DNA of 54,133 bases from Dehalococcoidales bacterium. Lineage in GTDB: Bacteria; Chloroflexota; Dehalococcoidia; Dehalococcoidales; UBA2162. The notes under the pieces were generated by a model that had not been told where the DNA came from, ran no database searches, and worked only from the letters and a program-made list of their open reading frames with translations. This document shows, piece by piece, positions 1 to 54,133 of this stretch; positions within the stretch are counted from its first letter, which is position 1, and each line of letters begins with the position of its first letter. The DNA lies in NCBI GenBank assembly GCA_034432095.1, contig DAOUCV010000088.1:1-54133 (forward strand), read 5' to 3'. Made by a program: the position numbers and the translations under genes.

Positions 1-69
1 GACAGTGCCTTCCTTGCAGAAGGTTCGTCGGCCAATTAAGCTAGCTTGTCCGAGTGCCGACGTGCCCTG

Positions 70-78
70 ATTATAACA
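70..78 (-). promoter_or_regulatory. Extended -10 promoter (TGnTATAAT) firing leftward out of the window
   Basis: Minus strand reads TGT-TATAAT (TATAAT = 75..70). No consensus -35; a perfect 16-bp palindrome GAAAAGGCGCCTTTTC lies upstream at 102..117. Confidence 0.55.
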
Positions 79-247
79 CAATACGCAACTACTGATTAAG
101 AGAAAAGGCGCCTTTTCCACATAGTTACCTGGATGTCTACCCCACCTGTCGGCGACCATTAGACACAAGCAACTGCTAAAAACCTGCTCGTTTCACCCCA
201 TTGCCCGCTTTTTCGAAAGTCCACGGATCGGGGGAGCCTAACTCCTC

Positions 248-276
248 TTGACAAATTCCAGGGATAATACTAGAGT
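248..276 (+). promoter_or_regulatory. Sigma70-type promoter for the SBP gene
   Basis: TTGACA (248..253), 17-nt spacer, TAGAGT (271..276); overlapped by inverted repeat AATACT-AG-AGTATT (266..279). Confidence 0.55.
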
Positions 277-542
277 ATTCTATACATGTAGAAAAAGGTA
301 AAAAAATCGCATAAAGTTTGGGGAGAAAAGATGCTTCGGATAAAGGGCATCGGGGTTGCTAATTAATATGGCAGCGGCTGGAGCCCTTTTTGAGTTTAAC
401 TGGGGTGGTCTGCTGCCAGGGAGGCGACGCTATCAGAGCAAAAAACAATTAAAGTGGTAAAAGAAGGTAGTGACAAAGTGAGGCTGTGAAGGGAAAACTG
501 AAGATAAGCGTCATTAAAAATTCATTGTGGAGGTGAAGAACC

Positions 543-2339
543 ATGAAGAAGATTACGTGGATGGTGGTCAGCTTTCTGATGGCTTTATCCCTAGTCATAG
601 CTTCCTGTGCTCCGAAAGAAGTAGAGGAGAAAAAAGCCGAGGAGAAAGCAACAATAGTAGTAAAAGCAGAAGAAAAAGCGGTGGCGGAAAAGGTGGAAAA
701 GGAAAAGCCGGGGCTCCTGCCTCCAGAAGTGCCCAAATATGGAGGGATACATACCTTCGTGGACTTAGAGCCGATGGGCTTTGACCCGGCCTATATTATT
801 TCTGTAGAGTGCAAACACGAGATGATCGGTTATGATGAACTTCTGGGTGAGGACTGGACGAAAGGTCCCGCAGGCACCGGTGAAATGGAAGGCCCATTCC
901 TTGGTCTCGTTTCGCTGTTGACTGGCGAGATTGCTGAAAGCTGGGAGCTACCCGATGATAATACCATTATCTACCATATCCGTAAAGGAATTCACTTCTG
1001 GGACAAGCCGCCGGCAAACGGCAGGGAACTTAACGCCAATGACGTGGTCTGGAATATACAGCGTCAGATGACCGGTCCCTACATGAAAATGAACGTTGCT
1101 CCCAAGGATTTTCCGACGTCTATAAAAGCGCTTGATAAGTGGACGGTGGAAATTAAAGTTCCTAGTTCACAAGGCTCGACCTTCATGATGATCAGTGAAC
1201 AAGTGCACTATTCCGCCCCTGAGGTAGTGGACAAGTATGGGGACCTCAAAGACTGGAGGAACGTTATCGGGACGGGGCCATGGATGCTGACGGATTATGT
1301 GCCCGCTACCAGCATGACCTTCAAGAAGAACCCCAACTACTGGAAGCATGACCCTCTTCATCCGGAGAACCAACTGCCCTATATGGATGGCCTTAAAGAG
1401 CTGTTCATCCTCGACGCGTCTACCAGGCTGGCCGGGTTCCGGACAGGCAAGATTGATAGACTAGGCGGTGGTCTCATTCCGATTTCCCTGGACGATGCGG
1501 AGCTCTTGCTGAGGGAAAACCCCGCCCTAAAATACAAAGAATTCCATACCGCAGGCACGTGCCTGTGGGGCAGGATTGACAAGCCGGAGCTACCTTTTAA
1601 AGACCTCAGGGTGCGCAAGGCACTCAACATGGCCATAAACAGACAGGAGATAGTAGATAAATACTATAAAGGCAAAGCTGATTTGTTCAGCGTTCCCTAT
1701 GCGAACGATGTGGGACACCGGGCTATGTTCACTCCGCTTGAGCAGATGCCGGCATCAGTCCAGGAGGTGTTCAGCTATAACCCGGAGAAGGCAAAACAAC
1801 TTCTCAAGGAGGCTGGCTATCCCAATGGCTTCAAGACCCAGATCCTCTGCTCAGCCGATGAGGCAGATTTCCTGTCTATGATCAGAGAGTACTTCCTCGC
1901 TATTGGCGTCGATATGACGCTTTCAGTGACAGAACTGGGAGCGAGGCGCAGCATGGCAAGGGCTAGAACGTACCCGGAGATGAATTATGGAGGTGTGGTG
2001 GAAAACGCTTTCCCCTTCAAGATGCATATGGTCCGCAGCGAGAGCTTTGACTGTTTCAGCTACTGGGAACATCCGTATACGAGGGCGCTCTACGAAGAGG
2101 CAATGAAATACGTTGGCAAGGACGACGCTGCGCTCTGCAAACTGCTGAAAGAGAGATATGCCCCGTTCGTTCTAGAGAACTGCATTGGCGTATGGCTGCC
2201 AGGACCATACACCTACACGCTGTGGTGGCCATGGCTACAGAACTTCTGGGGTGCAGTTACCCTGGGTTATGACAACCAGCAGGGTTACACTCACTATGCC
2301 TGGATGGACACGGCGCTGAAGAAATCTATGGGCTATTAA
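543..2339 (+). CDS. ABC transporter substrate-binding lipoprotein, family 5 (OppA/DppA-like), orphan
   Basis: Lipobox LVIASC, K/E-rich linker, LAESWE-like IAESWE, IGTGPWML, KNPNYW, VRKALNMAINR, YNPEKAKQLLKEAGYPNGF; RBS GGAGG upstream; no permease or ATPase adjacent. Confidence 0.93.
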   Translation: MKKITWMVVSFLMALSLVIASCAPKEVEEKKAEEKATIVVKAEEKAVAEKVEKEKPGLLPPEVPKYGGIHTFVDLEPMGFDPAYIISVECKHEMIGYDELLGEDWTKGPAGTGEMEGPFLGLVSLLTGEIAESWELPDDNTIIYHIRKGIHFWDKPPANGRELNANDVVWNIQRQMTGPYMKMNVAPKDFPTSIKALDKWTVEIKVPSSQGSTFMMISEQVHYSAPEVVDKYGDLKDWRNVIGTGPWMLTDYVPATSMTFKKNPNYWKHDPLHPENQLPYMDGLKELFILDASTRLAGFRTGKIDRLGGGLIPISLDDAELLLRENPALKYKEFHTAGTCLWGRIDKPELPFKDLRVRKALNMAINRQEIVDKYYKGKADLFSVPYANDVGHRAMFTPLEQMPASVQEVFSYNPEKAKQLLKEAGYPNGFKTQILCSADEADFLSMIREYFLAIGVDMTLSVTELGARRSMARARTYPEMNYGGVVENAFPFKMHMVRSESFDCFSYWEHPYTRALYEEAMKYVGKDDAALCKLLKERYAPFVLENCIGVWLPGPYTYTLWWPWLQNFWGAVTLGYDNQQGYTHYAWMDTALKKSMGY

Positions 2340-2366
2340 ACCTGGCATAATAGAAATAGTCAAATG

Positions 2367-2414
2367 GAAAGGAGTGGAGCGGGAGAATTTAAATTCTCCC
2401 GCTCCACTCCTTTC
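2367..2414 (+). terminator. Perfect 48-bp palindrome, probable intrinsic terminator of the SBP gene
   Basis: GAAAGGAGTGGAGCGGGAGAATTT followed directly by its exact reverse complement, then a T-rich tail. Confidence 0.8.
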
Positions 2415-2459
2415 TTTCTCGCTGCACAGTCGCTTGTTTCGTTACTTAAGAGGCAAAAG

Positions 2460-2489
2460 ATAGGGTCGAGCTTAACTCCTCGACCCTAT
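2460..2489 (-). terminator. Intrinsic terminator of aglB
   Basis: 11-bp stem ATAGGGTCGAG/CTCGACCCTAT, 8-nt loop, abutting the stop codon at 2490..2492; followed by CTTTT on the minus strand. Confidence 0.75.
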
Positions 2490-4847
2490 TCAATCGATGT
2501 ATTCAAAGATTTTTATTTCGGGGACTTGCCTGCCATCTGGCAGCGTTATATTATCCGAGCCATAAATCAGTTTGTAGTGTTCCAGCGCTTCTAGGGGCAC
2601 GGGGCTGAGCATCGGGTTAGGGCTGACTATTCTATAATTGGTTGAATTCTGACTGGAGAGATAGGCTTCCGCCTCTTCGTAAGTGCTTTTTTGTTCAGCG
2701 CTGGTGATTACCTTATAGATGTTACCGTCCTTGTCCACGTTTTGCTCATAGGAGATTACCCATACACTCTCAGGGGCCACCGCCTTACCGTCAAAGTTAT
2801 ACAGTCTGGCGATTAACGAACGGTAGTATTCAGGGTAGAAAAGTGGTCTTAATACCCAAGTTTTGTTTTCCTGTGGTATAAGATAGAAGTCAAAATATTC
2901 ACTTGGTTGCCTTCCTGCCCAGGTAGCAACCGCCCAGAATTTGCCAGAGGCTGTGATGGGGTTGGTGTAGGCTGTCTCGAAGTCAGTAATAATATATTTC
3001 GCGCCAAGTTTTTTGGCTATCTCGTCGGCTGACTTTTCATCCTGGGAAACAAAGTAGGAAGCTACCAGGGTCAAGGCTTTGGGCTCCTGACTGGGATTAG
3101 CAATTGGTATGCGGCGGGCAATGCGGGTAATCCAATAACCGTAGTCCCACCAAGCCAGGACACCGTAAGCGGACTCGGGGTATTTATAGTTTTCTCCAGG
3201 CGGTGGTTGTTCGGGGAGCCCATAATACAGGTCCGGATTGCCAAAGGGCTCAGGGGTATTTTCCTTCATCCAGGTGAGAGAGCGAACCCAGGCATCACTG
3301 GGAGTATACTGTGCCTGACGAGCAACCGTGGTCATTGGACCAATATTCCAGAAGAAAACGACAAAGAAAACAACAAGTACCGCTAACGCCATAACGGTGT
3401 AGTTGATAATGGTGGTCAAGCCACCCCTTTTCGGTCTGGCTTTTCCACCCCCCGCTTGTTTGGCCACTTTTACAGCTCTCGGAGTCAATTCCTTGAAACC
3501 AGCCAGCTCGAGAACTCTCCATGACAGGTAGCCGGTGAGCAGGGCTGCATTAACTGAATAATAGTAACCAAAGCGGCGTTGCCCAAGAGTCGCCGCCAGT
3601 ATTACCAGACTCCACACTAGCAAAAGGGTTTTTTCGGCAGCGCCTTGTTTGATAACGAGATAGATTAGTATGCCAAGGGAGATGAAACTGAGGAAAAAGC
3701 CGGTGGTGAAATTACCCCAGGCAACAGCCAAGGGATTGCCATAAATGGAACTGATCAGAGGCTGCATTTCGAGGGTGGTGAGCTGAGCGCCTGTCGGGTG
3801 GAAAATACCAAATGCGCTTAGTATTGAGCTTACCCGAGGAGCATCAACGAGGTAGAATAAGCCCAACCCAGCTCCTCCAAGCACGAGTAAAACTAGCGGG
3901 TAGTAGGCTGGTCTTATCTGCTTGCCGGTCATTAGTCGAGAGACCACATTCAGCACTAGCGGGATAAATAAGGCAATAACTAGATACAATATGTCTACCG
4001 AAGTTGCCAAAGATAGGATTATAGTAACAAGGAAGAGGGCAGCGCCAACCAGGCATAGATAGTCCGTAGATTTACCCCTCAAGTGGTCAATAATGAACTG
4101 GATGACGAAAAATACCGAGATGATAAATACAAAAAGCAGTGCCCCCATCCAGGTGAGGATGTAGATTCCCAGGAAGATACCCGCCAGCAGACTATAAATA
4201 AGTGGCTTTCTAACTATTGCCCAATTTAGGTGCCTCAGATGGCTGAAGGTTAACTGTTTCTGCCCCGCCGTCCTGATAGCCAGAATCAGGAACATGATGG
4301 TTGTGGTACTGAGCAACGTCTCAGCAACGTGGTGGTCTGTGGAGCCCAGTATTGAACGACCAACAAATTCACCGCCCAGGATGGACAAAAGACCAGCCGA
4401 GAGCACACCAATCCAGCGGCTGGACAGCTCTTTACCGATAAAGTAGACGGGAATAACGGTTAGAGCACATAGGACCACCGGGAAATAGACGCTAATTACA
4501 TCAACAGTGTGCTGGGTCGGTGAGCCCAAGCTAATCGCCCAGATAATGCCAGCAAGGAGATAATCAAAGAAGAGGCTGCCACCCACCGCTTTACCCGAAG
4601 GATAGATAAAGTATGGGTCAAATTTGAAAAGGTGGGGAAAGTTATGGGCGAGATTGTCAACGATGCGCATATGGTAATAAGCATCATTACAGGTAAATCT
4701 TATCCCCTCAGGAGTAAATACTCGGGCGTAGGGGTAAAAAATACGAACGAATAGGGCAACGGCAAAGAATAGAGCCACTAGTATGCCCGCAAAAAGTTCC
4801 GGGGAAAGTTTACCCTTGCCAGCTTGCTGGGCTTTTTTCGCGCTCAT
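2490..4847 (-). CDS. aglB: STT3-family oligosaccharyltransferase, euryarchaeal AglB type (785 aa)
   Basis: Multi-TM N-terminus with CNDAYYHMR, DHHVAE, TIXE-like TTLEMQP and QRRFGYY; soluble C-domain with YKYPESAYGVLAWWDYGYWI, ANPSQ and DFETA...GKFWA. Confidence 0.93.
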   Translation of the reverse strand: MSAKKAQQAGKGKLSPELFAGILVALFFAVALFVRIFYPYARVFTPEGIRFTCNDAYYHMRIVDNLAHNFPHLFKFDPYFIYPSGKAVGGSLFFDYLLAGIIWAISLGSPTQHTVDVISVYFPVVLCALTVIPVYFIGKELSSRWIGVLSAGLLSILGGEFVGRSILGSTDHHVAETLLSTTTIMFLILAIRTAGQKQLTFSHLRHLNWAIVRKPLIYSLLAGIFLGIYILTWMGALLFVFIISVFFVIQFIIDHLRGKSTDYLCLVGAALFLVTIILSLATSVDILYLVIALFIPLVLNVVSRLMTGKQIRPAYYPLVLLVLGGAGLGLFYLVDAPRVSSILSAFGIFHPTGAQLTTLEMQPLISSIYGNPLAVAWGNFTTGFFLSFISLGILIYLVIKQGAAEKTLLLVWSLVILAATLGQRRFGYYYSVNAALLTGYLSWRVLELAGFKELTPRAVKVAKQAGGGKARPKRGGLTTIINYTVMALAVLVVFFVVFFWNIGPMTTVARQAQYTPSDAWVRSLTWMKENTPEPFGNPDLYYGLPEQPPPGENYKYPESAYGVLAWWDYGYWITRIARRIPIANPSQEPKALTLVASYFVSQDEKSADEIAKKLGAKYIITDFETAYTNPITASGKFWAVATWAGRQPSEYFDFYLIPQENKTWVLRPLFYPEYYRSLIARLYNFDGKAVAPESVWVISYEQNVDKDGNIYKVITSAEQKSTYEEAEAYLSSQNSTNYRIVSPNPMLSPVPLEALEHYKLIYGSDNITLPDGRQVPEIKIFEYID

Positions 4848-4954
4848 GAGTGCTTGCTCCTAAATCAGTTACAGCTAGGCAGCATTGTGATAAGTATTAC
4901 ACAGTAACCAATCTTTGGCAAGTTGAAAACCTGCTTTGCTAGTTGAGATGTGTC

Positions 4955-4983
4955 TTCATTTAATACCCTTTTTAAGATATAAT
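4955..4983 (+). promoter_or_regulatory. Sigma70-type promoter of the plus-strand glycan arm
   Basis: TTCATT (4955..4960), 17 nt, TATAAT (4978..4983) in the aglB/wecB divergent gap. Confidence 0.55.
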
Positions 4984-5044
4984 GGGAATATAATTAGGCG
5001 GCAGCGATTCTCGAGTGTCGTGGGGTCGGAGGAGAGTTCGATAA

Positions 5045-6127
5045 GTGAAAATTGCCATAGTGCTCGGCACTCGGCCCGAAATTATCAAGATGGCACCGGT
5101 GATAAAGGAACTGGAAAGAAGAAAAACGGATTTCTTCATCCTGCACAGTGGTCAGCACTATTCTTATCACCTTACCCGGGTTTTCTTTGAACAACTCAGG
5201 CTCCCCAAGGCCAAATATAATCTGGAGGTTGGCTCTGGCTCCCATGCTGAGGAGACGGGCAAGATGTTGATCGGTATCGAGAAAGTGCTCCTTAAAGAAA
5301 GACCGGATGCTATCATGGTCGAGGGAGATACTAACAGTGTGCTGGCTGGGGCGCTGAGTGCTGCCAAACTTGGTATCAAGGTAGGACACGTTGAAGCCGG
5401 TCTACGCAGTTATGACCGGAGTATGCCCGAGGAAGTCAACAGAATTCTGACTGACCATCTATCTGACCATCTTTACGCGCCTACCCCGAAGGCTCGAGAA
5501 ATACTTCTGGGGGAGGGAATTGACGAGGAGAAAATATTTGTCACCGGCAACACCATTGTTGACGCCGTGCATCAGAATTTAGAAATAGCTAAAGAGAAGG
5601 GTAATACCCTCAGCGCCCTGAACCTTCATCCCAGGGATTTTATTCTGGTGACACTTCATCGTCAGGAGAACGTAGATAACAGGACAAGATTGGCTTCCAT
5701 GCTGGAGGGCCTGGATAAAGTGGCGGCTGAGTTCAAACTCACAGTAGTCTACCCCGTCCATCCGCGCACGCAGAAACGAATGGAACAGTTTCAGCTCGCT
5801 CCGCAAAATCTGAAGCTAATCAAGCCCCTGGGCTACTTTGACTTTTTACAGCTTGAGAGTAATGCTGCCCTCGTCCTCACCGATTCCGGTGGGGTACAGG
5901 AAGAAGCCTGTATCCTTGGTGTTCCCTGTGTTACCCTGAGGGATAATACGGAGCGCCCCGAGACTCTGGAAGTGGGCGCCAATATCCTGGCCGGTGCTTC
6001 TGCTGATAGGATCCTCGAGTGTTGCCGGATAATGCTCCATAGAGACAAAAACTGGCTAAATCCCTTCGGTGACGGTAGGGCAGCGGAGAGAATCGTTAAA
6101 ATAGTGACGGAGTCTGGACATGGCTAA
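5045..6127 (+). CDS. wecB: UDP-N-acetylglucosamine 2-epimerase (non-hydrolysing; WecB/WbpI family)
   Basis: GTRPEIIK, SGQHY, EGDTNS, HVEAGLRS, MPEE, TLHRQEN, TDSGGVQEEA, NPFGDG. Confidence 0.93.
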   Translation: MKIAIVLGTRPEIIKMAPVIKELERRKTDFFILHSGQHYSYHLTRVFFEQLRLPKAKYNLEVGSGSHAEETGKMLIGIEKVLLKERPDAIMVEGDTNSVLAGALSAAKLGIKVGHVEAGLRSYDRSMPEEVNRILTDHLSDHLYAPTPKAREILLGEGIDEEKIFVTGNTIVDAVHQNLEIAKEKGNTLSALNLHPRDFILVTLHRQENVDNRTRLASMLEGLDKVAAEFKLTVVYPVHPRTQKRMEQFQLAPQNLKLIKPLGYFDFLQLESNAALVLTDSGGVQEEACILGVPCVTLRDNTERPETLEVGANILAGASADRILECCRIMLHRDKNWLNPFGDGRAAERIVKIVTESGHG

Positions 6128-7043
6128 AATACTGGTTACGGGAGGGGTGGGATTTATAGGTTCAAACCTCACCCCCGAACTTAGACAAAGGAAGCACGAA
6201 GTCTGGGTCTGTGACCTGGGGCATTCCGAAGGGCCAAACTACATCCGCTGCGATGTCACTAAATACCGGCAGCTTGAGAGACTCTTTGAGGAACACGACT
6301 TTGACTACGTCTATCACCTGGCTGCAGAATACGGGCGCTGGAACGGGGAGGATTACTATGAGAATCTCTGGCTCACCAATGTCATCGGCACCAAGAACCT
6401 GTTAAGAATTCAGGAGAAGAAAAAGTTCCGGATGATATTCTTCTCCAGCGCTGAGGTCTATGGAGATTATGACGGGGTGATGAGCGAGGATGTGATGGAC
6501 AAAGTGCCGATAAAACAGATGAATGACTATGCTATAACTAAGTGGGTAGGAGAACTTCAGGTATTAAACTCAGCGGCTATGTTTGGCACGGAAACAGTCA
6601 GGGTTCGTCCCGTCAATGCCTATGGACCTCATGAATACTATAGCCCTTACCGCGGGGTAATACCGACCTTCATCTATAAGGCACTGAGAGGCGAGCCCTA
6701 CACTGTCTATCTAGGGCACAAGCGTATCTTTGACTATGTTGAGGATACCTGCCGCACCTTCGCCAATATCGTTGAGAATTTCAAGCCAGGAGAAGTCTAC
6801 AACATTGGCGGGAGAGAGGAATGGGAGCATGACATCAAATATATCTCTGACTTAATCTTGAAATACCTGGGTAAGGATGATTCGCAGGTCATTTATAGAG
6901 AAGCAGAACCATTTACGACTAAGGTCAAACGTATTGACTTCTCCAAAGCAAAGAGAGACTTAAACCACGACCCCAAAATACCTCCAGAGGAAGGCATACC
7001 GAGAACTATTGAGTGGATGAAGAAAGTCTACAGCGTAAAATGA
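6120..7043 (+). CDS. NAD-dependent nucleotide-sugar epimerase/dehydratase (extended SDR)
   Basis: TGGVGFIG, HLAAEYG, SSAEVYG, YAITK (YxxxK), NAYGP. Confidence 0.9.
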   Translation: MAKILVTGGVGFIGSNLTPELRQRKHEVWVCDLGHSEGPNYIRCDVTKYRQLERLFEEHDFDYVYHLAAEYGRWNGEDYYENLWLTNVIGTKNLLRIQEKKKFRMIFFSSAEVYGDYDGVMSEDVMDKVPIKQMNDYAITKWVGELQVLNSAAMFGTETVRVRPVNAYGPHEYYSPYRGVIPTFIYKALRGEPYTVYLGHKRIFDYVEDTCRTFANIVENFKPGEVYNIGGREEWEHDIKYISDLILKYLGKDDSQVIYREAEPFTTKVKRIDFSKAKRDLNHDPKIPPEEGIPRTIEWMKKVYSVK

Positions 7044-8248
7044 AGATTCTTTTCGTCCAAGAGACAGATTGGCTCAGACGAAACCCGGCTCAGCAACATC
7101 ACTTGGCGGAGATGTTATCACTGAGAGGGCACGAAATCCGAGTTATTGATTATGAGTTATTATGGAGGACACAGGGTAAAAAAGAACTCTATTCAAGGCG
7201 ACAGGTCTTCCACAATGTGTCTAAGATTCATGACGGTGCCAGAATCACTGTATTCCGGCCCGGCATTGTCAAGATTCTCTGGCTAGAGTATATTTCACTG
7301 GTATTTTCCCATAAGAGGGAGCTCGAACGGCAGATGGATGAATTCAAGCCAGATGCCCTGGTTGCCTGGGGTATATTGAATAGTTGTCTGGCTGTAAAAG
7401 CCGCCAGAAAAAACAATATACCATTCCTCTACTACTGGATAGACGTGTTAGACAGACTTATACCTTCCAAAGCTTTCCGCATCATTGGTAAACTGGTGGA
7501 AAGTAGAACCTTGAGGCAGTCGGATAGGATACTGGTAATCAATGATAAACTTAGAGAATATGTCATCGGACTGGGTGCTCCACCCGGACTGACTCGGGTC
7601 TTAAGAGCAGGCATTGATACCAAGCAATTTAATCCGGATACCCATCATCGCGAAATAAGGAAACAATACGGTCTTGATGAGGACGATATTGTTCTCTTCT
7701 TCATGGGTTGGCTCTACCGTTTCTCAGGCTTAAAGGAGGTTATCTCGCAATTGGCTGCAAGCCAAGACCATAATCTCAAGCTCCTTATCGTTGGCGAAGG
7801 TGATGCTTACGAAGAGCTTCAGCAAATAAGCGGGAAATATAACCTTCAGGGTAGAGTTATCCTTGCCGGTAAGAAGCCTTATCGTGAGATACCCGATTTC
7901 ATTGCCGCCGCTGATTTCTGTCTTCTCCCGGCCTACCCCTCGGAGCCAATTATGCAAGATATCGTGCCGATAAAAATGTACGAATATATGGCGATGAGAA
8001 AACCGGTAATTGCCACCAGACTTCCCGGGATAGTGGAGGAGTTCGGCGGAGATAACGGCGTGGTTTATGTGGATAGACCGGAGGACGTGGTTACAAAAGC
8101 TATTGAGCTGGTACGGAATGGCCGTAGGGAAACGCTCGGGGCAAAAGCCAGGAGCTTTGTGGAACGAAATAGCTGGGATAACATTACCAGCGAATTTGAG
8201 AAAATTCTGGAAGAAGTGATAAAGGAAAAAACAAGATGGACAACCTAA
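7040..8248 (+). CDS. Glycosyltransferase family 4 (GT-B)
   Basis: Start moved to ATG 7040 (ATGA overlap). GIDTKQF, FMGWL, IVGEG, PIKMYEYMAMRKPVIAT, RNSWDNI. Confidence 0.88.
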   Translation: MKILFVQETDWLRRNPAQQHHLAEMLSLRGHEIRVIDYELLWRTQGKKELYSRRQVFHNVSKIHDGARITVFRPGIVKILWLEYISLVFSHKRELERQMDEFKPDALVAWGILNSCLAVKAARKNNIPFLYYWIDVLDRLIPSKAFRIIGKLVESRTLRQSDRILVINDKLREYVIGLGAPPGLTRVLRAGIDTKQFNPDTHHREIRKQYGLDEDDIVLFFMGWLYRFSGLKEVISQLAASQDHNLKLLIVGEGDAYEELQQISGKYNLQGRVILAGKKPYREIPDFIAAADFCLLPAYPSEPIMQDIVPIKMYEYMAMRKPVIATRLPGIVEEFGGDNGVVYVDRPEDVVTKAIELVRNGRRETLGAKARSFVERNSWDNITSEFEKILEEVIKEKTRWTT

Positions 8249-9231
8249 GCGAATATAAAGGCAAAAATATCCTTATCACAGGTGGGGCAGGGTGCATCGG
8301 CAGTAATCTCACCAAAGCCCTACTCAGGGCGGAGGCGGCTAAAATTCTTGTCCTTGATGACCTCTCTGCTGCGGAAAGGTGGAACATCCCCGATGCTCCA
8401 AGTGTGACCTTTATTCAAGGAAGCGTTCTGGATGAAGAAGTTTTAAGAAGGGCATTCTCTCAAAAGCCCGATTTTGTCTTCCACCTGGCGGCTCATTTTG
8501 CTAATCAGAACTCAATAGACCATCCTGAGACTGACCTCCTGGTTAACGGGCTTGGCACCCTGAAAATCCTGCGATACTCCCACCTGACCGGTGTGGGGAA
8601 AGTAGTCTTTGCCTCCTCAGGCTGTTCCGTTTACGGAAGCGAGGCGCCCCTGCCCCTTAAAGAGGATTTTGTCTCCCTTCACCTGGATACCCCGTATCAA
8701 ATCACCAAACTTTTAGGAGAACTCTATGGTAACTTCTTTTACCATTATTACGGCTTGCCGGTGGCTATAGCCCGCTACTTCAATGTATACGGTCCGGGAG
8801 AGGTCCCGGGAAGATACCGTAATGTTATCCCCAACTTCATCTGGTGGGCTCTCCATAAAAGACCGCTACCCATAACGGGCACCGGTGAAGAGACCAGAGA
8901 TTTCACCTTTGTTGACGATATAGTTGATGGCACATTGCTCCTGGGCATTATCCCGCAAGCGGCCGGTGAGGCCTTCAACCTCGCTTCAGGGACAGAAACC
9001 AGGGTGATTGACATAGCCAATTTGATAAACGAGTTGACTGGTAACCACAACGGGGTTGAGTTTGTTGCCAGAAGGGACTGGGACAAAATCACCCGCCGGC
9101 GAGCCTCGATCGAGAAGGCAAAGATGGTTCTGGGCTATGAACCCAGAGTGAAGATGAAAGAAGGCATAAAGAGGGTACTCGACTGGATTGTAGAAAATCG
9201 CGAGAAGATAGAAGCCAGCGCCAGGTTTTAA
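8236..9231 (+). CDS. NAD-dependent nucleotide-sugar epimerase/dehydratase
   Basis: TGGAGCIG, HLAA, ASSGCSVYG, PYQITK, RYFNVYGP, ETRDFTFVDD. Confidence 0.9.
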   Translation: MDNLSEYKGKNILITGGAGCIGSNLTKALLRAEAAKILVLDDLSAAERWNIPDAPSVTFIQGSVLDEEVLRRAFSQKPDFVFHLAAHFANQNSIDHPETDLLVNGLGTLKILRYSHLTGVGKVVFASSGCSVYGSEAPLPLKEDFVSLHLDTPYQITKLLGELYGNFFYHYYGLPVAIARYFNVYGPGEVPGRYRNVIPNFIWWALHKRPLPITGTGEETRDFTFVDDIVDGTLLLGIIPQAAGEAFNLASGTETRVIDIANLINELTGNHNGVEFVARRDWDKITRRRASIEKAKMVLGYEPRVKMKEGIKRVLDWIVENREKIEASARF

Positions 9232-9240
9232 GCTGGAGGT

Positions 9241-10011
9241 ATGATGACCCTGAAAAATGAAATTGAATTCTATAGTAAGGTTGAAGTCTCCGCCAATACC
9301 GGTGAAATTGAGACCTGGGACCGGATAATATTCCCCAATGTTATCCGGAAGCGTGAAATTGAGTTAATTTTGGGTCAAATCTCCCAGGTAAAACCGAAAA
9401 GAATCCTGGACTTTGGCTGTGGGGCAGGATGGCTGAGTAAAATCTTATCCTTGAACGGCTACAGTGTTGTCGGGATTGATGTCGCCCCGTATTTAATCGA
9501 AAAAGCTACCAGGTTGTCCCTTGACAGGGCTCATTTTGTCGTTGGCGATTGTATGAATTTGCCTTTCCGAGAGAAATCTTTTGACTTCATCACAGGAGTT
9601 GCCATACTGCACCATCTGGACATAGACAAAGCCTTGGCTGAGTGCCGGCGGGTTACCGTTGACGGAGCGATGAGCCTGTTTCTGGAACCGAACAGGCTCA
9701 ATCCAATCTCGGCTCTGGGAGAGAAAATAGCACCTCATACAAGGGGAGAAAGACGTATAACCCGGGAGGGACTGAGAAGGTCACTTCTTAAACAGGGGTG
9801 GGCTGTCCGGGAGGTCCGGTGCCTTTTCCCCTATAGCTTCGGTCTAGCCTACCTGCTCGGAAGAACAGGGCTTCAAAACAGCAGCAAATTAGGATTTATT
9901 ACCAAACTGGTAAAGGTTTCAGAAGAGCTCTTGGAGAAAGTGCCCTTGCTGAATCAATTCGGCTCCACCTTGATGGTGGTCGCCAAAAGGATAAACGGTG
10001 GTGAGTCTTAA
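9241..10011 (+). CDS. Class I SAM-dependent methyltransferase
   Basis: ILDFGCGAG, VVGIDVA, GDCMNLPF, SFDFI, ILHHL, EPN. Confidence 0.88.
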   Translation: MMTLKNEIEFYSKVEVSANTGEIETWDRIIFPNVIRKREIELILGQISQVKPKRILDFGCGAGWLSKILSLNGYSVVGIDVAPYLIEKATRLSLDRAHFVVGDCMNLPFREKSFDFITGVAILHHLDIDKALAECRRVTVDGAMSLFLEPNRLNPISALGEKIAPHTRGERRITREGLRRSLLKQGWAVREVRCLFPYSFGLAYLLGRTGLQNSSKLGFITKLVKVSEELLEKVPLLNQFGSTLMVVAKRINGGES

Positions 10012-11446
10012 TATAACCCTGGTCAGCCCCAGAATTAGGGAGTGGAACCCAAACGTATGGGTGCCTCTTGGCATCTCATATGTCGCTGCGGTGTTAGAAC
10101 AAGCGGGACACAATGTCGAGATAATTGACCTGAATCTGGACAGTACAAAAGACCTCCGGAGAAGCATAGAGAATGCCGACATCGTGGGTATAACCGGCAT
10201 GATAACTGAATACCAGCAAGTTTTAAAGCTGGTCGATATGGTTAAACAGGGTAACGGGAGTTCAAGAGTAATTTTGGGAGGTCCTCTGGCAACAACCCTT
10301 CCTCGGGAGCTACTCCAGGCATCAACGGCTGATTTCGTTGTCATTGGTGAGGGTGAAAGAACAGTAGTTCAGCTTGTCTCGGCGATAGAACACGGTGATA
10401 GTTTCTCCAAGATCAATGGAATTGCGTATCGGGATGGTGACCAGATTGTTGTTACCGAGGCGGCGAAGCCCATAGTCAATCTAGACACTATCCCATTTCC
10501 AGCAAGACACCTCTTAGATATGAAGCGATATGCCACAAACCACTTTGCGCGTTTTGGCCTTAAGATTGAAGGGTTCGGCAAAATTAAGAGCACTAACCTG
10601 ATTACCAGCCGGGGATGCCCTTACAGTTGTACCTTTTGCTTTAAGGACATGTGGGGGTATAAATGGAGGGCACGAAGCCCAGCAAATATTATCGAAGAAA
10701 TGGAGCTACTGGGCAGGAGATATGGTATCAATGGTTTCTTCTTTAACGATGATACCTTTGTTCTTGACCGAAGAAGGATTTTTGAATTTTGCGATTTGCT
10801 AAAGAAGAAGGCCCTGGATGTAGTCTGGTATTGTAATGGGCGGGTGAACCTTATGAGCAGGGAACTGCTGAAAGCAATGTATGATGCTGGATGCCGGGGA
10901 ATTGCCTATGGCATAGAATCAGGGAACCAGCAGGTGCTGGACTCAATGAAAAAGAACCAGACCCTTGAGCAGACGAGAAACGTAGTTAAGTGGACGAGAG
11001 AGGTTGGATTTCACGTTGCCGGTTATTTTATGATTGGGATGCTGGGTGAAACCAAGGAGACTATTTGCCAGACCATCGCTTTCGCCAGGGAATTAGACCT
11101 GGATTTTTACGGGTTTTCAATAGTAACTCCGCTGCCTGGCACCGAGCTATATAAAGCTGCCCAAGAGCAAGGATTAATACAACGGGATATGACATCACTC
11201 AAAGAGTGGGGCTTTTATGTCAATGCCAACTTGACTCAGGATTGTACCGACGATGACCTGGTTGCTTTTGAGAATAAGGCGTTCCGGGAGTTTACTCTGG
11301 AGAAGTTTGGCAAATATTATCTCCTCACCCCGGGTTTCGTCAAAGGAGTAGCCGAGGTGCTTCTCTCAATTCGGAGCCGAAATGATGTGAAAGAATTAGC
11401 CAGGAAAGCCGGGGGAATTATCCGCTCTTACTGGCACGGGGCTTGA
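9998..11446 (+). CDS. B12-binding radical SAM protein (class B methylase-like)
   Basis: N-terminal cobalamin-binding region (PLGISYVAAVL, VILGGP, GEGE), SRGCPYSCTFC (CxxxCxxC), DDTF, GIESG, PLPGTELY. GTG start at 9998 or 10001. Confidence 0.9.
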   Translation: MVSLNITLVSPRIREWNPNVWVPLGISYVAAVLEQAGHNVEIIDLNLDSTKDLRRSIENADIVGITGMITEYQQVLKLVDMVKQGNGSSRVILGGPLATTLPRELLQASTADFVVIGEGERTVVQLVSAIEHGDSFSKINGIAYRDGDQIVVTEAAKPIVNLDTIPFPARHLLDMKRYATNHFARFGLKIEGFGKIKSTNLITSRGCPYSCTFCFKDMWGYKWRARSPANIIEEMELLGRRYGINGFFFNDDTFVLDRRRIFEFCDLLKKKALDVVWYCNGRVNLMSRELLKAMYDAGCRGIAYGIESGNQQVLDSMKKNQTLEQTRNVVKWTREVGFHVAGYFMIGMLGETKETICQTIAFARELDLDFYGFSIVTPLPGTELYKAAQEQGLIQRDMTSLKEWGFYVNANLTQDCTDDDLVAFENKAFREFTLEKFGKYYLLTPGFVKGVAEVLLSIRSRNDVKELARKAGGIIRSYWHGA

Positions 11447-11447
11447 G

Positions 11448-12605
11448 ATGAAGATTTTACAGGTGTTCCACATTTTCTCTTTGCCACACGGTGGCGGGAC
11501 TACAGACGTGGTGTATAAGCTCTCGAGGGCTCTATCCCAGAGAGGGCATGAGGTGACGATATATACCAGTGATTTTGAACTGGACCAAGAATATATAGAT
11601 TCTCTACCGGGTGTAGAAGTTTGCCCTTTCCACAGCTGGTTCAACCTATCACAGATTCATTTGACACCGGGCCTGGCCACACGAACAAAGAGAAAGCTCA
11701 AAGATTTTGACATTGTCCACATCCATCAGTTCAGAAGTTTTCAAAATATAGTAATATGGTACTATGCCAGGAAATATGGCATCCCATATATAGTAGATGC
11801 CCATGGTTCCACCCCAAGAACGGGGAAAGCAGGACTTAAGTGGCTGTTCGATGTTATCTTTGGCTACCGGATTCTGAAAGACGCCGGTAGAGTCGTTGCT
11901 GAGACTGAAACGGGAGTCAATGAATATAAAATGTTCGGGGTAGATGCGGATAAAATTGTCCTGATTACTCCTCCTTTTGCCATTGAGGAGTTCTCCCGGC
12001 TACCGCCACGGGGGTTATTCCGGGAGAAATACCATATCAAGGAAAAGCATATAGTTTTGTTTCTCGGTAGAATACACTGGATAAAGGGGCTTGACTTTCT
12101 GGTGGAATCATTCTACGAACTGACCAAGTCTAGAACCGACACTATTTTGGTAATAGTCGGCAATGATGACGGCTATAAGCCCACCCTGGACAGGCTAATC
12201 GGCAGGCTAAATCTGGCAGATAAGGTCTTATTCACCGGATTTCTGGGCGGGGTAGATAAACTATCGGCACTGGTTGATGCCGATGTGCTGGTGCAGACCT
12301 CCATCTACGAGCAAGGCACGGGGGTGCCTTTTGAAGCCATACTATGTAATACACCTATTATCGTCAGCAAGTATACCAGTGCTAGCGAGAATGTGACGAA
12401 AATTGACGCCGGATACCTGGTAGAATACGGTAACAAAAAAGAGCTATGCGATACAATGCAATACGTCCTGGACCATCCGGGTCAAGCCAAGAGCAAAACA
12501 CAAAGAGCAAAAGAATATATCAAGGCAAACCTATCCATAGATAAGGTGGTGGAGAAATACGAACACCTCTATATTGACTGCATTACTGAACGAAGGGTAA
12601 ATTAG
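11448..12605 (+). CDS. Glycosyltransferase family 4
   Basis: HGGG, DIVHIH, FLGRIHWIKG, IVGND, SIYEQGTGVPFEAILCNTPII. Confidence 0.88.
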   Translation: MKILQVFHIFSLPHGGGTTDVVYKLSRALSQRGHEVTIYTSDFELDQEYIDSLPGVEVCPFHSWFNLSQIHLTPGLATRTKRKLKDFDIVHIHQFRSFQNIVIWYYARKYGIPYIVDAHGSTPRTGKAGLKWLFDVIFGYRILKDAGRVVAETETGVNEYKMFGVDADKIVLITPPFAIEEFSRLPPRGLFREKYHIKEKHIVLFLGRIHWIKGLDFLVESFYELTKSRTDTILVIVGNDDGYKPTLDRLIGRLNLADKVLFTGFLGGVDKLSALVDADVLVQTSIYEQGTGVPFEAILCNTPIIVSKYTSASENVTKIDAGYLVEYGNKKELCDTMQYVLDHPGQAKSKTQRAKEYIKANLSIDKVVEKYEHLYIDCITERRVN

Positions 12606-12615
12606 GCAAACCAAT

Positions 12616-13539
12616 ATGAGCATTCTTGTTACTGGTGCTACTGGTTTCATAGGTTCTCATTTATGCCGGGTACTGGTTCAGCGGGGACATCAGGTAGTAG
12701 GGTTATCCCTCTCCGGGAGAACGGATAACATAATACCGCTATTGCACCATAGAGGATTTCACCTTGAGCGGGGTGACATCCGGGACGAAGATATGATGCG
12801 CAGCATAATAAAGAATAACCGGATAAAGACGGTGTTCCATCTGGCAGCCCTTCTGCCCAATGGCAGCAACCTTGACAATGCCTTATTATACTTTGACACT
12901 AATGCCCGGGGAACACTCAATCTACTAAACGCGGCGTACCTGAATGCCGTTGATATGTTTATATACTCGTCTACCATGAGTGTATATGCTGAACCGCCCC
13001 GGTATCTGCCAGTGGATGAGAGCCATCCGGTGCAACCCTCTACAACCTACAGTGTCGCTAAGCTAACGGGTGAGCTTTGCTGTCATCTATACTCCAAGGC
13101 AATGAACATAATTATTCTCCGGTATTCTGGAGCCTACGGGCGTGGTGAACGGGAATCCAATGCGATACCTACATTCATTAACCAGGCACTGAACAACCGG
13201 CCAATTACCATACACGGTGATGGTAATCAAACCAGTGATTTTGTATATATAGATGACGTGGTCCAAGGTACCGTCCTCGCCTGGGAGAAGAACAGACCAG
13301 GGGTCTATAATATTGGTAGCGGGCAAGAAACGAGTATAAGGGAGCTGGCTAAAATTATCATTAATTTGACCAATTCCAAATCGGAAGTGACTCTGACCGG
13401 CAAGAGCAGTGAGCGCCCTTTCAGATTTTTCCTGGATATCACGAAGGCACAAAAAATTCTAGATTATTCACCCCGCCCCATTGACGAGGGATTACCAAAA
13501 TACCTGAAAGAATTCAGTAATGTGAGGTGCGAGAAATGA
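12616..13539 (+). CDS. NAD-dependent nucleotide-sugar epimerase/dehydratase
   Basis: TGATGFIG, HLAA, SSTMSVY, YSVAK, DFVYIDDVV. Confidence 0.88.
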   Translation: MSILVTGATGFIGSHLCRVLVQRGHQVVGLSLSGRTDNIIPLLHHRGFHLERGDIRDEDMMRSIIKNNRIKTVFHLAALLPNGSNLDNALLYFDTNARGTLNLLNAAYLNAVDMFIYSSTMSVYAEPPRYLPVDESHPVQPSTTYSVAKLTGELCCHLYSKAMNIIILRYSGAYGRGERESNAIPTFINQALNNRPITIHGDGNQTSDFVYIDDVVQGTVLAWEKNRPGVYNIGSGQETSIRELAKIIINLTNSKSEVTLTGKSSERPFRFFLDITKAQKILDYSPRPIDEGLPKYLKEFSNVRCEK

Positions 13540-14501
13540 AGATATTAATAACTGGCGGGGCTGGATTTATTGGCAGTCACCTGTGTGACAAATATACCAG
13601 CGAAGGGCATACGGTGCTGTGCCTGGATAATTTCATGAGCGGAAACCTGACCAATGTCAGGCACCTGTTGGACTACCGGAACTTCAAATTGATAAAAGGT
13701 GATGTCAGAGACTTTGCCCTGCTAGAAAAGATTATGCCTGATGTCGATGTCGTCTTTCACCTAGCTGCCCAGGTCCATGTGGATAGGTCTTACATCGAGC
13801 CTCGCCTTACTTATGAGGTGAATGTTATGGGGACACAGAATATCCTGGAAGCAGCCAAGATGTATGACGCCAAGAAGGTTATCTACGCTTCAACAAGCGA
13901 GGTATATGGCTCAGCCCAGTATGTGCCTATAGATGAAAAACACCCATTGAATGCCCCTCACCCCTACGGGGCAAGTAAGATAGCGGCTGACAGAATGTGC
14001 TATGCCTATATTCAGACCTATGGACTGAATATCTCCATAGTCAGGCTTTTCAATATCTTCGGCCCACGACAAAGGGACATCGGCTACGGAGGAGTGATAT
14101 CTATATTTATTAGAAGAATCCTGAGCAATACGCCTCCTATTATCTACGGCGATGGTCAACAAACCAGGGACTATACCTATGTCGAGGACGCTGTTAGGGC
14201 CTATGACTTACTCCTGAACCACAAAGAGCCGATAAATGAACCAGTTAATTTTGGTAGCGGGCGGGAAGAGTCAATCATCGACCTGGCCAATAGGCTCATC
14301 AACCTGTGCGGTAAAAAAGGCGAGATTAAACCAGTGCATGTTGAACCAAGAATTGGAGAGGTTAAGCGGCTTATCGCCGACGCCACCAGGGCTAAAGAGC
14401 TCCTGGGATGGGTGCCTAAATACGATTTGGAGACCGGGCTCCAAGAATTCGTGCAATGGTACAGGAACTATGGTTTCGAGGAAAGAATCAAGATAGAATG
14501 A
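13536..14501 (+). CDS. NAD-dependent nucleotide-sugar epimerase/dehydratase
   Basis: Start ATG 13536 (ATGA overlap, RBS GAGGTG). TGGAGFIG, ASTSEVYG, PYGASK, RLFNIFGP, TRDYTYVED. Confidence 0.9.
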   Translation: MKILITGGAGFIGSHLCDKYTSEGHTVLCLDNFMSGNLTNVRHLLDYRNFKLIKGDVRDFALLEKIMPDVDVVFHLAAQVHVDRSYIEPRLTYEVNVMGTQNILEAAKMYDAKKVIYASTSEVYGSAQYVPIDEKHPLNAPHPYGASKIAADRMCYAYIQTYGLNISIVRLFNIFGPRQRDIGYGGVISIFIRRILSNTPPIIYGDGQQTRDYTYVEDAVRAYDLLLNHKEPINEPVNFGSGREESIIDLANRLINLCGKKGEIKPVHVEPRIGEVKRLIADATRAKELLGWVPKYDLETGLQEFVQWYRNYGFEERIKIE

Positions 14502-15511
14502 CACAGCAACCAAATCCAGTTACTCCAGAAGCAGCAATAGATATTCCCACGCCTACCCTGCAGGCATTGTATGTCACGATGCTACGAATCCGCAGGTGCG
14601 AGGAGAAAATAGCTGAATGCCTCCAGCCTAAGCCGGAGATAGTGTGTCCCGTTCACCTCTACATCGGGCAGGAGGCGGTAGCGGCTGGTGTCTGTGCCAA
14701 CCTAAGGAAGGACGATTACGTTTTCAGTACCCACCGTAGCCACGGGCACTATATTGCCAAGGGCGGTGACATAAAGGCTCTGGTAGCTGAGCTGTACGGG
14801 AAAGCGAGGGGATGTTCCCGGGGCAGGGGTGGTTCTATGCATCTGACATCACCCGAAGTGGGGCTGCTCGGTAGTTCAGCTATTGTTGGCGGGACCATCC
14901 CTTTAGCGGTAGGAGTTGCTTTAGCCATGTCCCTAAGAGGACGGGACAGCGTCTCGGTTGCCTTCTTTGGTGATGGTGCTACTCATGAAGGCGTGTTTTA
15001 TGAATCCCTTAACTTCGCCTCACTCAAGAAACTACCGGTCGTGTTTATCTGCGAAAACAACCTCTACTCTACTCATATGCCAATTTCCGCCTGCCTTGCC
15101 GACACCAATATTTACCAGAAGGCCAAGACCTTTGCCATGCCCGGCATCAGAATTGACGGGAACAACGTATTTGAAGTTTTTGGGGCTGCTAAGAAGGCAA
15201 TTGCAGATGCCCGCTGTGGGCAGGGCCCCACGTTAATCGAGTGTCTGACCTACAGATGGCGAGGACACGTCGGTCCAAGCGATGATTTAGACAAGGGGCT
15301 TAGGTCTAAAAAAGAGCTGGACTACTGGATGGATAGATGCCCGGTCAAGCTACTGGAGGAGTTCCTGTTAAAGCACAGGATTCTATCCGAGCCAGAAAAA
15401 ATCCGAATATATAATGAAATCGATAAAGAGATAGAAGAGGCTATCCGTTTTGCCAGAGAAAGCCCCTACCCTGACAAAAATAGTCTTTTAGATTATGTAT
15501 TTAAGGTTTGA
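14498..15511 (+). CDS. ThDP-dependent dehydrogenase E1 alpha-like subunit
   Basis: Start ATG 14498 (ATGA overlap). HLYIGQEA, HRSHGH, GGSMH, ThDP motif GDGA...ESLN, CENN, YRWRGH. Confidence 0.88.
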   Translation: MTQQPNPVTPEAAIDIPTPTLQALYVTMLRIRRCEEKIAECLQPKPEIVCPVHLYIGQEAVAAGVCANLRKDDYVFSTHRSHGHYIAKGGDIKALVAELYGKARGCSRGRGGSMHLTSPEVGLLGSSAIVGGTIPLAVGVALAMSLRGRDSVSVAFFGDGATHEGVFYESLNFASLKKLPVVFICENNLYSTHMPISACLADTNIYQKAKTFAMPGIRIDGNNVFEVFGAAKKAIADARCGQGPTLIECLTYRWRGHVGPSDDLDKGLRSKKELDYWMDRCPVKLLEEFLLKHRILSEPEKIRIYNEIDKEIEEAIRFARESPYPDKNSLLDYVFKV

Positions 15512-15522
15512 CAAGGTAGAAA

Positions 15523-16497
15523 ATGCGCCGGATATCTTACGCCCAGGCAATCAATGAAACCCTGCACCAGTTGATAGAAAGTGATGAGCGTGTGTTTCTC
15601 ATTGGGCAGGGGGTCACCAGCCCCTGGTATGTGGGTACGACTACCGTCGGGCTTATTGACCGCTTCGGTCCGAAACGCATAATTGATACCCCGGTATCGG
15701 AAAATGGTATTACTGGCGTCGCTGTAGGGGCAGCCTTAGCTGGAATGCGCCCAATCTTAGTGCACCCCAGAATGGACTTTATGTATTATGCGTTGGACCA
15801 GATAGCCAACCACGCCGCTAACTGGCACTATATGCTCGGCGGGCAATTAAGCGTGCCCCTGACCATCTGGGCAATTATTAATCGGGGAGGAGAGCAAGCT
15901 GCTCAGCACTCCCAGGCTTTACAGGCAATCTTTACTCACATTCCGGGACTAAAGGTAGTAATGCCCAGCACGCCGTATGATGCTAAAGGGCTCCTCACTG
16001 CCAGCATCGCCGATGATAACCCGGTAGTCTATATTGATGACCGCTGGCTGTACCAGCATGCAGGTGAGGTACCTGAAGAACTGTACTCGGTCCCAATTGG
16101 GAAGGGAGTAGTAAGAAGAGAAGGAAAAGATGCCACGATAGTGGCAACTTCATATATGGTAACAGAAGCGATCAAGGCGGCGGTGGATTTGGAGAAAGAT
16201 GGAATAGATGTAGAGGTAATCGACCTCCGTTCCCTCAAACCTCTTGATGAAGCTCTCCTGGTGGAATCGGTAAAAAAGACGGGCAAACTCGTTATCGCTG
16301 ATGCTGGCTGGAGAACTTGTGGTGTAGGAGCTGAGCTTGCGGCTCTGGTTGTTGAAAAAGCCTTTGAGTACCTGAAAACGCCGATTACGCGTGTTTCCTT
16401 GCCCGATTCTCCCGCTCCAGCCAGCTCGGCTCTGGAGGAAGTATATTATCCTAAAGCCAGAGATATAATCTCGGCAGTGAAGGAACTGGCAGAGTGA
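15523..16497 (+). CDS. ThDP-dependent dehydrogenase E1 beta-like subunit
   Basis: DTPVSENG, QHSQ, GLKVVMPS, VEVIDLRSLKPLD, KKTGKLVI. Confidence 0.9.
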   Translation: MRRISYAQAINETLHQLIESDERVFLIGQGVTSPWYVGTTTVGLIDRFGPKRIIDTPVSENGITGVAVGAALAGMRPILVHPRMDFMYYALDQIANHAANWHYMLGGQLSVPLTIWAIINRGGEQAAQHSQALQAIFTHIPGLKVVMPSTPYDAKGLLTASIADDNPVVYIDDRWLYQHAGEVPEELYSVPIGKGVVRREGKDATIVATSYMVTEAIKAAVDLEKDGIDVEVIDLRSLKPLDEALLVESVKKTGKLVIADAGWRTCGVGAELAALVVEKAFEYLKTPITRVSLPDSPAPASSALEEVYYPKARDIISAVKELAE

Positions 16498-16503
16498 AAA
16501 GAT

Positions 16504-17613
16504 ATGAAGTATCGAGTCCCCTTCGTTGATTACCCCACACATTACCGTCGTATCCGGAAGGAAATTGACGCTGCCATCAAGGCAGTGCTAAATGGTGGAG
16601 ATTTTATTCTGCGCCAGCAGTTAAGAGACTTTGAAAGCCACATTGCTGACTATGTCGGAGTGGATTATGCTGTGGGCGTTAACAGCGGAACCGACGCTCT
16701 GCACTTGTCCCTGTTAGCCGCCGGCATAGGACCCGGGGATGAAGTTATCACGGTGGCTCATACCTTTGTCGCTTCCGTAGCCGTAATTAAGCACTGCGGA
16801 GCCACTCCGATACTGGTGGATGTGGGCAAAGATTTCAATATGGATATGGAACAGGTGGAACCAGCTATCACCCCAAAAACAAAAGCCATTATGCCTGTCC
16901 ATCTGAATGGCCGCCCTTGTGATATGGCCAGACTGATGACCATTGCCCGTAGGTATAACCTACTGATAATTGAGGATGCTGCCCAAGCCCTGGGGGCGGC
17001 TTTTGAGGGCAAGAAGGCTGGTTCCTTTGGTCTGGCCGGTTGTTTTAGCTTCTACCCGGCCAAGATTCTGGGCGGCTTTGGCGATGGCGGCATAGTCGTC
17101 ACCAATAACCAGGAGGTAGCCAAAAAGGTTCGCTTGCTCCGCGACCACGGGCAGGATAGGGAGACCGGGGACATTCTCGGCTATGGTTTTAACAGCCGCT
17201 TAGACAACCTGCAAGCCGCTATTCTCGATGTAAAACTCAAACACCTGCCTGATTGGATTAAAAGGAGGCGCAAGCTGGCTAACCTCTATGAGCGAGGCTT
17301 ATCCGGTCTATCTCAGGTAAAGACGCCTCCGCCACCACAGGAAGGCCGTTATTTTGACGTCTTTACCAACTATGTAATAAGGGCTGAAAAACGAGATGAG
17401 CTGGTTAACTATCTAAGGGAATCAGGCATTGAGATTCTGATTTCCTGGCCCAAATCGATGCACCATCACCCGGCATTAGGGCTGAGGCATTTCAGCCTTC
17501 CCGAAACCGAGAAAATATCACAAGAGGTGCTCTCCCTGCCCCTTTTCCCGGAGCTAGGCGAGGATAAAGTGGAGTTTGTAATAGAGTCTATTCGCAATTT
17601 CTATAAGCGATAG
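16504..17613 (+). CDS. DegT/DnrJ/EryC1/StrS PLP sugar aminotransferase
   Basis: NSGTDAL, GDEVIT, IEDAAQA, FSFYPAK (PLP Lys), GDGG, NSRLD, LSLPLFP. Confidence 0.92.
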   Translation: MKYRVPFVDYPTHYRRIRKEIDAAIKAVLNGGDFILRQQLRDFESHIADYVGVDYAVGVNSGTDALHLSLLAAGIGPGDEVITVAHTFVASVAVIKHCGATPILVDVGKDFNMDMEQVEPAITPKTKAIMPVHLNGRPCDMARLMTIARRYNLLIIEDAAQALGAAFEGKKAGSFGLAGCFSFYPAKILGGFGDGGIVVTNNQEVAKKVRLLRDHGQDRETGDILGYGFNSRLDNLQAAILDVKLKHLPDWIKRRRKLANLYERGLSGLSQVKTPPPPQEGRYFDVFTNYVIRAEKRDELVNYLRESGIEILISWPKSMHHHPALGLRHFSLPETEKISQEVLSLPLFPELGEDKVEFVIESIRNFYKR

Positions 17614-17636
17614 GGGTTTCTTACGAGGGTGGCAGA

Positions 17637-18371
17637 ATGAAACAACGACTAGCGCATCTCTTCATGCACTGGCCCGCTTTCTACTATTTCATAGCTAGGG
17701 TTTACTCTTTTGCTGGGTCTTTAATCGGGATGAGAGTAGCAGAGAAATGGTGGGCAGCTAGAAGCTCATTTGCTAAGAGCTACTGGGGTAGTCGGAGTCT
17801 CTCTAGCAGAGGCTTTCTAGTAGAAAGGATAGCTGCCTTTTCGCCTATTGACAGTATTCTTGAAGTGGGGTGTGCCAGCGGACCAAATCTGTATGTACTA
17901 GCAAAGAAATTCCCTAAAGCACAGATTGTAGGCATCGATATTAACAGAGAAGCTATAGAGTATGGTAAGGCACAGTTTGCACAGGAAGGGATTGCGAATG
18001 TTAGGCTGTTTGTTAGCAAAGCAGACGAGCTAGGAAAATTTCAAGACAAGGCTTTTGACGTTGTATTTACTGATGCCGTTCTCACGCATATTAGCCCAAA
18101 CAAAATCAAGAAAGTTATAAGTGAGATGCTTCGTATTACTCGACGAGCATTAATTCTAATGGAGCCACACTCCTTTGAGCTTAATGAGAAAGACCTACTC
18201 AAACTTGGAATCCTCACATACTATGGTGGCCAGTGGATAAGAAGCTATACGGCTTTACTAAAGCAATTCGTTCCAGAAGAGCAAATAAGGGTTACTAGAA
18301 TTCCAGAGGATGTCTGGCCCGAAAAACCCTGGAAAGAACTAGGTGCTGTTATTGAAGTAGTTGTCTCGTAA
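17637..18371 (+). CDS. Class I SAM-dependent methyltransferase
   Basis: ILEVGCASG, VGIDIN, FDVVFTDAVL; more AT-rich and CTAG-rich than its neighbours. Confidence 0.85.
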   Translation: MKQRLAHLFMHWPAFYYFIARVYSFAGSLIGMRVAEKWWAARSSFAKSYWGSRSLSSRGFLVERIAAFSPIDSILEVGCASGPNLYVLAKKFPKAQIVGIDINREAIEYGKAQFAQEGIANVRLFVSKADELGKFQDKAFDVVFTDAVLTHISPNKIKKVISEMLRITRRALILMEPHSFELNEKDLLKLGILTYYGGQWIRSYTALLKQFVPEEQIRVTRIPEDVWPEKPWKELGAVIEVVVS

Positions 18372-18419
18372 TTTGTACAGTAGAGACCGAATTAATAGCA
18401 GGGTTTGAGAGGTCTTTGG

Positions 18420-19739
18420 ATGAAGCGGGTTTTGATTATAGTGCACTTGCCTCGGGCATCACCCCGCATCGCCGGTTTAGTCAACCATCTTGCTGAATTT
18501 GGCTGGGAGTCGACTATTTTGACTGGGGCCACCAGTCAATACAAAGATTTGCCGGCAAGAATAGTGGAGACGCCTTACCGAGATGCCTTGGGATTGTTAG
18601 GACGTTTACTTAGAGTTAACCCGGCAGAAGATGCAAGACGGCAATTCTATCACCGCCTGGGCATAGTTTCTAAGAAGTCCCCGCTTGATTTTTTCTTTAG
18701 CCTGGGAGGAGAGGTTGTGAACTACCCCTGCCCTGACAAAAACTGGAAGCCATTCGCTCTCCAGGCAGGCAACAAGCTTTTGCAAGAGGAAAATATAGAT
18801 GCTATTGTCTCTAGTTCTCCCCCGGTAACCAGCCACATTGTTGCCAGAGAACTGAAGGCGAAATACAAGACTCCGTGGCTGGCTGATTTTCGCGACCTAT
18901 GGTTGCAGAATGCTAACTATGCCTACGGGGCCTTGAGAAGGTTGCTTGACAGGAGACTGGAACTAAAAACACTATCGAGCGCTGATGCGCTGGTGACTGT
19001 CTCTGAACCCTTGGCCGAGAAACTACGCGCCTTACACAAAGGAAAACCGGTTTACGCAATTACCCATGGCTTCGACCCGGCTGAGGTGAATGTTCCGCCG
19101 GCTAAGCTGACGGCCAAGTTCACCATTACCTATGCCGGTCTGCTTTATTCCAGGAGACAAGACCCAACAAGACTTTTCGCGGCTCTACGAGAGCTTACCC
19201 TCAATAGGACTCTGAATCCGGAAGAGATTGAAGTCAATTTTTATGGTCCCGAAGAGGGATGGCTACACCAGGAAATCGGACGATATGCCTTGTCAGGCAT
19301 CGTAAAACAGAATGGTATAGTACCCCATCAGGTTGCGCTGCAAAAGGAAAGGGAGTCACAGGTACTGCTTCTTTTGGACTGGGATGACCCGCAGGAAAAG
19401 GGGGTCTATACCGGGAAGATTTTTGAATATCTCGGGGCGAGGAGACCTATATTAGCTACCGGAGGGACAAAAGGGGACGTCGTCGACCAACTGTTAAAGG
19501 AAACCGGAGCTGGAGTACACGCTCCAACTGTTGAAGATGTAAAGATTGCCCTCAAAGAGTTGTACCGGGAATATAAGTTGAAAGGTGAGGTAACCTACCG
19601 GGGGAAAGAATCGGAGATTAATAAATACAGCCACCGGGAAATGGCTCGGAAGTTCGCCGATATTCTTGACCACTTGGCCACAAATAATCCACCTCAAATT
19701 CATTCGGTCGGTTTTGACAAGCACACTTCAAGCCAGTAA
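18420..19739 (+). CDS. Glycosyltransferase family 4-like
   Basis: Start moved to ATG 18420. SSSPPVTSH, WLADFRDLW, ITHGFD, TGKIFEYLGARRPILA. Confidence 0.85.
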   Translation: MKRVLIIVHLPRASPRIAGLVNHLAEFGWESTILTGATSQYKDLPARIVETPYRDALGLLGRLLRVNPAEDARRQFYHRLGIVSKKSPLDFFFSLGGEVVNYPCPDKNWKPFALQAGNKLLQEENIDAIVSSSPPVTSHIVARELKAKYKTPWLADFRDLWLQNANYAYGALRRLLDRRLELKTLSSADALVTVSEPLAEKLRALHKGKPVYAITHGFDPAEVNVPPAKLTAKFTITYAGLLYSRRQDPTRLFAALRELTLNRTLNPEEIEVNFYGPEEGWLHQEIGRYALSGIVKQNGIVPHQVALQKERESQVLLLLDWDDPQEKGVYTGKIFEYLGARRPILATGGTKGDVVDQLLKETGAGVHAPTVEDVKIALKELYREYKLKGEVTYRGKESEINKYSHREMARKFADILDHLATNNPPQIHSVGFDKHTSSQ

Positions 19740-19779
19740 GATAGTTGCTAAAAAGAGAGTAAGCAGGGTATTTCCTCAT

Positions 19780-21348
19780 ATGAGTAAGAGTATAGCGGTT
19801 ATCGGCTGTGGGTACTGGGGGAAGAACCTGGTGCGTAACTTTGCCGAGCTTGGCGCTTTGCATACTGTTTGTGATGCTGACCCTGGAGTACTGGAGAGAC
19901 TGAGGTCATCCTATCCCTGGTTAAGTACCGAGACAGAGTTCCGCAGGGTACTGAAGGACGGTTCCATAAGAGGTGTAGTTGTCTCGACCCCGGCAGCACT
20001 CCACTATTCCATGGCTAAGGAAGCATTGCTTGCAGGCAAGGACGTGTTTGTCGAAAAGCCGCTGGCGCTAAGAGTGGAAGAAGGGAAAGAACTGGTCGAA
20101 CTGGCTGAGGCAAAGCAATGCATACTGATGGTAGGGCACGTCCTCGAGTACCATCCGGCTGTAGTAAGACTGAAGGAATTGATAGATAAGGGTGAGCTGG
20201 GCAAAGTCCAGTATATCTACTCTAACCGGCTGAACCTGGGCAAATTCCGTACTGAAGAGAATATCCTCTGGAGTTTTGCCCCGCACGATATCTCGGTTAT
20301 TCTGCTGTTTCTTGGTGGTGAGATGCCCCGGGAGGTTTCCGCCCACGGCGGTTATTACCTCCATCAGGATATTGCTGATACTACCCTGACCACCCTCGCT
20401 TTTAGCCACGGGGTGAGAGCGCATATCTTTGTTAGCTGGCTTCATCCCTTTAAGGAACAAAGACTGATTGTGGTCGGTAACAAAGCCATGGCCGAGTTCA
20501 ACGATACCAATCCGCAAGAGAAGCTCTTACTATTTAGACACCAAATAGAGTGGATTGAGCAGAAGCCGGTGCCTGCCCCCAGAGAAGCGGAAGTGGTTGA
20601 TGTCTCTCTTGAAGAGCCGTTGAAGATAGAATGCCAGGACTTTCTTCACTCCGTTGAGAACCGGCAAAAGCCCAAGGTAGATGGGTATAAAGGACTTCAG
20701 GTACTAGAAATTCTATCCTGCTGTCAGCAGTCGCTCGAGGCAAAGGGTAAGATTATTGCCCTGGTCCAAGAACAGAGGGATTTCTTCATTCATGAAACCA
20801 GCATCGTGGAAGAGCCCTATGAAATTGGTGAGGGGACAAAGATATGGCACTTTTCCCACCTCATGCCCGGTGTAACCCTAGGCAAAAACTGTGTCGTTGG
20901 GCAGAATGTTTTTATCGGGAGAGGAGTGAAAATCGGTAATAACGCAAAGTTAGAAAATAATGTCTCAGTCTTTGAGGGGGTAACGCTTGAAGATGACGTT
21001 TTCTGTGGTCCGTCCTGTGTCTTCACCAATGTCATAAACCCCCGGAGTCATATTTCACGGAAGAATGAGTTCAAGCCTACTCTGGTCAGGAAAGGTGCTA
21101 CTATTGGTGCCAACGCTACCATCATCTGTGGTAACACTATTGGTCGGTATGCCTTTGTTGGTGCCGGAGCCGTAGTTACCCGAGATGTCCCCGATTATGC
21201 CCTAGTGTATGGCAATCCAGCCCAACTCCAGGGCTGGGTCTGTGAGTGTGGAGAGAGGCTTGAATTCGGTGAAGGCAAAGAAGCAGAGTGTGCCCGTTGT
21301 GGCAAGACTTTTCAGAGAAAGGGCAAGAAAACCGTCACTATTAAGTAG
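19780..21348 (+). CDS. Gfo/Idh/MocA oxidoreductase fused to hexapeptide N-acetyltransferase (WbpB-WbpD-like)
   Basis: Start moved to ATG 19780. IGCGYWG, EKP, GHVLEYHP, APHD; then WHFSH, GQNV, left-handed beta-helix repeats, FTNVINPRS, GNPA and terminal CECG...CARCG. Confidence 0.9.
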   Translation: MSKSIAVIGCGYWGKNLVRNFAELGALHTVCDADPGVLERLRSSYPWLSTETEFRRVLKDGSIRGVVVSTPAALHYSMAKEALLAGKDVFVEKPLALRVEEGKELVELAEAKQCILMVGHVLEYHPAVVRLKELIDKGELGKVQYIYSNRLNLGKFRTEENILWSFAPHDISVILLFLGGEMPREVSAHGGYYLHQDIADTTLTTLAFSHGVRAHIFVSWLHPFKEQRLIVVGNKAMAEFNDTNPQEKLLLFRHQIEWIEQKPVPAPREAEVVDVSLEEPLKIECQDFLHSVENRQKPKVDGYKGLQVLEILSCCQQSLEAKGKIIALVQEQRDFFIHETSIVEEPYEIGEGTKIWHFSHLMPGVTLGKNCVVGQNVFIGRGVKIGNNAKLENNVSVFEGVTLEDDVFCGPSCVFTNVINPRSHISRKNEFKPTLVRKGATIGANATIICGNTIGRYAFVGAGAVVTRDVPDYALVYGNPAQLQGWVCECGERLEFGEGKEAECARCGKTFQRKGKKTVTIK

Positions 21349-21354
21349 GAGAAA

Positions 21355-22479
21355 ATGAACACGCCACTGGTTGACCTAAAGGCACAATATGACTCAATAA
21401 AAGAAGAGGTTAATGAAGCCATTCAAAGGGTTCTTGATAGCGGACAATTCATCCTTGGCTCTGAGGTGAGGGCTTTTGAAGAAGAAATGGCTGCCTACTT
21501 GGGGGTAAAATATGCCGTAGGGGTTGCCTCAGGCACGGATGCTTTGCACCTGGCTCTGCTCGCCTGTGGAATTGGACCGGGTGACGAGGTAATTACCACT
21601 CCCTTCACCTTCATTGCTACCGCTGAAGCGATAACGCATTGCGGTGCTACCCCTGTCTTTGTTGACATAGACCCAAGAACCTACAACATTGACCCCAAGA
21701 TGATTGAACCAAGAATCAACAGGAAGACAAAAGCCCTTCTGCCAGTTCACCTGTACGGTCAGCCAGCGGATATGGAGGCTGTCTTGGCGTTAGCCAGAAA
21801 ACACAACCTCAGACTCATAGAAGACTGTGCTCAAGCCGTCGGGGCAGAGTATAAAGGCAAAAAAGTCGGCTCTTTTGGGAATGCCGGTTGTCTCAGCTTT
21901 TTCCCGAGTAAGAGTCTCGGTGCTTATGGAGATGGGGGAATGGTAGTAACCGATAGCCCTGAAATTGCTGAGAAAGTAGAGATGCTCCGCCGACATGGCT
22001 CTAAGGTCAGCTACTATCACCTGCTACCCGGGTTTAACAGTCGCCTTGATGCCCTGCAAGCGGCGGTCTTGAGAGTCAAACTAAGATACCTTGATGATTG
22101 GGTCAGGCTCCGTCAGCAGAAAGCCTCACTCTATACGCAACAATTAAGCCAGATAAAAGGAATTATGCCCCCGCCTCAGGAGAAGCACAGCCTGTCAACT
22201 TTTACTTATTATACCATCCGCTTGCGGGATTCCCGGATTGATAGAGGTAGATTACGCAAGCACCTGGAAGCAAAGGGTATCCAGACGATGATTTATTACC
22301 CATTGTCCCTTCATCTTCAGGATGTGTATAAATCTTTAGGGTACAGGTCTGGCGACCTTCCCGAAAGCGAGCGTGCTCAGGAGCAGGTCCTCTCCCTGCC
22401 GATATACCCCGAACTTATGGAAGAGCAAATAAAAGAAGTGGTAAATACAATAACCGAGTTTGCAGGTCAGTCATACTAG
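21355..22479 (+). CDS. DegT-family aminotransferase (WbpE-like)
   Basis: ASGTDAL, TPFTFIATAE, VHLYGQ, IEDCAQA, SFFPSK, GDGG, NSRLD, LSLPIYP; follows the WbpB-WbpD fusion. Confidence 0.9.
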   Translation: MNTPLVDLKAQYDSIKEEVNEAIQRVLDSGQFILGSEVRAFEEEMAAYLGVKYAVGVASGTDALHLALLACGIGPGDEVITTPFTFIATAEAITHCGATPVFVDIDPRTYNIDPKMIEPRINRKTKALLPVHLYGQPADMEAVLALARKHNLRLIEDCAQAVGAEYKGKKVGSFGNAGCLSFFPSKSLGAYGDGGMVVTDSPEIAEKVEMLRRHGSKVSYYHLLPGFNSRLDALQAAVLRVKLRYLDDWVRLRQQKASLYTQQLSQIKGIMPPPQEKHSLSTFTYYTIRLRDSRIDRGRLRKHLEAKGIQTMIYYPLSLHLQDVYKSLGYRSGDLPESERAQEQVLSLPIYPELMEEQIKEVVNTITEFAGQSY

Positions 22480-22520
22480 GTCCTAAAGCCAGGAATCGCA
22501 GAGACGTGCATCTCCGAGCG

Positions 22521-23456
22521 CTATCGTCTTTCTAGGAACAGGTTCACGATTTTTTCCTTCTCCTGGCATAATTTCATTAGTTCATCGATATCATTGATTT
22601 TAAGAACCCGGTTCTCCAGCGAGCGCAGTTCATCTATGGCGGTTACCGCAAACCCGTAGTCGTTCACCAATTTAGAGACGAACTCGCGTGGTGAAAACCC
22701 CATTTCCTCAATGGCTGAGGGATAGAATTCAATAAACATCTTCAAACCGGGGTTGTTTCTAATAATTCTATCCATGCCCAAAACTACCGCCATCTCCGAA
22801 CCTTCGCAGTCCATCTTGATGACATCAATCGGGTGCCCTTTGTCCTTGAAAAACTCGTCCAGGGTCACCGCTTCAACCTCAACAAAATCTCCTGATTGTT
22901 TGGTGTCAAACTGCCAGTGGTCGTGCTTCTCCCGCAAGGTATGCGCTCCAATATCAGTATGGGAGAGATACAGCTTGACTGTCCCTGACACATTGAAGAC
23001 AGCTTTTTGGACAGGGACAACATTGTCATACCCATTCAAAGACAGGTTTTTCAGAAGAACTTCGTAGTTATGTGGTTCTGGCTCGAAGGCATAAACCGTT
23101 CCCGTGGGGCCCACCAGCCTGGCGGCGAGCAAGGTGAAATAGCCAATGTTGGCACCGATATCAACTACGGTCTGCCCCTCTTTAACTGCCTGCCTAAACA
23201 GCGAGGTGGTGAGTTTCTCTTTCCCATGCGACCGAATAAAACCTCGAAAAGCAGCGCGCATCGGACCCTTGACCCGAGGGTTTAAATACATCTTGCTACC
23301 TTCAATATGCACAATGCTTTTTGTCGGCCATAGCCAGAGAAGCTCGGTAAAGAAGCGGTAGAGCGCCTTGACACCTGGAATCCGATTTGCGCCTACTTTT
23401 ATGAAAACTCTAGAAGTCTTATCAAAAGCGGAAAGCAAGGATGACCTTGCTGTCAT
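22521..23456 (-). CDS. FkbM family methyltransferase
   Basis: VVDIGANIGYF, VYAFEP, VTLD, IKMDCEGSE. Confidence 0.9.
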   Translation of the reverse strand: MTARSSLLSAFDKTSRVFIKVGANRIPGVKALYRFFTELLWLWPTKSIVHIEGSKMYLNPRVKGPMRAAFRGFIRSHGKEKLTTSLFRQAVKEGQTVVDIGANIGYFTLLAARLVGPTGTVYAFEPEPHNYEVLLKNLSLNGYDNVVPVQKAVFNVSGTVKLYLSHTDIGAHTLREKHDHWQFDTKQSGDFVEVEAVTLDEFFKDKGHPIDVIKMDCEGSEMAVVLGMDRIIRNNPGLKMFIEFYPSAIEEMGFSPREFVSKLVNDYGFAVTAIDELRSLENRVLKINDIDELMKLCQEKEKIVNLFLERR

Positions 23457-23506
23457 TTTCCCACCTCCCTAACCTAACTATTCTATTTCGGAATAGCTAA
23501 ATGCGT

Positions 23507-24262
23507 TTATCGTGCATCAGCTACAGCATATATTACTCTGTACTGAAAATTGGGTGAGTCATCAGGTATTGGTTCCGGTTGAATGGTTTCTGCCATTCCA
23601 TCTTCAATTTCTTCCTTTAGTACTGAAGTGCCGAGAAGGGAACAACTCAGGAACTCCTTAATTTTTGCCCCTTTGGGTATTAAAGCAATAGCCTTCCCTG
23701 CCCTTGCTATCACGGCGTTACGTAGCCCTGTTGCTTGTGACGCTCTGTGTATTGGGAAAGCACCAAAAAATCTGACATCAAAATGTTTACTTACCAACGT
23801 CAATAACTCAGGGACCGAAAAATAATTCCTGCTGAGTCGGCTTGGTTGGAAGTGAGGTTGGTCTTTGTTAGGTGTACAAAAAATTAATCTGCCGCCCTTT
23901 TTAAGGATACGGTGGCATTCGTCGAAGAACTTGCCCACTTGTAGATAGATGATGGTAGCCATAGCAACCACTACATCAAAGCAATTATCCCTGAATGGCA
24001 GATGATGAGCATCCAGGCGGACAAGCTCCGCCCTCTCCTCGTAATGCTGCCGGGCTAACCTCAGGTTATCCTCAGCATAATCTCCACCAATGACCCTTTC
24101 TGCCTTTCTGGACAAGTAACCCAGACCCAGTCCGGGACCACAGCCAACTTCTAACACTTGCTTACCTGAGACAAACTGAGAGACAAAATAGTAGCGACAG
24201 CAGATAATTTGCAACTGCTCCCTGGTTACCTTCATTCCTGGCATCTCGGCCTCGTAGCTCAT
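23507..24262 (-). CDS. Class I SAM-dependent methyltransferase
   Basis: VLEVGCGPG, GGDY, LDAHHLPF, FDVVV, TPN. Confidence 0.87.
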   Translation of the reverse strand: MSYEAEMPGMKVTREQLQIICCRYYFVSQFVSGKQVLEVGCGPGLGLGYLSRKAERVIGGDYAEDNLRLARQHYEERAELVRLDAHHLPFRDNCFDVVVAMATIIYLQVGKFFDECHRILKKGGRLIFCTPNKDQPHFQPSRLSRNYFSVPELLTLVSKHFDVRFFGAFPIHRASQATGLRNAVIARAGKAIALIPKGAKIKEFLSCSLLGTSVLKEEIEDGMAETIQPEPIPDDSPNFQYRVIYAVADAR

Positions 24263-24268
24263 GTTTAT

Positions 24269-25384
24269 TTACCTCTTTTTATGCTTCTCAACCAGCTCTT
24301 TATATAACTTGCCCATCTTCCCCATTTCCTTTTCCCAGTCGTTTCTCTCTAAGATTATTTCCCGGCTTATTCTGCCGAACCTCTGCCGGGTCTCCCCGTC
24401 TTTCAGCAGGTAAATAATCTTTGAGGCCAAAGCCTCAGGAGCTTTCAGTGGTACGATGAACCCATTTACTCCATCCTCAACCCACTTTCTGTTGTCTCCG
24501 AAATCGGTGATTATTACTGGCAGTCCTGAAGCCATGGCTTCGGCGGTGCTGGCAGCAAGCCCGGCATCGGAAAGTGAGGTGGAGACATAAATATCTGCTG
24601 AGGCTACATAGCGGGGAAGTTCATCCGCCGGAACTCGACCGACAAATATGACACTTTCAGCAACACCGAGGGACTGAGCTAACTGTTTTAGTAGCTCTTC
24701 CTGAGAACCCTTCTCAAGGACCAAAAATTTTGCTCTGGGAAACTCTCTCAGAACCAGGGGTACCGCCCTAATCAATGACTCTATATCATATATTGGCTCA
24801 AGGCGTCTTAGACTGATTATCACTGGTGAATCGCCAAGCCCGAGCTCCTGCCGGAGCCTTTCGTCTTTCTGCTCCGGGGTAAACCTGCGGGTATCAGTCC
24901 CAAAATAGATAACCCTGATCTTCTGTGGGTCTGCCCCCAGCTTTACCAATGGCTCCTTGATGTGCTCGGCATCACAGGTTATCAGGTCAGCCCTTTTCAG
25001 GACATACTTTACCATCCATCTTTGCATTCTTGATTTTTGGGGCAAAATCAGAACATCAGAGCCCCAGGGAGTGGCGACAAAGGGGTGGAAACCGCTGAGC
25101 GCACCCAGCAAGGACGTGTCCATAATCTGATGGACATGAATGATGTCCGGGCGTATCCTGCCGACTAGCCAGTTGAACTGGATAACCAGCGGTATGGCAT
25201 TTATCAGATAGTTGCTGGCCCGCCACTTTGGCCCGATTCTTTTCAACCGATGCACCCTGACACTGCCAATATCACCATTGCCGTCAGTCGAGGTTATCAG
25301 GTGCACTTCGTGACCATTATCGGCAAAATATTTCATCCAGCGATTGGTGTGTACGCCAGTAGAGGCAATATAACATATCTTCAT
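24269..25384 (-). CDS. Glycosyltransferase family 4
   Basis: PDIIHVH, TPWGSD, GTDT, YVSTSLSD, EAMASGLPVIITD, VNGFIVP. Confidence 0.9.
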   Translation of the reverse strand: MKICYIASTGVHTNRWMKYFADNGHEVHLITSTDGNGDIGSVRVHRLKRIGPKWRASNYLINAIPLVIQFNWLVGRIRPDIIHVHQIMDTSLLGALSGFHPFVATPWGSDVLILPQKSRMQRWMVKYVLKRADLITCDAEHIKEPLVKLGADPQKIRVIYFGTDTRRFTPEQKDERLRQELGLGDSPVIISLRRLEPIYDIESLIRAVPLVLREFPRAKFLVLEKGSQEELLKQLAQSLGVAESVIFVGRVPADELPRYVASADIYVSTSLSDAGLAASTAEAMASGLPVIITDFGDNRKWVEDGVNGFIVPLKAPEALASKIIYLLKDGETRQRFGRISREIILERNDWEKEMGKMGKLYKELVEKHKKR

Positions 25385-25388
25385 CGGC

Positions 25389-26651
25389 TCATAGAGTCCG
25401 GTAATAGAATCCTGCTTCTACCGCCTGCTTTCTATTGAAGAAGCCACGAACATCAATCAGTATCGGCCGGTCATTCATAATGCCTTTTAGTTTACCCAGG
25501 GTTATTTTCTGAAAAGCGCGATGAGCCACCGTCATAATTACAGCATCAACCTTAGGGACCCGGGTAAAGCTGGGGATGACCTTGATACCCAGTTTGTCTT
25601 CAATATCATTTTTTAGTAGGGGGTCATAGCCATAAATCTCAATTCCGTATTCCTGAAGCTCCTTGATAATCTCCTTTACCGGGGTCTCCCTGGTATCAGC
25701 GACATTCTCTTTATAGGTCAGACCCATGATGAGAACCTTTGAGTCTTTTATTACCTTATCCACGTTATTCAAGGCTTTAATGGTCATTAGAGCTATATGT
25801 TTGGGCATAGCATCGTTTATGGCTCTGCCAGCCAGGATTACCTGAGGATGGTAGCCAAGCTCCTTAGCCTTGTAGACAAGGTAGTAAGGGTCTACAGGAA
25901 TGCAGTGCCCGCCAACCAAGCCGGGGGAATACCTGTGAAAGTTCCACTTGGTGGCAGCGGTATCAAGAACATCTTTGGTATCCAGGCCTAGCCTGTCAAA
26001 GATAAATGATAGCTCATTTACCAGGGCGATATTTAAATCCCGTTGAATGTTTTCAATGACTTTAGCCGTCTCCGCCGTCTTTATATCCTTGGCTTTGAAA
26101 ATATGAGGGGTAACCTTCCGATAAAGCTCAGCCACAAGCTCAGTGGTCTCTTCATCCATGCCGGCAACCACTTTGGTTATTTTGTCAAGTGTGTGTTGCT
26201 CATCTCCCGGGTTTATCCTTTCGGGACAGTAGGCGATTTTGAAGTCCCGGCCACACCTGAGCCCAGATTCCTCAAGGATTGGCTTGACTATCTCCTCAGT
26301 AACTCCGGGGTAAACCGTGGACTCCAGAATTATGACGCTATTTTTCTTCATATTCTGGCTGACCGTGGTGGCGGCCGTCTTTACCGGGGATAAATCGGGT
26401 TCTTTTGACCTGGTCACCGGAGTCGGGACGCAGATGATAACAAAATCAGCCTGGTTTATTTCCTTGGGATTAGTAGTAAAGGTGAGGTTTTGATTGGCGT
26501 TCCGACGGTTCAGCCTCTTCACTCTGGCGGCATCTATATCAAATCCAATCACTTTAAGGCTTTTGGAGAACGCTTCAGCTAGAGGCTGTCCCACATACCC
26601 CACCCCGACGACGCATACCGTGGCTTTATTTAATCTTAACTTGTTTTTCAT
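25389..26651 (-). CDS. UDP-N-acetylhexosamine 6-dehydrogenase (WbpA/WbpO/TviB family)
   Basis: VGVGYVG, CVPTP, ESTVYPG, PERINPG, KVIENIQRD, GGHCIPVDP, GLTYKENVAD. Confidence 0.92.
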   Translation of the reverse strand: MKNKLRLNKATVCVVGVGYVGQPLAEAFSKSLKVIGFDIDAARVKRLNRRNANQNLTFTTNPKEINQADFVIICVPTPVTRSKEPDLSPVKTAATTVSQNMKKNSVIILESTVYPGVTEEIVKPILEESGLRCGRDFKIAYCPERINPGDEQHTLDKITKVVAGMDEETTELVAELYRKVTPHIFKAKDIKTAETAKVIENIQRDLNIALVNELSFIFDRLGLDTKDVLDTAATKWNFHRYSPGLVGGHCIPVDPYYLVYKAKELGYHPQVILAGRAINDAMPKHIALMTIKALNNVDKVIKDSKVLIMGLTYKENVADTRETPVKEIIKELQEYGIEIYGYDPLLKNDIEDKLGIKVIPSFTRVPKVDAVIMTVAHRAFQKITLGKLKGIMNDRPILIDVRGFFNRKQAVEAGFYYRTL

Positions 26652-27570
26652 TGAACCATCCTATCGTTTCAGCTAACCCGGCTTCTAGCCCATACTTTGG
26701 CTCATACCCAAAAGCTTTAGCTTTAGAGATATCAGCCAGGCTATGTCTTATGTCCCCGGCTCTCGGCTCCTGGTGAACGGGCTTAATGTCACAACCGATA
26801 AGCTCTATGATAAGCTTGGCTAGCTGGTTTATAGTAACACTCTCCCCGCGAGCGATATTAAATACGCCACAAGCCTCGCTCTCTGCGGCTAAGATAGTCG
26901 CTTCCACAGTGTCTTTAACGTAGGTGAAGTCTCTGGTCTGTTCGCCATCGCCAAAAATAACTGGAGAATTGCCGGCTAAAGCCCATTTTATAAACCTGGG
27001 TATAACCGCCGCATATTGAGAGGCTGGGTCCTGCCTCGGTCCATAAACATTGAAATATCTTAGGCAAACGACAGGTAATTGGTAAACTCCACCAAAAACC
27101 TGACAGTAATATTCTCCAGCGAGTTTGGTAACGGCATAAGGGGATAAGGGGTGGGGTATCATATCCTCCTTTTTGGGGAGGGTAGGGGTATCACCGTATA
27201 CCGATGAGGATGAGGCATAAATTACCTTCTTAACGTGGTGTTCCTTGGCAGCTAGGAGCACATTTAGTGTTCCGTTCACATTCACTTCGTGGGAGGCTTG
27301 AGGGTTATCAATACTTCGGGGCACACTTGAGAGAGCCGCCAGATGAAAAACAAAGTGAGCGTCTTGCAATGCCTTTTTTAGCAGGGGTAGATTTGTAATA
27401 CTCCCGCGGACAAACCGGACGTTGTCTTTCTTCAGCAGTTCCTGTATGTTTTCTATCTTCCCGGTGGACAGGTCATCGAGGATAACGACCTGGTAGCCCC
27501 GCCCTACCAGCTCCTCCGCCAGATGAGAGCCGATAAACCCCGCCCCGCCGGTGACGATTACTTTTTTCAT
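26626..27570 (-). CDS. NAD-dependent epimerase (WbpP/TviC-like UDP-HexNAc(A) 4-epimerase)
   Basis: TGGAGFIG, SVPRSI, ASSSSVYG, SPYAVTK, YFNVYGPRQDP, YAAVIP. Confidence 0.88.
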   Translation of the reverse strand: MKKVIVTGGAGFIGSHLAEELVGRGYQVVILDDLSTGKIENIQELLKKDNVRFVRGSITNLPLLKKALQDAHFVFHLAALSSVPRSIDNPQASHEVNVNGTLNVLLAAKEHHVKKVIYASSSSVYGDTPTLPKKEDMIPHPLSPYAVTKLAGEYYCQVFGGVYQLPVVCLRYFNVYGPRQDPASQYAAVIPRFIKWALAGNSPVIFGDGEQTRDFTYVKDTVEATILAAESEACGVFNIARGESVTINQLAKLIIELIGCDIKPVHQEPRAGDIRHSLADISKAKAFGYEPKYGLEAGLAETIGWFNEKQVKIK

Positions 27571-27597
27571 CTAACTATCTCTGCCAAACCTTCATCG

Positions 27598-28818
27598 TCA
27601 GGCCACTACCTGATTGAATATAGCAACTATTCTATCAGCCAGGTTCCTTCGTTCAAACTGGGATACATACTCCCATTTCGGATGAAAATTGCGAAATTCT
27701 CCTTGCTTCCACTGGCGAAAGATGTTTCTCAGTTGTTCTTTCATCTTCTCAAACTCGTATGATAGGATGAACCCGGCCTCAGCTTCTCTGACCAGTCTAG
27801 CCGCGTCACCATCCTCAGGCACAAGGGCAAGAATCGGTTTGCCGAGGCGAAGATACTCGTAGATTTTTGAAGGTATCCACTCGGCATATGGAGGCATGAC
27901 TACGAAAAGAAAATCACCCCCGGCAGCAAAGGCAAGAGCTTTTTCTCGCACCAAATGCATTACTTTAGTTAAGTGTGGCATATTTATATCCTGAAGTGCA
28001 ATCGAGCCACGCCCAATAAATACTACCTCGGCTTGCCTATCTACCTCGTTAACCGCATTAAGAAAGGTCATAATCGGTTCTCTAAACTCTGGATAGAAAC
28101 TGCCCAGGAAAACAATGGTTAGCTTATCAGGGTACAGCCGGTAGGGTTTTATCTCAGTAAAATCAGACTCGTGGTAGCCGTCGGTTACTACCTCTATCTT
28201 GTCCTTCTGGGCTGAATATAGCTGACTTAACTGTTGCTTGTGGTAAGGGTGGATAACGATAACTTTATCGGCGGACTCTACGATTTGTCTCTCCTTTTTT
28301 CGGATCCGGCGCTTCAATATCTGTCGCAAGGGAGGCACTAAGGTGTCGTCAAGAAAGCGATTAAGAAAGTCATTGCCAGTCAGCAAGTCGCCGAATTCAG
28401 CAACCCAGGGAATACTAAATTCTTTTTTGAGTTCCATAGCGACAAAATGGGCAGAGTAGGGGGCAGAATCACTGTAAATCAGGTTAACCTTTTCTTTCTG
28501 TAAGACGCTTCTCGCTTCTCTCAAAGCTGGAGAATACCAACTCTCATAGCCGTCAGGAAATTGAAAGTTCATCTTCAGCCTTCGGAGGACATATAGCCAC
28601 TCCTTAGGTAGCTCACGGTGCCCGACATGGTGAACTTCAATGTTAGCAGGGATATCCTTAAGGAGGGAGTAGTCTTTTCCATAGCTCACTGTTTCAGCCG
28701 CAGAAAGCACAACAGGTTGCCAGCCAAGCTCAGGAAGAAACCTAATGAGTCGGTGACCTCCAAACCACCCACCCATCAGTGGCGGGAAGAAATAGTCAAT
28801 GCACAGCACCTTTTTCAT
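27598..28818 (-). CDS. Glycosyltransferase family 4-like
   Basis: YFFPP, GWQPVV, DSAPYSAH, PSKIYEYLRLGKPILA. Confidence 0.83.
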   Translation of the reverse strand: MKKVLCIDYFFPPLMGGWFGGHRLIRFLPELGWQPVVLSAAETVSYGKDYSLLKDIPANIEVHHVGHRELPKEWLYVLRRLKMNFQFPDGYESWYSPALREARSVLQKEKVNLIYSDSAPYSAHFVAMELKKEFSIPWVAEFGDLLTGNDFLNRFLDDTLVPPLRQILKRRIRKKERQIVESADKVIVIHPYHKQQLSQLYSAQKDKIEVVTDGYHESDFTEIKPYRLYPDKLTIVFLGSFYPEFREPIMTFLNAVNEVDRQAEVVFIGRGSIALQDINMPHLTKVMHLVREKALAFAAGGDFLFVVMPPYAEWIPSKIYEYLRLGKPILALVPEDGDAARLVREAEAGFILSYEFEKMKEQLRNIFRQWKQGEFRNFHPKWEYVSQFERRNLADRIVAIFNQVVA

Positions 28819-28847
28819 CTGATAGATTTCCTATTTCCTCTGGTTGT

Positions 28848-31250
28848 TTATGAAGATAGTTTATTGTCAGGCTCAGCATAAAGAATATCGTGCCAAACTG
28901 AAATAACGAACCCTCTATTGCTAAGCCAGTCTGCGACCTCTTCCCTTTCGTTAGAATAGTGGTTGACTGGTGTCACAATTCTGGGCCTATAAGTTCTTAA
29001 AGTTTCCTCCGCTCCCTTTAAAAGGTCGGTTGTCGCTCCCTCCACGTTGGCCTTTATTAGGTGCAGAGCACTTAATCTACATTCCTTTACCAGCTGGTCT
29101 ACAGTTGTTGAAGAGACAGCTAGACTTTCCTGGCTTCTTATCCTGATGGAGTGTCCTGCCGAGCGAGCATCAATGAAGAGCTCCACACGTCCAGATTGTG
29201 AGGCTAAAGCCACATTCATTGGAACCACATTCGTACATTTATTCAGTTCGATGTTCTTTTTTAAGCACTCAAAATTTCCTGGGTGTGGTTCAACCGCAAC
29301 CACAGTACCTGTTCTCCCAACCTGTTTGGATGCTTTTATGGTGTATATACCAATATGTGCTCCGGCATCAAGCACAACCTGGCCCTTTTGAGGCCGGTAG
29401 TTATCGTAGATTCCCTGCCGCCATATCGCGCCAATATGGTCTACCGCATCGCTAAGGTCGGGAGTAAAGACCTTTAACTCTCCCGGCACCTTAATGAGCC
29501 ATAAGGAATCTGCTCTGCGCTGAACAATCATGGCATGCAATAAGAGGTAATAAACCAAATAGGCAAGTGACCCAATCACAGGGACATTTAGAAAGCCGCT
29601 CTTAAATCTCTGTAAAGCTTCTAAGCTCGCAAGTTTGTCAAGCCTTAATATCCTCCGACCAAGGAAAATAGTGCTCTGAGCCAGGAAAGTTCGTCCCTTC
29701 TCTCTAACGGGACTCCGCCTAATAAGCGTGGTTTCCAATTTCCCCCCTGCGAACCGTTTGGTCAAGTTTGCTATCTTTTTGACTACCTTAATAGTTAGAA
29801 TGTACTGTAAGATTGCGTCTTTTTCAACCTTAGTTAAGATACCACTGGCGAACCAACCAAGGAGAACAAATGCTACTACCCCAGTGGCTACCTTCATCAG
29901 CAATGAGAGCCAGGACCGCTGACTGGTTATTTCCCAGCCAATGGCGAAGGCTACAATCAAGAACAAGAACCCCAGGGCTAACTTACCCCAAGTATAGTCT
30001 ACCACGAAAGCCTTCTGCGCCCAATAATAGCAAAGTACGGCGTATAGGATATAGGCGACAACAGAGCTTGTGGCTGCGGCCAGAGTGCCGAATTTCGGGA
30101 TAAGTATGAAGTTTAGCCCCAGATTTGCGAAAGCGGCGATGATGGCGGCTGTGGCATTGAACTCCGGCTTCTTAGCTAGAAGCAGAGCCATTCCTGCGGG
30201 AATCATTAACAAATAGATAAAAGGAGACAGGGTGAGCAATGGCACCAATTTCACCGCCGCCTGATATTCCGCTTTTGCTCCAAAGAGGAAGGTAAACGCT
30301 CGTAGCACATCGCCGGTGCCCAGAGCAATAGCCAGATACAGGATACCACCAGCCAGGAAAAGGTAGAGCATCAATTTTTGCAGAAGCTTCTTGATGTCCT
30401 CGGTTGGGCTACCAGCGGCATACGAAAAAAAGAAGGGGTCAATGAAAAGAGCAAGAGGACCGGACAAAAAAACGCTAAAGAGGCCGGCGAAGCTGTAAGC
30501 CACCGAATAGATACCGACTGCCGCCCCACCGTGAAAATAATTCAGTATAAGCCTATCAGATAAGGCAAGCGACCACATTGCAATGCCGGTGAAGACATAG
30601 GGAAAACCAAGCCTTAACAATTGTCTAAGATACGAAGCATTGAGGGAGAAGCTAACGTACCGCGAGACGAAAGGAAACATGGAGAATAGAACGATTATGT
30701 AGGCGACAAGGCCTGACTCAAAGTAACCCCCAATGCCCCTCCCCAGAAAGGCGATAAACCATAGCTTTAGGGCAAAATCGAGAAGAAACCTGAACAAAGA
30801 GAAGCCCACATAGGGACCAGCCTTTTTTTCAAGTTGCAGTATGGTAAAAGGGATAGTTTGCAAAAGGGAGATAAAAAGAAAACCTCCGACGAGTCTTATG
30901 GCGTAAGCATAATCTCCACTACGGAAAAGGAGTGAGGACAGTTGGGGAGCTTGACTGAATAGGACTGCCCCGACTAAGGCACCGGTAAGAAAATACCACA
31001 GGCACGCGTTGCCGACAAGCCTTCTCCTCTCCCTGCTCTCGGCCTCGTAGTAAAGGCGGTACAACCCACTGACGACCCCAACACTAGCAAAAATGGTGAC
31101 CAATGGGATGACCGTAATAAGTACCGAGATAATACCATATTCTGAAGGTGGGAATAGCCGCAAATATAGCGGCAGCAGGAGAAAACCAAGAGCCGCTTGG
31201 GCAATACTACCTGCTCCATAGACAAAAAAGTTCTTTAGGACATTTCCCAC
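28848..31250 (-). CDS. Wzx/MOP-type flippase fused to a C-terminal FkbM methyltransferase (800 aa)
   Basis: N-terminal multi-TM region (LLLPLYLRLFPPSEYG, SDRLIL, GIYSVAY, NLGLNFILIPKFG); C-terminal VLDAGAHIG, VVAVEP, KANVEG. GTG start. Confidence 0.85.
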   Translation of the reverse strand: MGNVLKNFFVYGAGSIAQAALGFLLLPLYLRLFPPSEYGIISVLITVIPLVTIFASVGVVSGLYRLYYEAESRERRRLVGNACLWYFLTGALVGAVLFSQAPQLSSLLFRSGDYAYAIRLVGGFLFISLLQTIPFTILQLEKKAGPYVGFSLFRFLLDFALKLWFIAFLGRGIGGYFESGLVAYIIVLFSMFPFVSRYVSFSLNASYLRQLLRLGFPYVFTGIAMWSLALSDRLILNYFHGGAAVGIYSVAYSFAGLFSVFLSGPLALFIDPFFFSYAAGSPTEDIKKLLQKLMLYLFLAGGILYLAIALGTGDVLRAFTFLFGAKAEYQAAVKLVPLLTLSPFIYLLMIPAGMALLLAKKPEFNATAAIIAAFANLGLNFILIPKFGTLAAATSSVVAYILYAVLCYYWAQKAFVVDYTWGKLALGFLFLIVAFAIGWEITSQRSWLSLLMKVATGVVAFVLLGWFASGILTKVEKDAILQYILTIKVVKKIANLTKRFAGGKLETTLIRRSPVREKGRTFLAQSTIFLGRRILRLDKLASLEALQRFKSGFLNVPVIGSLAYLVYYLLLHAMIVQRRADSLWLIKVPGELKVFTPDLSDAVDHIGAIWRQGIYDNYRPQKGQVVLDAGAHIGIYTIKASKQVGRTGTVVAVEPHPGNFECLKKNIELNKCTNVVPMNVALASQSGRVELFIDARSAGHSIRIRSQESLAVSSTTVDQLVKECRLSALHLIKANVEGATTDLLKGAEETLRTYRPRIVTPVNHYSNEREEVADWLSNRGFVISVWHDILYAEPDNKLSS

Positions 31251-31306
31251 AACTGTATCAGTAACCCTCTCTGAGAGTTACTCCTCGCGCCGGCGCTGCA
31301 ACCCAT

Positions 31307-31336
31307 ATCGTACTCTATCAGCGTAATCATAGTCAA
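31307..31336 (-). promoter_or_regulatory. Sigma70-type promoter of the minus-strand glycan arm
   Basis: TTGACT (31336..31331), 18 nt, TACGAT (31312..31307), about 55 nt upstream of the flippase start. Confidence 0.5.
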
Positions 31337-31378
31337 TTTTATTAAATCTGGGCTGTCTTGTCCTGCAAAGTAGACAGC

Positions 31379-31500
31379 ATCCTTGAGAATAAGAGACCCT
31401 GTCCCGATAGAATTTCTCCAGTCCTTCATATCGCCATATCGCCAACTATGTCAGGACAGTTCGTCTGCAGAAAGTCACCGCATACCAGTGACATTAGCCC
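31379..31500 (-). pseudogene. Remnant of a family-5 SBP gene
   Basis: Reads PDIV-(1-nt shift)-YGDMKDWRNSIGTGSLILKD, versus PEVVDKYGDLKDWRNVIGTGPWMLTD in the intact SBP at 543..2339. Confidence 0.7.
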
Positions 31501-31514
31501 TTCCATCGCATACG

Positions 31515-32045
31515 TTAGAAAAGAATGCAGCCTGTCCAAGTAATCCTGTCGGCGCGGAACTCACTATCCAGACCCAATTTATCCAGTAGCCCTACAACAT
31601 CAACGGCAATTGCTTCCAACGACGTTCTTGCTTTGTCAGGATACAGGCAGGGTTCATTACTTTTGGCTTTGCAAATATCACACAACCCACAGTTTCCGCC
31701 AATCATTCCCCATACCTGGTTGATTCCTCTTTCCCGCAGGAATTCTTCCATCTGAAGAACCTTATTGTGAAAATCTATCTTAGTCTGTATAACACCCTCC
31801 CTGTTGCCTTTAACATCTATGTCCTTTGAATATTGTAATAGCAAGCCACGTTGGAACTTACTGAGTTTGATGCTGATTTCCTCCAACGAACCGACATAAG
31901 GTGGGCACGTATAGTTGTTGCCATAGTTCTCGCACTTATTTTCTATACAAAAGGCTCTTATTCGTTTTTCTGGGAACACAATCGCTGAGTCAAATTCGAG
32001 GCATGTCTCAATTCCCAATTGCCTGGCAAATTCTGCGGCTCTCAT
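31515..32045 (-). CDS. Cys-rich predicted metal-binding protein (DUF2284-like)
   Basis: C-x4-C-x2-YG-x4-CPP, GGNCGLCDIC, CLYPDKARTSLEAIAVDV. Confidence 0.8.
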   Translation of the reverse strand: MRAAEFARQLGIETCLEFDSAIVFPEKRIRAFCIENKCENYGNNYTCPPYVGSLEEISIKLSKFQRGLLLQYSKDIDVKGNREGVIQTKIDFHNKVLQMEEFLRERGINQVWGMIGGNCGLCDICKAKSNEPCLYPDKARTSLEAIAVDVVGLLDKLGLDSEFRADRITWTGCILF

Positions 32046-32267
32046 TTACCACCCCCATCTTTTTCCGCCTTTGGTTCTATCTTGCCGGATAACCCTGCTG
32101 CATTCTACTAAAAAGCCAAGTAGTGGTGTCAATAGGTAGGTTTTCCCTGATTACCTGCCCACGACCCGCTGGAAGGCTGGGATGGCTATTGCCAGCGTCA
32201 CAATATCAAAACCAAATGAGAAGTATGCAATGTTGGCTAAGTGTAAGCAGGCAGCCGAAAATTGGGC

Positions 32268-33662
32268 CTATTTGCTGACAACAATTGCGAAGGATACCCC
32301 GCTCTCTACCTGGGTGGTCTCAGTTTCGGCGCTCTTACCCTCTCCAATCTCAGCGAGGCGGACTTCGGAGAACTCTCCATGTGACTCCAGAGCCATGGCA
32401 TAGCTGATGACAGTGAAAGCGCTATCGGCTTTCCCCTTTATGGTGAGCTGGTCAGTCTCTATCTCTATAGCAGTGAAGTATGCCCCGGATGGAAGGGGCA
32501 CCAGTAACCAATGTCAACTCGCCAGCGAAGTCATCTTTACTGAGAATATGTTGATGTTCTTGTCTCATGGTCTGTATACTGGCTTCTATTTCGTTTATAG
32601 TTTCCTCGATTCGCTTTGCCTCATCAAAAGCGAGCCGAGCTTGACGGAGTTCCTGGCTAACGCTGGTTAACTCAGCTTGCAATCGCTCAGTTTCAGCACC
32701 AGCCTTATTTTTGACCAGGTACAGAGGAGACAGAAGACCAATGACAATTACTAAAGTCAGGGTGAGAACCAAGTTTTGTATTAATAATGAGAGGGCTCGG
32801 CTTGGTTTTTTGCCTGGCAATATATTGAGGTTTATATCGCGGTAGCCGGCAATGTCTCCCCTGGCTACTTTCTTCTGCGGCATCTTTTTGAGTGCCAGCC
32901 CCATATTGGTGGCATATTTAGCAATAGGTAAGTCTGCGGGGGACTCCAGTGGCGGAATTAAAGGCTTGACCGGGTATTCTATCTCTGTTTGGATAATCTT
33001 GCTGACAGTAGCATTGGTTGACAGCTCCCCGGTCAACAGCAAAGGAGTGTTTGGATTAAGATGGCTCTCAGGATGGCTTGTGTTATAGAACTTAATTGTC
33101 TTTGCTAATTCATCGGTTAGTCGCCGAACGTTATCCTCTACGCTTGCTTCTCCTCCCCTTGGCATTATTGAGTGCATAATGGCGGGCAAACCTTTGGCTA
33201 CCAGAACAATATCAAAACAGTCAGGCTCCAAATCTACAATGAGGGCATCTTCTCTATTAGCGGCTCTAGCCAGTGCCAGTGGCTTCAGGTCTATGAGGTA
33301 GGGCTCTATTCCGGCTTCTTCCAGTGTCTGAACCATAGCATCAACAAGATTTCGTGGTACACCCAAAACAAAGAAGCCCCCCAGAGGATAGCCTCCTCTA
33401 GAAGGGCGGGCTTCACCCGGGGTAGAGTCAGGATACGGTAAGTAAAGGGCAAGCCAGTCAAGCTAGTAATGACTCTTTCTTTGGGTACCCCTGTCGATTT
33501 GAACAGGGTGTCAATAGCTTCTCCCTCGGTTTTTGGCTTGAGGATAAGTCTATCGCTGACCAACCCCGATGTCAGCGGCACATCCCCCCAACTCTGCACC
33601 TTTTTTCCCTGTACAGAGAGTAGCCTGATACTGGCGGCACTGATATTTAGCGTTACATACAT
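32268..33662 (-). pseudogene. PilM-PilN fusion, disrupted by two lesions
   Basis: Start ATG 33662. Actin-like PilM segment breaks at about 33376 (EEAILWG/FFVLGVPRN, frame change). PilN part (INLNILP, TM, coiled coil) has +1 in the G4 run 32495..32498 and resumes LPSGAYFTAIEI...VSFAIVVSK. Confidence 0.8.
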
Positions 33663-33684
33663 TTTGTCGATAGTCCTTCCCCCT

Positions 33685-34257
33685 CTACTCAAAGGCTGGA
33701 GATTGCGTATAAATAGCCAGACTCAAACTAGCCGTGACAGGTGTAGCGTCTTTAGTAACAACCTCTCCTTCAGACTGTTCGCTAGCCCTGGTAATACTCA
33801 AATACCTCACGCTAAGTGTCTTGAACTCGCCATTTTCCAGCTTGCTGAGGAACCTGACCAATTGTGAGAAACTTCCCTCGATGGTCATATCCAGCTAGAA
33901 AGCATAATAGCCGTGTTCTCCAACGTGCTCCAATGACCAGGGTTGAGTTGTCAAAGGGATGACTTTAACCTCGCAGGCATCGGCAAGCTCGAGAATGGCA
34001 TTGATGACCTCGGTGCTGTTCATCTTGCTGGGAAATGTGCCTTGCTCGGCAGCCAGACCCGCCCGAGCTGCGGCTAATCGCTGTTCCAAGTCCTGAGGAG
34101 GCCGGGGTATTTGAGCCAGTGCCTGGCTGACGTCAATAATCTGGGAAGTCAGCGCTTCATGCTCATTGCGCTGTTTCATATAGCTCATACCGAGATAACC
34201 GTTGCCTATTAATACGATAATAATTGAGACTATAGCGACTAGCTTGACCCTTGCCAA
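33685..34257 (-). pseudogene. PilO-like protein with an internal in-frame TAG
   Basis: N-terminal TM and coiled coil; ...YYAF*LDMTIEGSFSQLVRFL... stays in frame through TAG 33895..33897; 191 codons in total. Confidence 0.75.
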
Positions 34258-34292
34258 AGTCTCTCCTTTACTGGTACCGTTATATTGTCTTA

Positions 34293-34831
34293 CTAATCCA
34301 CCTGCCAGGAAAGGACAGAGACACCTCCATCTGCAATTTGAACCTCAGCGCGGACAGTACTGTCACCGGCGGTGGATACAATCTCATAGCTTGCTCCTAT
34401 CTCATTGGTGAAGGCGCCGCCATCTCCCACATTGGCTGGAGCATCTGCCATTGCCGTCCAGGTGCTACTCCGGATGTCATACCTCCAGAAAGCGCTGTTT
34501 CCACCTCCTCTGAAGGCGTAAAGAGGGCAGGAAGAATTTATCCTGGTTACAATGATGGTGGGTACGATATTATTAATTGTCTCGCTTAGCTGATAGGTAG
34601 TGCCGTCTCCCGGGGAGGACAGCTCATCAGCCAGGCCATCGTTGGTCAGGCGCCAGATGGCATGCTCCACCCCAGCGTCAGTTGTATATTGCTCAGTTAT
34701 CGCTTGCCCATAGTTCGAGAGCCAATGAGGGTGCTGCTGGCGTGACTGAGAAAAGGGGCTATGACCACTGAGCCGATAGCCAGAGTGACCAGGACTAGAG
34801 GAAGGACCTGTCCTTTTTCGCCGTTCATCAT
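34293..34831 (-). pseudogene. Minor pilin/PilX-like protein, -1 frameshift
   Basis: MMNGEKGQVLPLVLVTLAIG (class III-like signal); adding one base near 34714 joins it to YGQAITEQYTTDAGVEHAIWRL; 539+1 = 540 nt. Confidence 0.75.
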
Positions 34832-34833
34832 TC

Positions 34834-35283
34834 TTACTCCTCTGTAGGTCGGCGGTAGACCTGGTATGTCCCGTTCTCACTCACATCCCATCTCCCCTGT
34901 GGGTATGAGGTTAAGTTCATAGTAATAGTGTGGTCTTCAACGGAGAAGCTAGCGCTGGCAATATTCTGCGCTAGCGTCATATTTGAGCTACCCGTCATAC
35001 GGTAAAGCTCAGTGCCAACCACGCTATAAGTGGCTGACGAGTCGTCGGTTAGAGTAAGTACCAGCTCCCTACCGCCGCTTGCCCTACTTGCTCTCTGCCC
35101 ATCAAGGCTGAACCAATGAGCCACGTTTTGAACCTCGTGCGTGGCGGTCAGCCTGTCATTACCATAATCGGTAACGGTGATAATCTGATAGATAGCCGTA
35201 CCCACCCCACTGACGATGAGACCGGTGATAGCCGTAGCTACAAGCAGTTCAACTAAAGAGAACCCTCCCTCTCTCTTAATCAT
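34834..35283 (-). CDS. Prepilin-type minor pilin
   Basis: EGG/FSLVELLVA with Glu+5 and hydrophobic helix; frame intact. Confidence 0.85.
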   Translation of the reverse strand: MIKREGGFSLVELLVATAITGLIVSGVGTAIYQIITVTDYGNDRLTATHEVQNVAHWFSLDGQRASRASGGRELVLTLTDDSSATYSVVGTELYRMTGSSNMTLAQNIASASFSVEDHTITMNLTSYPQGRWDVSENGTYQVYRRPTEE

Positions 35284-35699
35284 CGGTTCACCTTATAGCC
35301 TTCGACGGTCAGTATGGCGCTGGCGTTTTTATAGATAGTTACCCTTATTTTTTGAATATCAGCATCATTGTCCGGGGTAGCCTCAACCTCAAGGGAAATG
35401 GCGTAGCCTTCTGGCGTCTCAACCGTGGAATAGGTGGTCTCATAGGGGCAGCTTTTAACGTATTCAAGCTGGTTCCGTGCTAATCTCTGGGCTACAGCTT
35501 CCTGCCCACCCTCACGAACGGCAATTGACCCTGTTGATAGTGCTGTTACGAAAGCAACCACGGCAACCCCTACGATGGAAACTGAGACTATAGACTCGGG
35601 TAGGCTCAGTCCTCCCTGCTCCTGAAACCAGACATTTACTTTGCCAAGCCACTGTTTTATTGTCCTTACCATCTTCTGTTTCCTGCTAAAGTTGCTCAC
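35280..35699 (-). CDS. Prepilin-type minor pilin
   Basis: QGG/LSLPESIV with Glu+5, ARNQLEYVK; frame intact; start may be GTG 35699 or ATG 35672. Confidence 0.75.
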   Translation of the reverse strand: MSNFSRKQKMVRTIKQWLGKVNVWFQEQGGLSLPESIVSVSIVGVAVVAFVTALSTGSIAVREGGQEAVAQRLARNQLEYVKSCPYETTYSTVETPEGYAISLEVEATPDNDADIQKIRVTIYKNASAILTVEGYKVNR

Positions 35700-36903
35700 C
35701 TTATTGACTGTATCATGGAGTAGAGTGGCGTTATCATCGAGAGAGCAATGAAGGCAACCACCAATCCGACGGCTACCGTCAAAACCGGCTCCATCATTGC
35801 TGTGAGACTATCAATCCTCTGGTCAACTCTCTGTTCGTAATAATCAGCCAGAGTAGCGAGGCTAGCGTCCAGGGTACCCGTTTTCTCACCGACGGCTATC
35901 ATCTCCACCAGAAGCTGGGGGAAGAGTCTAATGCCAGCCATCGACTGGGACAGGCTATTACCTTGTACCAGTTTATCTCGCACATCCTGTAATGCCTGAC
36001 GGATGAGCCTGTTCTTGACCGTTTGAAGTATGACATTCATTGTCTGATGCAACTGGAGCCCGGCTTTTAACATCACTGATACTGACTGGCAGAAGTGGTA
36101 CATATTTCGTTCTATGTTGATTGCCCCAATCACCGGTGCCTGTAGCATCAGTCTGTCCACGGTGAGTTTTCCTCTCGGCAACCCTGTGTAGCCAACGACC
36201 AAAATAATTAGAGTAAGTAGCCCTCCCAGAAGGTAGAGCCTATTGGTGATGAGGAAATCAGCCATAGCGATGACCAGTTTTGTCGTCCAGGGTAACTCAG
36301 CACCGAGTGAGGTAAATAGCCCGACCAGCGGTGGCAGGGCAACAGTGACCATTATGGTAAAGACACCGATAGCCATGAGCACAACCAAAGCGGGATACGC
36401 CAAAGAGCGTGTTATTTTTTCATCGCTGTTGCCTGTTTTTCCATATATCCAGCTATCTGCCTGAGACCGACCTCAAGATTTCCGGCTAGCCCGCTGGCTC
36501 TTATCACCTGACAGTAGGTATAGGAGAACGCCTGTGGGTACTTATTAAGTGCCTGGGAAAGGTTGCTGCCTTGTTGAAGCTCCGCAATCAATCCGGCAAT
36601 GACTTTTCTGAGGGTAGATTTAGAAGCCTGCCCCTCGAGTAGTTGCAGAGCGGTCAGAATAGCAACTCCGGACTCGACTAATGTAGCTAGCTGACGTGAG
36701 AAATTAATCACATCTTGAGCCTTAACCCCAAAGAGGGTGGGAAATAATCTGTCTAGACTCAAGCCTGAACCTGTTTCTCTGAGACTGAGGACACGGTACC
36801 CGGCCCAGTATAAGGCTTCCTCGGCCATGCTTTTGGAAGCGGCATCAATTTTACCTTGCACAATCCGCTTATCGAGAGTGTAGGCTGTATATTGGTATCC
36901 CAT
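35696..36903 (-). pseudogene. pilC: PilC/GspF platform protein, -1 frameshift
   Basis: Start ATG 36903; FSRQLATLVESG; break at T6 run 36415..36420 (MKK*); adding one A gives MKKITRSLAYP...VGEKTG...MEP; 1208+1 = 1209 nt. Confidence 0.85.
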
Positions 36904-36934
36904 AATCACCCAGCCTGAGTTTGAGTACGCTCCG

Positions 36935-38639
36935 TCAGCCAATGGAAAAAACGCTACGCATCACCTCACTCATTGAGGTGATGCCTTCTTTCACCTTCAG
37001 CATCCCGTCCCGCTTCATGGTTATCATCCCTTCCCTGAGCGCCTCGGCTCTAATATCACTGGCACCGGCATTGCTGAGTAACATCCTCCTAATTTCCTCG
37101 CTCATGATCAGGATTTCAAAAAGCCCGGTTCGTCCCCGGTAGCCGGTATTGGCACACAGGTTACACCCTACAGCGCCATAAAAGGTGGCTATGGGTTCAT
37201 TCATTTCTTCATTGTAGGCCATTTGTTCCTCTAATGAGGGCTGAGATACCTCACGGCAGTGAGTACAGAGGCGGCGGACCATCCGTTGGGCGACAATACC
37301 GACCAGTGTTGAGGAGATAAGATACGGCTCAACACCCAAGTCCCTTAGCCGGAAAAGCACGCCAACGGCATCATTGCGTGGATTGAAGAGAGTACTAAAT
37401 GTCCCGTAAGAGCTGCCTGAACCGCTGTTGCTGCCGTATCTTTATCCCGTATCTCACCCACCAGAATAATATCGGGGTCATGCCGCATTATGGACCTCAG
37501 CCCGCTAGCAAAGGTTATCCCAGCCTTAAGGTTGACCTGGGTTTGACTGATGTCCTCAAAGCGGTACTCAATAGGGTCCTCGATTGTCAGGATATTACGT
37601 TCGTTTCGGTCGAGCTGGTTAATTGACGCGTAGAGGGTAGTCGTTTTGCCTGAGCCAGTAGGACCGCCCACCAGTATTAGACCGAAGGGACTTCCCAGCA
37701 TTGCCCGATACTTCTCGAGGGCCTCGGGTAAGAGACCCAACTCAGGCAAGGTGAAAAGGGAGAGAGACTTATCTAAAATTCGCAACGTTAACCTCTCCCC
37801 GTAAGCCGTCCCCATAGAGGCAACACGAATGTCAATATCTCTATCACCTACCCTGATAGAGAATTGACCGTCCTGAGGGCGTCTTTGTTCGGCGATGTTC
37901 ATGTCAGCCAGAATCTTGACCCTAGACACCAGTTGCATGTGAACGCTTAATGGCAGGGAAAACACGTCATGAAGGACCCCATCAATGCGGTAGCGGACCC
38001 GCAATCTATTCTCCTGGGGCTCAAGATGGATATCCGAGGCTCTATCCCGTACTGCCTGCGTTATTAATAAGTCCAGACTCTGAGCAATTGGCGTCCGGGC
38101 AACAAGATCTGGCGTAACCTCAGCCTCTTCTTCGACGGTAGGGGCTAACCGGCTTACCTGTTTCTCTATTTCGCTAGCGGACCGGTAGTTAAGGTCAATC
38201 GCCCGCTCAATATCAGAAGGAATCCCGAGGGCTACCTCAACCCTCATCTTAGCCTGAGCCTTGATGTCCTCTATGGTGCGGATATCCTCCGGGTCAGCCA
38301 TAACCACCACCAGAGCATCGCCGACTACGTCAAGGGGGATGAGAGTGTGTTTCCTGGCCACACTTTCCGGGATTAACCGCAGGGCATTGGGTTGAACCTT
38401 GTGTCTCTTGAGGTCGATTAGAGGCACATTTAGCTGGACACTGAGCACGGTGGCCAGGTCTTCAGCTTTGACCAGCCCCTGGTTTACCAGTATCTGCTTG
38501 AGTTCCCCTCCCTGCCTCCGCTGTAGCTCCAGGGCATTTTCTAACTGTTCGGCGGTGATGAGGTTCTCTTCAACCAGCATCTTGCCCAGGCTTTCACATG
38601 CTTCTCTTCAATAGCTCTCACCGATTCGTCTGTGTTCAC
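36935..38639 (-). pseudogene. pilB: PilB/GspE assembly ATPase, two -1 frameshifts
   Basis: GTG 38639 with RBS AGGAG; shift at 38592..38594 before LGKMLVEE; ASDIHLEP, Walker A GPTGSGKT, ILVGEIRD; second shift near 37375 destroys H-A-N-D; C-terminal CxxC...CxxC. 1705+2 = 1707 nt. Confidence 0.88.
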
Positions 38640-38708
38640 TTTTTCTCCTAAGTCCACGGGGAGACTTTATCGTTTATGCTGAGTAAAGTCATAGTTCTCT
38701 GTCTCGTT

Positions 38709-39095
38709 TCAGGTTTTGGCTGCCTTTTTCTTGGCCAGCAATGTCCTCACCCGACTCGTTGTTTCTGAAGGGGCGGCTGGTTTGATGATGTAGTCGTCAG
38801 CCCCTACCTTGAGCCCGGTGGCTTTATCTGTTTCCTGCGCTTTGTCCGAGAGCATCAAAATGGGCAGCTGGGCAGTCCGGGGGTCAGCCCGCAAGCGATG
38901 ACAAATCTCAAAACCATCTATGCCCGGCAGCATGACATCCAGAACAACGAGGTCAGGTTTATCATTTACAGCTTTCCTCAGTCCTTCCAGTCCGTTAGCG
39001 GCGGTGATCACTTGATAGCCCTCATGCTGGAGGGTGTATACCATAAGTCTCAGGGTACCCGGGTCGTCTTCGATAATTAAAATTTTATTATCCAT
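38709..39095 (-). CDS. Single-domain response regulator receiver
   Basis: ILIIEDD, PDLVVLDVMLP, DGFEIC, GADDYIIKP. Confidence 0.9.
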   Translation of the reverse strand: MDNKILIIEDDPGTLRLMVYTLQHEGYQVITAANGLEGLRKAVNDKPDLVVLDVMLPGIDGFEICHRLRADPRTAQLPILMLSDKAQETDKATGLKVGADDYIIKPAAPSETTSRVRTLLAKKKAAKT

Positions 39096-39174
39096 AAGAA
39101 TTACCTATAGCGTAACCTGTAGGTCTGTCATTCAGCCTTTTACATTTAGCTCAGGCACTGCTGGCAGCCGGTAG

Positions 39175-39526
39175 CTAGTGCTGAGTAACTTTTCCGGTAG
39201 AGTCACAGGAGTAGTTCGCTGATGTCATTCCCGTCCGCAGATAGTTCGGATACAATGGGTATCCAGTAGGAAAGGCTGACATATCGTTTGGTTGACGAGG
39301 TGACATTCACTGAACTTAGGCTATTTTTGGCCATCATGACATCCATGGCTGTCTGAACGGTTACTAGCTCGGTGGCTTGCGCTTCTTCTTCACCCGAGCC
39401 GATGACTCCGGTGACATTGAGCAGAACGACTGCGGCTAGTGCCGCCATAATGCCGATGACAACAAGCAGCTCTACCAGGGTAAAGCCCTTGCTATCCTGG
39501 CAAACTTTTCCTCCAAATCGCCTCAT
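39175..39526 (-). pseudogene. Type IV (major-like) pilin, +1 frameshift
   Basis: ATG 39526 after AAGGAGG; KG/FTLVELLVV; removing one base of T3 39287..39289 gives TNDMSAFPTGYPLYPNYLR...YSCDSTGKVTQH* (351 nt). Confidence 0.75.
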
Positions 39527-39545
39527 GGTTTCGCCTCCTTCCCTC

Positions 39546-39812
39546 CTATTTCTTGCGTTTGTTGTTCTCACAGTTCTCTCCCTTTTTTCTGTCCGGCGTC
39601 GGTTTGTTTTTGCCCCTGAGCAGTTCCTTATCTATAGGCATGTTATATTCCCTCAAGAAAGCTACCAGGGCCGCCTGTGGGATACGGTACTGCCCGTGGG
39701 GGTGAAGATAAGCGTCGAGTTTCTCAGACTTAATCCACTTTAGGACTGTAGACCTGCTTACGCTACAGTACTTCATGACATCGCCGGTAGTTAACCTTCT
39801 TTCAGCATCCAT
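39546..39812 (-). CDS. Excisionase-family (MerR-like) helix-turn-helix protein
   Basis: LTTGDVMKYCSVSRSTVLKWIKSEKL...GQYRI; first gene of the pilus operon. Confidence 0.8.
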   Translation of the reverse strand: MDAERRLTTGDVMKYCSVSRSTVLKWIKSEKLDAYLHPHGQYRIPQAALVAFLREYNMPIDKELLRGKNKPTPDRKKGENCENNKRKK

Positions 39813-40321
39813 TTAATATAACCCCCAATTAGCTTCTTAACGGAACGGTTTTTTAAGCCACTGTAGTTCTATGTGCTATATGAGACCTCCGATACCTTGT
39901 TTACATTTTGTTTTCATTAGAGATAGTAGGCGTTCGTTACCGTCTATAGCCCATCCGTACTAGAAGGAATGAGTAATTGTGGCTATTGGTCCAGACTGTA
40001 GTTACGATTCTGTGGGAGGGACCTTACGCAGTAAAAGCCTGAACTCCACATCCTGGTGATTTTTTAACAAGATTTAACGCCAGTTTTATGTCCCCATAAA
40101 TGTCCGGAGCTTAAAATCAAAAATAGAGATAAGAAAGCCCGTGAGTAGTGCCTAAGGTCAGCAAGTAATCGTACAGAGTAGGGCTCAGATAGTGATTACG
40201 GGGATGCCGGATAGGGCTCTTTGGGAAAAAGAGTCTGGGGAAAATAGACTGGCGAGGAGAAGCAAAAGGTATTGAGTTATGGATAAGCCTCAATCTAGCT
40301 GATTTAATAGTGACTATTGTG

Positions 40322-40357
40322 ACTATGAGAGCCTTTTACTATGAGAGCCTTTTACTA
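40322..40357 (+). repeat. 16-bp exact tandem duplication
   Basis: ACTATGAGAGCCTTTT at 40322..40337 and 40338..40353, then ACTA. Confidence 0.9.
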
Positions 40358-40358
40358 C

Positions 40359-40388
40359 TTGACAAAAAGTCTGGCCTCAGTTTATACT
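40359..40388 (+). promoter_or_regulatory. Sigma70-type promoter of the trp operon
   Basis: TTGACA (40359..40364), 18 nt, TATACT (40383..40388). Confidence 0.75.
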
Positions 40389-40410
40389 TTTCGCAAAGGG
40401 AATATTGAAA

Positions 40411-40702
40411 GGCTGGGAACGAGACTAGTATGTCCCGAGCGAGGCTCAGAGAGCCGGGTCAGGTGCGAGCCGGTGCCAGACGCAGGGGCTGAATGGACTC
40501 GGGAGCTGCAGCCAAAAGTCCTGATCTGGTCAGGATAAGTAGGTGTCGACGGAAGAGGGCACCGTTAGCATAGCCCAGGGTATTGACCGATTTTATTCGG
40601 GACTCGTACCTGAGAGAGATGGTTGCTACAATTTTTTGGGCAATCAAGTAGGGTGGCACCGCGGAGGAGAACCCCTCGCCCCTAGGCGAGGGGTTTCTAT
40701 TT
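40411..40702 (+). ncRNA. T-box riboswitch, tryptophan specifier
   Basis: Stem I with AGTA, CAGAGAG and GGTGCGA; specifier GAA-TGG-A (TGG 40494..40496); T-box AGGGTGGCACCGCGG 40650..40664; terminator stem 40670..40680/40685..40695. Confidence 0.9.
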
Positions 40703-40719
40703 ATTACTGGAGAGGTCTT

Positions 40720-42198
40720 ATGTATTATCCGACACTAGAAGAAGTTAAGAAGCTCAGATGGGATGGTAATTTAGTACCTGTTTACCGTGAAATTGTGGCT
40801 GATTTGGAGACACCGGTGTCCGCCTTCCTCAAAATCGCTCGTGGCGGCTATTCTTTTCTTTTGGAAAGTGTGGAGGGTGGTGAACGACTGGCTCGTTACA
40901 GTTTTATCGGTACTGAACCATATCGGGTGCTGACCATCAGGGGTGAGGATAAGGTTGACCCGCTGCCCCTCATCGCTGAGGAATTGAGCCGGTATAAGGT
41001 AGCACCAGTCGGCGAGCTGCCTAAGTTCTGTGGCGGTGCTGTAGGTTATCTCAGTTACGAAACGGCGACACGTTTCGAGGAGTTGCCCTCTCCAGACCGC
41101 GACCCGTTAGGTTTACCCGAATCGCTATTTCTCTTCGTGGATACCGTGCTCATCTTCGACCATGTAACTCATAAGATTAAGATTTTGAGTCATGTACATC
41201 TCGACGGAGATATAGAAGAAGCCTATCAAAAGGCGGTGGGTAAGATTGATGAGCTGGTAACCAGGCTGAATCAACCAATCCAGCCCAGACAGCAGGTGAA
41301 CGGGACGGTCAAGCTACTTCAAAGAGAGTCCAAGCCCACGTCAAACTTCACCCGGGAGGAATACGAAGCCGCTGTGGTCAAGATAAAGCAGTATATCACG
41401 GCTGGTGAAGTTATTCAGGTGGTGCCATCCCAGCGCTGGTCCCAACCGACTAGGGCTACCCCCTTTAACATCTATAGGGCACTGCGTACCATCAACCCCT
41501 CTCCCTATATGTACTACTTTGATTTTAAGGACTTTTACGTTATTGGGGCTTCTCCCGAGATCCTGGTGAGGGTTGAGGATGGTACTGTGGTGACCCGTCC
41601 GCTGGCTGGTACCAGGCCGAGAGGGAAGGACCCAGCTGAAGACGCCAGGCTGGAGCAGGAGCTTCGCCATGATGAAAAGGAGAGGGCAGAACATATCATG
41701 CTGGTTGACCTGGGGCGCAACGATATCGGGCGGTTTAGCGAGCCAGGCACAGTTGAAGTCAGTGAACTGATGGAAGTCGAGCGTTACTCCCATGTTATGC
41801 ACTTGGTTACCAATGTGCAGGGTAAGCTGCGGCGTGACATGGATGCCTATGCTGCCCTGAGGGCCTGCTTTCCCGCTGGCACCGTGTCCGGGGCGCCTAA
41901 AATCCGGGCGATGGAAATAATCGCTGAAGTTGAGCCTGAGAAAAGAGGACCTTATGCTGGAGCCGTCGGCTACTTTTCCTTCTCCGGCACTATGGATATG
42001 GCGATAGCCATAAGGACTATGGTGGTTAAACAGGGCATTGCCTATACCCAGGCGGGGGGTGGCATCGTCCATGATAGTGTTCCCGAACGCGAGTATGAGG
42101 AGACGATGAATAAAGCTAGGGCACTGCTTAATGCCATCAGTCAGGCTGAGAGCTCAGATTCTTTTATGCCGGGAGGGAGTCGTGCTGCTGCTGATTGA
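40720..42198 (+). CDS. trpE: Anthranilate synthase component I
   Basis: Start moved to ATG 40720 (RBS GGAGAGG). DLETPVSAF, LLESVEGGE, NPSPYM, PLAGTRPRG, EHIMLVDLGRND, FPAGTVSGAPK. Confidence 0.95.
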   Translation: MYYPTLEEVKKLRWDGNLVPVYREIVADLETPVSAFLKIARGGYSFLLESVEGGERLARYSFIGTEPYRVLTIRGEDKVDPLPLIAEELSRYKVAPVGELPKFCGGAVGYLSYETATRFEELPSPDRDPLGLPESLFLFVDTVLIFDHVTHKIKILSHVHLDGDIEEAYQKAVGKIDELVTRLNQPIQPRQQVNGTVKLLQRESKPTSNFTREEYEAAVVKIKQYITAGEVIQVVPSQRWSQPTRATPFNIYRALRTINPSPYMYYFDFKDFYVIGASPEILVRVEDGTVVTRPLAGTRPRGKDPAEDARLEQELRHDEKERAEHIMLVDLGRNDIGRFSEPGTVEVSELMEVERYSHVMHLVTNVQGKLRRDMDAYAALRACFPAGTVSGAPKIRAMEIIAEVEPEKRGPYAGAVGYFSFSGTMDMAIAIRTMVVKQGIAYTQAGGGIVHDSVPEREYEETMNKARALLNAISQAESSDSFMPGGSRAAAD

Positions 42199-42760
42199 TA
42201 ACTACGATAGCTTTACCTATAACCTCTTCCAGTACCTGAGTGAACTGGGGGAGGAGGTAGTAGTGGTGCGTAATGACAAGACCACTCTTGATGAGATTAG
42301 CCGGATGAGACCCGAGCGCATAGTTATCTCCCCCGGCCCATCAACCCCACTGCGTGCCGGAATCTCCAACGAGGTCATCAAGCACTTCGGTCCTGCCTTG
42401 CCGATACTGGGGGTCTGCCTGGGGCACCAGTGTATCGGTTTTAGCTATGGTGGCACAATAGGTCAGGCTAAGCAGATAATGCACGGCAAGTCGTCCCTTA
42501 TCTATCATAACGGACAGGGAGTGCTGGCTGGTTTGCCTAACCCCTTCTCGGCCATCCGCTACCACTCGCTGGTAGTGAAGCGGCAAGGACTACCTGACTG
42601 TCTTGAAGTGACTGCCTGGACGGACGATGGCGAGATTATGGGGCTCAGGCACAAGCAGTATCCGGTAGAGGGCGTCCAGTTCCACCCCGAGTCCTTCATG
42701 ACCGAAGTGGGGAAAGACTTACTAAAGAATTTCCTAAACAAAGGGGTAAACCAAAAATGA
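42182..42760 (+). CDS. trpG: Anthranilate synthase component II (glutamine amidotransferase)
   Basis: GTG 42182; IDNYDSFTYNL, SPGP, GVCLGHQ, HGK, RYHSL, QFHPES. Confidence 0.95.
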   Translation: MLLLIDNYDSFTYNLFQYLSELGEEVVVVRNDKTTLDEISRMRPERIVISPGPSTPLRAGISNEVIKHFGPALPILGVCLGHQCIGFSYGGTIGQAKQIMHGKSSLIYHNGQGVLAGLPNPFSAIRYHSLVVKRQGLPDCLEVTAWTDDGEIMGLRHKQYPVEGVQFHPESFMTEVGKDLLKNFLNKGVNQK

Positions 42761-43770
42761 TTAGAGAAGCTATTCAGACTTTAGTAGCTGGGAAGTCGCT
42801 GACTATGGATGAGGCGGCACAGGTTATGGAGGAGATAATGGAGGGGCAGGTCACCCCGGCTCAGTTCGGGGCTTTTGTTACCGCCCTCAGGCTCAAAGGG
42901 GAGACCGCTGATGAAATTGCTGGTTTGGCTAAGACGATGAGGGCTAAAGCCGTGCGGGTAGAAACGGCATCTCCGGTTGTGGATGTTGTCGGCACCGGAG
43001 GCGATGGTTTGAACACCTTTAATATTTCCACCACGGCGGCTTTTGTCGTTGCTGGAGCGGGACTGAAAGTAGCCAAACACGGCAACCGCGCCGCCAGCAG
43101 TCAGTGCGGCAGCGCCGATGTGCTGGAAGCCCTGGGGGTTAAGCTTGAACTTACGGCTGAGCAGGTACAGCAGTGTATTGAGGAGGTGGGGATAGGTTTT
43201 ATGTTCGCCCCGGCATTCCACCCGGCGATGAAATATGCGGCGGCTCTCAGGCGTGAGATTGGCATCCGTACGGTGTTCAACATCGTCGGACCTCTGACCA
43301 ACCCGGCTGATGCCAAGGCTTATCTGCTGGGTGTTGCCGATAGCTCATTGGTAAGGAAGCTGGCACAGGTCCTAGAGAGTCTGGGGTGTCATCACGCCCT
43401 TGTCGTCCACGGTGGTGACGGATTGGATGAAATCACCATTACCGGAAAAACACGGGTTTGTGAACTTAAAGAAGGTCGTATTACCAGCTATACCATCAGC
43501 CCGGAAGACTTTGGTTTACCCAGGGCTGACCTGGCTAGCCTTAAGGGTGGCACCGCCACTGAAAACTCAGCCTTGTTGCGTTCTATCCTGTCCGGTGCCC
43601 CTGGTTCCCAACGAGATGTAGTGTTGATGAACGCTGCGGCCGCTCTGGTTGCCGGTGATAAGGCAAAGACAATTCAGCAAGGGATGGACTTAGCTAAAGA
43701 GGCTCTGGACAATGGTAAAGCCCTGGCGAAACTCGAACAGCTAATCAAGCTCAGCCAGAGCTTTACCTAG
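42757..43770 (+). CDS. trpD: Anthranilate phosphoribosyltransferase
   Basis: GTGGDG, FNIST, KHGNRAASS, GSADVLEALG, GLDE. Confidence 0.96.
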   Translation: MIREAIQTLVAGKSLTMDEAAQVMEEIMEGQVTPAQFGAFVTALRLKGETADEIAGLAKTMRAKAVRVETASPVVDVVGTGGDGLNTFNISTTAAFVVAGAGLKVAKHGNRAASSQCGSADVLEALGVKLELTAEQVQQCIEEVGIGFMFAPAFHPAMKYAAALRREIGIRTVFNIVGPLTNPADAKAYLLGVADSSLVRKLAQVLESLGCHHALVVHGGDGLDEITITGKTRVCELKEGRITSYTISPEDFGLPRADLASLKGGTATENSALLRSILSGAPGSQRDVVLMNAAAALVAGDKAKTIQQGMDLAKEALDNGKALAKLEQLIKLSQSFT

Positions 43771-43779
43771 AGGCAGAAA

Positions 43780-44553
43780 ATGATCTTAGACCAGATAGTT
43801 GCCCATAGTAGGCTGGAACTTGAGAAACGGAAGAGGAGCTTTTCTCTGGAGGAAGTGCGGAGGGTTGCTTTGGAACAGCCTCCGTCCCTCAACTTTGCTT
43901 CGGCTCTGCGTGGCGAGCGCATTAAGCTCATTGCCGAGGTCAAAAAAGCTTCGCCCTCGAAGGGCATTATCCGTTCCGATTTTGACCCGGTGGAGATAGC
44001 CAAGATTTACGCTGGTAACGGAGCCTCGGCAATATCGGTATTGACTGAGTCAAAGTACTTTCAGGGCAGCCTCGGTCACCTCAAGGGTATTAGAAAGACA
44101 ATAGGGAATAAGCTGCCTGTGCTGAGGAAGGATTTCATCCTTGAGCCCTATCAGGTCTATGAATCAAGAGCCTATGGTGCCGATGGCTTATTGCTCATTG
44201 TGGGTATTTTGACTCCCGAGAAGCTGGAGGAATTGCTGAAGCTAAGTCATGAGCTTGGTATGGGTTGTCTGGTAGAAGTGCATAACGAAGCTGAGCTTGA
44301 GATTGCTCTGAAAAGCGGGGCACGGGTCATTGGCATCAATAACCGTGACTTGAACACTTTTGAAGTAGACCTGACTACTACCCAGCGGCTAAGACGACTT
44401 ATCCCCCGAGACAGAATAGCAGTCAGCGAAAGTGGCATAAAAGACCGCCGTGATGTAGAAAAGCTGGCTGATTGGGGCGTGGATGCCGTTCTCATCGGTG
44501 AGTCTTTAGTGTCAGCCGCTGACATTGCGGCTAAGATTAAGGAGATTTTGTGA
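43780..44553 (+). CDS. trpC: Indole-3-glycerol phosphate synthase
   Basis: [43 protein letters not shown]. Confidence 0.96.
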
Positions 44554-45206
44554 CCAAGGTCAAGATTTGCGGGTTATCCGAGATAGAGCATGCCCTAGCC
44601 GCTGGTGAAGCGGGTGCCGATTTCCTGGGGCTGGTCTTTGCCCCCAGCCGGCGTCAGATTTCTCCTGAAAAGGCACGGCAGATAGCAGAAGCGGTGCATA
44701 ATTTGAAAAATCGACCGGAGGTGGTTGGCATCTTTGTTAATCTAGCCTCTGAGGAAATCAATCGTATTGCTGAGCACTGCCGGTTAGACTGGGTGCAGCT
44801 CAGTGGCGCTGAAACCTGGCAGTATTGCCGGGAGATTAACAAACCGCTTATCAAGGTCATCCATGTCGCTCAAAATCAGCGGGCTGAAGATGTAATCGCT
44901 GAAATTCAACGGGGCTATGAGGTATTGACGAAAGGATTTTTCTGTCTTCTGGATTCACAGGTCGGTGATGCTTATGGTGGGACAGGGCAGGTCTTTAACT
45001 GGCAGTTGGCTAAGGAAGTGTCGGCCAGGTTTCCCGTGATGGTTGCCGGTGGGCTGACCCCAACCAATGTTGGTCGGCTAATCAGGGAGGTTGATCCTTG
45101 GGGAGTTGATGTTTCATCGGGCGTGGAGACCAACGGACGAAAAGACATTTCAAAAATCAGGGAGTTTATCAGTAGAGTGAAGGGAATTAAGGGAAGAAGC
45201 CATTGA
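44550..45206 (+). CDS. trpF: Phosphoribosylanthranilate isomerase
   Basis: [32 protein letters not shown]. Confidence 0.95.
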
Positions 45207-45242
45207 CCACCAGACCTTAAACAGATTTGAAGGGAGAAAAAA

Positions 45243-46430
45243 TTGCTGTCTGATAATAGAGGATACTTTGGAGACTACGGCGGACGGTTTGTCCCGGAGA
45301 CACTGATGCCGGTCCTGGATGAGCTTTTGGCAGTCTATGAAGGAGCGAAGGCTGATGCCACTTTCTGGGCTGAATTTGACTCGCTCTCCCGTGACTACTC
45401 AGGAAGGCCAACACCGCTCTATCTGGCGGAAAAGCTAACCGAACACTGCGGCGGCGCTAAGATTTTCCTCAAGCGGGAGGACTTGGCTCATACCGGAGCC
45501 CATAAAATCAACAACGCTCTGGGGCAGGGCCTTCTTGCCCGCAGAATGGGCAAGCGGAGAATCATTGCTGAGACCGGAGCTGGGCAGCATGGGGTGGCTA
45601 CTGCTGCAGTGTGCGCCATGCTGGGGCTGGAGTGCATCATTTATATGGGTGAGGAAGATATAAAACGCCAGTCCCTGAATGTCTTCCGTATGAAGCTAAT
45701 GGGTGCCGAAGTAAGGCCAGTGTCCGGGGGCAGCCGAACCCTGAAGGATGCCATCAACGAGGCAATAAGAGACTGGGTGACTAATGCTTGGGATACATAC
45801 TACCTTCTTGGCTCAGTCGTGGGTCCCCACCCTTACCCACTCATGGTGCGGGATTTCCAGTCAATAATCGGTAGGGAGACGAGACAGCAAATACTGGATA
45901 AATTAGGGCGTTTGCCCAACTACATAATTGCCTGTGTCGGCGGGGGCAGTAACGCCATCGGCATCTTCTATCCTTTCTTAAAGGACAAGGATGTCAGGCT
46001 TATCGGGGTGGAGGCAGCGGGAAAGGGGCTGGATACTGGTAAGCATGCTGCCTCACTGGTGGCGGGAAGAGTGGGAATACTCCACGGTGCCAAATCCTAT
46101 ATCCTCCAGGATAATTATGGACAGATTAAGGAGACGCACAGCATCTCGGCAGGGCTGGACTATCCGGGGGTCGGTCCGGAGCACAGCTACCTCAAGGATA
46201 CCGGACGTGCCACCTATGTCGCCGTAAGCGATGATGAAGCGCTTGAGGGCTTTCAGCTACTCTGCCATACCGAGGGCATTACTCCAGCCCTCGAGCCGGC
46301 TCACGCTATCTTCTATGCCGCCCGGATGGCAGGTGGACTGGATAAGGAGCAAATCATCATCGTCAACCTCTCCGGACGTGGCGATAAGGACATAGATATT
46401 GTGGCTAAGGCACTGGGGGCGAAACCTTGA
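45243..46430 (+). CDS. trpB: Tryptophan synthase beta chain
   Basis: [44 protein letters not shown]; TTG start. Confidence 0.97.
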
Positions 46431-47215
46431 GTCGTATTGATACTGTCTTCGAATGGCCAGGGCACAAAGCTCTTATCCCCTATGTTACTGTAGGCTATCC
46501 CAGCATTGAAGCTACCCTCAAAGTGGTTCCTCTACTTGCCAGCAGTGGTTGCGATATGGTGGAGCTTGGTATACCCTTCTCCGACCCTCTGGCTGACGGT
46601 GTTACGATACAAAAGGCAAGTTTTCGCGCTTTGCAGAATGGCGTTACCCCCGAGACCTGTCTTGAGGTAGCCAGGGAATTAAGCCAGAAGGTCAATATAC
46701 CACTATTGTTTATGACCTATTTCAATCCGGTCTTTAGTTATGGCCTTGAAGAATTCTGTAACGCCTGCGCCAGCTCCGGCATTGACGGCTTGATCATCCC
46801 TGACCTGCCCCCGGAGGAAGGTATAGAGCTGGAAACCATTACCCGGAGGGAGGGGCTTGACCTCATTTACCTCCTTGCCCCAACCAGTAGTGAAGAGCGT
46901 ATCCGGCTGGTAGCGGAGAGGTCTCGGGGGTTCATATATCTGGTCTCAGTGACCGGTGTTACCGGAGCCAGAGACAGACTACCTGCAGGCCTGGATTCAT
47001 TTGTCGCCAGAGTGAAGAAGATAGCCACCCGGCCGCTCTGCGTTGGGTTCGGGATATCTACCCCGGAACAGGCAAGCTGGTTAGCCCGTATGGTTGAAGG
47101 AGTGATTGTGGGAAGCCGAGTAATTCAGTATCTGGAAGCTGATGAATCAATGGTAAAGGTAGCGAAGTTTGCTAGAGAATTAAGGCTTGCCCTTGACCGG
47201 CCAGGCAGAAGTTAG
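46427..47215 (+). CDS. trpA: Tryptophan synthase alpha chain
   Basis: [32 protein letters not shown]; TTG start overlapping the trpB stop. Confidence 0.96.
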
Positions 47216-47226
47216 ATTTACCAGAC

Positions 47227-47255
47227 TTGACGCTGAACAGCCAATTGACTAGAAT
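47227..47255 (+). promoter_or_regulatory. Sigma70-type promoter for the 40-aa ORF
   Basis: TTGACG (47227..47232), 17 nt, TAGAAT (47250..47255). Confidence 0.7.
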
Positions 47256-47302
47256 AATCCCAAGCGGGTAAACAATTCAAGGGATGTTATTGGAGGCTAG
47301 CA

Positions 47303-47425
47303 ATGGGGAGAAAACAGGAGAAGGCGCAACAAAGAAAGCAGTACAAGGAAACTTTCAGGGGCGTTAAACACGGTCACGGCGGTCGCCCTATTAGGAAAAA
47401 GCAAGAGGCTGCCTTGGGTAAATAG
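47303..47425 (+). CDS. Small basic protein, 40 aa (below the ORF-track cutoff)
   Basis: MGRKQEKAQQRKQYKETFRGVKHGHGGRPIRKKQEAALGK; GGAGG at 47292..47296, 6 nt before the ATG; own promoter. Confidence 0.65.
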   Translation: MGRKQEKAQQRKQYKETFRGVKHGHGGRPIRKKQEAALGK

Positions 47426-47476
47426 GCTAGACTTATCGCACGGGAGATAAATACTCAACTGACTATAACGCTTGGG

Positions 47477-47659
47477 CTAGGCAAGCACAATAGCAGCGTA
47501 GATGGCAAAGGCTATAATGCTTACCAGGGCAATACCCCCAACGATCGCTGCCAGCCGCCACCGGCCTATCTTATAGCCTAAATAATCCCCCAGCAGCACC
47601 ACCAGGACTACAGCCACTATTATCTCAACAACGGTGATAGCATTTTTCAATTCGGACAT
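47477..47659 (-). CDS. Small two-helix membrane protein (60 aa)
   Basis: Two hydrophobic segments; RBS GGGGAGG; fills the gap without overlap. Confidence 0.7.
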   Translation of the reverse strand: MSELKNAITVVEIIVAVVLVVLLGDYLGYKIGRWRLAAIVGGIALVSIIAFAIYAAIVLA

Positions 47660-47678
47660 ATACCCCTCCCCTTAGCAA

Positions 47679-47713
47679 AGCCTTTGAGACCTCAGGAAAG
47701 GTTTTCAAAGGCT
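47679..47713. terminator. Intergenic hairpin
   Basis: AGCCTTTGAGACCT / AGGTTTTCAAAGGCT, about 14 bp with one bulge; no clear U-tract. Confidence 0.4.
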
Positions 47714-47742
47714 GCTCTAAGTGAACTAGAGATTGTCCTCAG

Positions 47743-48093
47743 TCACCAAGATTGGGCAGTTTGCCTGACCATCAGTTGCCATTGAGACCAGTCAAGCCTG
47801 GCTAACTCTGATACCAGACTGCGTAGCGATTCATCCTCAGTTAACGAATAGAGGGGAACATCGTTATTAGTTGACACTCTTACCACCCCTTTGTCAATAA
47901 GTTGGCTTAGGGCTCTCTTGGTGTGTGGTTTTTTATTGTGCGAGTTCAGGGCTTGGGCAACCACCGGCTCGCTGAATCGGGTATAGGGGTACCTACCAAA
48001 AAACCGGAGGAGTTGCAGGCAATAGAAATCATCTATGTATTGCCTGACGAAATGACAAAGCTTTTCGGCAAGAGTAGTTTGGGCTAGGGTCAT
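47743..48093 (-). CDS. Hypothetical protein, probable winged-helix fold (116 aa)
   Basis: Start moved to ATG 48093 (RBS GGAGAG); ALSQLIDKGVV...LYSLT resembles a recognition helix plus wing. Confidence 0.6.
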   Translation of the reverse strand: MTLAQTTLAEKLCHFVRQYIDDFYCLQLLRFFGRYPYTRFSEPVVAQALNSHNKKPHTKRALSQLIDKGVVRVSTNNDVPLYSLTEDESLRSLVSELARLDWSQWQLMVRQTAQSW

Positions 48094-48126
48094 GTTTTTC
48101 TCTCCAACCTGTATTTTCAGGCTGAG

Positions 48127-48165
48127 CAAGGAGCCGTAGAGAAGGTCGATTCCTACGGCTCCTTG
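48127..48165. terminator. Hairpin downstream of ftsZ
   Basis: 13-bp perfect stem CAAGGAGCCGTAG/CTACGGCTCCTTG, 13-nt loop; no U-tract on the ftsZ strand. Confidence 0.5.
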
Positions 48166-48197
48166 ACAAAATGCTATCGGCTTTGAGAGTTACGCGG

Positions 48198-49289
48198 CTA
48201 GCGAATGGGGTAGGCTCGTTGCTTTGGAACAGCCTTGCCGTATCTCATAAAGGAAGGGATTTCAAGCTCCTCGTCGCTCTTCATTCCCTTGAGAAGTTTT
48301 GTGATTTCTCTCTCCCAGGCAGTTCCGGCGCGTCCCTCCTTGGTAGCAAAGCCGGTAGCAATTAGTGTTAATCGGACGTCGTTACCCATACTCGGGTCAA
48401 GAACAACACCGAAGATAACGTTTGCCTCCGGGTCAATAGCCTGCTTGATGACCTCAGCGGCCTCGCTCACCTCAAACAGGGTAAGGTTGCTGCCGCCGGC
48501 AACGTTAAATAACACTCCCTTCGCCCCTTCCATGGAGACATCAAGTAACGGGCTGGCTAAGGCTTGTTTAGCGGCATCCTTTGCTCGGTTCTGTCCTGAA
48601 CCACGGCCGATAGACATCCATGCTGGACCGGCATCTTTCATTATTGTCCGGACATCGGCAAAGTCAAGATTGATCAGACCAGGGACAGTAACCACCTCAG
48701 CGATCGCCTGTACTCCGTGAGTAAGGATTTCGTCAGCAAGCTTGAAGGCGCTATCGACGCTTGTCTTCTGGTCACAGAGTTCAAGCAAGCGGTCATTGGG
48801 GATAATAATCAGGGTGTCTACTTTGTTGACTAGGTCTACGATTCCCTTTTCAGCAACTTCACAGCGGTGGGTTCCTTCAAAGGTGAAGGGCTTGGTGACC
48901 ACGGCAATGGTGAGGGCACCGCTTTGTTTGGCCATTTGGGCTACCAGCGGTATTGAGCCAGTGCCAGTACCACCACCCATACCGGCGGTGATGAAGGTCA
49001 TATCCGCTCCGGCGACTGCCTGCTTAATCTCCTCACGGCTTTCCTCAGCGGCCTTCTGACCCAGTGTATGGTCACCACCGGCACCGAGACCCCGGGTAAC
49101 TCGTTCCCCAAGCTGGATACGTACCGAAGCTTCGGTAATTGCCAGATGCTGGGCATCGGTATTCATGGCGATGAATTCCACACCACGGATACCCTCCCGT
49201 ACCATTCGGGTAATTGCGTTACAGCCTCCTCCGCCCAGGCCGATAACTCTAATCCTGGCCCCACTGGGAACATAACTTGTTTTTGCCAT
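48198..49289 (-). CDS. ftsZ: Cell division protein FtsZ
   Basis: GLGGGGCNA, NTDAQ, GMGGGTGTG, NDRL, INLDFADV, C-terminal EIPSFMR. Confidence 0.97.
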   Translation of the reverse strand: MAKTSYVPSGARIRVIGLGGGGCNAITRMVREGIRGVEFIAMNTDAQHLAITEASVRIQLGERVTRGLGAGGDHTLGQKAAEESREEIKQAVAGADMTFITAGMGGGTGTGSIPLVAQMAKQSGALTIAVVTKPFTFEGTHRCEVAEKGIVDLVNKVDTLIIIPNDRLLELCDQKTSVDSAFKLADEILTHGVQAIAEVVTVPGLINLDFADVRTIMKDAGPAWMSIGRGSGQNRAKDAAKQALASPLLDVSMEGAKGVLFNVAGGSNLTLFEVSEAAEVIKQAIDPEANVIFGVVLDPSMGNDVRLTLIATGFATKEGRAGTAWEREITKLLKGMKSDEELEIPSFMRYGKAVPKQRAYPIR

Positions 49290-49329
49290 TTTTCCTCCTT
49301 TCAGTAATTCAAATTATCAGTAAGCTTTT

Positions 49330-50538
49330 TTAGCGAAAGACCCGGAAAATCTGGGAAATAAAACGGCGGAAGCCGCTGTGAGGTCGCCAGCTTTGTACGT
49401 CAGCCTTCTTCCCTTTCCAGAGGAGAAGACCGACGCTAGTAGCGTAGGCTGGGTCCCACAAAGTATCGGCAATGCCGTACAGGTTCATCGGGACGCCGAC
49501 CCTAACCGGGAGCCGGGTTAACTTCTGCCCCAGTTCGGCAATCCCTGGAAGATTAGCCGAACCACCGGTCAGCACCAGTCCTGAGGGGATGAGCTTGGCA
49601 TATTCGCCCCGCGGCAGTTCCATCATAATAAGTCGAATAATTTCCTCGACGCGGAGGCGAACAATTTCCGATAGGTCACGGTAGGAGACGGTGTGCCCGT
49701 CCTCTGTTACGGTTCTATCGGGCTCGTCTTTGTCCCCTTCCTGGGCGGGCATCACATTACCATACTTCTTTTTCATTGCCTCAGCTAAATCAAAGGAGAT
49801 ATCCAAGCCAACAGAAATATCGCGGGTGATCTGATACCCGGCTACCGGCAGGACAGCGGTGTGGTAGATACTGCTGTCCTTAAAAATAGCAATATCGGTG
49901 GTGCCACCGCCGATATCAGCGAGCAGCACGCCATCCTGTTTCTCTTCTTGAGAGAGGATAGCTTCAGCGCTGGCTAGCGGTTCTAAGACAAGGTCATCAA
50001 TGTCAATGCCAATGCTACGTATACACTTGACCAGGTTCTGGACAGAAGTTACTGCCGCCGTAATGATATGTGTCTCTACGTCCAGACGAAAGCCGTGCAT
50101 GCCTACCGGGTTTTTTACTCCCTCCTGACCATCAACAGCGTAGGTACGTGGGATGATATGGAGCAACTCGTGGTCGCTGGGGATTTTGACACTACGGGCG
50201 ACTTCCAGAACGCGCTTCAGGTCTTTAGGATGCACCGTTCGGTCATTACGGGTAATGGCGATAACTCCTCGGTTATTTACCGAACTGATATGCCTGCCGG
50301 TAACGCCAACATAGGCTGATTCTAATCGGTAGCCAGCAATCTGCTCCGCTTTCCTTACTGACTCATGGATTGACTGCTTGGCCTCGTTGAAATTGACTAC
50401 CAGGCCTTTTTGCAGTCCCTGTGAGGGCGCTATGCCAACTCCAGTGATTCGAGGCAAGCCATCATCCTCAGTATCAGCCATAATGGTGCACACCTTGGTA
50501 GTGCCCACATCTATAGCCGCAATTTTAATTCTTCTCAT
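49330..50538 (-). CDS. ftsA: Cell division protein FtsA
   Basis: AIDVGTTKV, VGVTGRHI, NPVGMHG, LEPLASA, DIGGGTTD, VLTGGSA, YATSVGL. Confidence 0.95.
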   Translation of the reverse strand: MRRIKIAAIDVGTTKVCTIMADTEDDGLPRITGVGIAPSQGLQKGLVVNFNEAKQSIHESVRKAEQIAGYRLESAYVGVTGRHISSVNNRGVIAITRNDRTVHPKDLKRVLEVARSVKIPSDHELLHIIPRTYAVDGQEGVKNPVGMHGFRLDVETHIITAAVTSVQNLVKCIRSIGIDIDDLVLEPLASAEAILSQEEKQDGVLLADIGGGTTDIAIFKDSSIYHTAVLPVAGYQITRDISVGLDISFDLAEAMKKKYGNVMPAQEGDKDEPDRTVTEDGHTVSYRDLSEIVRLRVEEIIRLIMMELPRGEYAKLIPSGLVLTGGSANLPGIAELGQKLTRLPVRVGVPMNLYGIADTLWDPAYATSVGLLLWKGKKADVQSWRPHSGFRRFISQIFRVFR

Positions 50539-50571
50539 TGTTTCCTCCTCTCAGGCAGCAGGAGCTGCCAA

Positions 50572-50781
50572 TTACTTGGGTTCGCGGTAGTGGACGTTCC
50601 ACTTTAGGCACAGGCTGTTAACATAGTTTCTTATCTCCGGGTTTGGTGCCCGGTAAAGTTCAGCGAGAAAACCAAGTAACAGCTCACCACCGCTCATCAT
50701 GGGGTCAGGTTCCGTTGGTCCGGGCAAGTTGATATAGACTACCTCCGTCATCACTTTTTGGTACTCTATCGCTGCAGCCAT
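50572..50781 (-). CDS. Small hypothetical protein (69 aa) directly upstream of ftsA
   Basis: Start moved to ATG 50781 (RBS AGGAGAGG); 33-bp gap to ftsA. Confidence 0.65.
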   Translation of the reverse strand: MAAAIEYQKVMTEVVYINLPGPTEPDPMMSGGELLLGFLAELYRAPNPEIRNYVNSLCLKWNVHYREPK

Positions 50782-50965
50782 GCCTCTCCTCCTTTCTTTT
50801 TCTAAATTCTGGCATTTGGCAACAATTTTATCTCGTGCCAGAAGCACCTGACAATTTTTGTCTCTTATAATTCCGTAATCTGAATTTTTAATGCCAGATA
50901 GTGAAAAAAGTAATTTGTTAAATTCCATACCCTGATTGTCTCAATTCCAGCAAAAACGATTGCTC

Positions 50966-50994
50966 TTGAAATTCAAATTCCGTTGCAATATAAT
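50966..50994 (+). promoter_or_regulatory. Sigma70-type promoter of the DUF5343 gene
   Basis: TTGAAA (50966..50971), 17 nt, TATAAT (50989..50994) in an AT-rich divergent gap. Confidence 0.6.
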
Positions 50995-51031
50995 TAAATA
51001 TAATTCTAGTGAGTGGGCGAGGTATAAACCT

Positions 51032-51802
51032 GTGGTTAGGGATATTGGTCGAAGGCGTTTACCCCCATACGTCTCTTACCGCACCTTTCTGAACTTTATT
51101 GAGAGGTTGCAGCAGGGGATACCGAGCCGGATTGACCGTAGTTACTGGAGTGACAGGTTATCCGGTAGCACTGGCACCCAGCTCATGTCGGCGATGCGTT
51201 TTCTGGGTCTTATCGATTCGAGCGGCCGGCCAACTAGCCAGCTCAAACAACTGGTTTTAGCCAGGGGGGCTCAACGGACGGAGGTTCTGAGACAGTTAGC
51301 TTCGCAGGCGTTTGGTTTTCTTCAGCAAGCATCTTTTGACCCCCAGACGGCAACCTATGCACAGTTAGAGGAGACCTTCCACGATACCTTCGAGTTGACG
51401 GATAGCGTCTGTCGGAAGTGTGTCAAGTTTTTTGTGTCTCTGGCTAGTGATGCCGGAGTTCCATTGTCGCCTTTTATACTTAGACGGGTACGGTCGGTAC
51501 GAGCTGAGACTGGAACTAAGCCAGCGGTTAAAAGAAGAGGGCTTAAGGAAAAGAAGAACTCAATAGTTCCACAAAACTTGGAAGAAGTTCCAGAAGAAAT
51601 ATCCTGGGACAAAATGCTGGTGGCAAAATTCCCCACTTTTGACCCATCTTGGTCAGACGAAGTGAAGTTAGGATGGCTGGAGACCTTTGGCGAATTAAAA
51701 TTCCCCACTTTTAACCCTACGTGGTCTGATGAGGTCAAGCTGAAGTGGCTCGAAGCTTTTAACAAATTGCGGGAGCGGCATACCCCTAAAGGAACGTCCT
51801 AG
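51032..51802 (+). CDS. DUF5343-like protein with a duplicated C-terminal motif
   Basis: Start moved to GTG 51032 (RBS GAGGT); PPYVSYRTF, PSRIDRSYW, MRFLGLID, KCVKFF. Family assignment is from recall. Confidence 0.7.
   Translation: MVRDIGRRRLPPYVSYRTFLNFIERLQQGIPSRIDRSYWSDRLSGSTGTQLMSAMRFLGLIDSSGRPTSQLKQLVLARGAQRTEVLRQLASQAFGFLQQASFDPQTATYAQLEETFHDTFELTDSVCRKCVKFFVSLASDAGVPLSPFILRRVRSVRAETGTKPAVKRRGLKEKKNSIVPQNLEEVPEEISWDKMLVAKFPTFDPSWSDEVKLGWLETFGELKFPTFNPTWSDEVKLKWLEAFNKLRERHTPKGTS
51626..51769 (+). repeat. In-frame tandem duplication, 2 x 72 bp
   Basis: KFPTFDPSWSDEVKLGWLETFGEL / KFPTFNPTWSDEVKLKWLEAFNKL; 18 of 24 aa identical. Confidence 0.9.
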
Positions 51803-51837
51803 AAAGACGTTGCTCCTGCCCTTACGTCTGTCGGTGT

Positions 51838-52851
51838 TTATGGTTCCACAAGCACTTTTATCGCGTCGGGCGCTTCAAGCTGAGTATCAAAAGCCTCCTT
51901 AGCCCTGTGCAGGGGAAAACGGTGAGTGATTAGAGGCTTAGCGTTGACTTTACCACTCTTTAGGAGGTCAATTGCCCCGGGTAAGTCCCACCGCAAACCG
52001 CAACCAATCATGGTTATATCATTACCTACAATAAAGGACGGGTTCCAGGTGATGGGCTCTTGATATAGCCCGACGAGCTCTATCTTGCCACCACGGTGGA
52101 CCATCTGGAGAGCTTGCTGGTAGGTAGTTGGTGAGCCAGCGCATTCAAAAACTATGTCAGCCCCTTTACCAGAGCTTACCTTGTTAACCAGGGGCACAAT
52201 ATCCGCCTTAGCGGCATCTACAACCACACTGGCCCCGCTCTCTTCTGCCAGTTCCAGACGCTTGGCTCTTCGCCCGCAAGCGATGATTTGGGCGAGTCCC
52301 ATGGAGTTCAGTATCTGTATAACAAAGAGACCGATAATGCCAAGTCCAATGACAACAACGGTATCTTCACGCTGCGGCTGTGCCTGTCGTACCGCATAGA
52401 GTGCCACTGATAGTGGCTCTGCCGTAGCGCCTTCTTCGTAGGTCAAGGTATCAGGTAGTCTGGCAGCATAGAGGCCGGGCTTGAAAAGCGGCACCGGTAC
52501 ATATTCAGCAAAGGCCCCCGGGAACCCATACCCGAGAAATGCTAGCTTCGAACAGCGAATGAACTGCCCCTGCCGGCACCAGTAGCATTGACCGCACCCT
52601 CGACCGCTTATCGCCACAAAACGGTCTCCTTTTTTTACACCCTTTACCTCAGCCCCGATTTCCACAATGTCACCACTGAACTCATGCCCCAATATCATGC
52701 CATCTCGTCTTCCGTGTCGGTAGAGGTGAAGGTCAGAGCCGCATATCCCGCAGGCATTTACCTTAATGATGACGCCATCCGGCTCAAGACTGGGATAAGG
52801 TACATCTTCAATGATAATGTTATGGGCACCATGGAGTACGGCTGCTTTCAT
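51838..52851 (-). CDS. Zn-dependent medium-chain dehydrogenase (threonine/sorbitol dehydrogenase-like)
   Basis: CGICGSDLH, GHEFSG, CxxCxxC-x7-C, EPLSV, GLGIIG, ITHRFPL. Confidence 0.92.
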   Translation of the reverse strand: MKAAVLHGAHNIIIEDVPYPSLEPDGVIIKVNACGICGSDLHLYRHGRRDGMILGHEFSGDIVEIGAEVKGVKKGDRFVAISGRGCGQCYWCRQGQFIRCSKLAFLGYGFPGAFAEYVPVPLFKPGLYAARLPDTLTYEEGATAEPLSVALYAVRQAQPQREDTVVVIGLGIIGLFVIQILNSMGLAQIIACGRRAKRLELAEESGASVVVDAAKADIVPLVNKVSSGKGADIVFECAGSPTTYQQALQMVHRGGKIELVGLYQEPITWNPSFIVGNDITMIGCGLRWDLPGAIDLLKSGKVNAKPLITHRFPLHRAKEAFDTQLEAPDAIKVLVEP

Positions 52852-52900
52852 ATCTCATCCTCCTGAAAGAAGACGATTCAATAGGACCCACAGTGGAGTA

Positions 52901-54094
52901 TTAGATGACCTTGGATTCTCTTAGGTTCTCTATCTCGTCTTCGCTCATATCTAAAAGCTCTGCTAGGAGCTGCTGGGTGTCCTGTCCTAAACTGGGGGCA
53001 GCACGCTCAATCCTGGCTGACGTTCTCGAGAGTTTGATGGGGGTGTTGATGAGTTTAACCTTTCCTAGCTTTGGATGGGGCACCTCCACAATCATCTCTC
53101 TAGCCAGAACTTGGGGATGGCTAGCTACCTGGTCAATAGAATTGATGGGGCCACAGGGGATGCCTACCTCGGACAGTTCTCTAATCCACTCATCAGTTGT
53201 CTTTGTCTTCATCACCTTACTTAGAATCGGCTCAAGTTCGTGGTAGTGCTGGGTACGTAATTCGCCAGTCTGGTATCTTTCGTCATCCATAAGGTCAGGG
53301 CATCCAATGACCGCACAGAATAGCGGCCATTGGTTCCTTACGCCTCCCACCATAGCGACAACGATGTAGCCATCTTTGGTCTCGAAGGCTTGGAAAGGGG
53401 TGAATATCGGATGTCTGGTTCCAATGCGCTGGGGCACTATTCCGGTAGCGAAAAAACGGGCAAAGGCATTCTCGAGTATGGCTAGCTGGCAATCCAGCAT
53501 ACTTATATCTACCATCTGCCCCTGGCCGCTTTTTTCGCGCTCGAAAAGGGCAGAAAGGACGCCGATGACAGCGAATAGACCAGCGACGATGTCGCCAAGT
53601 GAGGCTCCAGGTCTGAGCGGCGGACCGTCGGGCTCGCCAGTGATGCTCATCATCCCGCCCATGGCCTGGATAATAATATCGAGGGCACGATACTGAGCAT
53701 AGGGACCGGTTTGGCCAAACCCGGATATGGAGGCGTAGATGAGTCCAGGATTCTGCTTTTTCAGTGTCTCGTAGTCCAACCCCAATTTTTTCATTGTCCC
53801 CGGGACAAAGTTCTCGATTACCACATCCACTTTTTTCACCAGTTCCAGAAAGACCTGTTTGCCCTGGGGAGTCTGCAGGTCAATGGTGATGCTCTTTTTC
53901 CCCCGGTTGAGGCTTAAGAAATAGGAACTTTCTCCATTGATAAATGGCCCGTTACCCCGTGCCAGGTCTCCTGTTTGTGGTCTTTCGACCTTGATTACCT
54001 CAGCCCCGAGGTCACATAAAACCATCGTAGCGAAAGGTCCGGCCAGCACCCAGCTAAGGTCCAGAATCCTGATGCCCTCCAAAGGTCCAGCCAT
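52901..54094 (-). CDS. Family III CoA-transferase (CaiB/BaiF)
   Basis: Start moved to ATG 54094 (RBS AAGGAGG); PLEGIRILDLS, GAEVIKVE, NRGKKSI, ENFVPG, SGFGQTGP, DIIIQAMGG, PCGPIN. Confidence 0.93.
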   Translation of the reverse strand: MAGPLEGIRILDLSWVLAGPFATMVLCDLGAEVIKVERPQTGDLARGNGPFINGESSYFLSLNRGKKSITIDLQTPQGKQVFLELVKKVDVVIENFVPGTMKKLGLDYETLKKQNPGLIYASISGFGQTGPYAQYRALDIIIQAMGGMMSITGEPDGPPLRPGASLGDIVAGLFAVIGVLSALFEREKSGQGQMVDISMLDCQLAILENAFARFFATGIVPQRIGTRHPIFTPFQAFETKDGYIVVAMVGGVRNQWPLFCAVIGCPDLMDDERYQTGELRTQHYHELEPILSKVMKTKTTDEWIRELSEVGIPCGPINSIDQVASHPQVLAREMIVEVPHPKLGKVKLINTPIKLSRTSARIERAAPSLGQDTQQLLAELLDMSEDEIENLRESKVI

Positions 54095-54133
54095 GGCTCC
54101 CTCCTTATCCGCCACTATAAAATTAGATTGGCC

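Follow-up and report, generated by a model that had tools for sequence, protein, structure and literature searches.

The 54,133-nucleotide stretch of DNA analysed here (contig DAOUCV010000088.1 of the Dehalococcoidales assembly GCA_034432095.1, referred to below as the window) carries a cluster of 24 genes (Table 1). An intact STT3/AglB gene on the minus strand is paired divergently with a sugar operon of 16 plus-strand ORFs (5045–22479), which overlap or are separated by gaps of at most 33 nt. The second arm consists of seven minus-strand ORFs running from 31250 down to 22521 with gaps of at most 50 nt, and the two arms converge over a 41-bp gap (22480–22520). An earlier note on this DNA, made from the sequence alone, had described an intact STT3 enzyme, a divergent 16-gene operon and a convergent 7-gene arm containing a flippase. 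Both the ORF map and the profile search, in which all 24 genes gave significant Pfam matches, agree with this layout. The STT3 stop codon is followed directly by a terminator-like hairpin, and the STT3 gene appears to be monocistronic. The divergent intergenic region contains weak minus-strand sites of the sigma-70 type at 4921–4893 and 5014–4987, identified by consensus matching only.

Table 1. Genes and other features of the cluster, in order of their position in the window
Feature	Position	Strand	Evidence
Terminator-like hairpin, 11 pairs then T-rich tail, directly 3′ of the STT3 stop codon	2460..2489	-	
AglB-type oligosaccharyltransferase (OST; STT3 family, GT-C), 785 aa	2490..4847	-	Pfam, TIGR04154, PDB 3WAJ, AF2/Foldseek
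Divergent intergenic region between STT3 and sugar operon, 197 bp	4848..5044	.	
Non-hydrolysing UDP-GlcNAc 2-epimerase (WecB/WbpI type)	5045..6127	+	PF02350 6e-116; TIGR00236 432 bits (cutoff 210)
NAD-dependent sugar epimerase/dehydratase SDR1	6120..7043	+	PF01370; 85%-identical orthologue beside STT3 in L004
GT4 glycosyltransferase (a)	7013..8248	+	PF00534, PF13439
NAD-dependent sugar epimerase/dehydratase SDR2	8236..9231	+	PF01370; 75-82%-identical orthologues beside STT3 in L003 and L004
Class I SAM methyltransferase	9241..10011	+	PF08241
Cobalamin-dependent radical SAM enzyme	9998..11446	+	PF02310 and PF04055; homologues beside STT3 in 9 loci
GT4 glycosyltransferase (b)	11448..12605	+	Pfam
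NAD-dependent sugar epimerase/reductase SDR3	12616..13539	+	Pfam
Nucleotide-sugar 4,6-dehydratase-like SDR, resembles LegB and RmlB	13527..14501	+	PF16363 3e-77; TIGR04180 257 bits, under its cutoff
Thiamine-diphosphate E1 alpha (14456-15511) and E1 beta (15523-16497)	14456..16497	+	PF00676, PF02779, PF02780; NF006667 348 bits
DegT/PseC-type sugar aminotransferase (1)	16504..17613	+	PF01041 7e-111
Class I SAM methyltransferase, best match pseudaminic-acid-associated methylase	17637..18371	+	Pfam and best match
GT4-like glycosyltransferase (c), N-terminal domain only recognised	18405..19739	+	Pfam
GFO/IDH/MocA sugar 3-dehydrogenase fused to hexapeptide N-acetyltransferase (WbpB-WbpD-like)	19666..21348	+	PF01408 and PF00132
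DegT-type sugar aminotransferase (2), WbpE-like	21355..22479	+	PF01041 7e-134
FkbM-family methyltransferase	22521..23456	-	PF05050; TIGR01444
Class I SAM methyltransferase	23507..24262	-	Pfam
GT4 glycosyltransferase (d)	24269..25384	-	Pfam
Nucleotide-sugar 6-dehydrogenase, best match TviB/WbpO-type UDP-GlcNAc dehydrogenase	25389..26651	-	TIGR03026 391 bits (cutoff 190); NF011729 348 bits, under cutoff
SDR 4-epimerase, TviC/WbpP-like	26626..27570	-	Pfam; NF011728 241 bits, under cutoff
GT4 glycosyltransferase (e)	27598..28818	-	Pfam
Wzx/MOP-family flippase fused to C-terminal FkbM methyltransferase, 800 aa	28848..31250	-	PF13440, PF01943, PF05050

Five GT4 glycosyltransferases, a Wzx-FkbM protein and the AglB-type OST are thus encoded together. 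The Wzx-FkbM protein, whose gene opens the minus arm, shows about 13–14 hydrophobic segments in a hydropathy scan. The cobalamin-dependent radical SAM enzyme is probably a sugar C-methyltransferase or a similar modifier. The E1 alpha/beta pair has no E2 or E3 partner and may add a two-carbon branch or an acyl group to a keto-sugar. The fusion of sugar 3-dehydrogenase and N-acetyltransferase matches NF040723 (archaeal UDP-GlcNAc 3-dehydrogenase; 2.5e-46), the top NCBIfam model for its dehydrogenase domain, and also a NeuD/PglB/VioB family acetyltransferase model; its real start probably lies downstream of position 19739.

The product of the STT3 gene matches the Pfam families STT3 (PF02516, 5e-25) and AglB_core-like (PF22627, 1e-19). 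Against TIGR04154, the archaeosortase A system-associated OST family, it scores 598.1 bits over residues 22–784, the curated cutoff being 450. The best sequence match in a single-sequence search is AglB-L of Archaeoglobus fulgidus (AfAglB-L; PDB 3WAJ, E 1e-58), which is found at 6e-89 with the family profile. No PglB chains were found at E ≤ 10, even when the family profile was used for the search. An alignment of 120 sequences gave a usable AF2 model (pLDDT 90.1, pTM 0.88), and one of 20 sequences gave a pLDDT of 55. The model has the GT66/GT-C domain plan, in which a multi-spanning helical N-terminal membrane domain is followed by a beta-rich globular C-terminal domain. Foldseek returned full-length matches to AfAglB, STT3 and PglB. 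AfAglB (7E9S) ranked first (E 9e-35, TM 0.71), followed by eukaryotic STT3 (3.5e-22 to 2.8e-15), PglB (4e-14, TM 0.50) and other GT-C enzymes.

The translation contains the motifs NDAYY with D55, D171-H-H, T357-T-L-E360, YKYPESAYGVLAWWDYG with WWDYG at positions 566–570, and D622...G-K636-F. Residues of the D55, D171 and E360 type participate in metal binding and catalysis, whereas WWDYG and the lysine of the DK motif bind the Ser/Thr at the +2 position of the sequon. D55, D171-H-H and T357-T-L-E360 align to their counterparts in AfAglB-L, and D622...G-K636-F aligns to its D...GK segment. The C-terminal domain therefore carries a DK-type motif instead of the MI motif of PglB. Among 120 homologues, which share 53–68% identity with the window protein by BLASTP, D171, E360, W566, W567, D568, G570 and K636 are invariant, and D55, Y569 and D622 are kept in at least 90%. 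This conservation of the catalytic and sequon-binding residues points to purifying selection for canonical OST function. The DHH, TIXE-like, WWDYG and D....GKF segments listed in the earlier note are thus all present, and its view of the enzyme as AglB-like stands, with the TIGR04154 cutoff passed and AfAglB-L on top by both sequence and fold. A grouping with PglB, which the note had named as evidence to the contrary, was not observed: sequence searches do not find PglB, and in the fold comparison it comes after eukaryotic STT3. Judged by its sequence and predicted structure, the enzyme is of the AglB type and not of the PglB type.

Among species-representative genomes, the AglB-type family comprises at least 411 loci. 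Dehalococcoidia account for most of the best 80, and further clades are found in Planctomycetota and Acidobacteriota. NCBI automatic annotation already names the family in many Chloroflexota MAGs. Some of the OST homologues contain a J-domain insert. The neighbour-joining tree carries no branch support and samples the archaea to a limited extent; it was read only for the nearest neighbours and for how deep the Dehalococcoidia clade goes, and not for how many transfers took place or in which direction.

A synteny survey, as proposed together with the original observation, revealed that the linkage between OST and sugar genes is conserved. The divergent pairing of STT3 with a sugar operon is shared by L003 and L004, the two closest genomes, whose wecB, SDR1, SDR2 and SDR4 orthologues show 69–85% identity. 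Sequence of 12 kb or more was available for 40 Chloroflexota loci. At 21 of them at least two sugar genes lie within 10 kb of the OST gene, a raw, uncontrolled fraction; recognised sugar genes are absent from this distance at about a third of the loci. Which sugar genes lie next to the OST differs from genome to genome. A GT2 gene with haloarchaeal AglJ as its best match lies beside the OST gene at 10 loci, and an AglG-like GT2 gene is found at five (four Dehalococcoidia, one archaeal). Both matches are under the curated cutoffs (AglJ 174 bits, cutoff 325; AglG 334 bits, cutoff 440). A Wzx gene follows STT3 downstream on the same strand at six loci, and at five the distance is no more than about 220 bp.

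Several parts of a complete glycosylation pathway were sought in the window. No initiating enzyme of the PF00953, PF02397 or GT2 type was detected among the scanned window ORFs (100 aa or longer), and AglJ-like and AglG-like queries gave no tblastn match to the window better than E = 0.2. An initiating transferase was not found in L003 either. Neither the 24 cluster genes nor the other scanned window ORFs encode a Wzy polymerase (Wzy_C), a WaaL/PglL ligase, a chain-length regulator (Wzz) or an export family. Since no polymerase, ligase or chain-length regulator was found among these ORFs, the OST is the sole candidate to use the flipped lipid-linked glycan. The search for an acceptor among the window proteins yielded no convincing candidate: the solute-binding lipoprotein adjoining the OST has no sequons among its 21 Asn residues, and the pilins contain two to three sequons each, without significant enrichment. 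PGF-CTERM tails, searched by regular expression in the window and the 10-kb flanks, occur only at two archaeal loci (L068 and L072) and at no bacterial locus, including the window. No archaeosortase partner was seen near the bacterial OST copies within the same range. The locus is thus incomplete as a system, with neither an initiating lipid-phosphate glycosyltransferase nor an obvious acceptor in the window.

We propose that the cluster is probably a protein N-glycosylation locus of archaeal ancestry that works in a Dehalococcoidales bacterium. Its most likely function, as predicted from the gene content, would be to N-glycosylate surface proteins, the glycan being methylated and rich in acetamido sugars. 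Cytoplasmic enzymes would convert UDP-GlcNAc into unusual nucleotide sugars. One route may lead to a 2,3-diacetamido uronic acid through the action of the 6-dehydrogenase, the 3-dehydrogenase/N-acetyltransferase fusion, an aminotransferase and the 2-epimerase. The other may yield a 6-deoxy amino sugar, probably branched or C-methylated, through the 4,6-dehydratase, the second aminotransferase, E1 alpha/beta, the B12-radical-SAM enzyme and several methyltransferases. The five GT4 enzymes would then build an oligosaccharide on a polyprenyl-phosphate carrier, which would be primed by an initiating enzyme encoded outside the window; an AglJ-like GT2 lies beside the OST in close relatives. The Wzx-FkbM protein would flip the lipid-linked glycan to the outward-facing side of the membrane, where the OST, predicted to be catalytically active, would transfer it en bloc to the Asn of N-X-S/T sequons in putative exported acceptor proteins. 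The variable sugar genes beside the OST and the missing initiator, acceptor and archaeosortase/PGF-CTERM partners weigh against N-glycosylation. A further point against it is that the archaellum of Litorilinea, a cultured member of the Chloroflexota, has been reported to be O-glycosylated rather than N-glycosylated (PMC12488501).

The 23 sugar genes might instead make a surface glycoconjugate of another kind, for example a glycolipid, an O-linked glycan or a polymer of the cell wall, with the AglB homologue using a different glycan or being only loosely coupled to them. We consider this unlikely. The lack of a polymerase, ligase, chain-length regulator and export machinery in the cluster and the other scanned ORFs argues against it, even though Wzx-type clusters mostly serve polysaccharides and the initiating transferase is missing. 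The sugar-gene content beside the OST varies between genomes and STT3 appears to be transcribed separately, with its own terminator-like hairpin, which would fit a loose coupling; however, the divergent pairing is kept in the closest relatives despite gene turnover, and AglJ-like, AglG-like and Wzx genes occupy the same position in relatives. Moreover, a constant OST amid variable glycan genes is the normal arrangement of N-glycosylation loci in Archaea.

It is less probable still that the AglB homologue was repurposed in bacteria, for a lipid, another polymer or non-Asn residues, or is an inactive relic. Members of the bacterial clade are not known to have been assayed, the fold-similar GT-C enzymes ArnT, AftA, DPY19 and PMT use other acceptors, and the J-domain insert of some homologues hints at novel biology. 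Repurposing or decay is nevertheless difficult to reconcile with the conservation of D55, D171, E360, WWDYG and K636 across the 120 homologues and with a TIGR04154 score over the curated family cutoff.

The host of the locus is bacterial. FtsZ, FtsA and N-methyl prepilins are encoded on the same contig as the OST, and the cluster is flanked by bacterial genes, with the solute-binding lipoprotein on one side and the N-methyl pilins, FtsA and FtsZ on the other. The named best matches of FtsZ come from Chloroflexota/Dehalococcoidales (77–83% identity), and unnamed matches reach 93%. The Chloroflexota-like host suggested earlier can thus be specified as Dehalococcoidales. The junctions STT3–SBP (the solute-binding lipoprotein) and STT3–wecB–SDR–GT4 recur in a separate JGI assembly, and the junction STT3–wecB recurs in a Logan assembly. 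The tetranucleotide composition correlates at 0.81–0.92 with Dehalococcoidales contigs versus 0.26–0.54 with archaeal loci, and the STT3 gene alone behaves in the same way as the contig. The GC content of the sugar cluster (0.46–0.49) is slightly under that of the right-hand part of the window (0.50–0.53). A Chloroflexota contig of 759 kb carries a homologue, as does a 3.6-Mb Phycisphaerales record with the title 'chromosome'. Although the nearest characterised OST relatives are archaeal and the GC of the sugar cluster is slightly lower, these data effectively refute the explanation that the contig is archaeal or a mis-assembled archaeal-bacterial chimera, of which no sign was seen, and that the assignment of the OST to a bacterium is an artefact.

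Beyond the function of this single locus, a plausible if tentative reading is that AglB-dependent N-glycosylation is an ancient, largely vertical trait of the Dehalococcoidia, with related clades in Planctomycetota and Acidobacteriota. Its source might have been Methanophagales-, Methanosarcinales- or Archaeoglobi-like Euryarchaeota, from which AglJ-/AglG-like enzymes would have been acquired along with it. It would then represent a second independent origin of general bacterial N-glycosylation and form part of an archaeal-like protein envelope. Acquisition from Euryarchaeota would also make a polyprenyl-monophosphate carrier possible, as in Euryarchaeota. To our knowledge, the only bacterial N-glycosylation enzymes with an experimental characterisation are of the PglB type and come from Campylobacterota and relatives of Desulfovibrio. 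Lombard 2016 (PMC4973528) already noted Stt3 homologues from bacteria that are nested within the euryarchaeal ones. The genome set in the supplements of that study includes Dehalococcoides and Dehalogenimonas, and the sole Dehalogenimonas sequence found there appears to belong to another GT-C family and not to Stt3. Full-text literature searches revealed no paper describing an AglB/OST system in Chloroflexota or Dehalococcoidia, in line with the earlier note, whose author knew of no characterised system of this kind in Chloroflexota. According to a published report (PMC4959059), cultured dehalogenating Dehalococcoidia possess an S-layer and have no genes for the synthesis of peptidoglycan.

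The locus and its hundreds of relatives point to an AglB-type system across an abundant, mostly uncultured bacterial class. If active, the system would be one more case of archaeal surface machinery that has reached Chloroflexota, as documented for the archaellum (PMC12488501), and would explain in part how these bacteria build their cell surface. It would also raise the question of which lipid carrier serves an archaeal-type OST in a bacterial membrane, and offer glycoengineering new single-subunit OSTs as well as pathways to rare sugars.

The OST aligns over its full length with A. fulgidus AglB-L (3WAJ, 3WAK, 5GMY, 7E9S), residues 28–691 corresponding to residues 21–691. The two proteins have in common the GT-C fold, the globular domain at the C-terminus, the catalytic D, and the DHH, TIxE, WWDYG and DK-type motifs. 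They differ in that the identity is only about 23% (Foldseek), and the window OST is about 90 residues shorter and has a bacterial host. Its D622–K636 spacing is roughly six or seven residues longer than the consensus of its own family. In the window and the 10-kb flanks scanned, no archaeosortase/PGF-CTERM context like that of the TIGR04154 AglB family was detected. Like the pgl locus of Campylobacter with PglB, the cluster combines a single-subunit bacterial OST with GT4 enzymes, sugar-modifying enzymes and a flippase, and both imply block transfer without a polymerase. The window differs from pgl in having no PglC-type initiating enzyme and in the DK motif, which replaces the MI motif of PglB. 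The Campylobacter flippase PglK is of the ABC type, whereas that of the window is of the Wzx type. The Agl system of Haloferax volcanii is resembled by the loci of the relatives, where GT2 enzymes with AglJ or AglG as best match and a Wzx/AglR-family flippase are encoded next to the OST; the window lacks both GT2 types and contains GT4 enzymes only. The Haloferax volcanii pathway also includes glycan methylation. The sugar genes can further be compared with the pathways to 2,3-diacetamido-2,3-dideoxy uronic acids of the Methanococcus N-glycan and of Pseudomonas (WbpA/B/E/D/I). The window differs in the fusion of dehydrogenase and acetyltransferase, and all its equivalog scores except that of wecB are under the cutoffs, the product being a predicted one. 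The full enzyme set of these pathways is nevertheless encoded in the window, namely the 6-dehydrogenase, 3-dehydrogenase, aminotransferase, N-acetyltransferase and 2-epimerase.

The 785-aa product of the STT3 gene is, judged by its sequence and predicted fold, an intact AglB-type oligosaccharyltransferase (OST). Its translation contains the motifs NDAYY (D55), TDHH (D171-H172-H173) and LTTLE (T357...E360), as well as YKYPESAYGVLAWWDYG, with WWDYG at 566-570, and DFETAYTNPITASGKF, with D622...K636; every motif quoted in the earlier note is present. In an alignment of 120 homologues, D171, E360, W566, W567, D568, G570 and K636 are invariant, and no fewer than 90% of the sequences keep D55 and D622. 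Pfam assigns STT3 (5e-25) and AglB_core-like (1e-19) to the protein, and the sole NCBIfam match is TIGR04154, with 598 bits over residues 22-784 (curated cutoff 450). The best match among all PDB sequences is Archaeoglobus fulgidus AglB-L (AfAglB-L; 3WAJ, E 1e-58, residues 28-691 aligned), followed by eukaryotic STT3 at about 1e-10; chains of PglB, the OST of characterised bacterial N-glycosylation in Campylobacter, were absent at E≤1 in this single-sequence search. With a 20-sequence family profile the AfAglB-L match improved to 6e-89, and PglB was still not found at E≤10. The AlphaFold2 model built from 20 sequences was poor (pLDDT 55); the one built from 120 homologues reached pLDDT 90.1 and pTM 0.88. 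A Foldseek search of the PDB with the OST model returned AfAglB (7E9S, 3WAK; E 9e-35, TM 0.71), eukaryotic STT3 (E 3.5e-22 to 2.8e-15, TM 0.51-0.63) and PglB (E 4e-14, TM 0.50), followed by DPY19, AftA, ArnT and PMT with E values weaker than that of PglB and lower TM scores. The protein does not group with PglB or with non-OST GT-C families in the sequence and fold comparisons. The assignment as AglB-like rather than PglB-type stands, with TIGR04154 above its cutoff and AfAglB-L ranked first by both sequence and fold.

This gene comes from a bacterium, on a contig that is no archaeal-bacterial chimera. A family-5 solute-binding lipoprotein gene with a lipobox is convergent with the OST gene, and the same contig carries T2SSE and T2SSF genes, prepilins with the N-methylation motif of bacteria, a trp operon, FtsA and, 43 kb from the OST gene, FtsZ. 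The best matches of FtsZ are 77-93% identical, and the named ones (77-83%) all belong to Chloroflexota, Chloroflexi or Dehalococcoidales. A separate JGI assembly places the OST protein among the same neighbours (the solute-binding protein on one side; wecB, an SDR and a GT4 on the other), and in a Logan assembly it adjoins wecB. GC content lies at 0.46-0.54 throughout the window. In tetranucleotide composition the window correlates more closely with the Dehalococcoidales locus L004 (0.92) and the related locus L003 (0.81) than with archaeal AglB-carrying loci (0.26-0.54), and the STT3 gene alone shows the same preference. The bacterial origin proposed in the earlier note is thus upheld by flanking genes, independent assemblies, FtsZ taxonomy and composition. 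A type IV pilus-like cluster adjoins the glycan locus, and three of its genes are split between reading frames. Since all 24 glycan genes are intact, this looks like decay of the pilus cluster rather than general sequencing error.

The ORF layout exactly matches the 24 genes proposed previously, namely a divergent OST, a 16-gene operon and a convergent 7-gene arm, and all 24 ORFs have a strong Pfam assignment. The STT3 gene and the plus-strand run are set apart by 197 bp. A terminator-like hairpin lies directly 3′ of the STT3 gene, which therefore looks monocistronic; a terminator-like site was also sought between the converging arms and none was found there. With 23 glycan genes surrounding the OST gene, this example is intact and more complete than is usual.

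Features of the window and of related OST loci
Feature	Position	Strand	Remark
Solute-binding lipoprotein	543-2339	+	
Terminator-like hairpin	2489-2460		
STT3/AglB-type OST	2490-4847	-	785 aa
16 ORFs	5045-22479	+	overlapping or spaced ≤33 nt
E1 alpha/beta pair	14456-16497	+	
Dehydrogenase/N-acetyltransferase fusion	19666-21348		
DegT aminotransferase	21355-22479		
Convergent gap	22480-22520		41 bp
7 ORFs	31250 down to 22521	-	spacing ≤50 nt
6-Dehydrogenase	25389-26651		
4-Epimerase	26626-27570		
Wzx-FkbM flippase	28848-31250	-	
Pilus-like cluster	32452-39571	-	
PilM-like gene, split site	~33306-33366		
T2SSF, split site	~36403-36412		
T2SSE, split site	~37345-37360		
AglJ/AglG-like GT2 beside OST	L004 8698-9588; L038 6045-6941; L030 8640-9344; L033 9741-10682; others		
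Membrane protein, 481-496 aa	L013 12465-13916; L014 4570-6012; L038 330-1817; L047 12851-14302; L080 4713-6155		
Membrane protein, 213-303 aa	L082 9147-9983		also L042, L046, L070, L078, L079

The gene content suggests two sugar routes. The first would lead to a 2,3-diacetamido-2,3-dideoxy uronic acid. Its enzyme set is present, because wecB (432 bits, equivalog cutoff 210), a nucleotide-sugar 6-dehydrogenase closest to TviB/WbpO, a TviC/WbpP-like 4-epimerase, a GFO-family dehydrogenase fused to a NeuD/PglB/VioB family sugar N-acetyltransferase, and a DegT aminotransferase are all encoded; the best match of the GFO domain is an archaeal UDP-GlcNAc 3-dehydrogenase. Diacetamido-dideoxy uronic acids occur in Pseudomonas O-antigen and Methanococcus N-glycans (see also PMC11407970). 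The second route would yield an amino sugar of the 6-deoxy type that is probably branched or bears a C-methyl group; its genes encode a LegB/RmlB-like 4,6-dehydratase, a second aminotransferase, a B12-radical-SAM enzyme, three further SDRs and a pyruvate-dehydrogenase-like E1 alpha/beta thiamine-diphosphate pair. This pair lies within the sugar operon without an E2 or E3 partner; our guess is that it might transfer a two-carbon branch or an acyl group onto a keto-sugar. The cluster encodes five GT4 glycosyltransferases, and a SAM-methyltransferase domain occurs in six genes, of which three are class I and one is FkbM, the other two being the flippase fusion with its FkbM domain and the gene of the radical-SAM enzyme. 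The Wzx-type flippase carries its FkbM-family domain at the C-terminus (residues ~620-782).

No Wzy, Wzz, WaaL/PglL or export component was found in the cluster or the other window ORFs scanned, which leaves no enzyme but the OST to act on the glycan once it has been flipped. Block N-glycosylation of exported proteins is the most likely mechanism on this gene content. Nucleotide sugars would be synthesized in the cytoplasm, the oligosaccharide would be built on polyprenyl phosphate and then methylated, flipped by the Wzx-FkbM protein and transferred as a block by the OST to N-X-S/T sequons. An initiating transferase was not found among the window ORFs scanned, from which PF00953, PF02397 and GT2 proteins are all absent. 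The solute-binding lipoprotein has no sequons among 21 Asn (~1.8 expected; not significant alone), which would run against it as an acceptor; the pilins have 2-3 sequons each versus 1.1-1.3 expected. PGF-CTERM proteins were not seen near the bacterial OST copies.

Of 8000 candidates scored in a protein database search with the OST, at least 1763 were matches; identity to it is 53-68% for the best 120, of which the named ones come from MAGs of Chloroflexota or Dehalococcoidia. Scanning a single genome for each GTDB species yielded at least 411 loci encoding a relative. Among the best 80 of these, 57 are from Chloroflexota, almost all Dehalococcoidia or Dehalococcoidales, 14 from other bacteria (Planctomycetota, Acidobacteriota, one labelled Chlorobiaceae and one unclassified) and nine from Archaea (Methanophagales at ≤39% identity, Methanothrix, Methanogaster, Methanosarcinales and Archaeoglobi). 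One of the non-Chloroflexota bacterial loci lies on a 3.6-Mb Phycisphaerales record that bears the title "chromosome". All 80 loci come from MAGs, with no cultured strain among them. In a neighbour-joining tree without support values and with a limited archaeal sample, the window OST groups with L003 within a Dehalococcoidia clade that is large and branches deeply; the archaeal sequences are grouped next to it, and those of Planctomycetota and Acidobacteriota make up a clade of their own. Lombard 2016 is in agreement, having described a small number of bacterial Stt3 homologues inside the euryarchaeal clade and deduced at least two transfers from archaea to bacteria, with no mention of Chloroflexi (PMC4973528).

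About one-tenth of the closest homologues (P0003, P0005, P0011, P0030, P0035, P0038, P0052, P0056, P0078 and P0099) carry a DnaJ (J-domain) insert of 65-83 aa, which the window OST lacks. It follows the position of window residue 464, in a basic loop between the last two TM helices that would be cytoplasmic by standard AglB/PglB topology, and its HPD motif is kept in some inserts and lost in others. We know of no other J-domain embedded in an OST. Two OST paralogues (L029 and L061) lie on one 759-kb Chloroflexota contig (CAVTJN010000004.1), resembling Archaeoglobus, which has multiple AglB paralogues.

Automatic public annotation already gives the OST gene family its name, and the literature has remarked in a general way on bacterial Stt3 homologues of archaeal origin. 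The earlier note knew of no characterised system of this kind in Chloroflexota, and our literature search likewise turned up neither a description of one nor experimental work on it in Chloroflexota or Dehalococcoidia. As a caution, experiments on surface machinery of archaeal type in Chloroflexota are represented by a single study, which reports probable O-glycosylation, not N-glycosylation, of the Litorilinea archaellum and makes no mention of an OST (PMC12488501). AglB-dependent N-glycosylation across the whole class Dehalococcoidia is a broader reading worth pursuing.

Locus L004 (OST 61% identical) has the same divergent architecture as the window, in the order STT3, AglJ-like GT2, wecB (69%), SDR1 (85%), B12-rSAM, GT4, SDR (80%), SDR2 (82%) and GT4, SDR1 and SDR2 being sugar epimerase/dehydratase genes. 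The main difference is thus that the window has no AglJ-like gene between STT3 and wecB. In L003 (65%) the OST gene likewise points away from an operon, whose contents differ: SDR (75%), GFO dehydrogenase, N-acetyltransferase, methyltransferase, AsnB-like amidotransferase, GT4 and radical-SAM, with GT4 and B12-rSAM genes on the other side of the OST gene. Among 40 Chloroflexota loci with at least 12 kb of sequence, recognisable sugar genes lie within 10 kb of the OST in 26 (at least one), 21 (at least two) and 14 (at least three), as raw fractions without a background control. L054 and L050 also have an E1-beta homologue close to the OST gene, and in six loci a same-strand Wzx gene lies 3′ of the OST gene, in five of them within ~220 bp.

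AglJ is a dolichyl-phosphate hexosyltransferase. A GT2 with haloarchaeal AglJ as its best NCBIfam match occurs in ten loci (174 bits, under the cutoff of 325), and one with AglG as best match in five, four Dehalococcoidia and one archaeal (334 bits, under the cutoff of 440); the window differs from these relatives in having neither. The AglJ-like enzymes hint at a monophosphate-linked donor, as in Euryarchaeota (PMC4476749); for the window's organism such a donor is speculation. A conserved membrane protein of 481-496 aa, without a match in Pfam or NCBIfam, adjoins the OST gene in five Dehalococcoidia loci; it has ~10-11 TM segments and PVHIDDWIHL as an N-terminal motif, and may be a second GT-C-like glycosyltransferase. 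Six loci of the Planctomycetota/Acidobacteriota clade have another membrane protein without annotation (213-303 aa, 5-6 TM segments), which abuts the OST gene, and Dehalococcoidia-type sugar genes were not found near the OST in these six. Across the loci a constant OST is surrounded by variable glycan genes, a pattern that is usual for archaeal N-glycosylation loci.

Follow-up and report, generated by a model that had tools for sequence, protein, structure and literature searches.

A stand-alone E1-like ThDP enzyme pair in a Dehalococcoidales glycan operon and its proposed role in making a C2-branched amino sugar

In a window of 54,133 nucleotides from a Dehalococcoidales bacterium, by which we mean the whole stretch of DNA analysed, five plus-strand genes between positions 12616 and 17613 encode, in order, SDR1, SDR2, E1α, E1β and a DegT aminotransferase. 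We propose, with a rough probability of 0.55, that the E1α/E1β pair is a free-standing α2β2 ThDP carboligase, and not the E1 of a 2-oxoacid dehydrogenase complex, in a pathway of C2 branching followed by amination; the product of the operon is probably an undescribed branched amino sugar. The first-pass annotation had suggested that the pair may make a two-carbon-branched sugar, and this suggestion is supported by phylogeny, by an E1α scoring below cut-off, by the lack of E2 and E3, by a Lys/Arg docking site and by the type of SDR encoded upstream. The carboligase role of the window's clade is predicted from sequence.

All five genes lie where that annotation had placed them, with E1α followed by E1β and DegT1 (Table 1). 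The translational coupling that it had reported between E1α and an epimerase/dehydratase gene was confirmed as an ATGA overlap, the E1α start codon occupying 14498-14500 and the SDR2 stop codon 14499-14501. SDR1 and SDR2 are joined in the same way (13536-13539), and the other intergenic gaps in the operon are 11, 6 and 23 nt. Homologues are 335-338 aa long, which puts the mechanically called start of the E1α reading frame (14456) too far upstream. A tight operon with ATGA overlaps counts in favour of the carboligase reading.

Table 1. Genes of the operon and its surroundings, with their profile matches.
Feature	Position	Strand	Profile match or motif
Archaeal-type oligosaccharyltransferase AglB/STT3	2490..4847	-	TIGR04154, 598 bits (cut-off 450); WWDYG
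GT4 glycosyltransferase, immediately 5' of SDR1	11448..12605	+	PF00534/PF13439
SDR1	12616..13539	+	PF01370
SDR2	13536..14501	+	PF16363/PF01370
E1α-like ThDP subunit, 337 aa	14498..15511	+	PF00676, 239.4 bits
E1β-like subunit, 324 aa	15523..16497	+	PF02779, 112.4 bits; PF02780, 136.4 bits
DegT1, PLP sugar aminotransferase	16504..17613	+	PF01041, 371 bits
Class I SAM methyltransferase, 3' of DegT1	17637..18371	+	
GT4-like protein, N-terminal GT4 domains only	18405..19739	+	PF13579/PF13439

The core module, composed of a 4-keto-forming SDR, E1α, E1β and DegT and usually joined by a methyltransferase and a GT4-like gene, was found in 11 independent loci or contigs (L001-L006, L008, L009, L014, L018, L024), always within glycan clusters. 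Its hosts (Dehalococcoidia, Nitrospira, Bathyarchaeia, Nitrososphaeria, ANME-1) span at least six phylum-level lineages, and the synteny of the sugar genes is kept across Bacteria and Archaea. Since it is seen in so many independent contigs and lineages, the E1α-E1β-DegT arrangement with an upstream dehydratase-type SDR is not due to chance. All 11 loci have the make-up of the sugar C-branching type, namely a stand-alone α/β pair within a nucleotide-sugar gene set, next to a putative 4-keto SDR. Most related loci have a GT4 gene ahead of the module, and the one in the window has a homologue at the same position in L001, L002, L008 and L014. SDR1 is accessory, being present only in the window and L014; SDR2 homologues that are 70-83% identical occur in L001, L004, L005, L006, L014 and L018. 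DegT1 is co-inherited with the E1 pair and co-diverges with it, its orthologues (53-73% identical) always lying 3' of E1β. In nearly every locus DegT1 is followed by a methyltransferase belonging to either of two families, or in L001 by a GNAT, and a dedicated N-acyltransferase beside DegT1 is missing from most module loci. The downstream GT4-like gene moves with the module, with homologues of 45-66% identity in L002-L006 and L008.

The pair has the architecture of the E1 superfamily, with PF00676 in the α subunit and PF02779 and PF02780 in the β subunit all well over their gathering scores. E1α retains the intact ThDP motif GDG-X26-NN (GDGATHEG...ICENN) and the catalytic His (RGH), E1β retains the ThDP-activating Glu (TPVSENG) and its catalytic His (AAQHSQ), and the ThDP-binding and catalytic residues of both subunits align with their human and G. 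stearothermophilus counterparts. Retention of the His residues that serve reductive acylation of lipoamide counts against a carboligase. The active-site loops are distinctive: E1α carries a clade signature, GH-V-G-P with a two-residue insertion, where complex-bound E1s have GH-S-x-S, and E1β has GQGVTSPWYVG in place of GEDVGxYGGAF. Identity of the pair to 2-oxoacid dehydrogenase E1s is 36-43%. E1α stays under the NCBIfam PDH equivalog cut-offs of TIGR03182 (337.8 vs 393.85) and TIGR03181 (232.4 vs 411.35), and the only model of this set that is passed is the subfamily-level NF006667, by E1β (347.8 vs 321). Homologues bear the labels 'acetoin:DCPIP oxidoreductase' or 'PDH E1' in several databases; the acetoin labels are automatic annotations. 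A YerE-type enzyme combines the N-terminal, central and C-terminal TPP-enzyme domains in a single chain of the acetolactate-synthase type; all that was found of these domains was a marginal PF02775 stretch (21.3 bits against a 21.9-bit cut-off), which does not amount to the YerE architecture.

Genes for E2, E3 or lipoate ligase were not found by tblastn at E ≤ 1e-3 anywhere in the 54 kb, and 14 sugar-type loci likewise gave zero matches for E2, E3 and lipoate-protein ligase at this threshold, in agreement with the earlier statement that no lipoyl or E3 gene is present. The queries, five E2, two E3 and one lipoate-protein ligase, came from genuine complexes, and the search covered the 54-kb window and the module loci, so that E2 and E3 may still be encoded elsewhere in the genome. 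At the control loci L020, L022 and L031-L033, whose E1 pairs are 40-43% identical, E2 comes after the pair, often together with E3.

In dehydrogenase complexes, an acidic E1β residue at the docking site forms a salt bridge to the subunit-binding domain of E2; the D319N change weakens E1-E2 binding more than 100-fold, and in crucian carp an E1 freed from E2 docking can serve as a pyruvate decarboxylase (PMC5554223). Lys285 of the window E1β aligns with human D319 (D289 of the mature protein) and with E285 of G. stearothermophilus. This position is Lys or Arg in all 11 module E1βs and also in L029 and L030, whereas five of the six E2-linked E1βs have D or E there, and L020 has Q. Judged from the alignment, the acidic residue for E2 docking is lost in the window E1β through a reversal of charge.

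In a neighbour-joining tree of E1α, the window clade is sister to a clade of proteins from Solidesulfovibrio, Azospirillum, a Streptomyces natural-product locus and Micromonospora that also holds TxnB3; the union of the two has 95% bootstrap support and the TxnB3 side 97%, and the union excludes human PDHA1 and all E2-linked E1α sequences sampled. The corresponding E1β tree gives the same grouping with weaker support (62%). Both trees have limited taxon sampling, without characterised AcoA/B, AviB1/B2 or Pau11/12 sequences, TxnB3 standing in for AviB1/B2 and E2-linked operons for AcoA/B. Within this sampling, the pair does not group with housekeeping PDH, the outcome that the first-pass annotation had named as contrary to its idea; of the phylogenetic comparisons it had called for, those with PDH and E2-linked E1s show separation and TxnB3 appears as sister, while AcoA/B and AviB1/B2 were represented only by stand-ins. 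The tree topology places the window pair beside the TxnB3 side and not nested within it, which makes it a member at the level of the superfamily clade only, and the identity of the window E1α to TxnB3, about 45%, is barely above the 39-43% to E2-linked E1s. TxnB3 is the "pyruvate dehydrogenase-like" subunit of the trioxacarcin pathway, and knockout of its partner gene, txnB4, abolishes the C2-branched octose, which is acetyl-branched at C-4 (PMC5659172).

The gene directly upstream of E1α always encodes a Thr-Ser-Glu SDR, drawn from three unrelated subfamilies that all have STSE(V/I)(Y/F)G and YxxxK; one of these is LegB-like (469 bits, cut-off 475), and no C-6 oxidase occurs among these SDRs in the window's clade. 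SDR2, an NAD-dependent extended SDR with STSEVYG and YxxxK, carries the motif of the 4-keto-forming 4,6-dehydratases and UDP-GlcA decarboxylases; its top NCBIfam matches, LegB (257.6 bits) and RmlB (231 bits), are both under cut-off, and its PDB neighbours are UXS1, Pal and RmlB. SDR2 is presumed to supply an NDP-4-keto sugar; instead of a 4,6-dehydratase it may be an epimerase or decarboxylase. A eurekanate-like pentose route is possible, because UXS-type decarboxylases are as near to SDR2 as dehydratases are. SDR1 is an extended SDR of the epimerase/reductase type, its motif STMSVYA lacking a Glu behind the Ser/Thr. DegT1 keeps the catalytic Lys187 (SFYPAKIL), and the solved structures closest to it are of DesV, QdtB and WbpE, sugar 3-aminotransferases and not enzymes acting on side-chain ketones, a point against the amination proposed below.

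In the general paradigm, a 4,6-dehydratase or decarboxylase makes the 4-keto sugar and a PDH-like heterodimer follows (PMC10338323, PMC4802897, PMC4753412); for the actinomycete PDH-like pairs this rests on knockouts and not on assays, with validation still to come (PMC10338323). Motifs and operon position suggest that here a nucleotide sugar would be oxidised and dehydrated (or decarboxylated) by SDR2 to an NDP-4-keto sugar. Next, the E1 pair would decarboxylate pyruvate and add the resulting hydroxyethylidene-ThDP to the C-4 carbonyl, giving an NDP-4-C-acetyl sugar, a step that we infer because of homology to TxnB3/B4, KstD7/D8, AviB1/B2 and Pau11/12. DegT1 may subsequently transaminate the sole remaining ketone, at C-1' of the acetyl group, to a 4-C-(1-aminoethyl) sugar; this step is our own suggestion, the first-pass annotation having given DegT no role, and we know of no precedent for amination of a ThDP-installed acetyl branch. 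The downstream methyltransferase, or the GNAT in one relative, would tailor the new amine or a hydroxyl. From gene context, the co-travelling GT4-like protein is a candidate transferase of the modified sugar to a lipid-linked glycan, whose export and transfer to protein could fall to a nearby flippase and AglB.

The E1-aminotransferase pairing would equally suit a carboligase that extends a chain, joining hydroxyethyl-ThDP to a sugar aldehyde (such as hexose C-6 or heptose C-7) and not branching at C-4; DegT1 would turn the terminal CH(OH)-CO-CH3 into CH(OH)-CH(NH2)-CH3, yielding a higher-carbon ω-deoxy amino sugar. Heptose-type precursors are suggested by L028 (Azospirillum), where a SIS isomerase and a PfkB kinase lie beside SDR-E1α-E1β-DegT-DegT, and by L029 (Solidesulfovibrio), with a kinase and a nucleotidyltransferase, genes that hint that the acceptor differs there. 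We nevertheless consider chain extension unlikely, given the invariable 4-keto-forming SDR upstream in the window clade, once close to the LegB equivalog, the lack of a C-6 oxidase there, and precedents for this enzyme type that are all C-4 branches (PMC4802897, PMC4753412, PMC10338323, PMC5659172). It is also conceivable that DegT1 acts first to form a 4-amino sugar and that the E1 pair delivers pyruvate-derived acetaldehyde or acetyl for its N-acetylation or N-alkylation, or is a plain pyruvate decarboxylase. The scarcity of N-acyltransferases beside DegT1 and the crucian carp enzyme (PMC5554223) fit this, but oxidation of hydroxyethyl-ThDP to acetyl-ThDP requires an acceptor for which no gene is present here, L001 keeps its E1 pair despite a GNAT right after DegT1, and the phylogenetic affinity is with C-branching enzymes. 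To our knowledge, no ThDP enzyme acylates an amine directly, and we regard this alternative as very unlikely.

A conventional E1 of pyruvate or acetoin dehydrogenase that came by chance to lie in a glycan operon, with E2 and E3 encoded elsewhere, would agree with the intact catalytic residues, the NF006667 score of E1β and the database labels. Such an enzyme is hard to reconcile with sugar-gene synteny across two domains of life, an E1α under the equivalog cut-off, a clade apart from every E2-linked E1 sampled, the charge reversal at the docking residue and loci none of which contains E2 or E3; we hold it to be largely refuted and scarcely credible.

The contig is bacterial and not archaeal, because it carries FtsA and FtsZ equivalogs (48198-50538) and its closest named relatives are Chloroflexota/Dehalococcoidia. 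This uncultured bacterial host nonetheless encodes an archaeal-type AglB, and an AglB homologue (P0147) also shares a 123,096-bp contig with the L001 module. The label 'N-glycan' for the product comes solely from context, that is, from the archaeal-type AglB about 8 kb upstream in a bacterial genome. With due reserve, we raise the doubtful but possible broader view that SDR, E2-less E1α/β, DegT, methyltransferase and GT4-like protein form a mobile cassette that has repeatedly crossed between bacteria and archaea, and that makes an undescribed deoxy sugar, an octose or heptose with an amino branch, whose 4-C-(1-aminoethyl) group is N-methylated or N-acetylated. Wall-less Dehalococcoidia would display this sugar on their AglB-dependent N-glycans, and Bathyarchaeia, Nitrososphaeria and ANME-1 on their surface glycans. 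If this view is true, a C2-branched sugar would for the first time be known from an N-glycan, and an aminotransferase that works on a branch installed by a ThDP enzyme would likewise be new.

Compared with known systems, the window pair has the fold, ThDP motif and catalytic Glu and His of pyruvate, acetoin and branched-chain 2-oxoacid dehydrogenase E1s, and differs from them in lacking E2/E3 at the locus, in the docking Asp/Glu replaced by Lys, in remodelled active-site loops of both subunits and in its separate clade. The Carassius E1α3/E1β2 pyruvate decarboxylase is changed at the same E1β docking residue (D319N there, Lys here), yet this eukaryotic paralogue has acetaldehyde as its product, without sugar context or carboligation (PMC5554223). 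YerE of Yersinia pseudotuberculosis (yersiniose A), the only biochemically characterised case cited, resembles our proposal in the ThDP-dependent addition of a pyruvate-derived C2 unit at the C-4 ketone of a nucleotide sugar destined for a cell-surface polysaccharide, but is a single-chain ThDP flavoprotein of the acetolactate-synthase type, unlike the PF00676 plus PF02779/PF02780 pair (PMC4802897, PMC10338323). AviB1/AviB2 (avilamycin), EvdU5/EvdS3 (everninomicin) and Pau11/Pau12, equal to Plm8/Plm9 (paulomycin), are likened to the window pair by their described chemistry, the proposed transfer of a pyruvate-derived C2 unit to an SDR-made NDP-4-keto sugar (PMC4802897, PMC4753412, PMC10338323); their branch is later reduced (Pau7) or left as a ketone, not aminated, and the evidence is genetic (PMC10338323). 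TxnB3/TxnB4 (trioxacarcin, Streptomyces bottropensis) and KstD7/KstD8 (kosinostatin) serve a secondary-metabolite dTDP-2,6-dideoxy sugar in actinomycetes, without a coupled aminotransferase or methyltransferase, and their product retains the acetyl ketone. Like the window pair, however, they are two-component PDH-E1-like enzymes without E2/E3 whose genes lie next to that of a 4,6-dehydratase within a deoxysugar gene set, and TxnB3 shares with the window E1α the GH-V-G-P type of loop and a C-P where complex-bound E1s have D-P.

Between 5045 and 22479 the window carries 16 genes in a single co-directional array with gaps of no more than 33 nt, among them the five behind the first-pass annotation's proposal that an E1 pair without E2 or E3 makes a two-carbon-branched sugar, perhaps for an N-glycan. 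The arrangement itself was borne out by gene calls, Pfam assignments, ATGA overlaps, sequence motifs and tblastn. The ATGA coupling of the SDR2 stop to the E1alpha start is present in the sequence, and a second such overlap lies at the SDR1/SDR2 junction. In E1alpha the GDG-X26-NN ThDP motif is intact and the catalytic His is present, and E1beta retains both its catalytic His and the Glu that activates ThDP. Likewise, the lipoyl and E3 genes reported as missing were not found, since tblastn queries from genuine complexes (E2, E3 and lipoate ligase) gave no match in the 54 kb. A promoter and terminator scan of the window returned weak intragenic matches only and was uninformative.

Features of the window with their positions and assignments
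Feature	Position	Strand	Assignment
Archaeal-type oligosaccharyltransferase AglB	2490-4847	-	TIGR04154, 598 bits vs. cut-off 450; WWDYG motif
B12-binding radical SAM enzyme	9998-11446	+	Inside glycan operon
SDR1	12616-13539	+	PF01370/PF16363, far above threshold
SDR2	13536-14501	+	PF01370/PF16363, far above threshold
E1alpha	14498-15511	+	PF00676, far above threshold
E1beta	15523-16497	+	PF02779 + PF02780, far above threshold
DegT1 (DegT/DnrJ/EryC1 aminotransferase)	16504-17613	+	PF01041, far above threshold
GFO/IDH/MocA 3-dehydrogenase fused to hexapeptide N-acetyltransferase	19666-21348	+	WbpB-WbpD-like
Second DegT	21355-22479	+	49% identical to DegT1
Stand-alone second FkbM methyltransferase	22521-23456
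Wzx-type flippase (Polysacc_synt) with C-terminal FkbM-family methyltransferase	28848-31250	-	800-aa fusion
ORF, 304 aa	32452-33366	-	No Pfam match
ORF, 195 aa	34293-34880	-	No Pfam match
GspE/F-like genes	35696-38580
trp operon	40543-47215
FtsA and FtsZ	48198-50538	-	TIGR01174, 391 bits; TIGR00065, 407 bits

Phylogeny, gene context, equivalog score and the E2-docking residue together speak against a housekeeping PDH or Aco E1, and on these sequence grounds we regard it as very unlikely that the pair is part of a dehydrogenase complex. E1alpha falls below the NCBI PDH equivalog cut-offs (337.8 vs. 393.85). As positive controls we used E2-linked pairs from five loci (L020, L022, L031, L032 and L033; 39–43% identity), in which the E1 genes are followed by E2, often by E3 and once by a lipoate ligase. 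In neighbour-joining trees (200–300 bootstraps; TxnB3 standing in for AviB1/B2 and E2-linked operons for AcoA/B), the phylogenetic check came out in favour of the proposal: the E1alpha window clade grouped with a second sugar-cluster clade at 95% support, leaving all sampled E2-linked E1alpha and human PDHA1 outside. The E1beta tree gave 62% for the same grouping and 97% with Solidesulfovibrio only. The second clade comprises E1s from Solidesulfovibrio magneticus pDMC1 and an Azospirillum oryzae plasmid, proteins of S. rochei and Micromonospora, TxnB3 of the trioxacarcin PDH-like pair, and the E1 of a locus on a Streptomyces albogriseolus plasmid that also encodes an EryCIII-type GT, a P450 and a DrrA-type ABC transporter.

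In the alignment, Lys285 of E1beta falls on human D289 (D319 in the precursor) and on E285 of G. stearothermophilus. The D319N substitution, the crucian carp's route to complex-free E1, raises the E1–E2 dissociation constant more than 100-fold (PMC5554223). At this E2-docking position Lys or Arg occurs in all module E1betas and in two further loci (L029 from Solidesulfovibrio and L030 from Streptomyces); E2-linked E1betas carry Asp or Glu in five of six cases, with Gln in L020. Alpha and beta form the E1 active site at their interface. The changes specific to the clade are positioned along its entrance: in alpha, GH-V-G-P with a two-residue insertion stands in place of GH-S-x-S (the loop of human Ser264/Ser266), Met200 of alpha is replaced by Thr, Ile, Val or Cys, and beta has GQGVTSPWYVG instead of GEDVGxYGGAF.

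Other E1 pairs were met during these comparisons. Related sugar-type pairs of cultured proteobacteria, in L028 (Azospirillum oryzae KACC 14407 plasmid NZ_CP054615, 205657–222622; positions 2756–15111 of the locus) and L029 (Solidesulfovibrio magneticus RS-1 pDMC1; positions 3160–16053 of the locus), have as neighbours DegT and SDR genes together with genes for a kinase, a NUDIX protein and a radical SAM enzyme, with a SIS isomerase additionally in L028 and a nucleotidyltransferase and PMT-like glycosyltransferase in L029. The E1betas of L028 (8965–10047) and L030 (11002–12040) bear a 25–35-residue C-terminal extension ending in F(R/I)GP(F/Y) that is missing from the window clade and from complex-bound E1beta. 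A further E2-less E1alpha/beta clade (L012, L013, L015, L016 and L026; 96% support), from Planctomycetota/Verrucomicrobiota-type MAGs, keeps Asp at the E2-docking position and adjoins melibiase-like, GFO/IDH/MocA, amidohydrolase or class-III aminotransferase genes.

The E1alpha protein search returned at least 8000 matches, the best 120 of which were 69–77% identical, and the gene neighbourhood was inspected in 11 independent relatives, from Dehalococcoidia/Chloroflexota (L001, L014, L024), metagenome contigs (L002, L003), Bathyarchaeia (L004), Thaumarchaeota/Nitrososphaeria (L005, L006), ANME-1 (L018), an unclassified bacterium (L008) and Nitrospira (L009). The order [GT4]-SDR-E1alpha-E1beta-DegT recurs in 11/11, inside glycan clusters; after DegT most loci have a methyltransferase gene (L001 has a GNAT gene instead) and then a GT4-like gene, and tblastn found no E2 or E3 in these 11 loci. 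DegT1 orthologues are 73 to 53% identical, their divergence tracking that of E1, as expected of a co-inherited functional unit. The module is conserved and probably mobile. In the ANME-1 GoMg2 locus (L018, 7950–10900), E1alpha is split into ORFs 7950–8444 and 8509–8985, with ~1.9 kb holding two unrelated ORFs between E1alpha and E1beta, so that the module here is either in decay or misassembled.

Across loci, the slot directly upstream of E1alpha is filled by three different SDR subfamilies: the SDR2 type, a 334-aa type 30% identical to SDR2 (L002 and L003), and a LegB-like 4,6-dehydratase (L024 and L009), which in L024 reaches 469 bits (cut-off 475) and is preceded by a sugar-1-P nucleotidyltransferase gene. 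All share STSE(V/I)(Y/F)G and YxxxK. We take the Thr-Ser-Glu motif, for which the hUXS1 sequence was aligned with the SDRs, to be typical of GDP-mannose/LegB-type 4,6-dehydratases and UDP-GlcA decarboxylases. SDR1 is without the Glu of this motif and is an accessory gene. By these motifs every SDR found directly upstream of E1alpha is of a predicted 4-keto-forming type, and the convergence of three subfamilies on a 4-keto product argues that the E1 pair requires a keto sugar.

Homology and context suggest the following route. SDR2, the presumed NDP-4-keto-sugar former, would act on a nucleotide sugar, the cluster's precursors being mostly UDP-GlcNAc-derived; E1alpha/beta would decarboxylate pyruvate, and attack of the resulting enamine on C-4 would give a 4-C-acetyl tertiary alcohol. 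We further propose that DegT1 converts the acetyl carbonyl to a 1-aminoethyl branch, because this would be the sole carbonyl remaining and a Lys-containing DegT1 is always encoded next; that its closest solved relatives are C-3 aminotransferases is a weak point of this step. The catalytic Lys rules out DegT1 as a PMP-dependent dehydrase of the ColD or E1 type. A methyltransferase or GNAT protein would then tailor the product, and the GT4-like protein would transfer it. Alternatively, the carboligase might extend the sugar chain instead of branching it at C-4; the heptose-type genes in the loci of the proteobacterial relatives speak for chain extension, which we nevertheless regard as improbable. 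The first-pass proposal of two-carbon branching by the E1 pair, as a moderately probable reading of sequence data, has come through every computational test run.

The contig is bacterial. An archaeal origin is ruled out by the FtsA and FtsZ equivalogs and by the nearest named relatives, Chloroflexota/Dehalococcoidia MAGs for E1alpha and AglB alike. All named close homologues of AglB are from Chloroflexota/Dehalococcoidia, about one in ten with an N-terminal DnaJ domain (PF00226). The presence of AglB and ftsA/ftsZ on one contig points to archaeal-style N-glycosylation within a bacterial lineage, of whose machinery the window would be a record. The cluster is a typical factory for a lipid-linked glycan, holding WecB, TviB/TviC-like UDP-GlcNAc dehydrogenase and epimerase, several GT4s and several methyltransferases besides the WbpB-WbpD-like fusion, the second DegT, the B12-radical SAM enzyme and the flippase-FkbM fusion. 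With AglB and this content, the term N-glycan remains a reasonable reading, with the correction that the host is a bacterium and not an archaeon. A link to the N-glycan of Nitrososphaera viennensis found no support, that glycan consisting of di-N-acetylated hexose derivatives with no branched sugar reported.

Several neighbouring genes deserve mention. The WbpB-WbpD-like fusion, which probably starts with the Met at ~19780 rather than the TTG at 19666, and the second DegT look like a pathway of their own to a 2,3-diacetamido-2,3-dideoxy sugar. The B12-binding radical SAM enzyme, with homologues in L001, L002 and L008 (33–68% identity), may perform sugar C-methylation or other radical tailoring. 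The ORFs without a Pfam match (304 and 195 aa) are situated where the glycan cluster gives way to the GspE/GspF-like genes.

Among characterized pathways, knockout of txnB4 abolished trioxacarcin A, and analogues without the branched octose were obtained (PMC5659172). The same sugar-branching role has been proposed for KstD7/D8, AviB1/B2, Pau11/12 = Plm8/9 and EvdU5/EvdS3. In these pathways a 4,6-dehydratase supplies the keto sugar, or a UXS-type decarboxylase in the case of eurekanate (PMC4802897, PMC4753412, PMC10338323). Biochemical validation of the PDH-like heterodimer still lies ahead, the only assayed case being YerE, a different ThDP enzyme of acetolactate-synthase type (PMC10338323). 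Our literature search found nothing relevant on E1 pairs in O-antigen or N-glycan clusters and no paper describing such a sister clade or module. If the chemistry holds, a new class of branched amino sugar is predicted on the envelopes of environmentally dominant microbes, E2-free carboligase E1s could be separated from true dehydrogenase E1s by annotation signatures (Lys/Arg at the E1beta E2-docking site; an E1alpha GH-V/A/C-G-P/C loop), and soluble non-actinomycete enzymes would become available for making C-C bonds on nucleotide sugars chemo-enzymatically; the hosts of L028 and L029 are systems tractable to genetics. What is new is the pair's coupling to an aminotransferase (all loci) and a methyltransferase (mostly), its occurrence alongside an archaeal-type AglB in a bacterial genome, and the setting of its clade in operons for cell-surface glycans, with uncultured Dehalococcoidia, Nitrospira and three archaeal lineages as hosts. 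PDH-like sugar-branching pairs are known from a few actinomycete antibiotic pathways, inferred from knockouts only, whereas our analysis shows a well-delimited sister clade that resides in cell-surface glycan operons and has abundant members among uncultured Dehalococcoidia, Nitrospira and several archaeal phyla.

Follow-up and report, generated by a model that had tools for sequence, protein, structure and literature searches.

Eight or more disabling mutations in the type IV pilus genes of an uncultured Dehalococcoidia bacterium from a hot spring

In an uncultured member of the Dehalococcoidia from a hot spring, the gene cluster for a type IV pilus has taken at least eight disabling hits, whereas the closest relatives have it intact. 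The cluster lies in a stretch of DNA of 54,133 nt, which we refer to as a whole as the window and which originates from the Cone Pool hot-spring mat (Illumina HiSeq, 2×150). The three Cone Pool libraries are JGI Gp0147099-101, and SRR5216256 is one of their runs. Across Dehalococcoidia, a type IV pilus operon is widely conserved; positions 32268–40336 are most likely its orthologue, recently pseudogenised in this hot-spring population. An earlier note, made from the sequence alone, had read the locus as undergoing real, locus-wide decay, and this reading is supported by lineage-specific lesions and by identical Illumina assemblies.

A scan of metagenome contigs for PilB was swamped by the generic motif TIEDPIEY and returned only relatives of at most 57% identity, missing even the JGI contigs that are identical to the window; closer relatives were obtained by protein search and exact look-ups. 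Among the best 120 homologues listed, PilB identity ranged from 80 to 93%, and those examined sit in intact operons; the intact 568-aa homologues share 88–93% identity with the window PilB. No intact PilB closer than 93% was found in a collection of 5.8 billion proteins. A scan of genome contigs turned up none from the same species, its best matches being Dehalococcoidales MAGs at 68–74%. Two intact lineages served for comparison: a sister population found in five datasets (L164 and L172–L175; L172 is ENA ERZ781361 NODE_1708), with ~85% nucleotide identity to the window operon, and a second clade, intact in four datasets (L165–L168), with ~81%. The five sister operons are intact, free of indels and 99.5–99.9% identical to each other. 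The sister population comes from a neighbouring dataset series, possibly from a different mat.

The operon runs from an HTH_17 regulator through the prepilin, a response regulator, the PilB ATPase, the PilC platform protein, two minor pilins, a PilX-like modular pilin with an adhesin-like module at its C-terminus and a PilO-like protein to a fused PilM-N. The minus-strand open reading frames (ORFs) of 32268–39812 are fragmented in the ORF list, and we assigned the features as follows.

39546..39812, minus strand: HTH_17 (MerR/excisionase-type) regulator that opens the conserved block, 88 aa, intact (PF12728, E = 1e-11)
39175..39526, minus strand: major prepilin pseudogene with class III signal G|FTLVELL (N_methyl PF07963, E = 6e-8)
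38709..39095, minus strand: stand-alone response-regulator receiver, 128 aa, intact (PF00072, E = 2e-28)
36935..38639, minus strand: PilB/GspE-type assembly ATPase pseudogene, 568 aa when intact (T2SSE PF00437, E = 5e-91, and MshEN PF05157, split across two ORFs)
35696..36903, minus strand: PilC/GspF platform-protein pseudogene, 402 aa when intact (two ORFs with one T2SSF domain each)
35280..35699, minus strand: minor-pilin-like gene 1, 139 aa, intact (orthologous to genes of 130–140 aa in L164, L165 and L172)
34834..35283, minus strand: minor pilin 2, 149 aa, intact (N_methyl PF07963 and a weak ComGF match; orthologues of 149–151 aa)
34293..34831, minus strand: PilX/GspK-like modular pilin pseudogene (tblastn frame switch, alignment)
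33685..34257, minus strand: PilO-like (GspM-like) gene with an in-frame TAG (33895–33897) at codon 121 of 190 (tblastn alignment spans the stop)
32268..33662, minus strand: fused PilM-PilN pseudogene, 491–493 aa when intact (tblastn, alignment)
40211..40336, plus strand: DUF5658 remnant, divergently transcribed from the operon (tblastn with the L164 and L165 DUF5658 proteins)

The sister operon in L172 has the same gene order, ~85% nucleotide identity from the pilin gene to PilMN, a PilB that is 92–93% identical in amino acids and a DUF5658 gene divergently transcribed upstream, but all of its structural genes are intact. Its HTH_17 gene is frameshifted, whereas that of the window lacks this frameshift; an HTH_17 orthologue also lies upstream of the pilin gene in L166–L169. 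The response-regulator receiver shows eight window-specific amino-acid changes versus one in the sister lineage. Minor-pilin-like gene 1 (35280..35699) has no Pfam match. Neither the window nor the surroundings of the operon in relatives yielded pilD or pilT.

The lesions were placed by three-way DNA alignment of the window, the sister population and the second clade. Six are single-base frameshifts, one is a 79-nt deletion and one is a nonsense codon (CGG to TAG); together they hit the pilin, PilB (twice), PilC, the PilX-like pilin, the PilO-like protein and the fused PilM-N (twice).

39287–39289: +1 in a T run, pilin (three-way alignment)
Between 38598 and 38597: −1, PilB, in a 20-codon N-terminal extension (three-way alignment)
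Between 37377 and 37376: −1, PilB (three-way alignment)
36415–36420: −1 in a T6 run, PilC (three-way alignment)
34715/34714: −1, PilX-like (three-way alignment)
33895–33897: TAG, CGG in relatives, PilO-like (alignment)
Between 33376 and 33375: 79-nt deletion, PilM part of PilMN (alignment)
32495–32498: +1 in a G run (G4), PilN part of PilMN (alignment)

All eight breaks named in the earlier note were thus recovered by alignment and tblastn. Its first PilB lesion, put at 38592..38594, corresponds to 38598/38597, a placement equivalent within 6 nt; near 33376, the frame does change, and the cause is fuller than had been described, namely the 79-nt deletion. With intact orthologues as queries, tblastn switched frame at every claimed site. 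All eight lesions are specific to the window when compared with the two intact outgroup lineages: coding indels that are not a multiple of three occur only in the window, and the remaining coding indels, in any of the three lineages, have lengths divisible by three. Reading through the lesions regains full-length PilB, PilC and PilMN.

In the pilin gene, the extra base, missing from L164, L165 and L172, throws the last ~36 codons out of frame. The first PilB frameshift falls at codon ~15 and might be tolerable should translation start afresh from the ATG at 38580; the second lies past the His box ('SSIHA|NDA') and costs ~145 aa at the C-terminus, among them the CxxC...CxxC motif. The PilC lesion separates the two T2SSF domains, both of which are present in the read-through product (E = 3e-54). 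In the PilX-like gene, the frameshift strikes codon 40 and is followed by a stop five codons on. The codon at the PilO-like stop is CGG (Arg) in relatives; the T2SSM_b match of this protein is below the cut-off (E = 0.005 in the window, 2.5e-4 in L165). The 79-nt deletion removes 26 conserved codons of PilMN and shifts the frame, which explains why the PilM_2 match falls below the cut-off in the window, when intact orthologues reach E = 1e-11 and those of L165 and L172 carry both PilM_2 and PilN; the last PilMN fragment still matches the PilN domain (E = 1e-9). With pilin, ATPase, platform and alignment proteins all truncated, no pilus can be built from the 32268–40336 locus.

Two further probable lesions come on top of these eight. 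The Kelch-type array of the PilX-like pilin holds one repeat in the window versus five in the sister lineage (355 aa), an in-frame collapse of 528 nt whose junction lies near 34421/34422 according to repeat comparison with L172 and L164; the L172 product has Kelch/beta-propeller Pfam matches. The DUF5658 gene, which flanks the operon in all relatives, is truncated to codons 1–42 of 108 and begins with ATA instead of ATG. The damage is thus heterogeneous in kind, with small indels, a large deletion, a nonsense codon, a repeat collapse and a gene truncation, which speaks for decay of the operon.

Outside the operon, the window is intact. The genes in ~45 kb of flanks, among them a glycosylation cluster, the trp operon and ftsAZ, have full-length Pfam domain matches, which bears out the intact glycosylation locus proposed earlier; the other ORFs of the window match Pfam domains end to end, in agreement with the statement that no comparable break exists elsewhere. 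Under random placement, all eight lesions would fall within 7.5 kb of the 54 kb with a probability of ~1.4e-7.

Damage confined to one stretch could also stem from a sequencing or assembly artefact, and three lesions do touch short homopolymers (T6 at 36415–36420, G4 at 32495–32498 and T3 at 39287–39289). However, most lesions lie outside long homopolymers and four indels outside runs of more than 2 nt. Three assemblies (SPAdes co-assembly, JGI single-sample, Logan) agree at 100% identity over positions 28709–40341. All three derive from error-corrected Illumina HiSeq data, which excludes the indel errors of long reads. Moreover, sequencing errors do not take the form of a 79-nt deletion, a nonsense codon that took two substitutions, a 528-nt repeat collapse or a truncated DUF5658, and the 45-kb flanks of the same contigs show zero errors. 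Sequencing error is therefore very unlikely as the source of the lesions, as the earlier note had argued, and the same applies to an artefact of assembly.

The three assemblies represent the same read libraries, in which a minority intact allele would not show. The consensus might accordingly be a mosaic of majority paths, with lesions that are not all on one chromosome or not fixed, and with several loss-of-function haplotypes or an intact minority coexisting. The assembly graph does branch at 40341, where the co-assembly contig goes on with 143 unrelated nucleotides. Over the whole operon, by contrast, three assemblers delivered one identical path, including a 13-kb Logan contig, and independent lesions of low frequency would not make the consensus. 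We consider a mosaic quite improbable.

Programmed or phase-variable frameshifting, by which the pilus would still be made, is extraordinarily unlikely. The PilC lesion lies in an A6/T6 run of a kind capable of slippage, but the orthologues are in frame at every site, which leaves no conserved slippery site. The tracts are at most 6 nt long and invariant between assemblies, the 79-nt deletion and the nonsense codon are irreversible, and seven simultaneous events in five genes would be without precedent.

Homology with the relatives stops at 32269 and 40335, exactly where the operon ends on either side, and the window's flanking genes differ from those of both relative lineages, including the sister operon. 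A search of the window for traces of the genes that flank the operon in relatives was negative, as was one for a tRNA or integration site at the operon border. These sharp ends and differing flanks make a relocated or acquired copy conceivable: the genome may hold a second, intact type IV pilus locus, so that this one is surplus and the organism still piliated. The absence of pilD and pilT from the window would fit such a redundant copy. Yet the flanks of the two intact lineages also differ from each other, a sign that this operon normally occurs in varying contexts, and the DUF5658 remnant sits where all relatives have this gene, as would be expected of the orthologous locus. The assemblies containing the window's contig yielded no sister-type PilB (P0001, P0122 and P0123). 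Redundancy is thus an unlikely explanation, and we return to decay of the orthologous operon.

How old is this decay? Lineage-specific nonsynonymous and synonymous changes numbered 118 and 191 in the window versus 68 and 154 in the intact sister (odds ratio 1.4, Fisher p = 0.08). Some of the nonsynonymous excess reflects rate, since the window branch is longer at synonymous sites too (191 versus 154). Only one of 217 near-invariant PilB positions has changed in the window, the same as in a typical intact homologue, and one of 19 invariant PilC positions. Apart from the lesions, the coding sequences retain the look of genes under purifying selection. Substitution-level decay is therefore barely detectable and the inactivation recent, dating back about 1% of neutral divergence at most, in line with the earlier description of the decay as recent; the dN/dS comparison it had proposed fits a very recent loss, with a rise in N/S that is non-significant. 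A hand two-phase calculation on the lineage counts gave ~50 neutral substitutions over 6.5 kb (~0.8%). Neutral decay usually yields roughly one indel per ten substitutions, a ratio at which ~50 substitutions fit seven indels; with PilB free of extra changes at invariant sites, seven is slightly indel-rich. Separately, the excess of window-specific changes in PilMN led us to consider a distinct history by recombination, which was not adopted because pairwise dS is similar across the operon (0.29–0.52; pilin, 0.93).

Indel-rich decay, the near absence of substitution decay and an intact sister in neighbouring datasets also raise another reading, in which the number of hits would have a cause beyond drift. 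Pilus loss may have been selected in the mat population, for example as escape from pilus-dependent viruses, with several loss-of-function alleles later combined by recombination, or the lineage may have an indel-prone mutation regime; either is unlikely. For the preferred reading, recent pseudogenisation, we infer that one essential component was knocked out first and that the whole unit then drifted neutrally. Drift would have added the six 1-nt indels, the 79-nt deletion and the nonsense codon, and probably also gave the collapse of the repeat array and the truncation of the adjoining DUF5658 gene. The lesions would by now be fixed in the population and the organism would have lost piliation.

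In form, the operon is of the type seen in bacteria that lack an outer membrane. A literature search on type IV pili in Dehalococcoidia was negative; operons of this kind have been described for Gram-positive bacteria (PMC3244431). The window operon resembles the pil operons of the Clostridium perfringens/C. difficile type and of Streptococcus sanguinis in its class III prepilin, PilB, PilC, PilM, PilN, PilO-like protein, several minor pilins and lack of a secretin. By contrast, it has no pilD or pilT, embeds a receiver-only response regulator and an HTH_17 gene, belongs to a Chloroflexota/Dehalococcoidia host and is non-functional. Fused PilMN and modular pilins with adhesin modules, which the window operon shares, are known from the Clostridium and S. 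sanguinis literature. Operon-wide pseudogenisation after loss of function is familiar from recently niche-restricted bacteria such as Mycobacterium leprae and Shigella, with multiple independent frameshifts, deletions and nonsense codons in one functional unit and intact neighbours, as here. Unlike these, the window's host is a free-living uncultured bacterium of a hot-spring mat, and the decay is at a very early stage, with recognisable ORFs and ~1% or less of substitution decay.

The case is real but ordinary recent gene decay. For annotation, the ~15 ORF fragments are better called six pseudogenes than separate proteins. The locus amounts to a clean knockout, made by nature, of a pilus operon that Dehalococcoidia otherwise conserve tightly, and it offers a dated snapshot of the earliest decay of an operon, in which indels come before substitutions. 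If the organism has indeed lost its pili, piliation would be dispensable for at least one hot-spring mat population.

On the minus strand, positions 32268-39812 hold a succession of short ORFs, abutting or overlapping, whose Pfam matches are fragments of type IV pilus proteins:

Pilus fragments in the window (Pfam)
Within 32268-39812 (-): N_methyl prepilin
Within 32268-39812 (-): PilB (T2SSE + MshEN), split into 411 + 141 aa
Within 32268-39812 (-): PilC (T2SSF), split into 176 + 235 aa
Within 32268-39812 (-): second N_methyl protein
Within 32268-39812 (-): PilN domain, 77-aa fragment

Located among these broken ORFs, a receiver-only response regulator and an HTH_17 gene are both intact. With the read-through PilB (frameshifts corrected) as query, a protein search returned intact PilB matches 548-568 aa long, with identities of 93% and 88%, on contigs that fall into two lineages. 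The sister population (L164, L172-L175; five datasets) shows 99.5-99.9% identity and zero indels among its contigs and ~85% nucleotide identity to the window; for the second clade (L165-L168) the latter value is ~81%. One sister dataset, Ga0129298, has a number close to that of the sample behind the window. The nearest GTDB genomes are Dehalococcoidales/Dehalococcoidaceae MAGs, with PilB identities of 68-74%. The intact operon is shared by both lineages, apart from one regulator:

Content of the intact operon (both lineages unless noted)
DUF5658 gene, divergently transcribed
OmpR-type regulator, second clade only
HTH_17 (sister-population copy frameshifted)
Pilin, 131 aa
Response regulator
PilB, 568 aa
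PilC, 402 aa
Two minor pilins
PilX-like protein, 355-432 aa
PilO-like protein, 186-190 aa
Fused PilM-N, 491-493 aa

This form is a type IV pilus operon of the type reported for bacteria without an outer membrane, with PilM/PilN and no secretin (PMC3244431); pilD and pilT are unlinked. A literature search found no report of type IV pili in Dehalococcoidia.

In the sister population the pilus genes are intact and the damage lies in HTH_17, which precedes the pilin gene: a frameshift after 'YRIP' reduces it to a 50-aa ORF, identically in three datasets (L164 6517-6783, L172 628-894, L173 4651-4917). As HTH_17 is intact in the window, the breaks in these two lineages affect separate parts of one operon. 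On L174 (578-2167, minus strand), from a single sample (IMG 3300010328), the PAS-histidine kinase that adjoins CheR on the upstream side of the sister operon carries a nonsense codon of the GAA-to-TAA type (E to stop), which is absent from L173. The window's response regulator (38709-39095, minus strand) shows 8 lineage-specific amino-acid replacements versus 1 in the sister, and drift may already have begun there despite its open frame.

When intact proteins were used as tblastn queries, frame changes appeared at each lesion site that the earlier note had named, and DNA alignments with the intact relatives gave the exact events:

Lesions in the window operon (DNA alignment)
39287-39289 (-): +1
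38598/38597 (-): -1, PilB N-terminal
37377/37376 (-): -1
36415-36420 (-): -1 in a T6 run
34715/34714 (-): -1
33895-33897 (-): CGG to TAG
33376/33375 (-): 79-nt deletion, taking 26 conserved codons out of the PilM part
32495-32498 (-): +1

Across eight genes and three lineages, all coding indels that are not multiples of three are the window's own, and the remainder are multiples of three without exception. Two further lesions, absent from the earlier note, are probable. The PilX-like gene retains 1 Kelch-type repeat versus 5 in the sister, with 176 codons lost in frame (junction near 34421), and the neighbouring DUF5658 gene (40211-40336) retains codons 1-42 alone, its start codon changed to ATA.

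The PilX-like minor pilin has a modular build, with a C-terminal module that varies by lineage (L172 5582-6649; L165 13820-15118; window 34293-34831): the sister lineage has five Kelch-type repeats, the second clade two ~150-aa repeats with a faint galactose-binding-domain match, and L005 (157 aa) next to nothing. This looks like an exchangeable tip-adhesin module.

The PilB N-terminal frameshift by itself might be bypassed by re-initiation at ATG 38580. Through the other lesions essential parts are cut off: ~145 C-terminal residues of PilB, with the CxxC...CxxC motif among them, the second T2SSF domain of PilC and the C-terminal third of the pilin.

The remaining window ORFs all have end-to-end domain matches (among them an STT3/AglB-type oligosaccharyltransferase, glycosyltransferases, epimerases, aminotransferases, a flippase-methyltransferase fusion, trpEGDCFBA, ftsZ and ftsA). 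Eight random lesions would all fall within the operon's 14% of the window with a probability of ~1.4e-7. Long-read or low-coverage error confined to this stretch is very unlikely, given Illumina data, agreement among three assemblers and the position of most indels outside runs >2 nt. The window corresponds to JGI contigs Ga0129301_1000110 (window 2-40341) and Ga0129301_1001091 (window 40219-54133), which overlap by 123 nt. Exact look-up placed the response-regulator protein on JGI contigs (IMG 3300022548 and 3300010284) and a Logan contig of SRR5216256, and these three contigs match window 28709-40341 at 100% identity.

The glycosylation locus, said to have been kept, indeed contains no broken gene. 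The oligosaccharyltransferase (785 aa, 2490-4847, minus strand) adjoins a ~26-kb glycan-synthesis cluster (5045-31250) encoding several GT4 enzymes, epimerases, DegT aminotransferases, a B12-binding radical SAM enzyme, FkbM methyltransferases and an E1 alpha/beta dehydrogenase pair (14456-16497). An 800-aa protein (28848-31250, minus strand) fuses a Wzx-like polysaccharide flippase (Polysacc_synt) to a C-terminal FkbM methyltransferase domain, with the same call in all three other assemblies.

Homology to both lineages starts and stops exactly at the operon block (32269 and 40335); since the two intact lineages likewise differ from each other in their flanks, these breaks do not point specifically to transfer. 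A 16-nt tandem duplication (CTATGAGAGCCTTTTA x2) at 40325-40359 lies exactly at the end of Ga0129301_1000110 (40341). Co-assembly contig L001 (1-143) has a single CTATGAGAGCCTTTTA copy, then 143 unrelated nt with an imperfect palindrome, so two arrangements exist in the population beyond the truncated DUF5658 gene. The site next to that gene has the look of a structural polymorphism, or of a repeat or mobile-element border. The longest trpE ORF (40543-42198, plus strand; 551 aa, GTG start) exceeds the 492-aa JGI gene call by ~59 codons; the true start is probably downstream of the GTG, leaving a ~380-nt leader after the DUF5658 remnant.

The decay is real yet young. Polarising lineage-unique codon changes with L165 as outgroup gave 118 nonsynonymous and 191 synonymous changes in the window versus 68 and 154 in L172 (Fisher p = 0.08); because the window branch also has somewhat more synonymous change, a rate effect accounts for some of the nonsynonymous excess. 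With L164 in place of L172, proximal genes gave 63/146 versus 54/128 (p = 1). Pairwise dS to the sister was about 0.3-0.5 in seven genes and 0.93 in pilin, with dN/dS of 0.08-0.38. Read-through PilB is changed at 1 of 217 near-invariant positions (120 homologues; mean of intact homologues, 1.1), which argues for neutral divergence of <=1%; PilC is changed at 1 of 19. A two-phase hand calculation from the lineage-unique codon counts gave ~50 neutral substitutions (~0.8%). Bacterial mutation spectra hold near 1 indel per 10 substitutions, and this estimate fits the 7 indels at such a ratio.

Thus, the locus-wide decay described in the earlier note is confirmed as an observation, and its reading as a recent loss of selection is supported. 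The window is a case of operon pseudogenisation, ordinary in kind and a fresh example of a known phenomenon.

Follow-up and report, generated by a model that had tools for sequence, protein, structure and literature searches.

A family of very basic 40-residue microproteins from uncultured Dehalococcoidia, often encoded next to ftsA-ftsZ

Hydrophilic bacterial proteins of less than 45 amino acid residues that contain more than 30% Lys plus Arg are predominantly ribosomal proteins or nucleic-acid binders. The SRA (bS22) and RMF proteins of E. coli are dispensable, taxonomically narrow, basic proteins of less than 60 aa that are encoded by monocistronic genes with their own promoters; RMF has a helix-linker-helix organization. 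The bL37 protein, a 24-aa component of the 50S subunit in Mycobacterium and Cutibacterium (PDB entries 5o60, chain 3, and 8crx, chain V), is short and basic, starts with M-[AG]-K, and carries the invariant C-terminal motif A-N-H-G-K-R-P-N. The bTHX protein (Pfam PF17070), found in Thermus and, as PSRP4, in plastids, is very small, very basic, and lineage-restricted and is encoded by a free-standing gene. It is buried in h41/h42 of the 16S rRNA in the head of the 30S subunit, and the pI of bTHXc is about 11.1 (PMC5737520). Such engagement of the whole protein surface with rRNA is of the kind that would explain the strong constraint on the 40-aa protein described here, which shares the small size and basic character of all these proteins, as well as the other general traits listed above for SRA/bS22 and RMF, the type of N terminus seen in bL37, and the lineage restriction and free-standing gene of bTHX.

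The gene for this protein was noticed in a contig of 54,133 nucleotides from a Dehalococcoidales bacterium (referred to below as the window), where it occupies the gap between the end of the trpF-trpB-trpA genes and a convergent run that consists of a 60-aa open reading frame (ORF) with two predicted transmembrane (TM) segments, a gene designated here N3, ftsZ, and ftsA (Table 1). It thus adjoins the ftsAZ cluster but lies on the opposite strand, with the two-TM ORF in between. The spacer that separates it from the stop codon of trpA is 87 nt long and contains a promoter-like site. The encoded protein is Cys-free and hydrophilic, with 8 Lys and 5 Arg residues and 3 Glu residues; its calculated pI of 11.1 matches that of bTHXc by coincidence. 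The original prediction, made from the DNA sequence alone, had placed all these elements correctly: every coordinate is exact, as are the length of 40 residues and the counts of 13 Lys/Arg and 3 Glu residues. Its description of the protein as unannotated is only partly apt, as homologues are listed as "hypothetical protein" in the NCBI and JGI records and the exact sequence is present in the ESM Atlas.

Table 1. Features of the window in the vicinity of the gene for the 40-aa protein
Feature	Position	Strand	Remarks
trpA, end of trpF-trpB-trpA	46427..47215	+	Same strand, upstream of the 40-aa gene; stop at 47215
-35-like hexamer TTGACG	47227..47232	+	In the spacer after trpA
-10-like hexamer TAGAAT	47250..47255	+	17-nt spacer; 10 of 12 matches to consensus
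Shine-Dalgarno GGAGG	47292..47296	+	6 nt before ATG
CDS, 40-aa basic protein (stop included)	47303..47425	+	ATG at 47303, 40 codons, TAG at 47423-47425; conserved frame, length, and start position; pN 0.146 vs pS 0.85 (saturated), 12 genus-level orthologues
Two-TM ORF, 60 aa	47477..47659	-	Convergent with the 40-aa gene
N3, winged-helix protein trailing ftsZ	47743..48129	-	Roughly 116 to 128 aa; 116 aa from ATG at 48093
ftsZ	48198..49289	-	Neighbour family N2, 43 loci
ftsA	49330..50538	-	Neighbour family N1, 46 loci

A six-frame search of 41 genomes, including that of the window itself, found full-length, stop-free matches with 57 to 83% identity in 13 of the 40 related genomes. A pattern scan limited to one genome per species added 75 loci, all from metagenome-assembled genomes (MAGs), and 77 clusters of homologues were found in a collection of 5.8 billion proteins. 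The protein is exactly 40 aa long in 74 of 85 copies, and the first codon is always at the same position (ATG in 72 cases, GTG in 6, and TTG in 4), whereas the flanking DNA on either side of the gene could not be aligned between genera. One orthologue (L109:3001-3030) is cut off after 9 codons and probably represents a pseudogene or an assembly error. The variability at codon positions 1, 2, and 3 (0.13, 0.085, and 0.41, respectively) follows the pattern of a protein-coding sequence, and the median dN/dS ratio among the 17 pairs with finite dS is 0.076. In the same set of 26 genomes, the median pairwise identity is 77.5% for the 40-aa protein, compared to 71.9% for FtsZ and 41.3% for N3. Conservation and purifying selection, whose lack was to count against the original prediction, are both decisively present: the frame is conserved and pN is far below pS. 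By the measure of its sequence evolution, the segment is a genuine protein-coding gene, and almost its full length is under purifying selection as strong as that on FtsZ.

The small size of the ORF and the presence of a promoter match that, within the window, is no better than expected by chance could be taken to indicate a chance ORF, a conserved small RNA, or a regulatory element rather than a protein-coding gene. The low pN relative to pS and the codon-position pattern rule out both a random ORF and an RNA element. Further, the frame, length, start, and Shine-Dalgarno sequence are kept in more than 80 loci with unconserved flanks, and an Rfam search of the locus matched no RNA family, which makes this explanation hardly credible. 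In a comparison of codon usage with that of 10 genes for ribosomal and translation proteins from this genome, the score of the ORF (0.017) falls within their leave-one-out range (-0.057 to 0.047), a level that is also reached by 10.5% of the background windows.

The original prediction also proposed that the gene has its own promoter and ribosome-binding site, and comparison of the orthologues bears this out. A Shine-Dalgarno core is found at positions -16 to -5 in 67 of the 82 loci (82%), compared to 7.9% of random 12-mers, so that the gene evidently has its own ribosome-binding site; it is probably well translated. As for the promoter, a match like that in the window is expected by chance (1 site was found in 2 kb, with 2.0 expected), and the case for it rests on the orthologous loci, where promoter-like sites, counted at 9 to 11 of 12 consensus matches, occur within 140 nt upstream of the gene in 36 of 83 instances (43%) and the -10 box mostly lies 20 to 50 nt before the start codon. 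The frequency of such sites in random 140-nt windows from the same loci is 7.5%; this control consists mostly of coding DNA, which somewhat overstates the enrichment. The gene very probably has its own sigma-70-type promoter. No terminator-like site was found on the plus strand between trpA and the 40-aa ORF, so that read-through from the trp operon is possible and may add to the transcription from its own promoter. Terminator-like hairpins are found within 120 nt downstream of the gene in 17 of the 85 loci.

Database searches did not place this protein in any described family. Searches of Pfam and NCBIfam with 28 family members returned no match at E ≤ 10, and those against the PHROGs and PADLOC models returned none at E ≤ 1. 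The PDB chains, including all small proteins of the solved bacterial ribosomes, gave no match at E ≤ 10 with either the single sequence or the family profile as a query. A profile search of 1.84 billion representative proteins with no length limit retrieved 33 proteins, all of 94 aa or less and with the same motif pattern; there were no fused forms among them, and the longer members look like products of mis-called starts or read-through. The nearest clusters in the ESM Atlas are unnamed hypothetical proteins with scores of 0.78 or less, which is below the meaningful level. A Foldseek comparison of the AlphaFold2 (AF2) model with the PDB had a best E value of 8, as expected for 40 residues at a pLDDT of 71, and a literature search found nothing on this family. 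A small protein of a phage or of a defense system was also considered and rejected, given the lack of PHROGs and PADLOC matches and its absence from the phage and plasmid collections searched. Judging from these comparisons, the protein represents a new orphan family of very basic microproteins.

The named records for this family all come from MAGs labelled Dehalococcoidales, Dehalococcoidia, or Chloroflexota; the single exception, labelled "delta proteobacterium," probably reflects a binning label. The gene was found in 14 of the 41 related genomes (counting that of the window), in 10 of the 24 other genomes from the same GTDB family, and in 7 of the 15 relatives that are at least 90% complete. 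An even sample of the class yielded the gene in 7 of 301 genomes; it was not detected in any of 10 sampled genomes (mostly single-contig and ∼99% complete) from one family of the same order or in any of 400 other genomes taken from across the phylum. The family is confined to a part of the uncultured Dehalococcoidia and is patchily distributed there. No relatives were found in IMG/VR, the INPHARED phages, or the PLSDB plasmids. The divergence of the 40-aa protein tracks that of FtsZ (rho = 0.62) and N3 (rho = 0.81), in pairs that are not independent, which argues for its vertical inheritance; the gene is chromosomal and dispensable.

The genomes of four species carry two copies of the gene, and one 3-Mb genome (G322) carries three, the canonical form and two members of a diverged subtype (L035 and L036). 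The diverged proteins start with M-P-I-S-N-R, contain a loop of the sequence K-Y-G-H-G-G-R, and have a short extension at the C terminus; one of their genes (L035) is located just upstream of that for trigger factor.

The AF2 model built with the family alignment consists of an α-helix (residues 3 to 19), a Gly/His-rich loop (residues 20 to 31), and a second helix (residues 32 to 37), with a mean pLDDT of 71 that drops to ∼60 in the second half of the protein. Moderate values of this kind are typically seen for peptides that acquire their fold on a partner. In a set of 59 distinct sequences of 40 aa, no or almost no variation was found at Gly2, Arg3, Lys4, Lys7, Gln10, Arg11, Tyr14, Phe18, Lys19, Val21, and Lys22 in the first half and His23, Gly24, His25, Gly26, Arg28, Lys32, Lys33, Glu35, Ala37, Leu38, and Gly39 in the second half. 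The variable positions of the predicted N-terminal helix (5, 8, 9, 12, 13, 17, and 20) fall on one side of it, with a variability moment of 0.505 that was reached by only 33 of 10,000 shuffles, and the opposite side forms a continuous conserved stripe of Lys/Arg and Tyr/Phe/Val residues. As its conservation exceeds that of FtsZ, nearly the whole surface of the protein seems to be engaged with a partner that hardly changes.

These features can be combined in the following proposal. As its small size and polar character would prevent it from folding alone, the 40-aa protein would fold onto a conserved polyanionic partner, contacting it with the invariant face of the N-terminal helix (Lys4, Lys7, Gln10/Arg11, Tyr14, Phe18, and Val21/Lys22) and with the invariant K-H-G-H-G-G/T-R loop followed by R/K-K-K. 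The most likely partner would be the RNA of the ribosome. The protein could then be a dispensable, lineage-specific ribosome-associated protein, comparable to bTHX, bS22, bL37, and the small hibernation factors, rather than a core component of a subunit. The original prediction likewise took the protein for an RNA- or ribosome-binding one, which is plausible in view of its composition and the pattern of its conservation. This role, that of a nucleic-acid binder which folds on its partner and is most likely ribosome-associated, is put forward tentatively and is somewhat doubtful, even though it ranks first among the functions considered here. The reasons for this ranking are that proteins in its class of size and charge are mostly ribosomal, that the basic and aromatic stripe with a Gly/His/Arg loop resembles peptides buried in rRNA, and that conservation at the level of FtsZ would be explained only by a very conserved partner.

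The original prediction had gone further and compared the 40-aa protein to small proteins of the 30S subunit, such as bTHX, and suggested comparison with the bTHX and bS22 profiles. Kinship with bTHX is rejected by every comparison made, and that with bS22 found no support. The Pfam Thx model (cut-off, 29.7 bits) matched neither the ORF nor any of the 28 family members at E ≤ 10, and a six-frame search with this model in the 41 related genomes gave nothing over the cut-off and no weak match (E ≤ 1) at the 40-aa ORF. Alignment of the family profile with Thx from Thermus thermophilus by hhalign had a probability of 0.4% and comprised a single aligned column. The Thx sequence used as a query was identical to the PDB chains (the mycobacterial bL37 query was likewise checked against PDB); alone, it does recover the plastid and mitochondrial homologues in the PDB, whereas the profile of the 40-aa family recovers no PDB chain. 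For the RMF and SRA/bS22 families, too, there was no Pfam or NCBIfam match among the 28 members and no PDB chain, in each case at E ≤ 10. In addition to the lack of any detectable sequence relationship, the 40-aa protein differs from bTHX by its length (the core of bTHX has 26 to 27 residues), by the predicted long N-terminal helix, and by its patchy distribution at the genus level.

A short resemblance was noticed to bL37, whose conserved H-G-K-R-P motif is matched in the alignment by the H-G-G-R-P/S/A loop of the 40-aa family. In the hhalign comparison with the mycobacterial protein, V-K-H-G-H-G-G-R-P is paired with S-K-A-N-H-G-K-R-P, a stretch of 9 columns with 56% identity; the pairwise E values of 0.016 to 0.019 and probabilities of 2.4 to 2.9% are not significant, and the E values are biased because this comparison was picked after the motif had been noticed. 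The family position 29, which is aligned with the bL37 proline, is occupied by Ser in 23, Ala in 19, and Pro in 17 of the 59 sequences. Membership in the bL37 family was rejected, given the length of 40 aa, a local match of only 9 columns, and the variability of this position; bL37 is actinobacterial and 16 residues shorter. This likeness is a lead and not evidence of homology. A broader possibility is that the 40-aa protein is a strongly diverged member of a known small ribosomal family, either bTHX or the actinobacterial bL37. The loop alignment with bL37 is consistent with such an origin, as are the M-[AG]-[KR] start and the highly basic character shared by the two proteins. However, the hhalign probabilities for both candidates are very low, the post hoc E value is biased, Pro29 is not conserved, the lengths differ (40 aa versus 24 to 27 aa), and no Pfam, NCBIfam, or PDB profile match was found, so that such an origin is very unlikely.

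The genome of the window already encodes bS21, bL32, bL33, bL34, and bL36. The 40-aa ORF is therefore not a replacement for any of these five proteins.

The ribosome-associated role finds a weak hint in some of the gene neighborhoods, which could reflect a link to RNA or translation. The gene is located directly after rplU-rpmA in locus L055 and, in the diverged form, before the trigger factor gene in L035; a cold-shock gene is found directly downstream of it in 5 loci, and a convergent rlmN gene is found in 11. The number of such translation-related neighbors is about what chance would give. Several observations count against a ribosomal function. Neither sequence nor profile comparisons revealed similarity to a ribosomal protein family; the gene is patchily distributed even within its own GTDB family and has two or three paralogues in some genomes; its dominant synteny is with ftsA-ftsZ and not with ribosomal operons; and the five small ribosomal proteins listed above are already encoded in the genome. 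Known lineage-specific ribosomal proteins tend to span whole phyla, unlike this patchy family. Such a pattern speaks in favor of a factor with an accessory or conditional function rather than a core protein of a subunit; taken with the ftsAZ linkage, it is at least as suggestive of an accessory role.

The neighbors of the gene in the 85 loci were clustered and annotated with Pfam. The dominant gene order, all on one strand, is ftsA, ftsZ, N3, sometimes N7 (a gene of unknown function coding for 105 to 121 aa), and the 40-aa gene; ftsA was found in 46 loci, ftsZ in 43, and N3 in 35. This linkage of the 40-aa gene to ftsA-ftsZ and the winged-helix gene in about half of the loci is new relative to the original prediction. 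In 38 of the 39 loci of the ftsAZ type, the spacer to the upstream gene is 14 to 138 nt long (the outlier has 274 nt), with a median of 86 nt and 13 spacers of less than 50 nt. The genes downstream of the 40-aa gene are variable (MFS, KamA-like, and ATP-grasp genes, convergent rlmN, a cold-shock gene, an epimerase gene, and others) while the upstream junction is kept. The trpBA genes adjoin the paralogous copies of the 40-aa gene in L097 and L110.

This arrangement makes a role in cell division or the cytoskeleton the main rival to the ribosome-associated one. The 40-aa protein would then be a dispensable modulator that binds FtsZ, N3, or DNA at the division site. In about 46 of the 85 loci, its gene is directly downstream of, and co-oriented with, ftsA-ftsZ(-N3); the short upstream spacers are compatible with co-transcription; and the constancy of the upstream junction is set off by the wide variation of the downstream neighbors. 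The linkage persists where synonymous sites are saturated and is shared by at least two GTDB families (f1 and f17), and accessory regulators of division typically show a patchy distribution. There is also a single case, L037, in which a CetZ-like tubulin homologue (PF00091 plus PF21011; positions 1652 to 2818, plus strand) takes the place of ftsZ upstream of the 40-aa gene. In this locus, the 40-aa gene (positions 3001 to 3120) follows the CetZ-like gene after 180 nt and encodes a protein that is 85% identical to that of the window, one of the closest relatives among those from the genome scan.

On the other hand, the 40-aa gene is found elsewhere in 39 of the 85 loci, and in the window it is on the strand opposite to ftsAZ; a search for flanking repeats that could explain this inversion revealed nothing convincing. 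The gene often has its own promoter and shows no ftsZ linkage in other orders of the class (f29, f30, and f86). Some genomes have ftsZ-N3 but lack the 40-aa gene; in five genomes that had given no match, the region that follows ftsZ-N3 was searched for diverged hidden copies, and none was found. Adjacency within one order may also be an inherited gene order with no functional meaning, and small ribosomal genes, too, have non-translational neighbors, such as in the rpsU-dnaG-rpoD cluster. A complex prediction for FtsZ, N3, and the 40-aa protein as a partner returned a score of 0.00 ("no answer"), which speaks neither for nor against binding. The 40-aa FtsZ modulator MciZ of Bacillus subtilis is similar in size and in its accessory distribution; however, MciZ acts in sporulation and is not encoded next to ftsZ, whereas the 40-aa family is ftsZ-linked in about half of its loci. 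Sequence and profile searches of the PDB found no similarity to MciZ or other small FtsZ modulators. On this evidence, the division-linked role is considered rather unlikely.

The N3 protein has no Pfam match. Its AF2 model (pLDDT 87.5) was matched by Foldseek to winged-helix proteins of the ArsR/MarR type, with the segregation protein TubR among the matches. A second N3 paralogue is encoded in the genome of the window directly after two tandem genes for CetZ-like proteins (G000, contig C4:14071-17053, minus strand). The N3 winged-helix family may thus be a companion of the genes for FtsZ and other members of the tubulin family, in an association that suggests a TubZ/TubR-like pairing. The 60-aa two-TM ORF, which forms the tail of the ftsAZ run in the window, has no Pfam match either and has a single homologue among the 85 loci, encoded between ftsZ and N3 in L058.

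The composition and the partner-folded architecture of the 40-aa protein could also be those of a general DNA-binding protein, associated with the nucleoid or with transcription and having no specific link to the ribosome or to division. Its gene adjoins genes for winged-helix proteins, N3 in 35 loci and a divergently transcribed MarR-type gene (N17) in 5, and a DksA/TraR gene is found downstream of it in L102. Conservation over nearly the full length suggests a specific, invariant binding site and not a sequence-independent coating of DNA, and no homology to known nucleoid proteins was found. This function is regarded as improbable.

The last of the functions considered is that of a precursor or substrate peptide (RiPP-like or a modified carrier) for a set of enzymes encoded near some copies of the gene. 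A radical SAM gene of the KamA (lysine-2,3-aminomutase)-like type is located within 3 kb downstream of the 40-aa gene, on the same strand, in 12 of the 85 loci, usually together with one or two D-Ala-D-Ala-ligase-like ATP-grasp genes and an MFS transporter gene. Loci with this cluster include L012, L013, L018, L019, L037, L039, L064, and L068; the cluster may be responsible for making a β-lysine-derived compound. In the genome of the window, it is unlinked to the 40-aa gene and resides on another contig (G000, C96:19209-22424), and most of the loci have no such enzymes nearby. Where the enzymes are present, an MFS gene usually lies between them and the ORF, and the conservation extends over the whole peptide with no leader/core pattern. 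There is, accordingly, only a very slim chance that the protein serves as their substrate.

Small proteins are systematically under-annotated, and the protein described here, although it equals FtsZ in conservation, is unnamed, belongs to no described family, and has no carrier in culture. At present, it is a well-supported conserved hypothetical microprotein. There is a real, if not quite even, possibility that it is an unrecognized lineage-specific structural partner of a core machine, either a new ribosomal or hibernation protein or a microprotein of a minimal division module that consists of ftsA, ftsZ, and the winged-helix gene and is accompanied in the same genome by a paralogous module of the CetZ-like/winged-helix type. 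Either outcome would be useful and of specialist interest. If ribosomal, the protein would add a lineage-specific component to the ribosome, as bS22 and bL37 did for Actinobacteria. Cultured members of the Dehalococcoidia, such as Dehalococcoides, are wall-less. If the protein is a part of the ftsAZ module, it would provide a handle on cell division in the Dehalococcoidia, in which the division cluster is reduced to ftsA-ftsZ and a few small genes.
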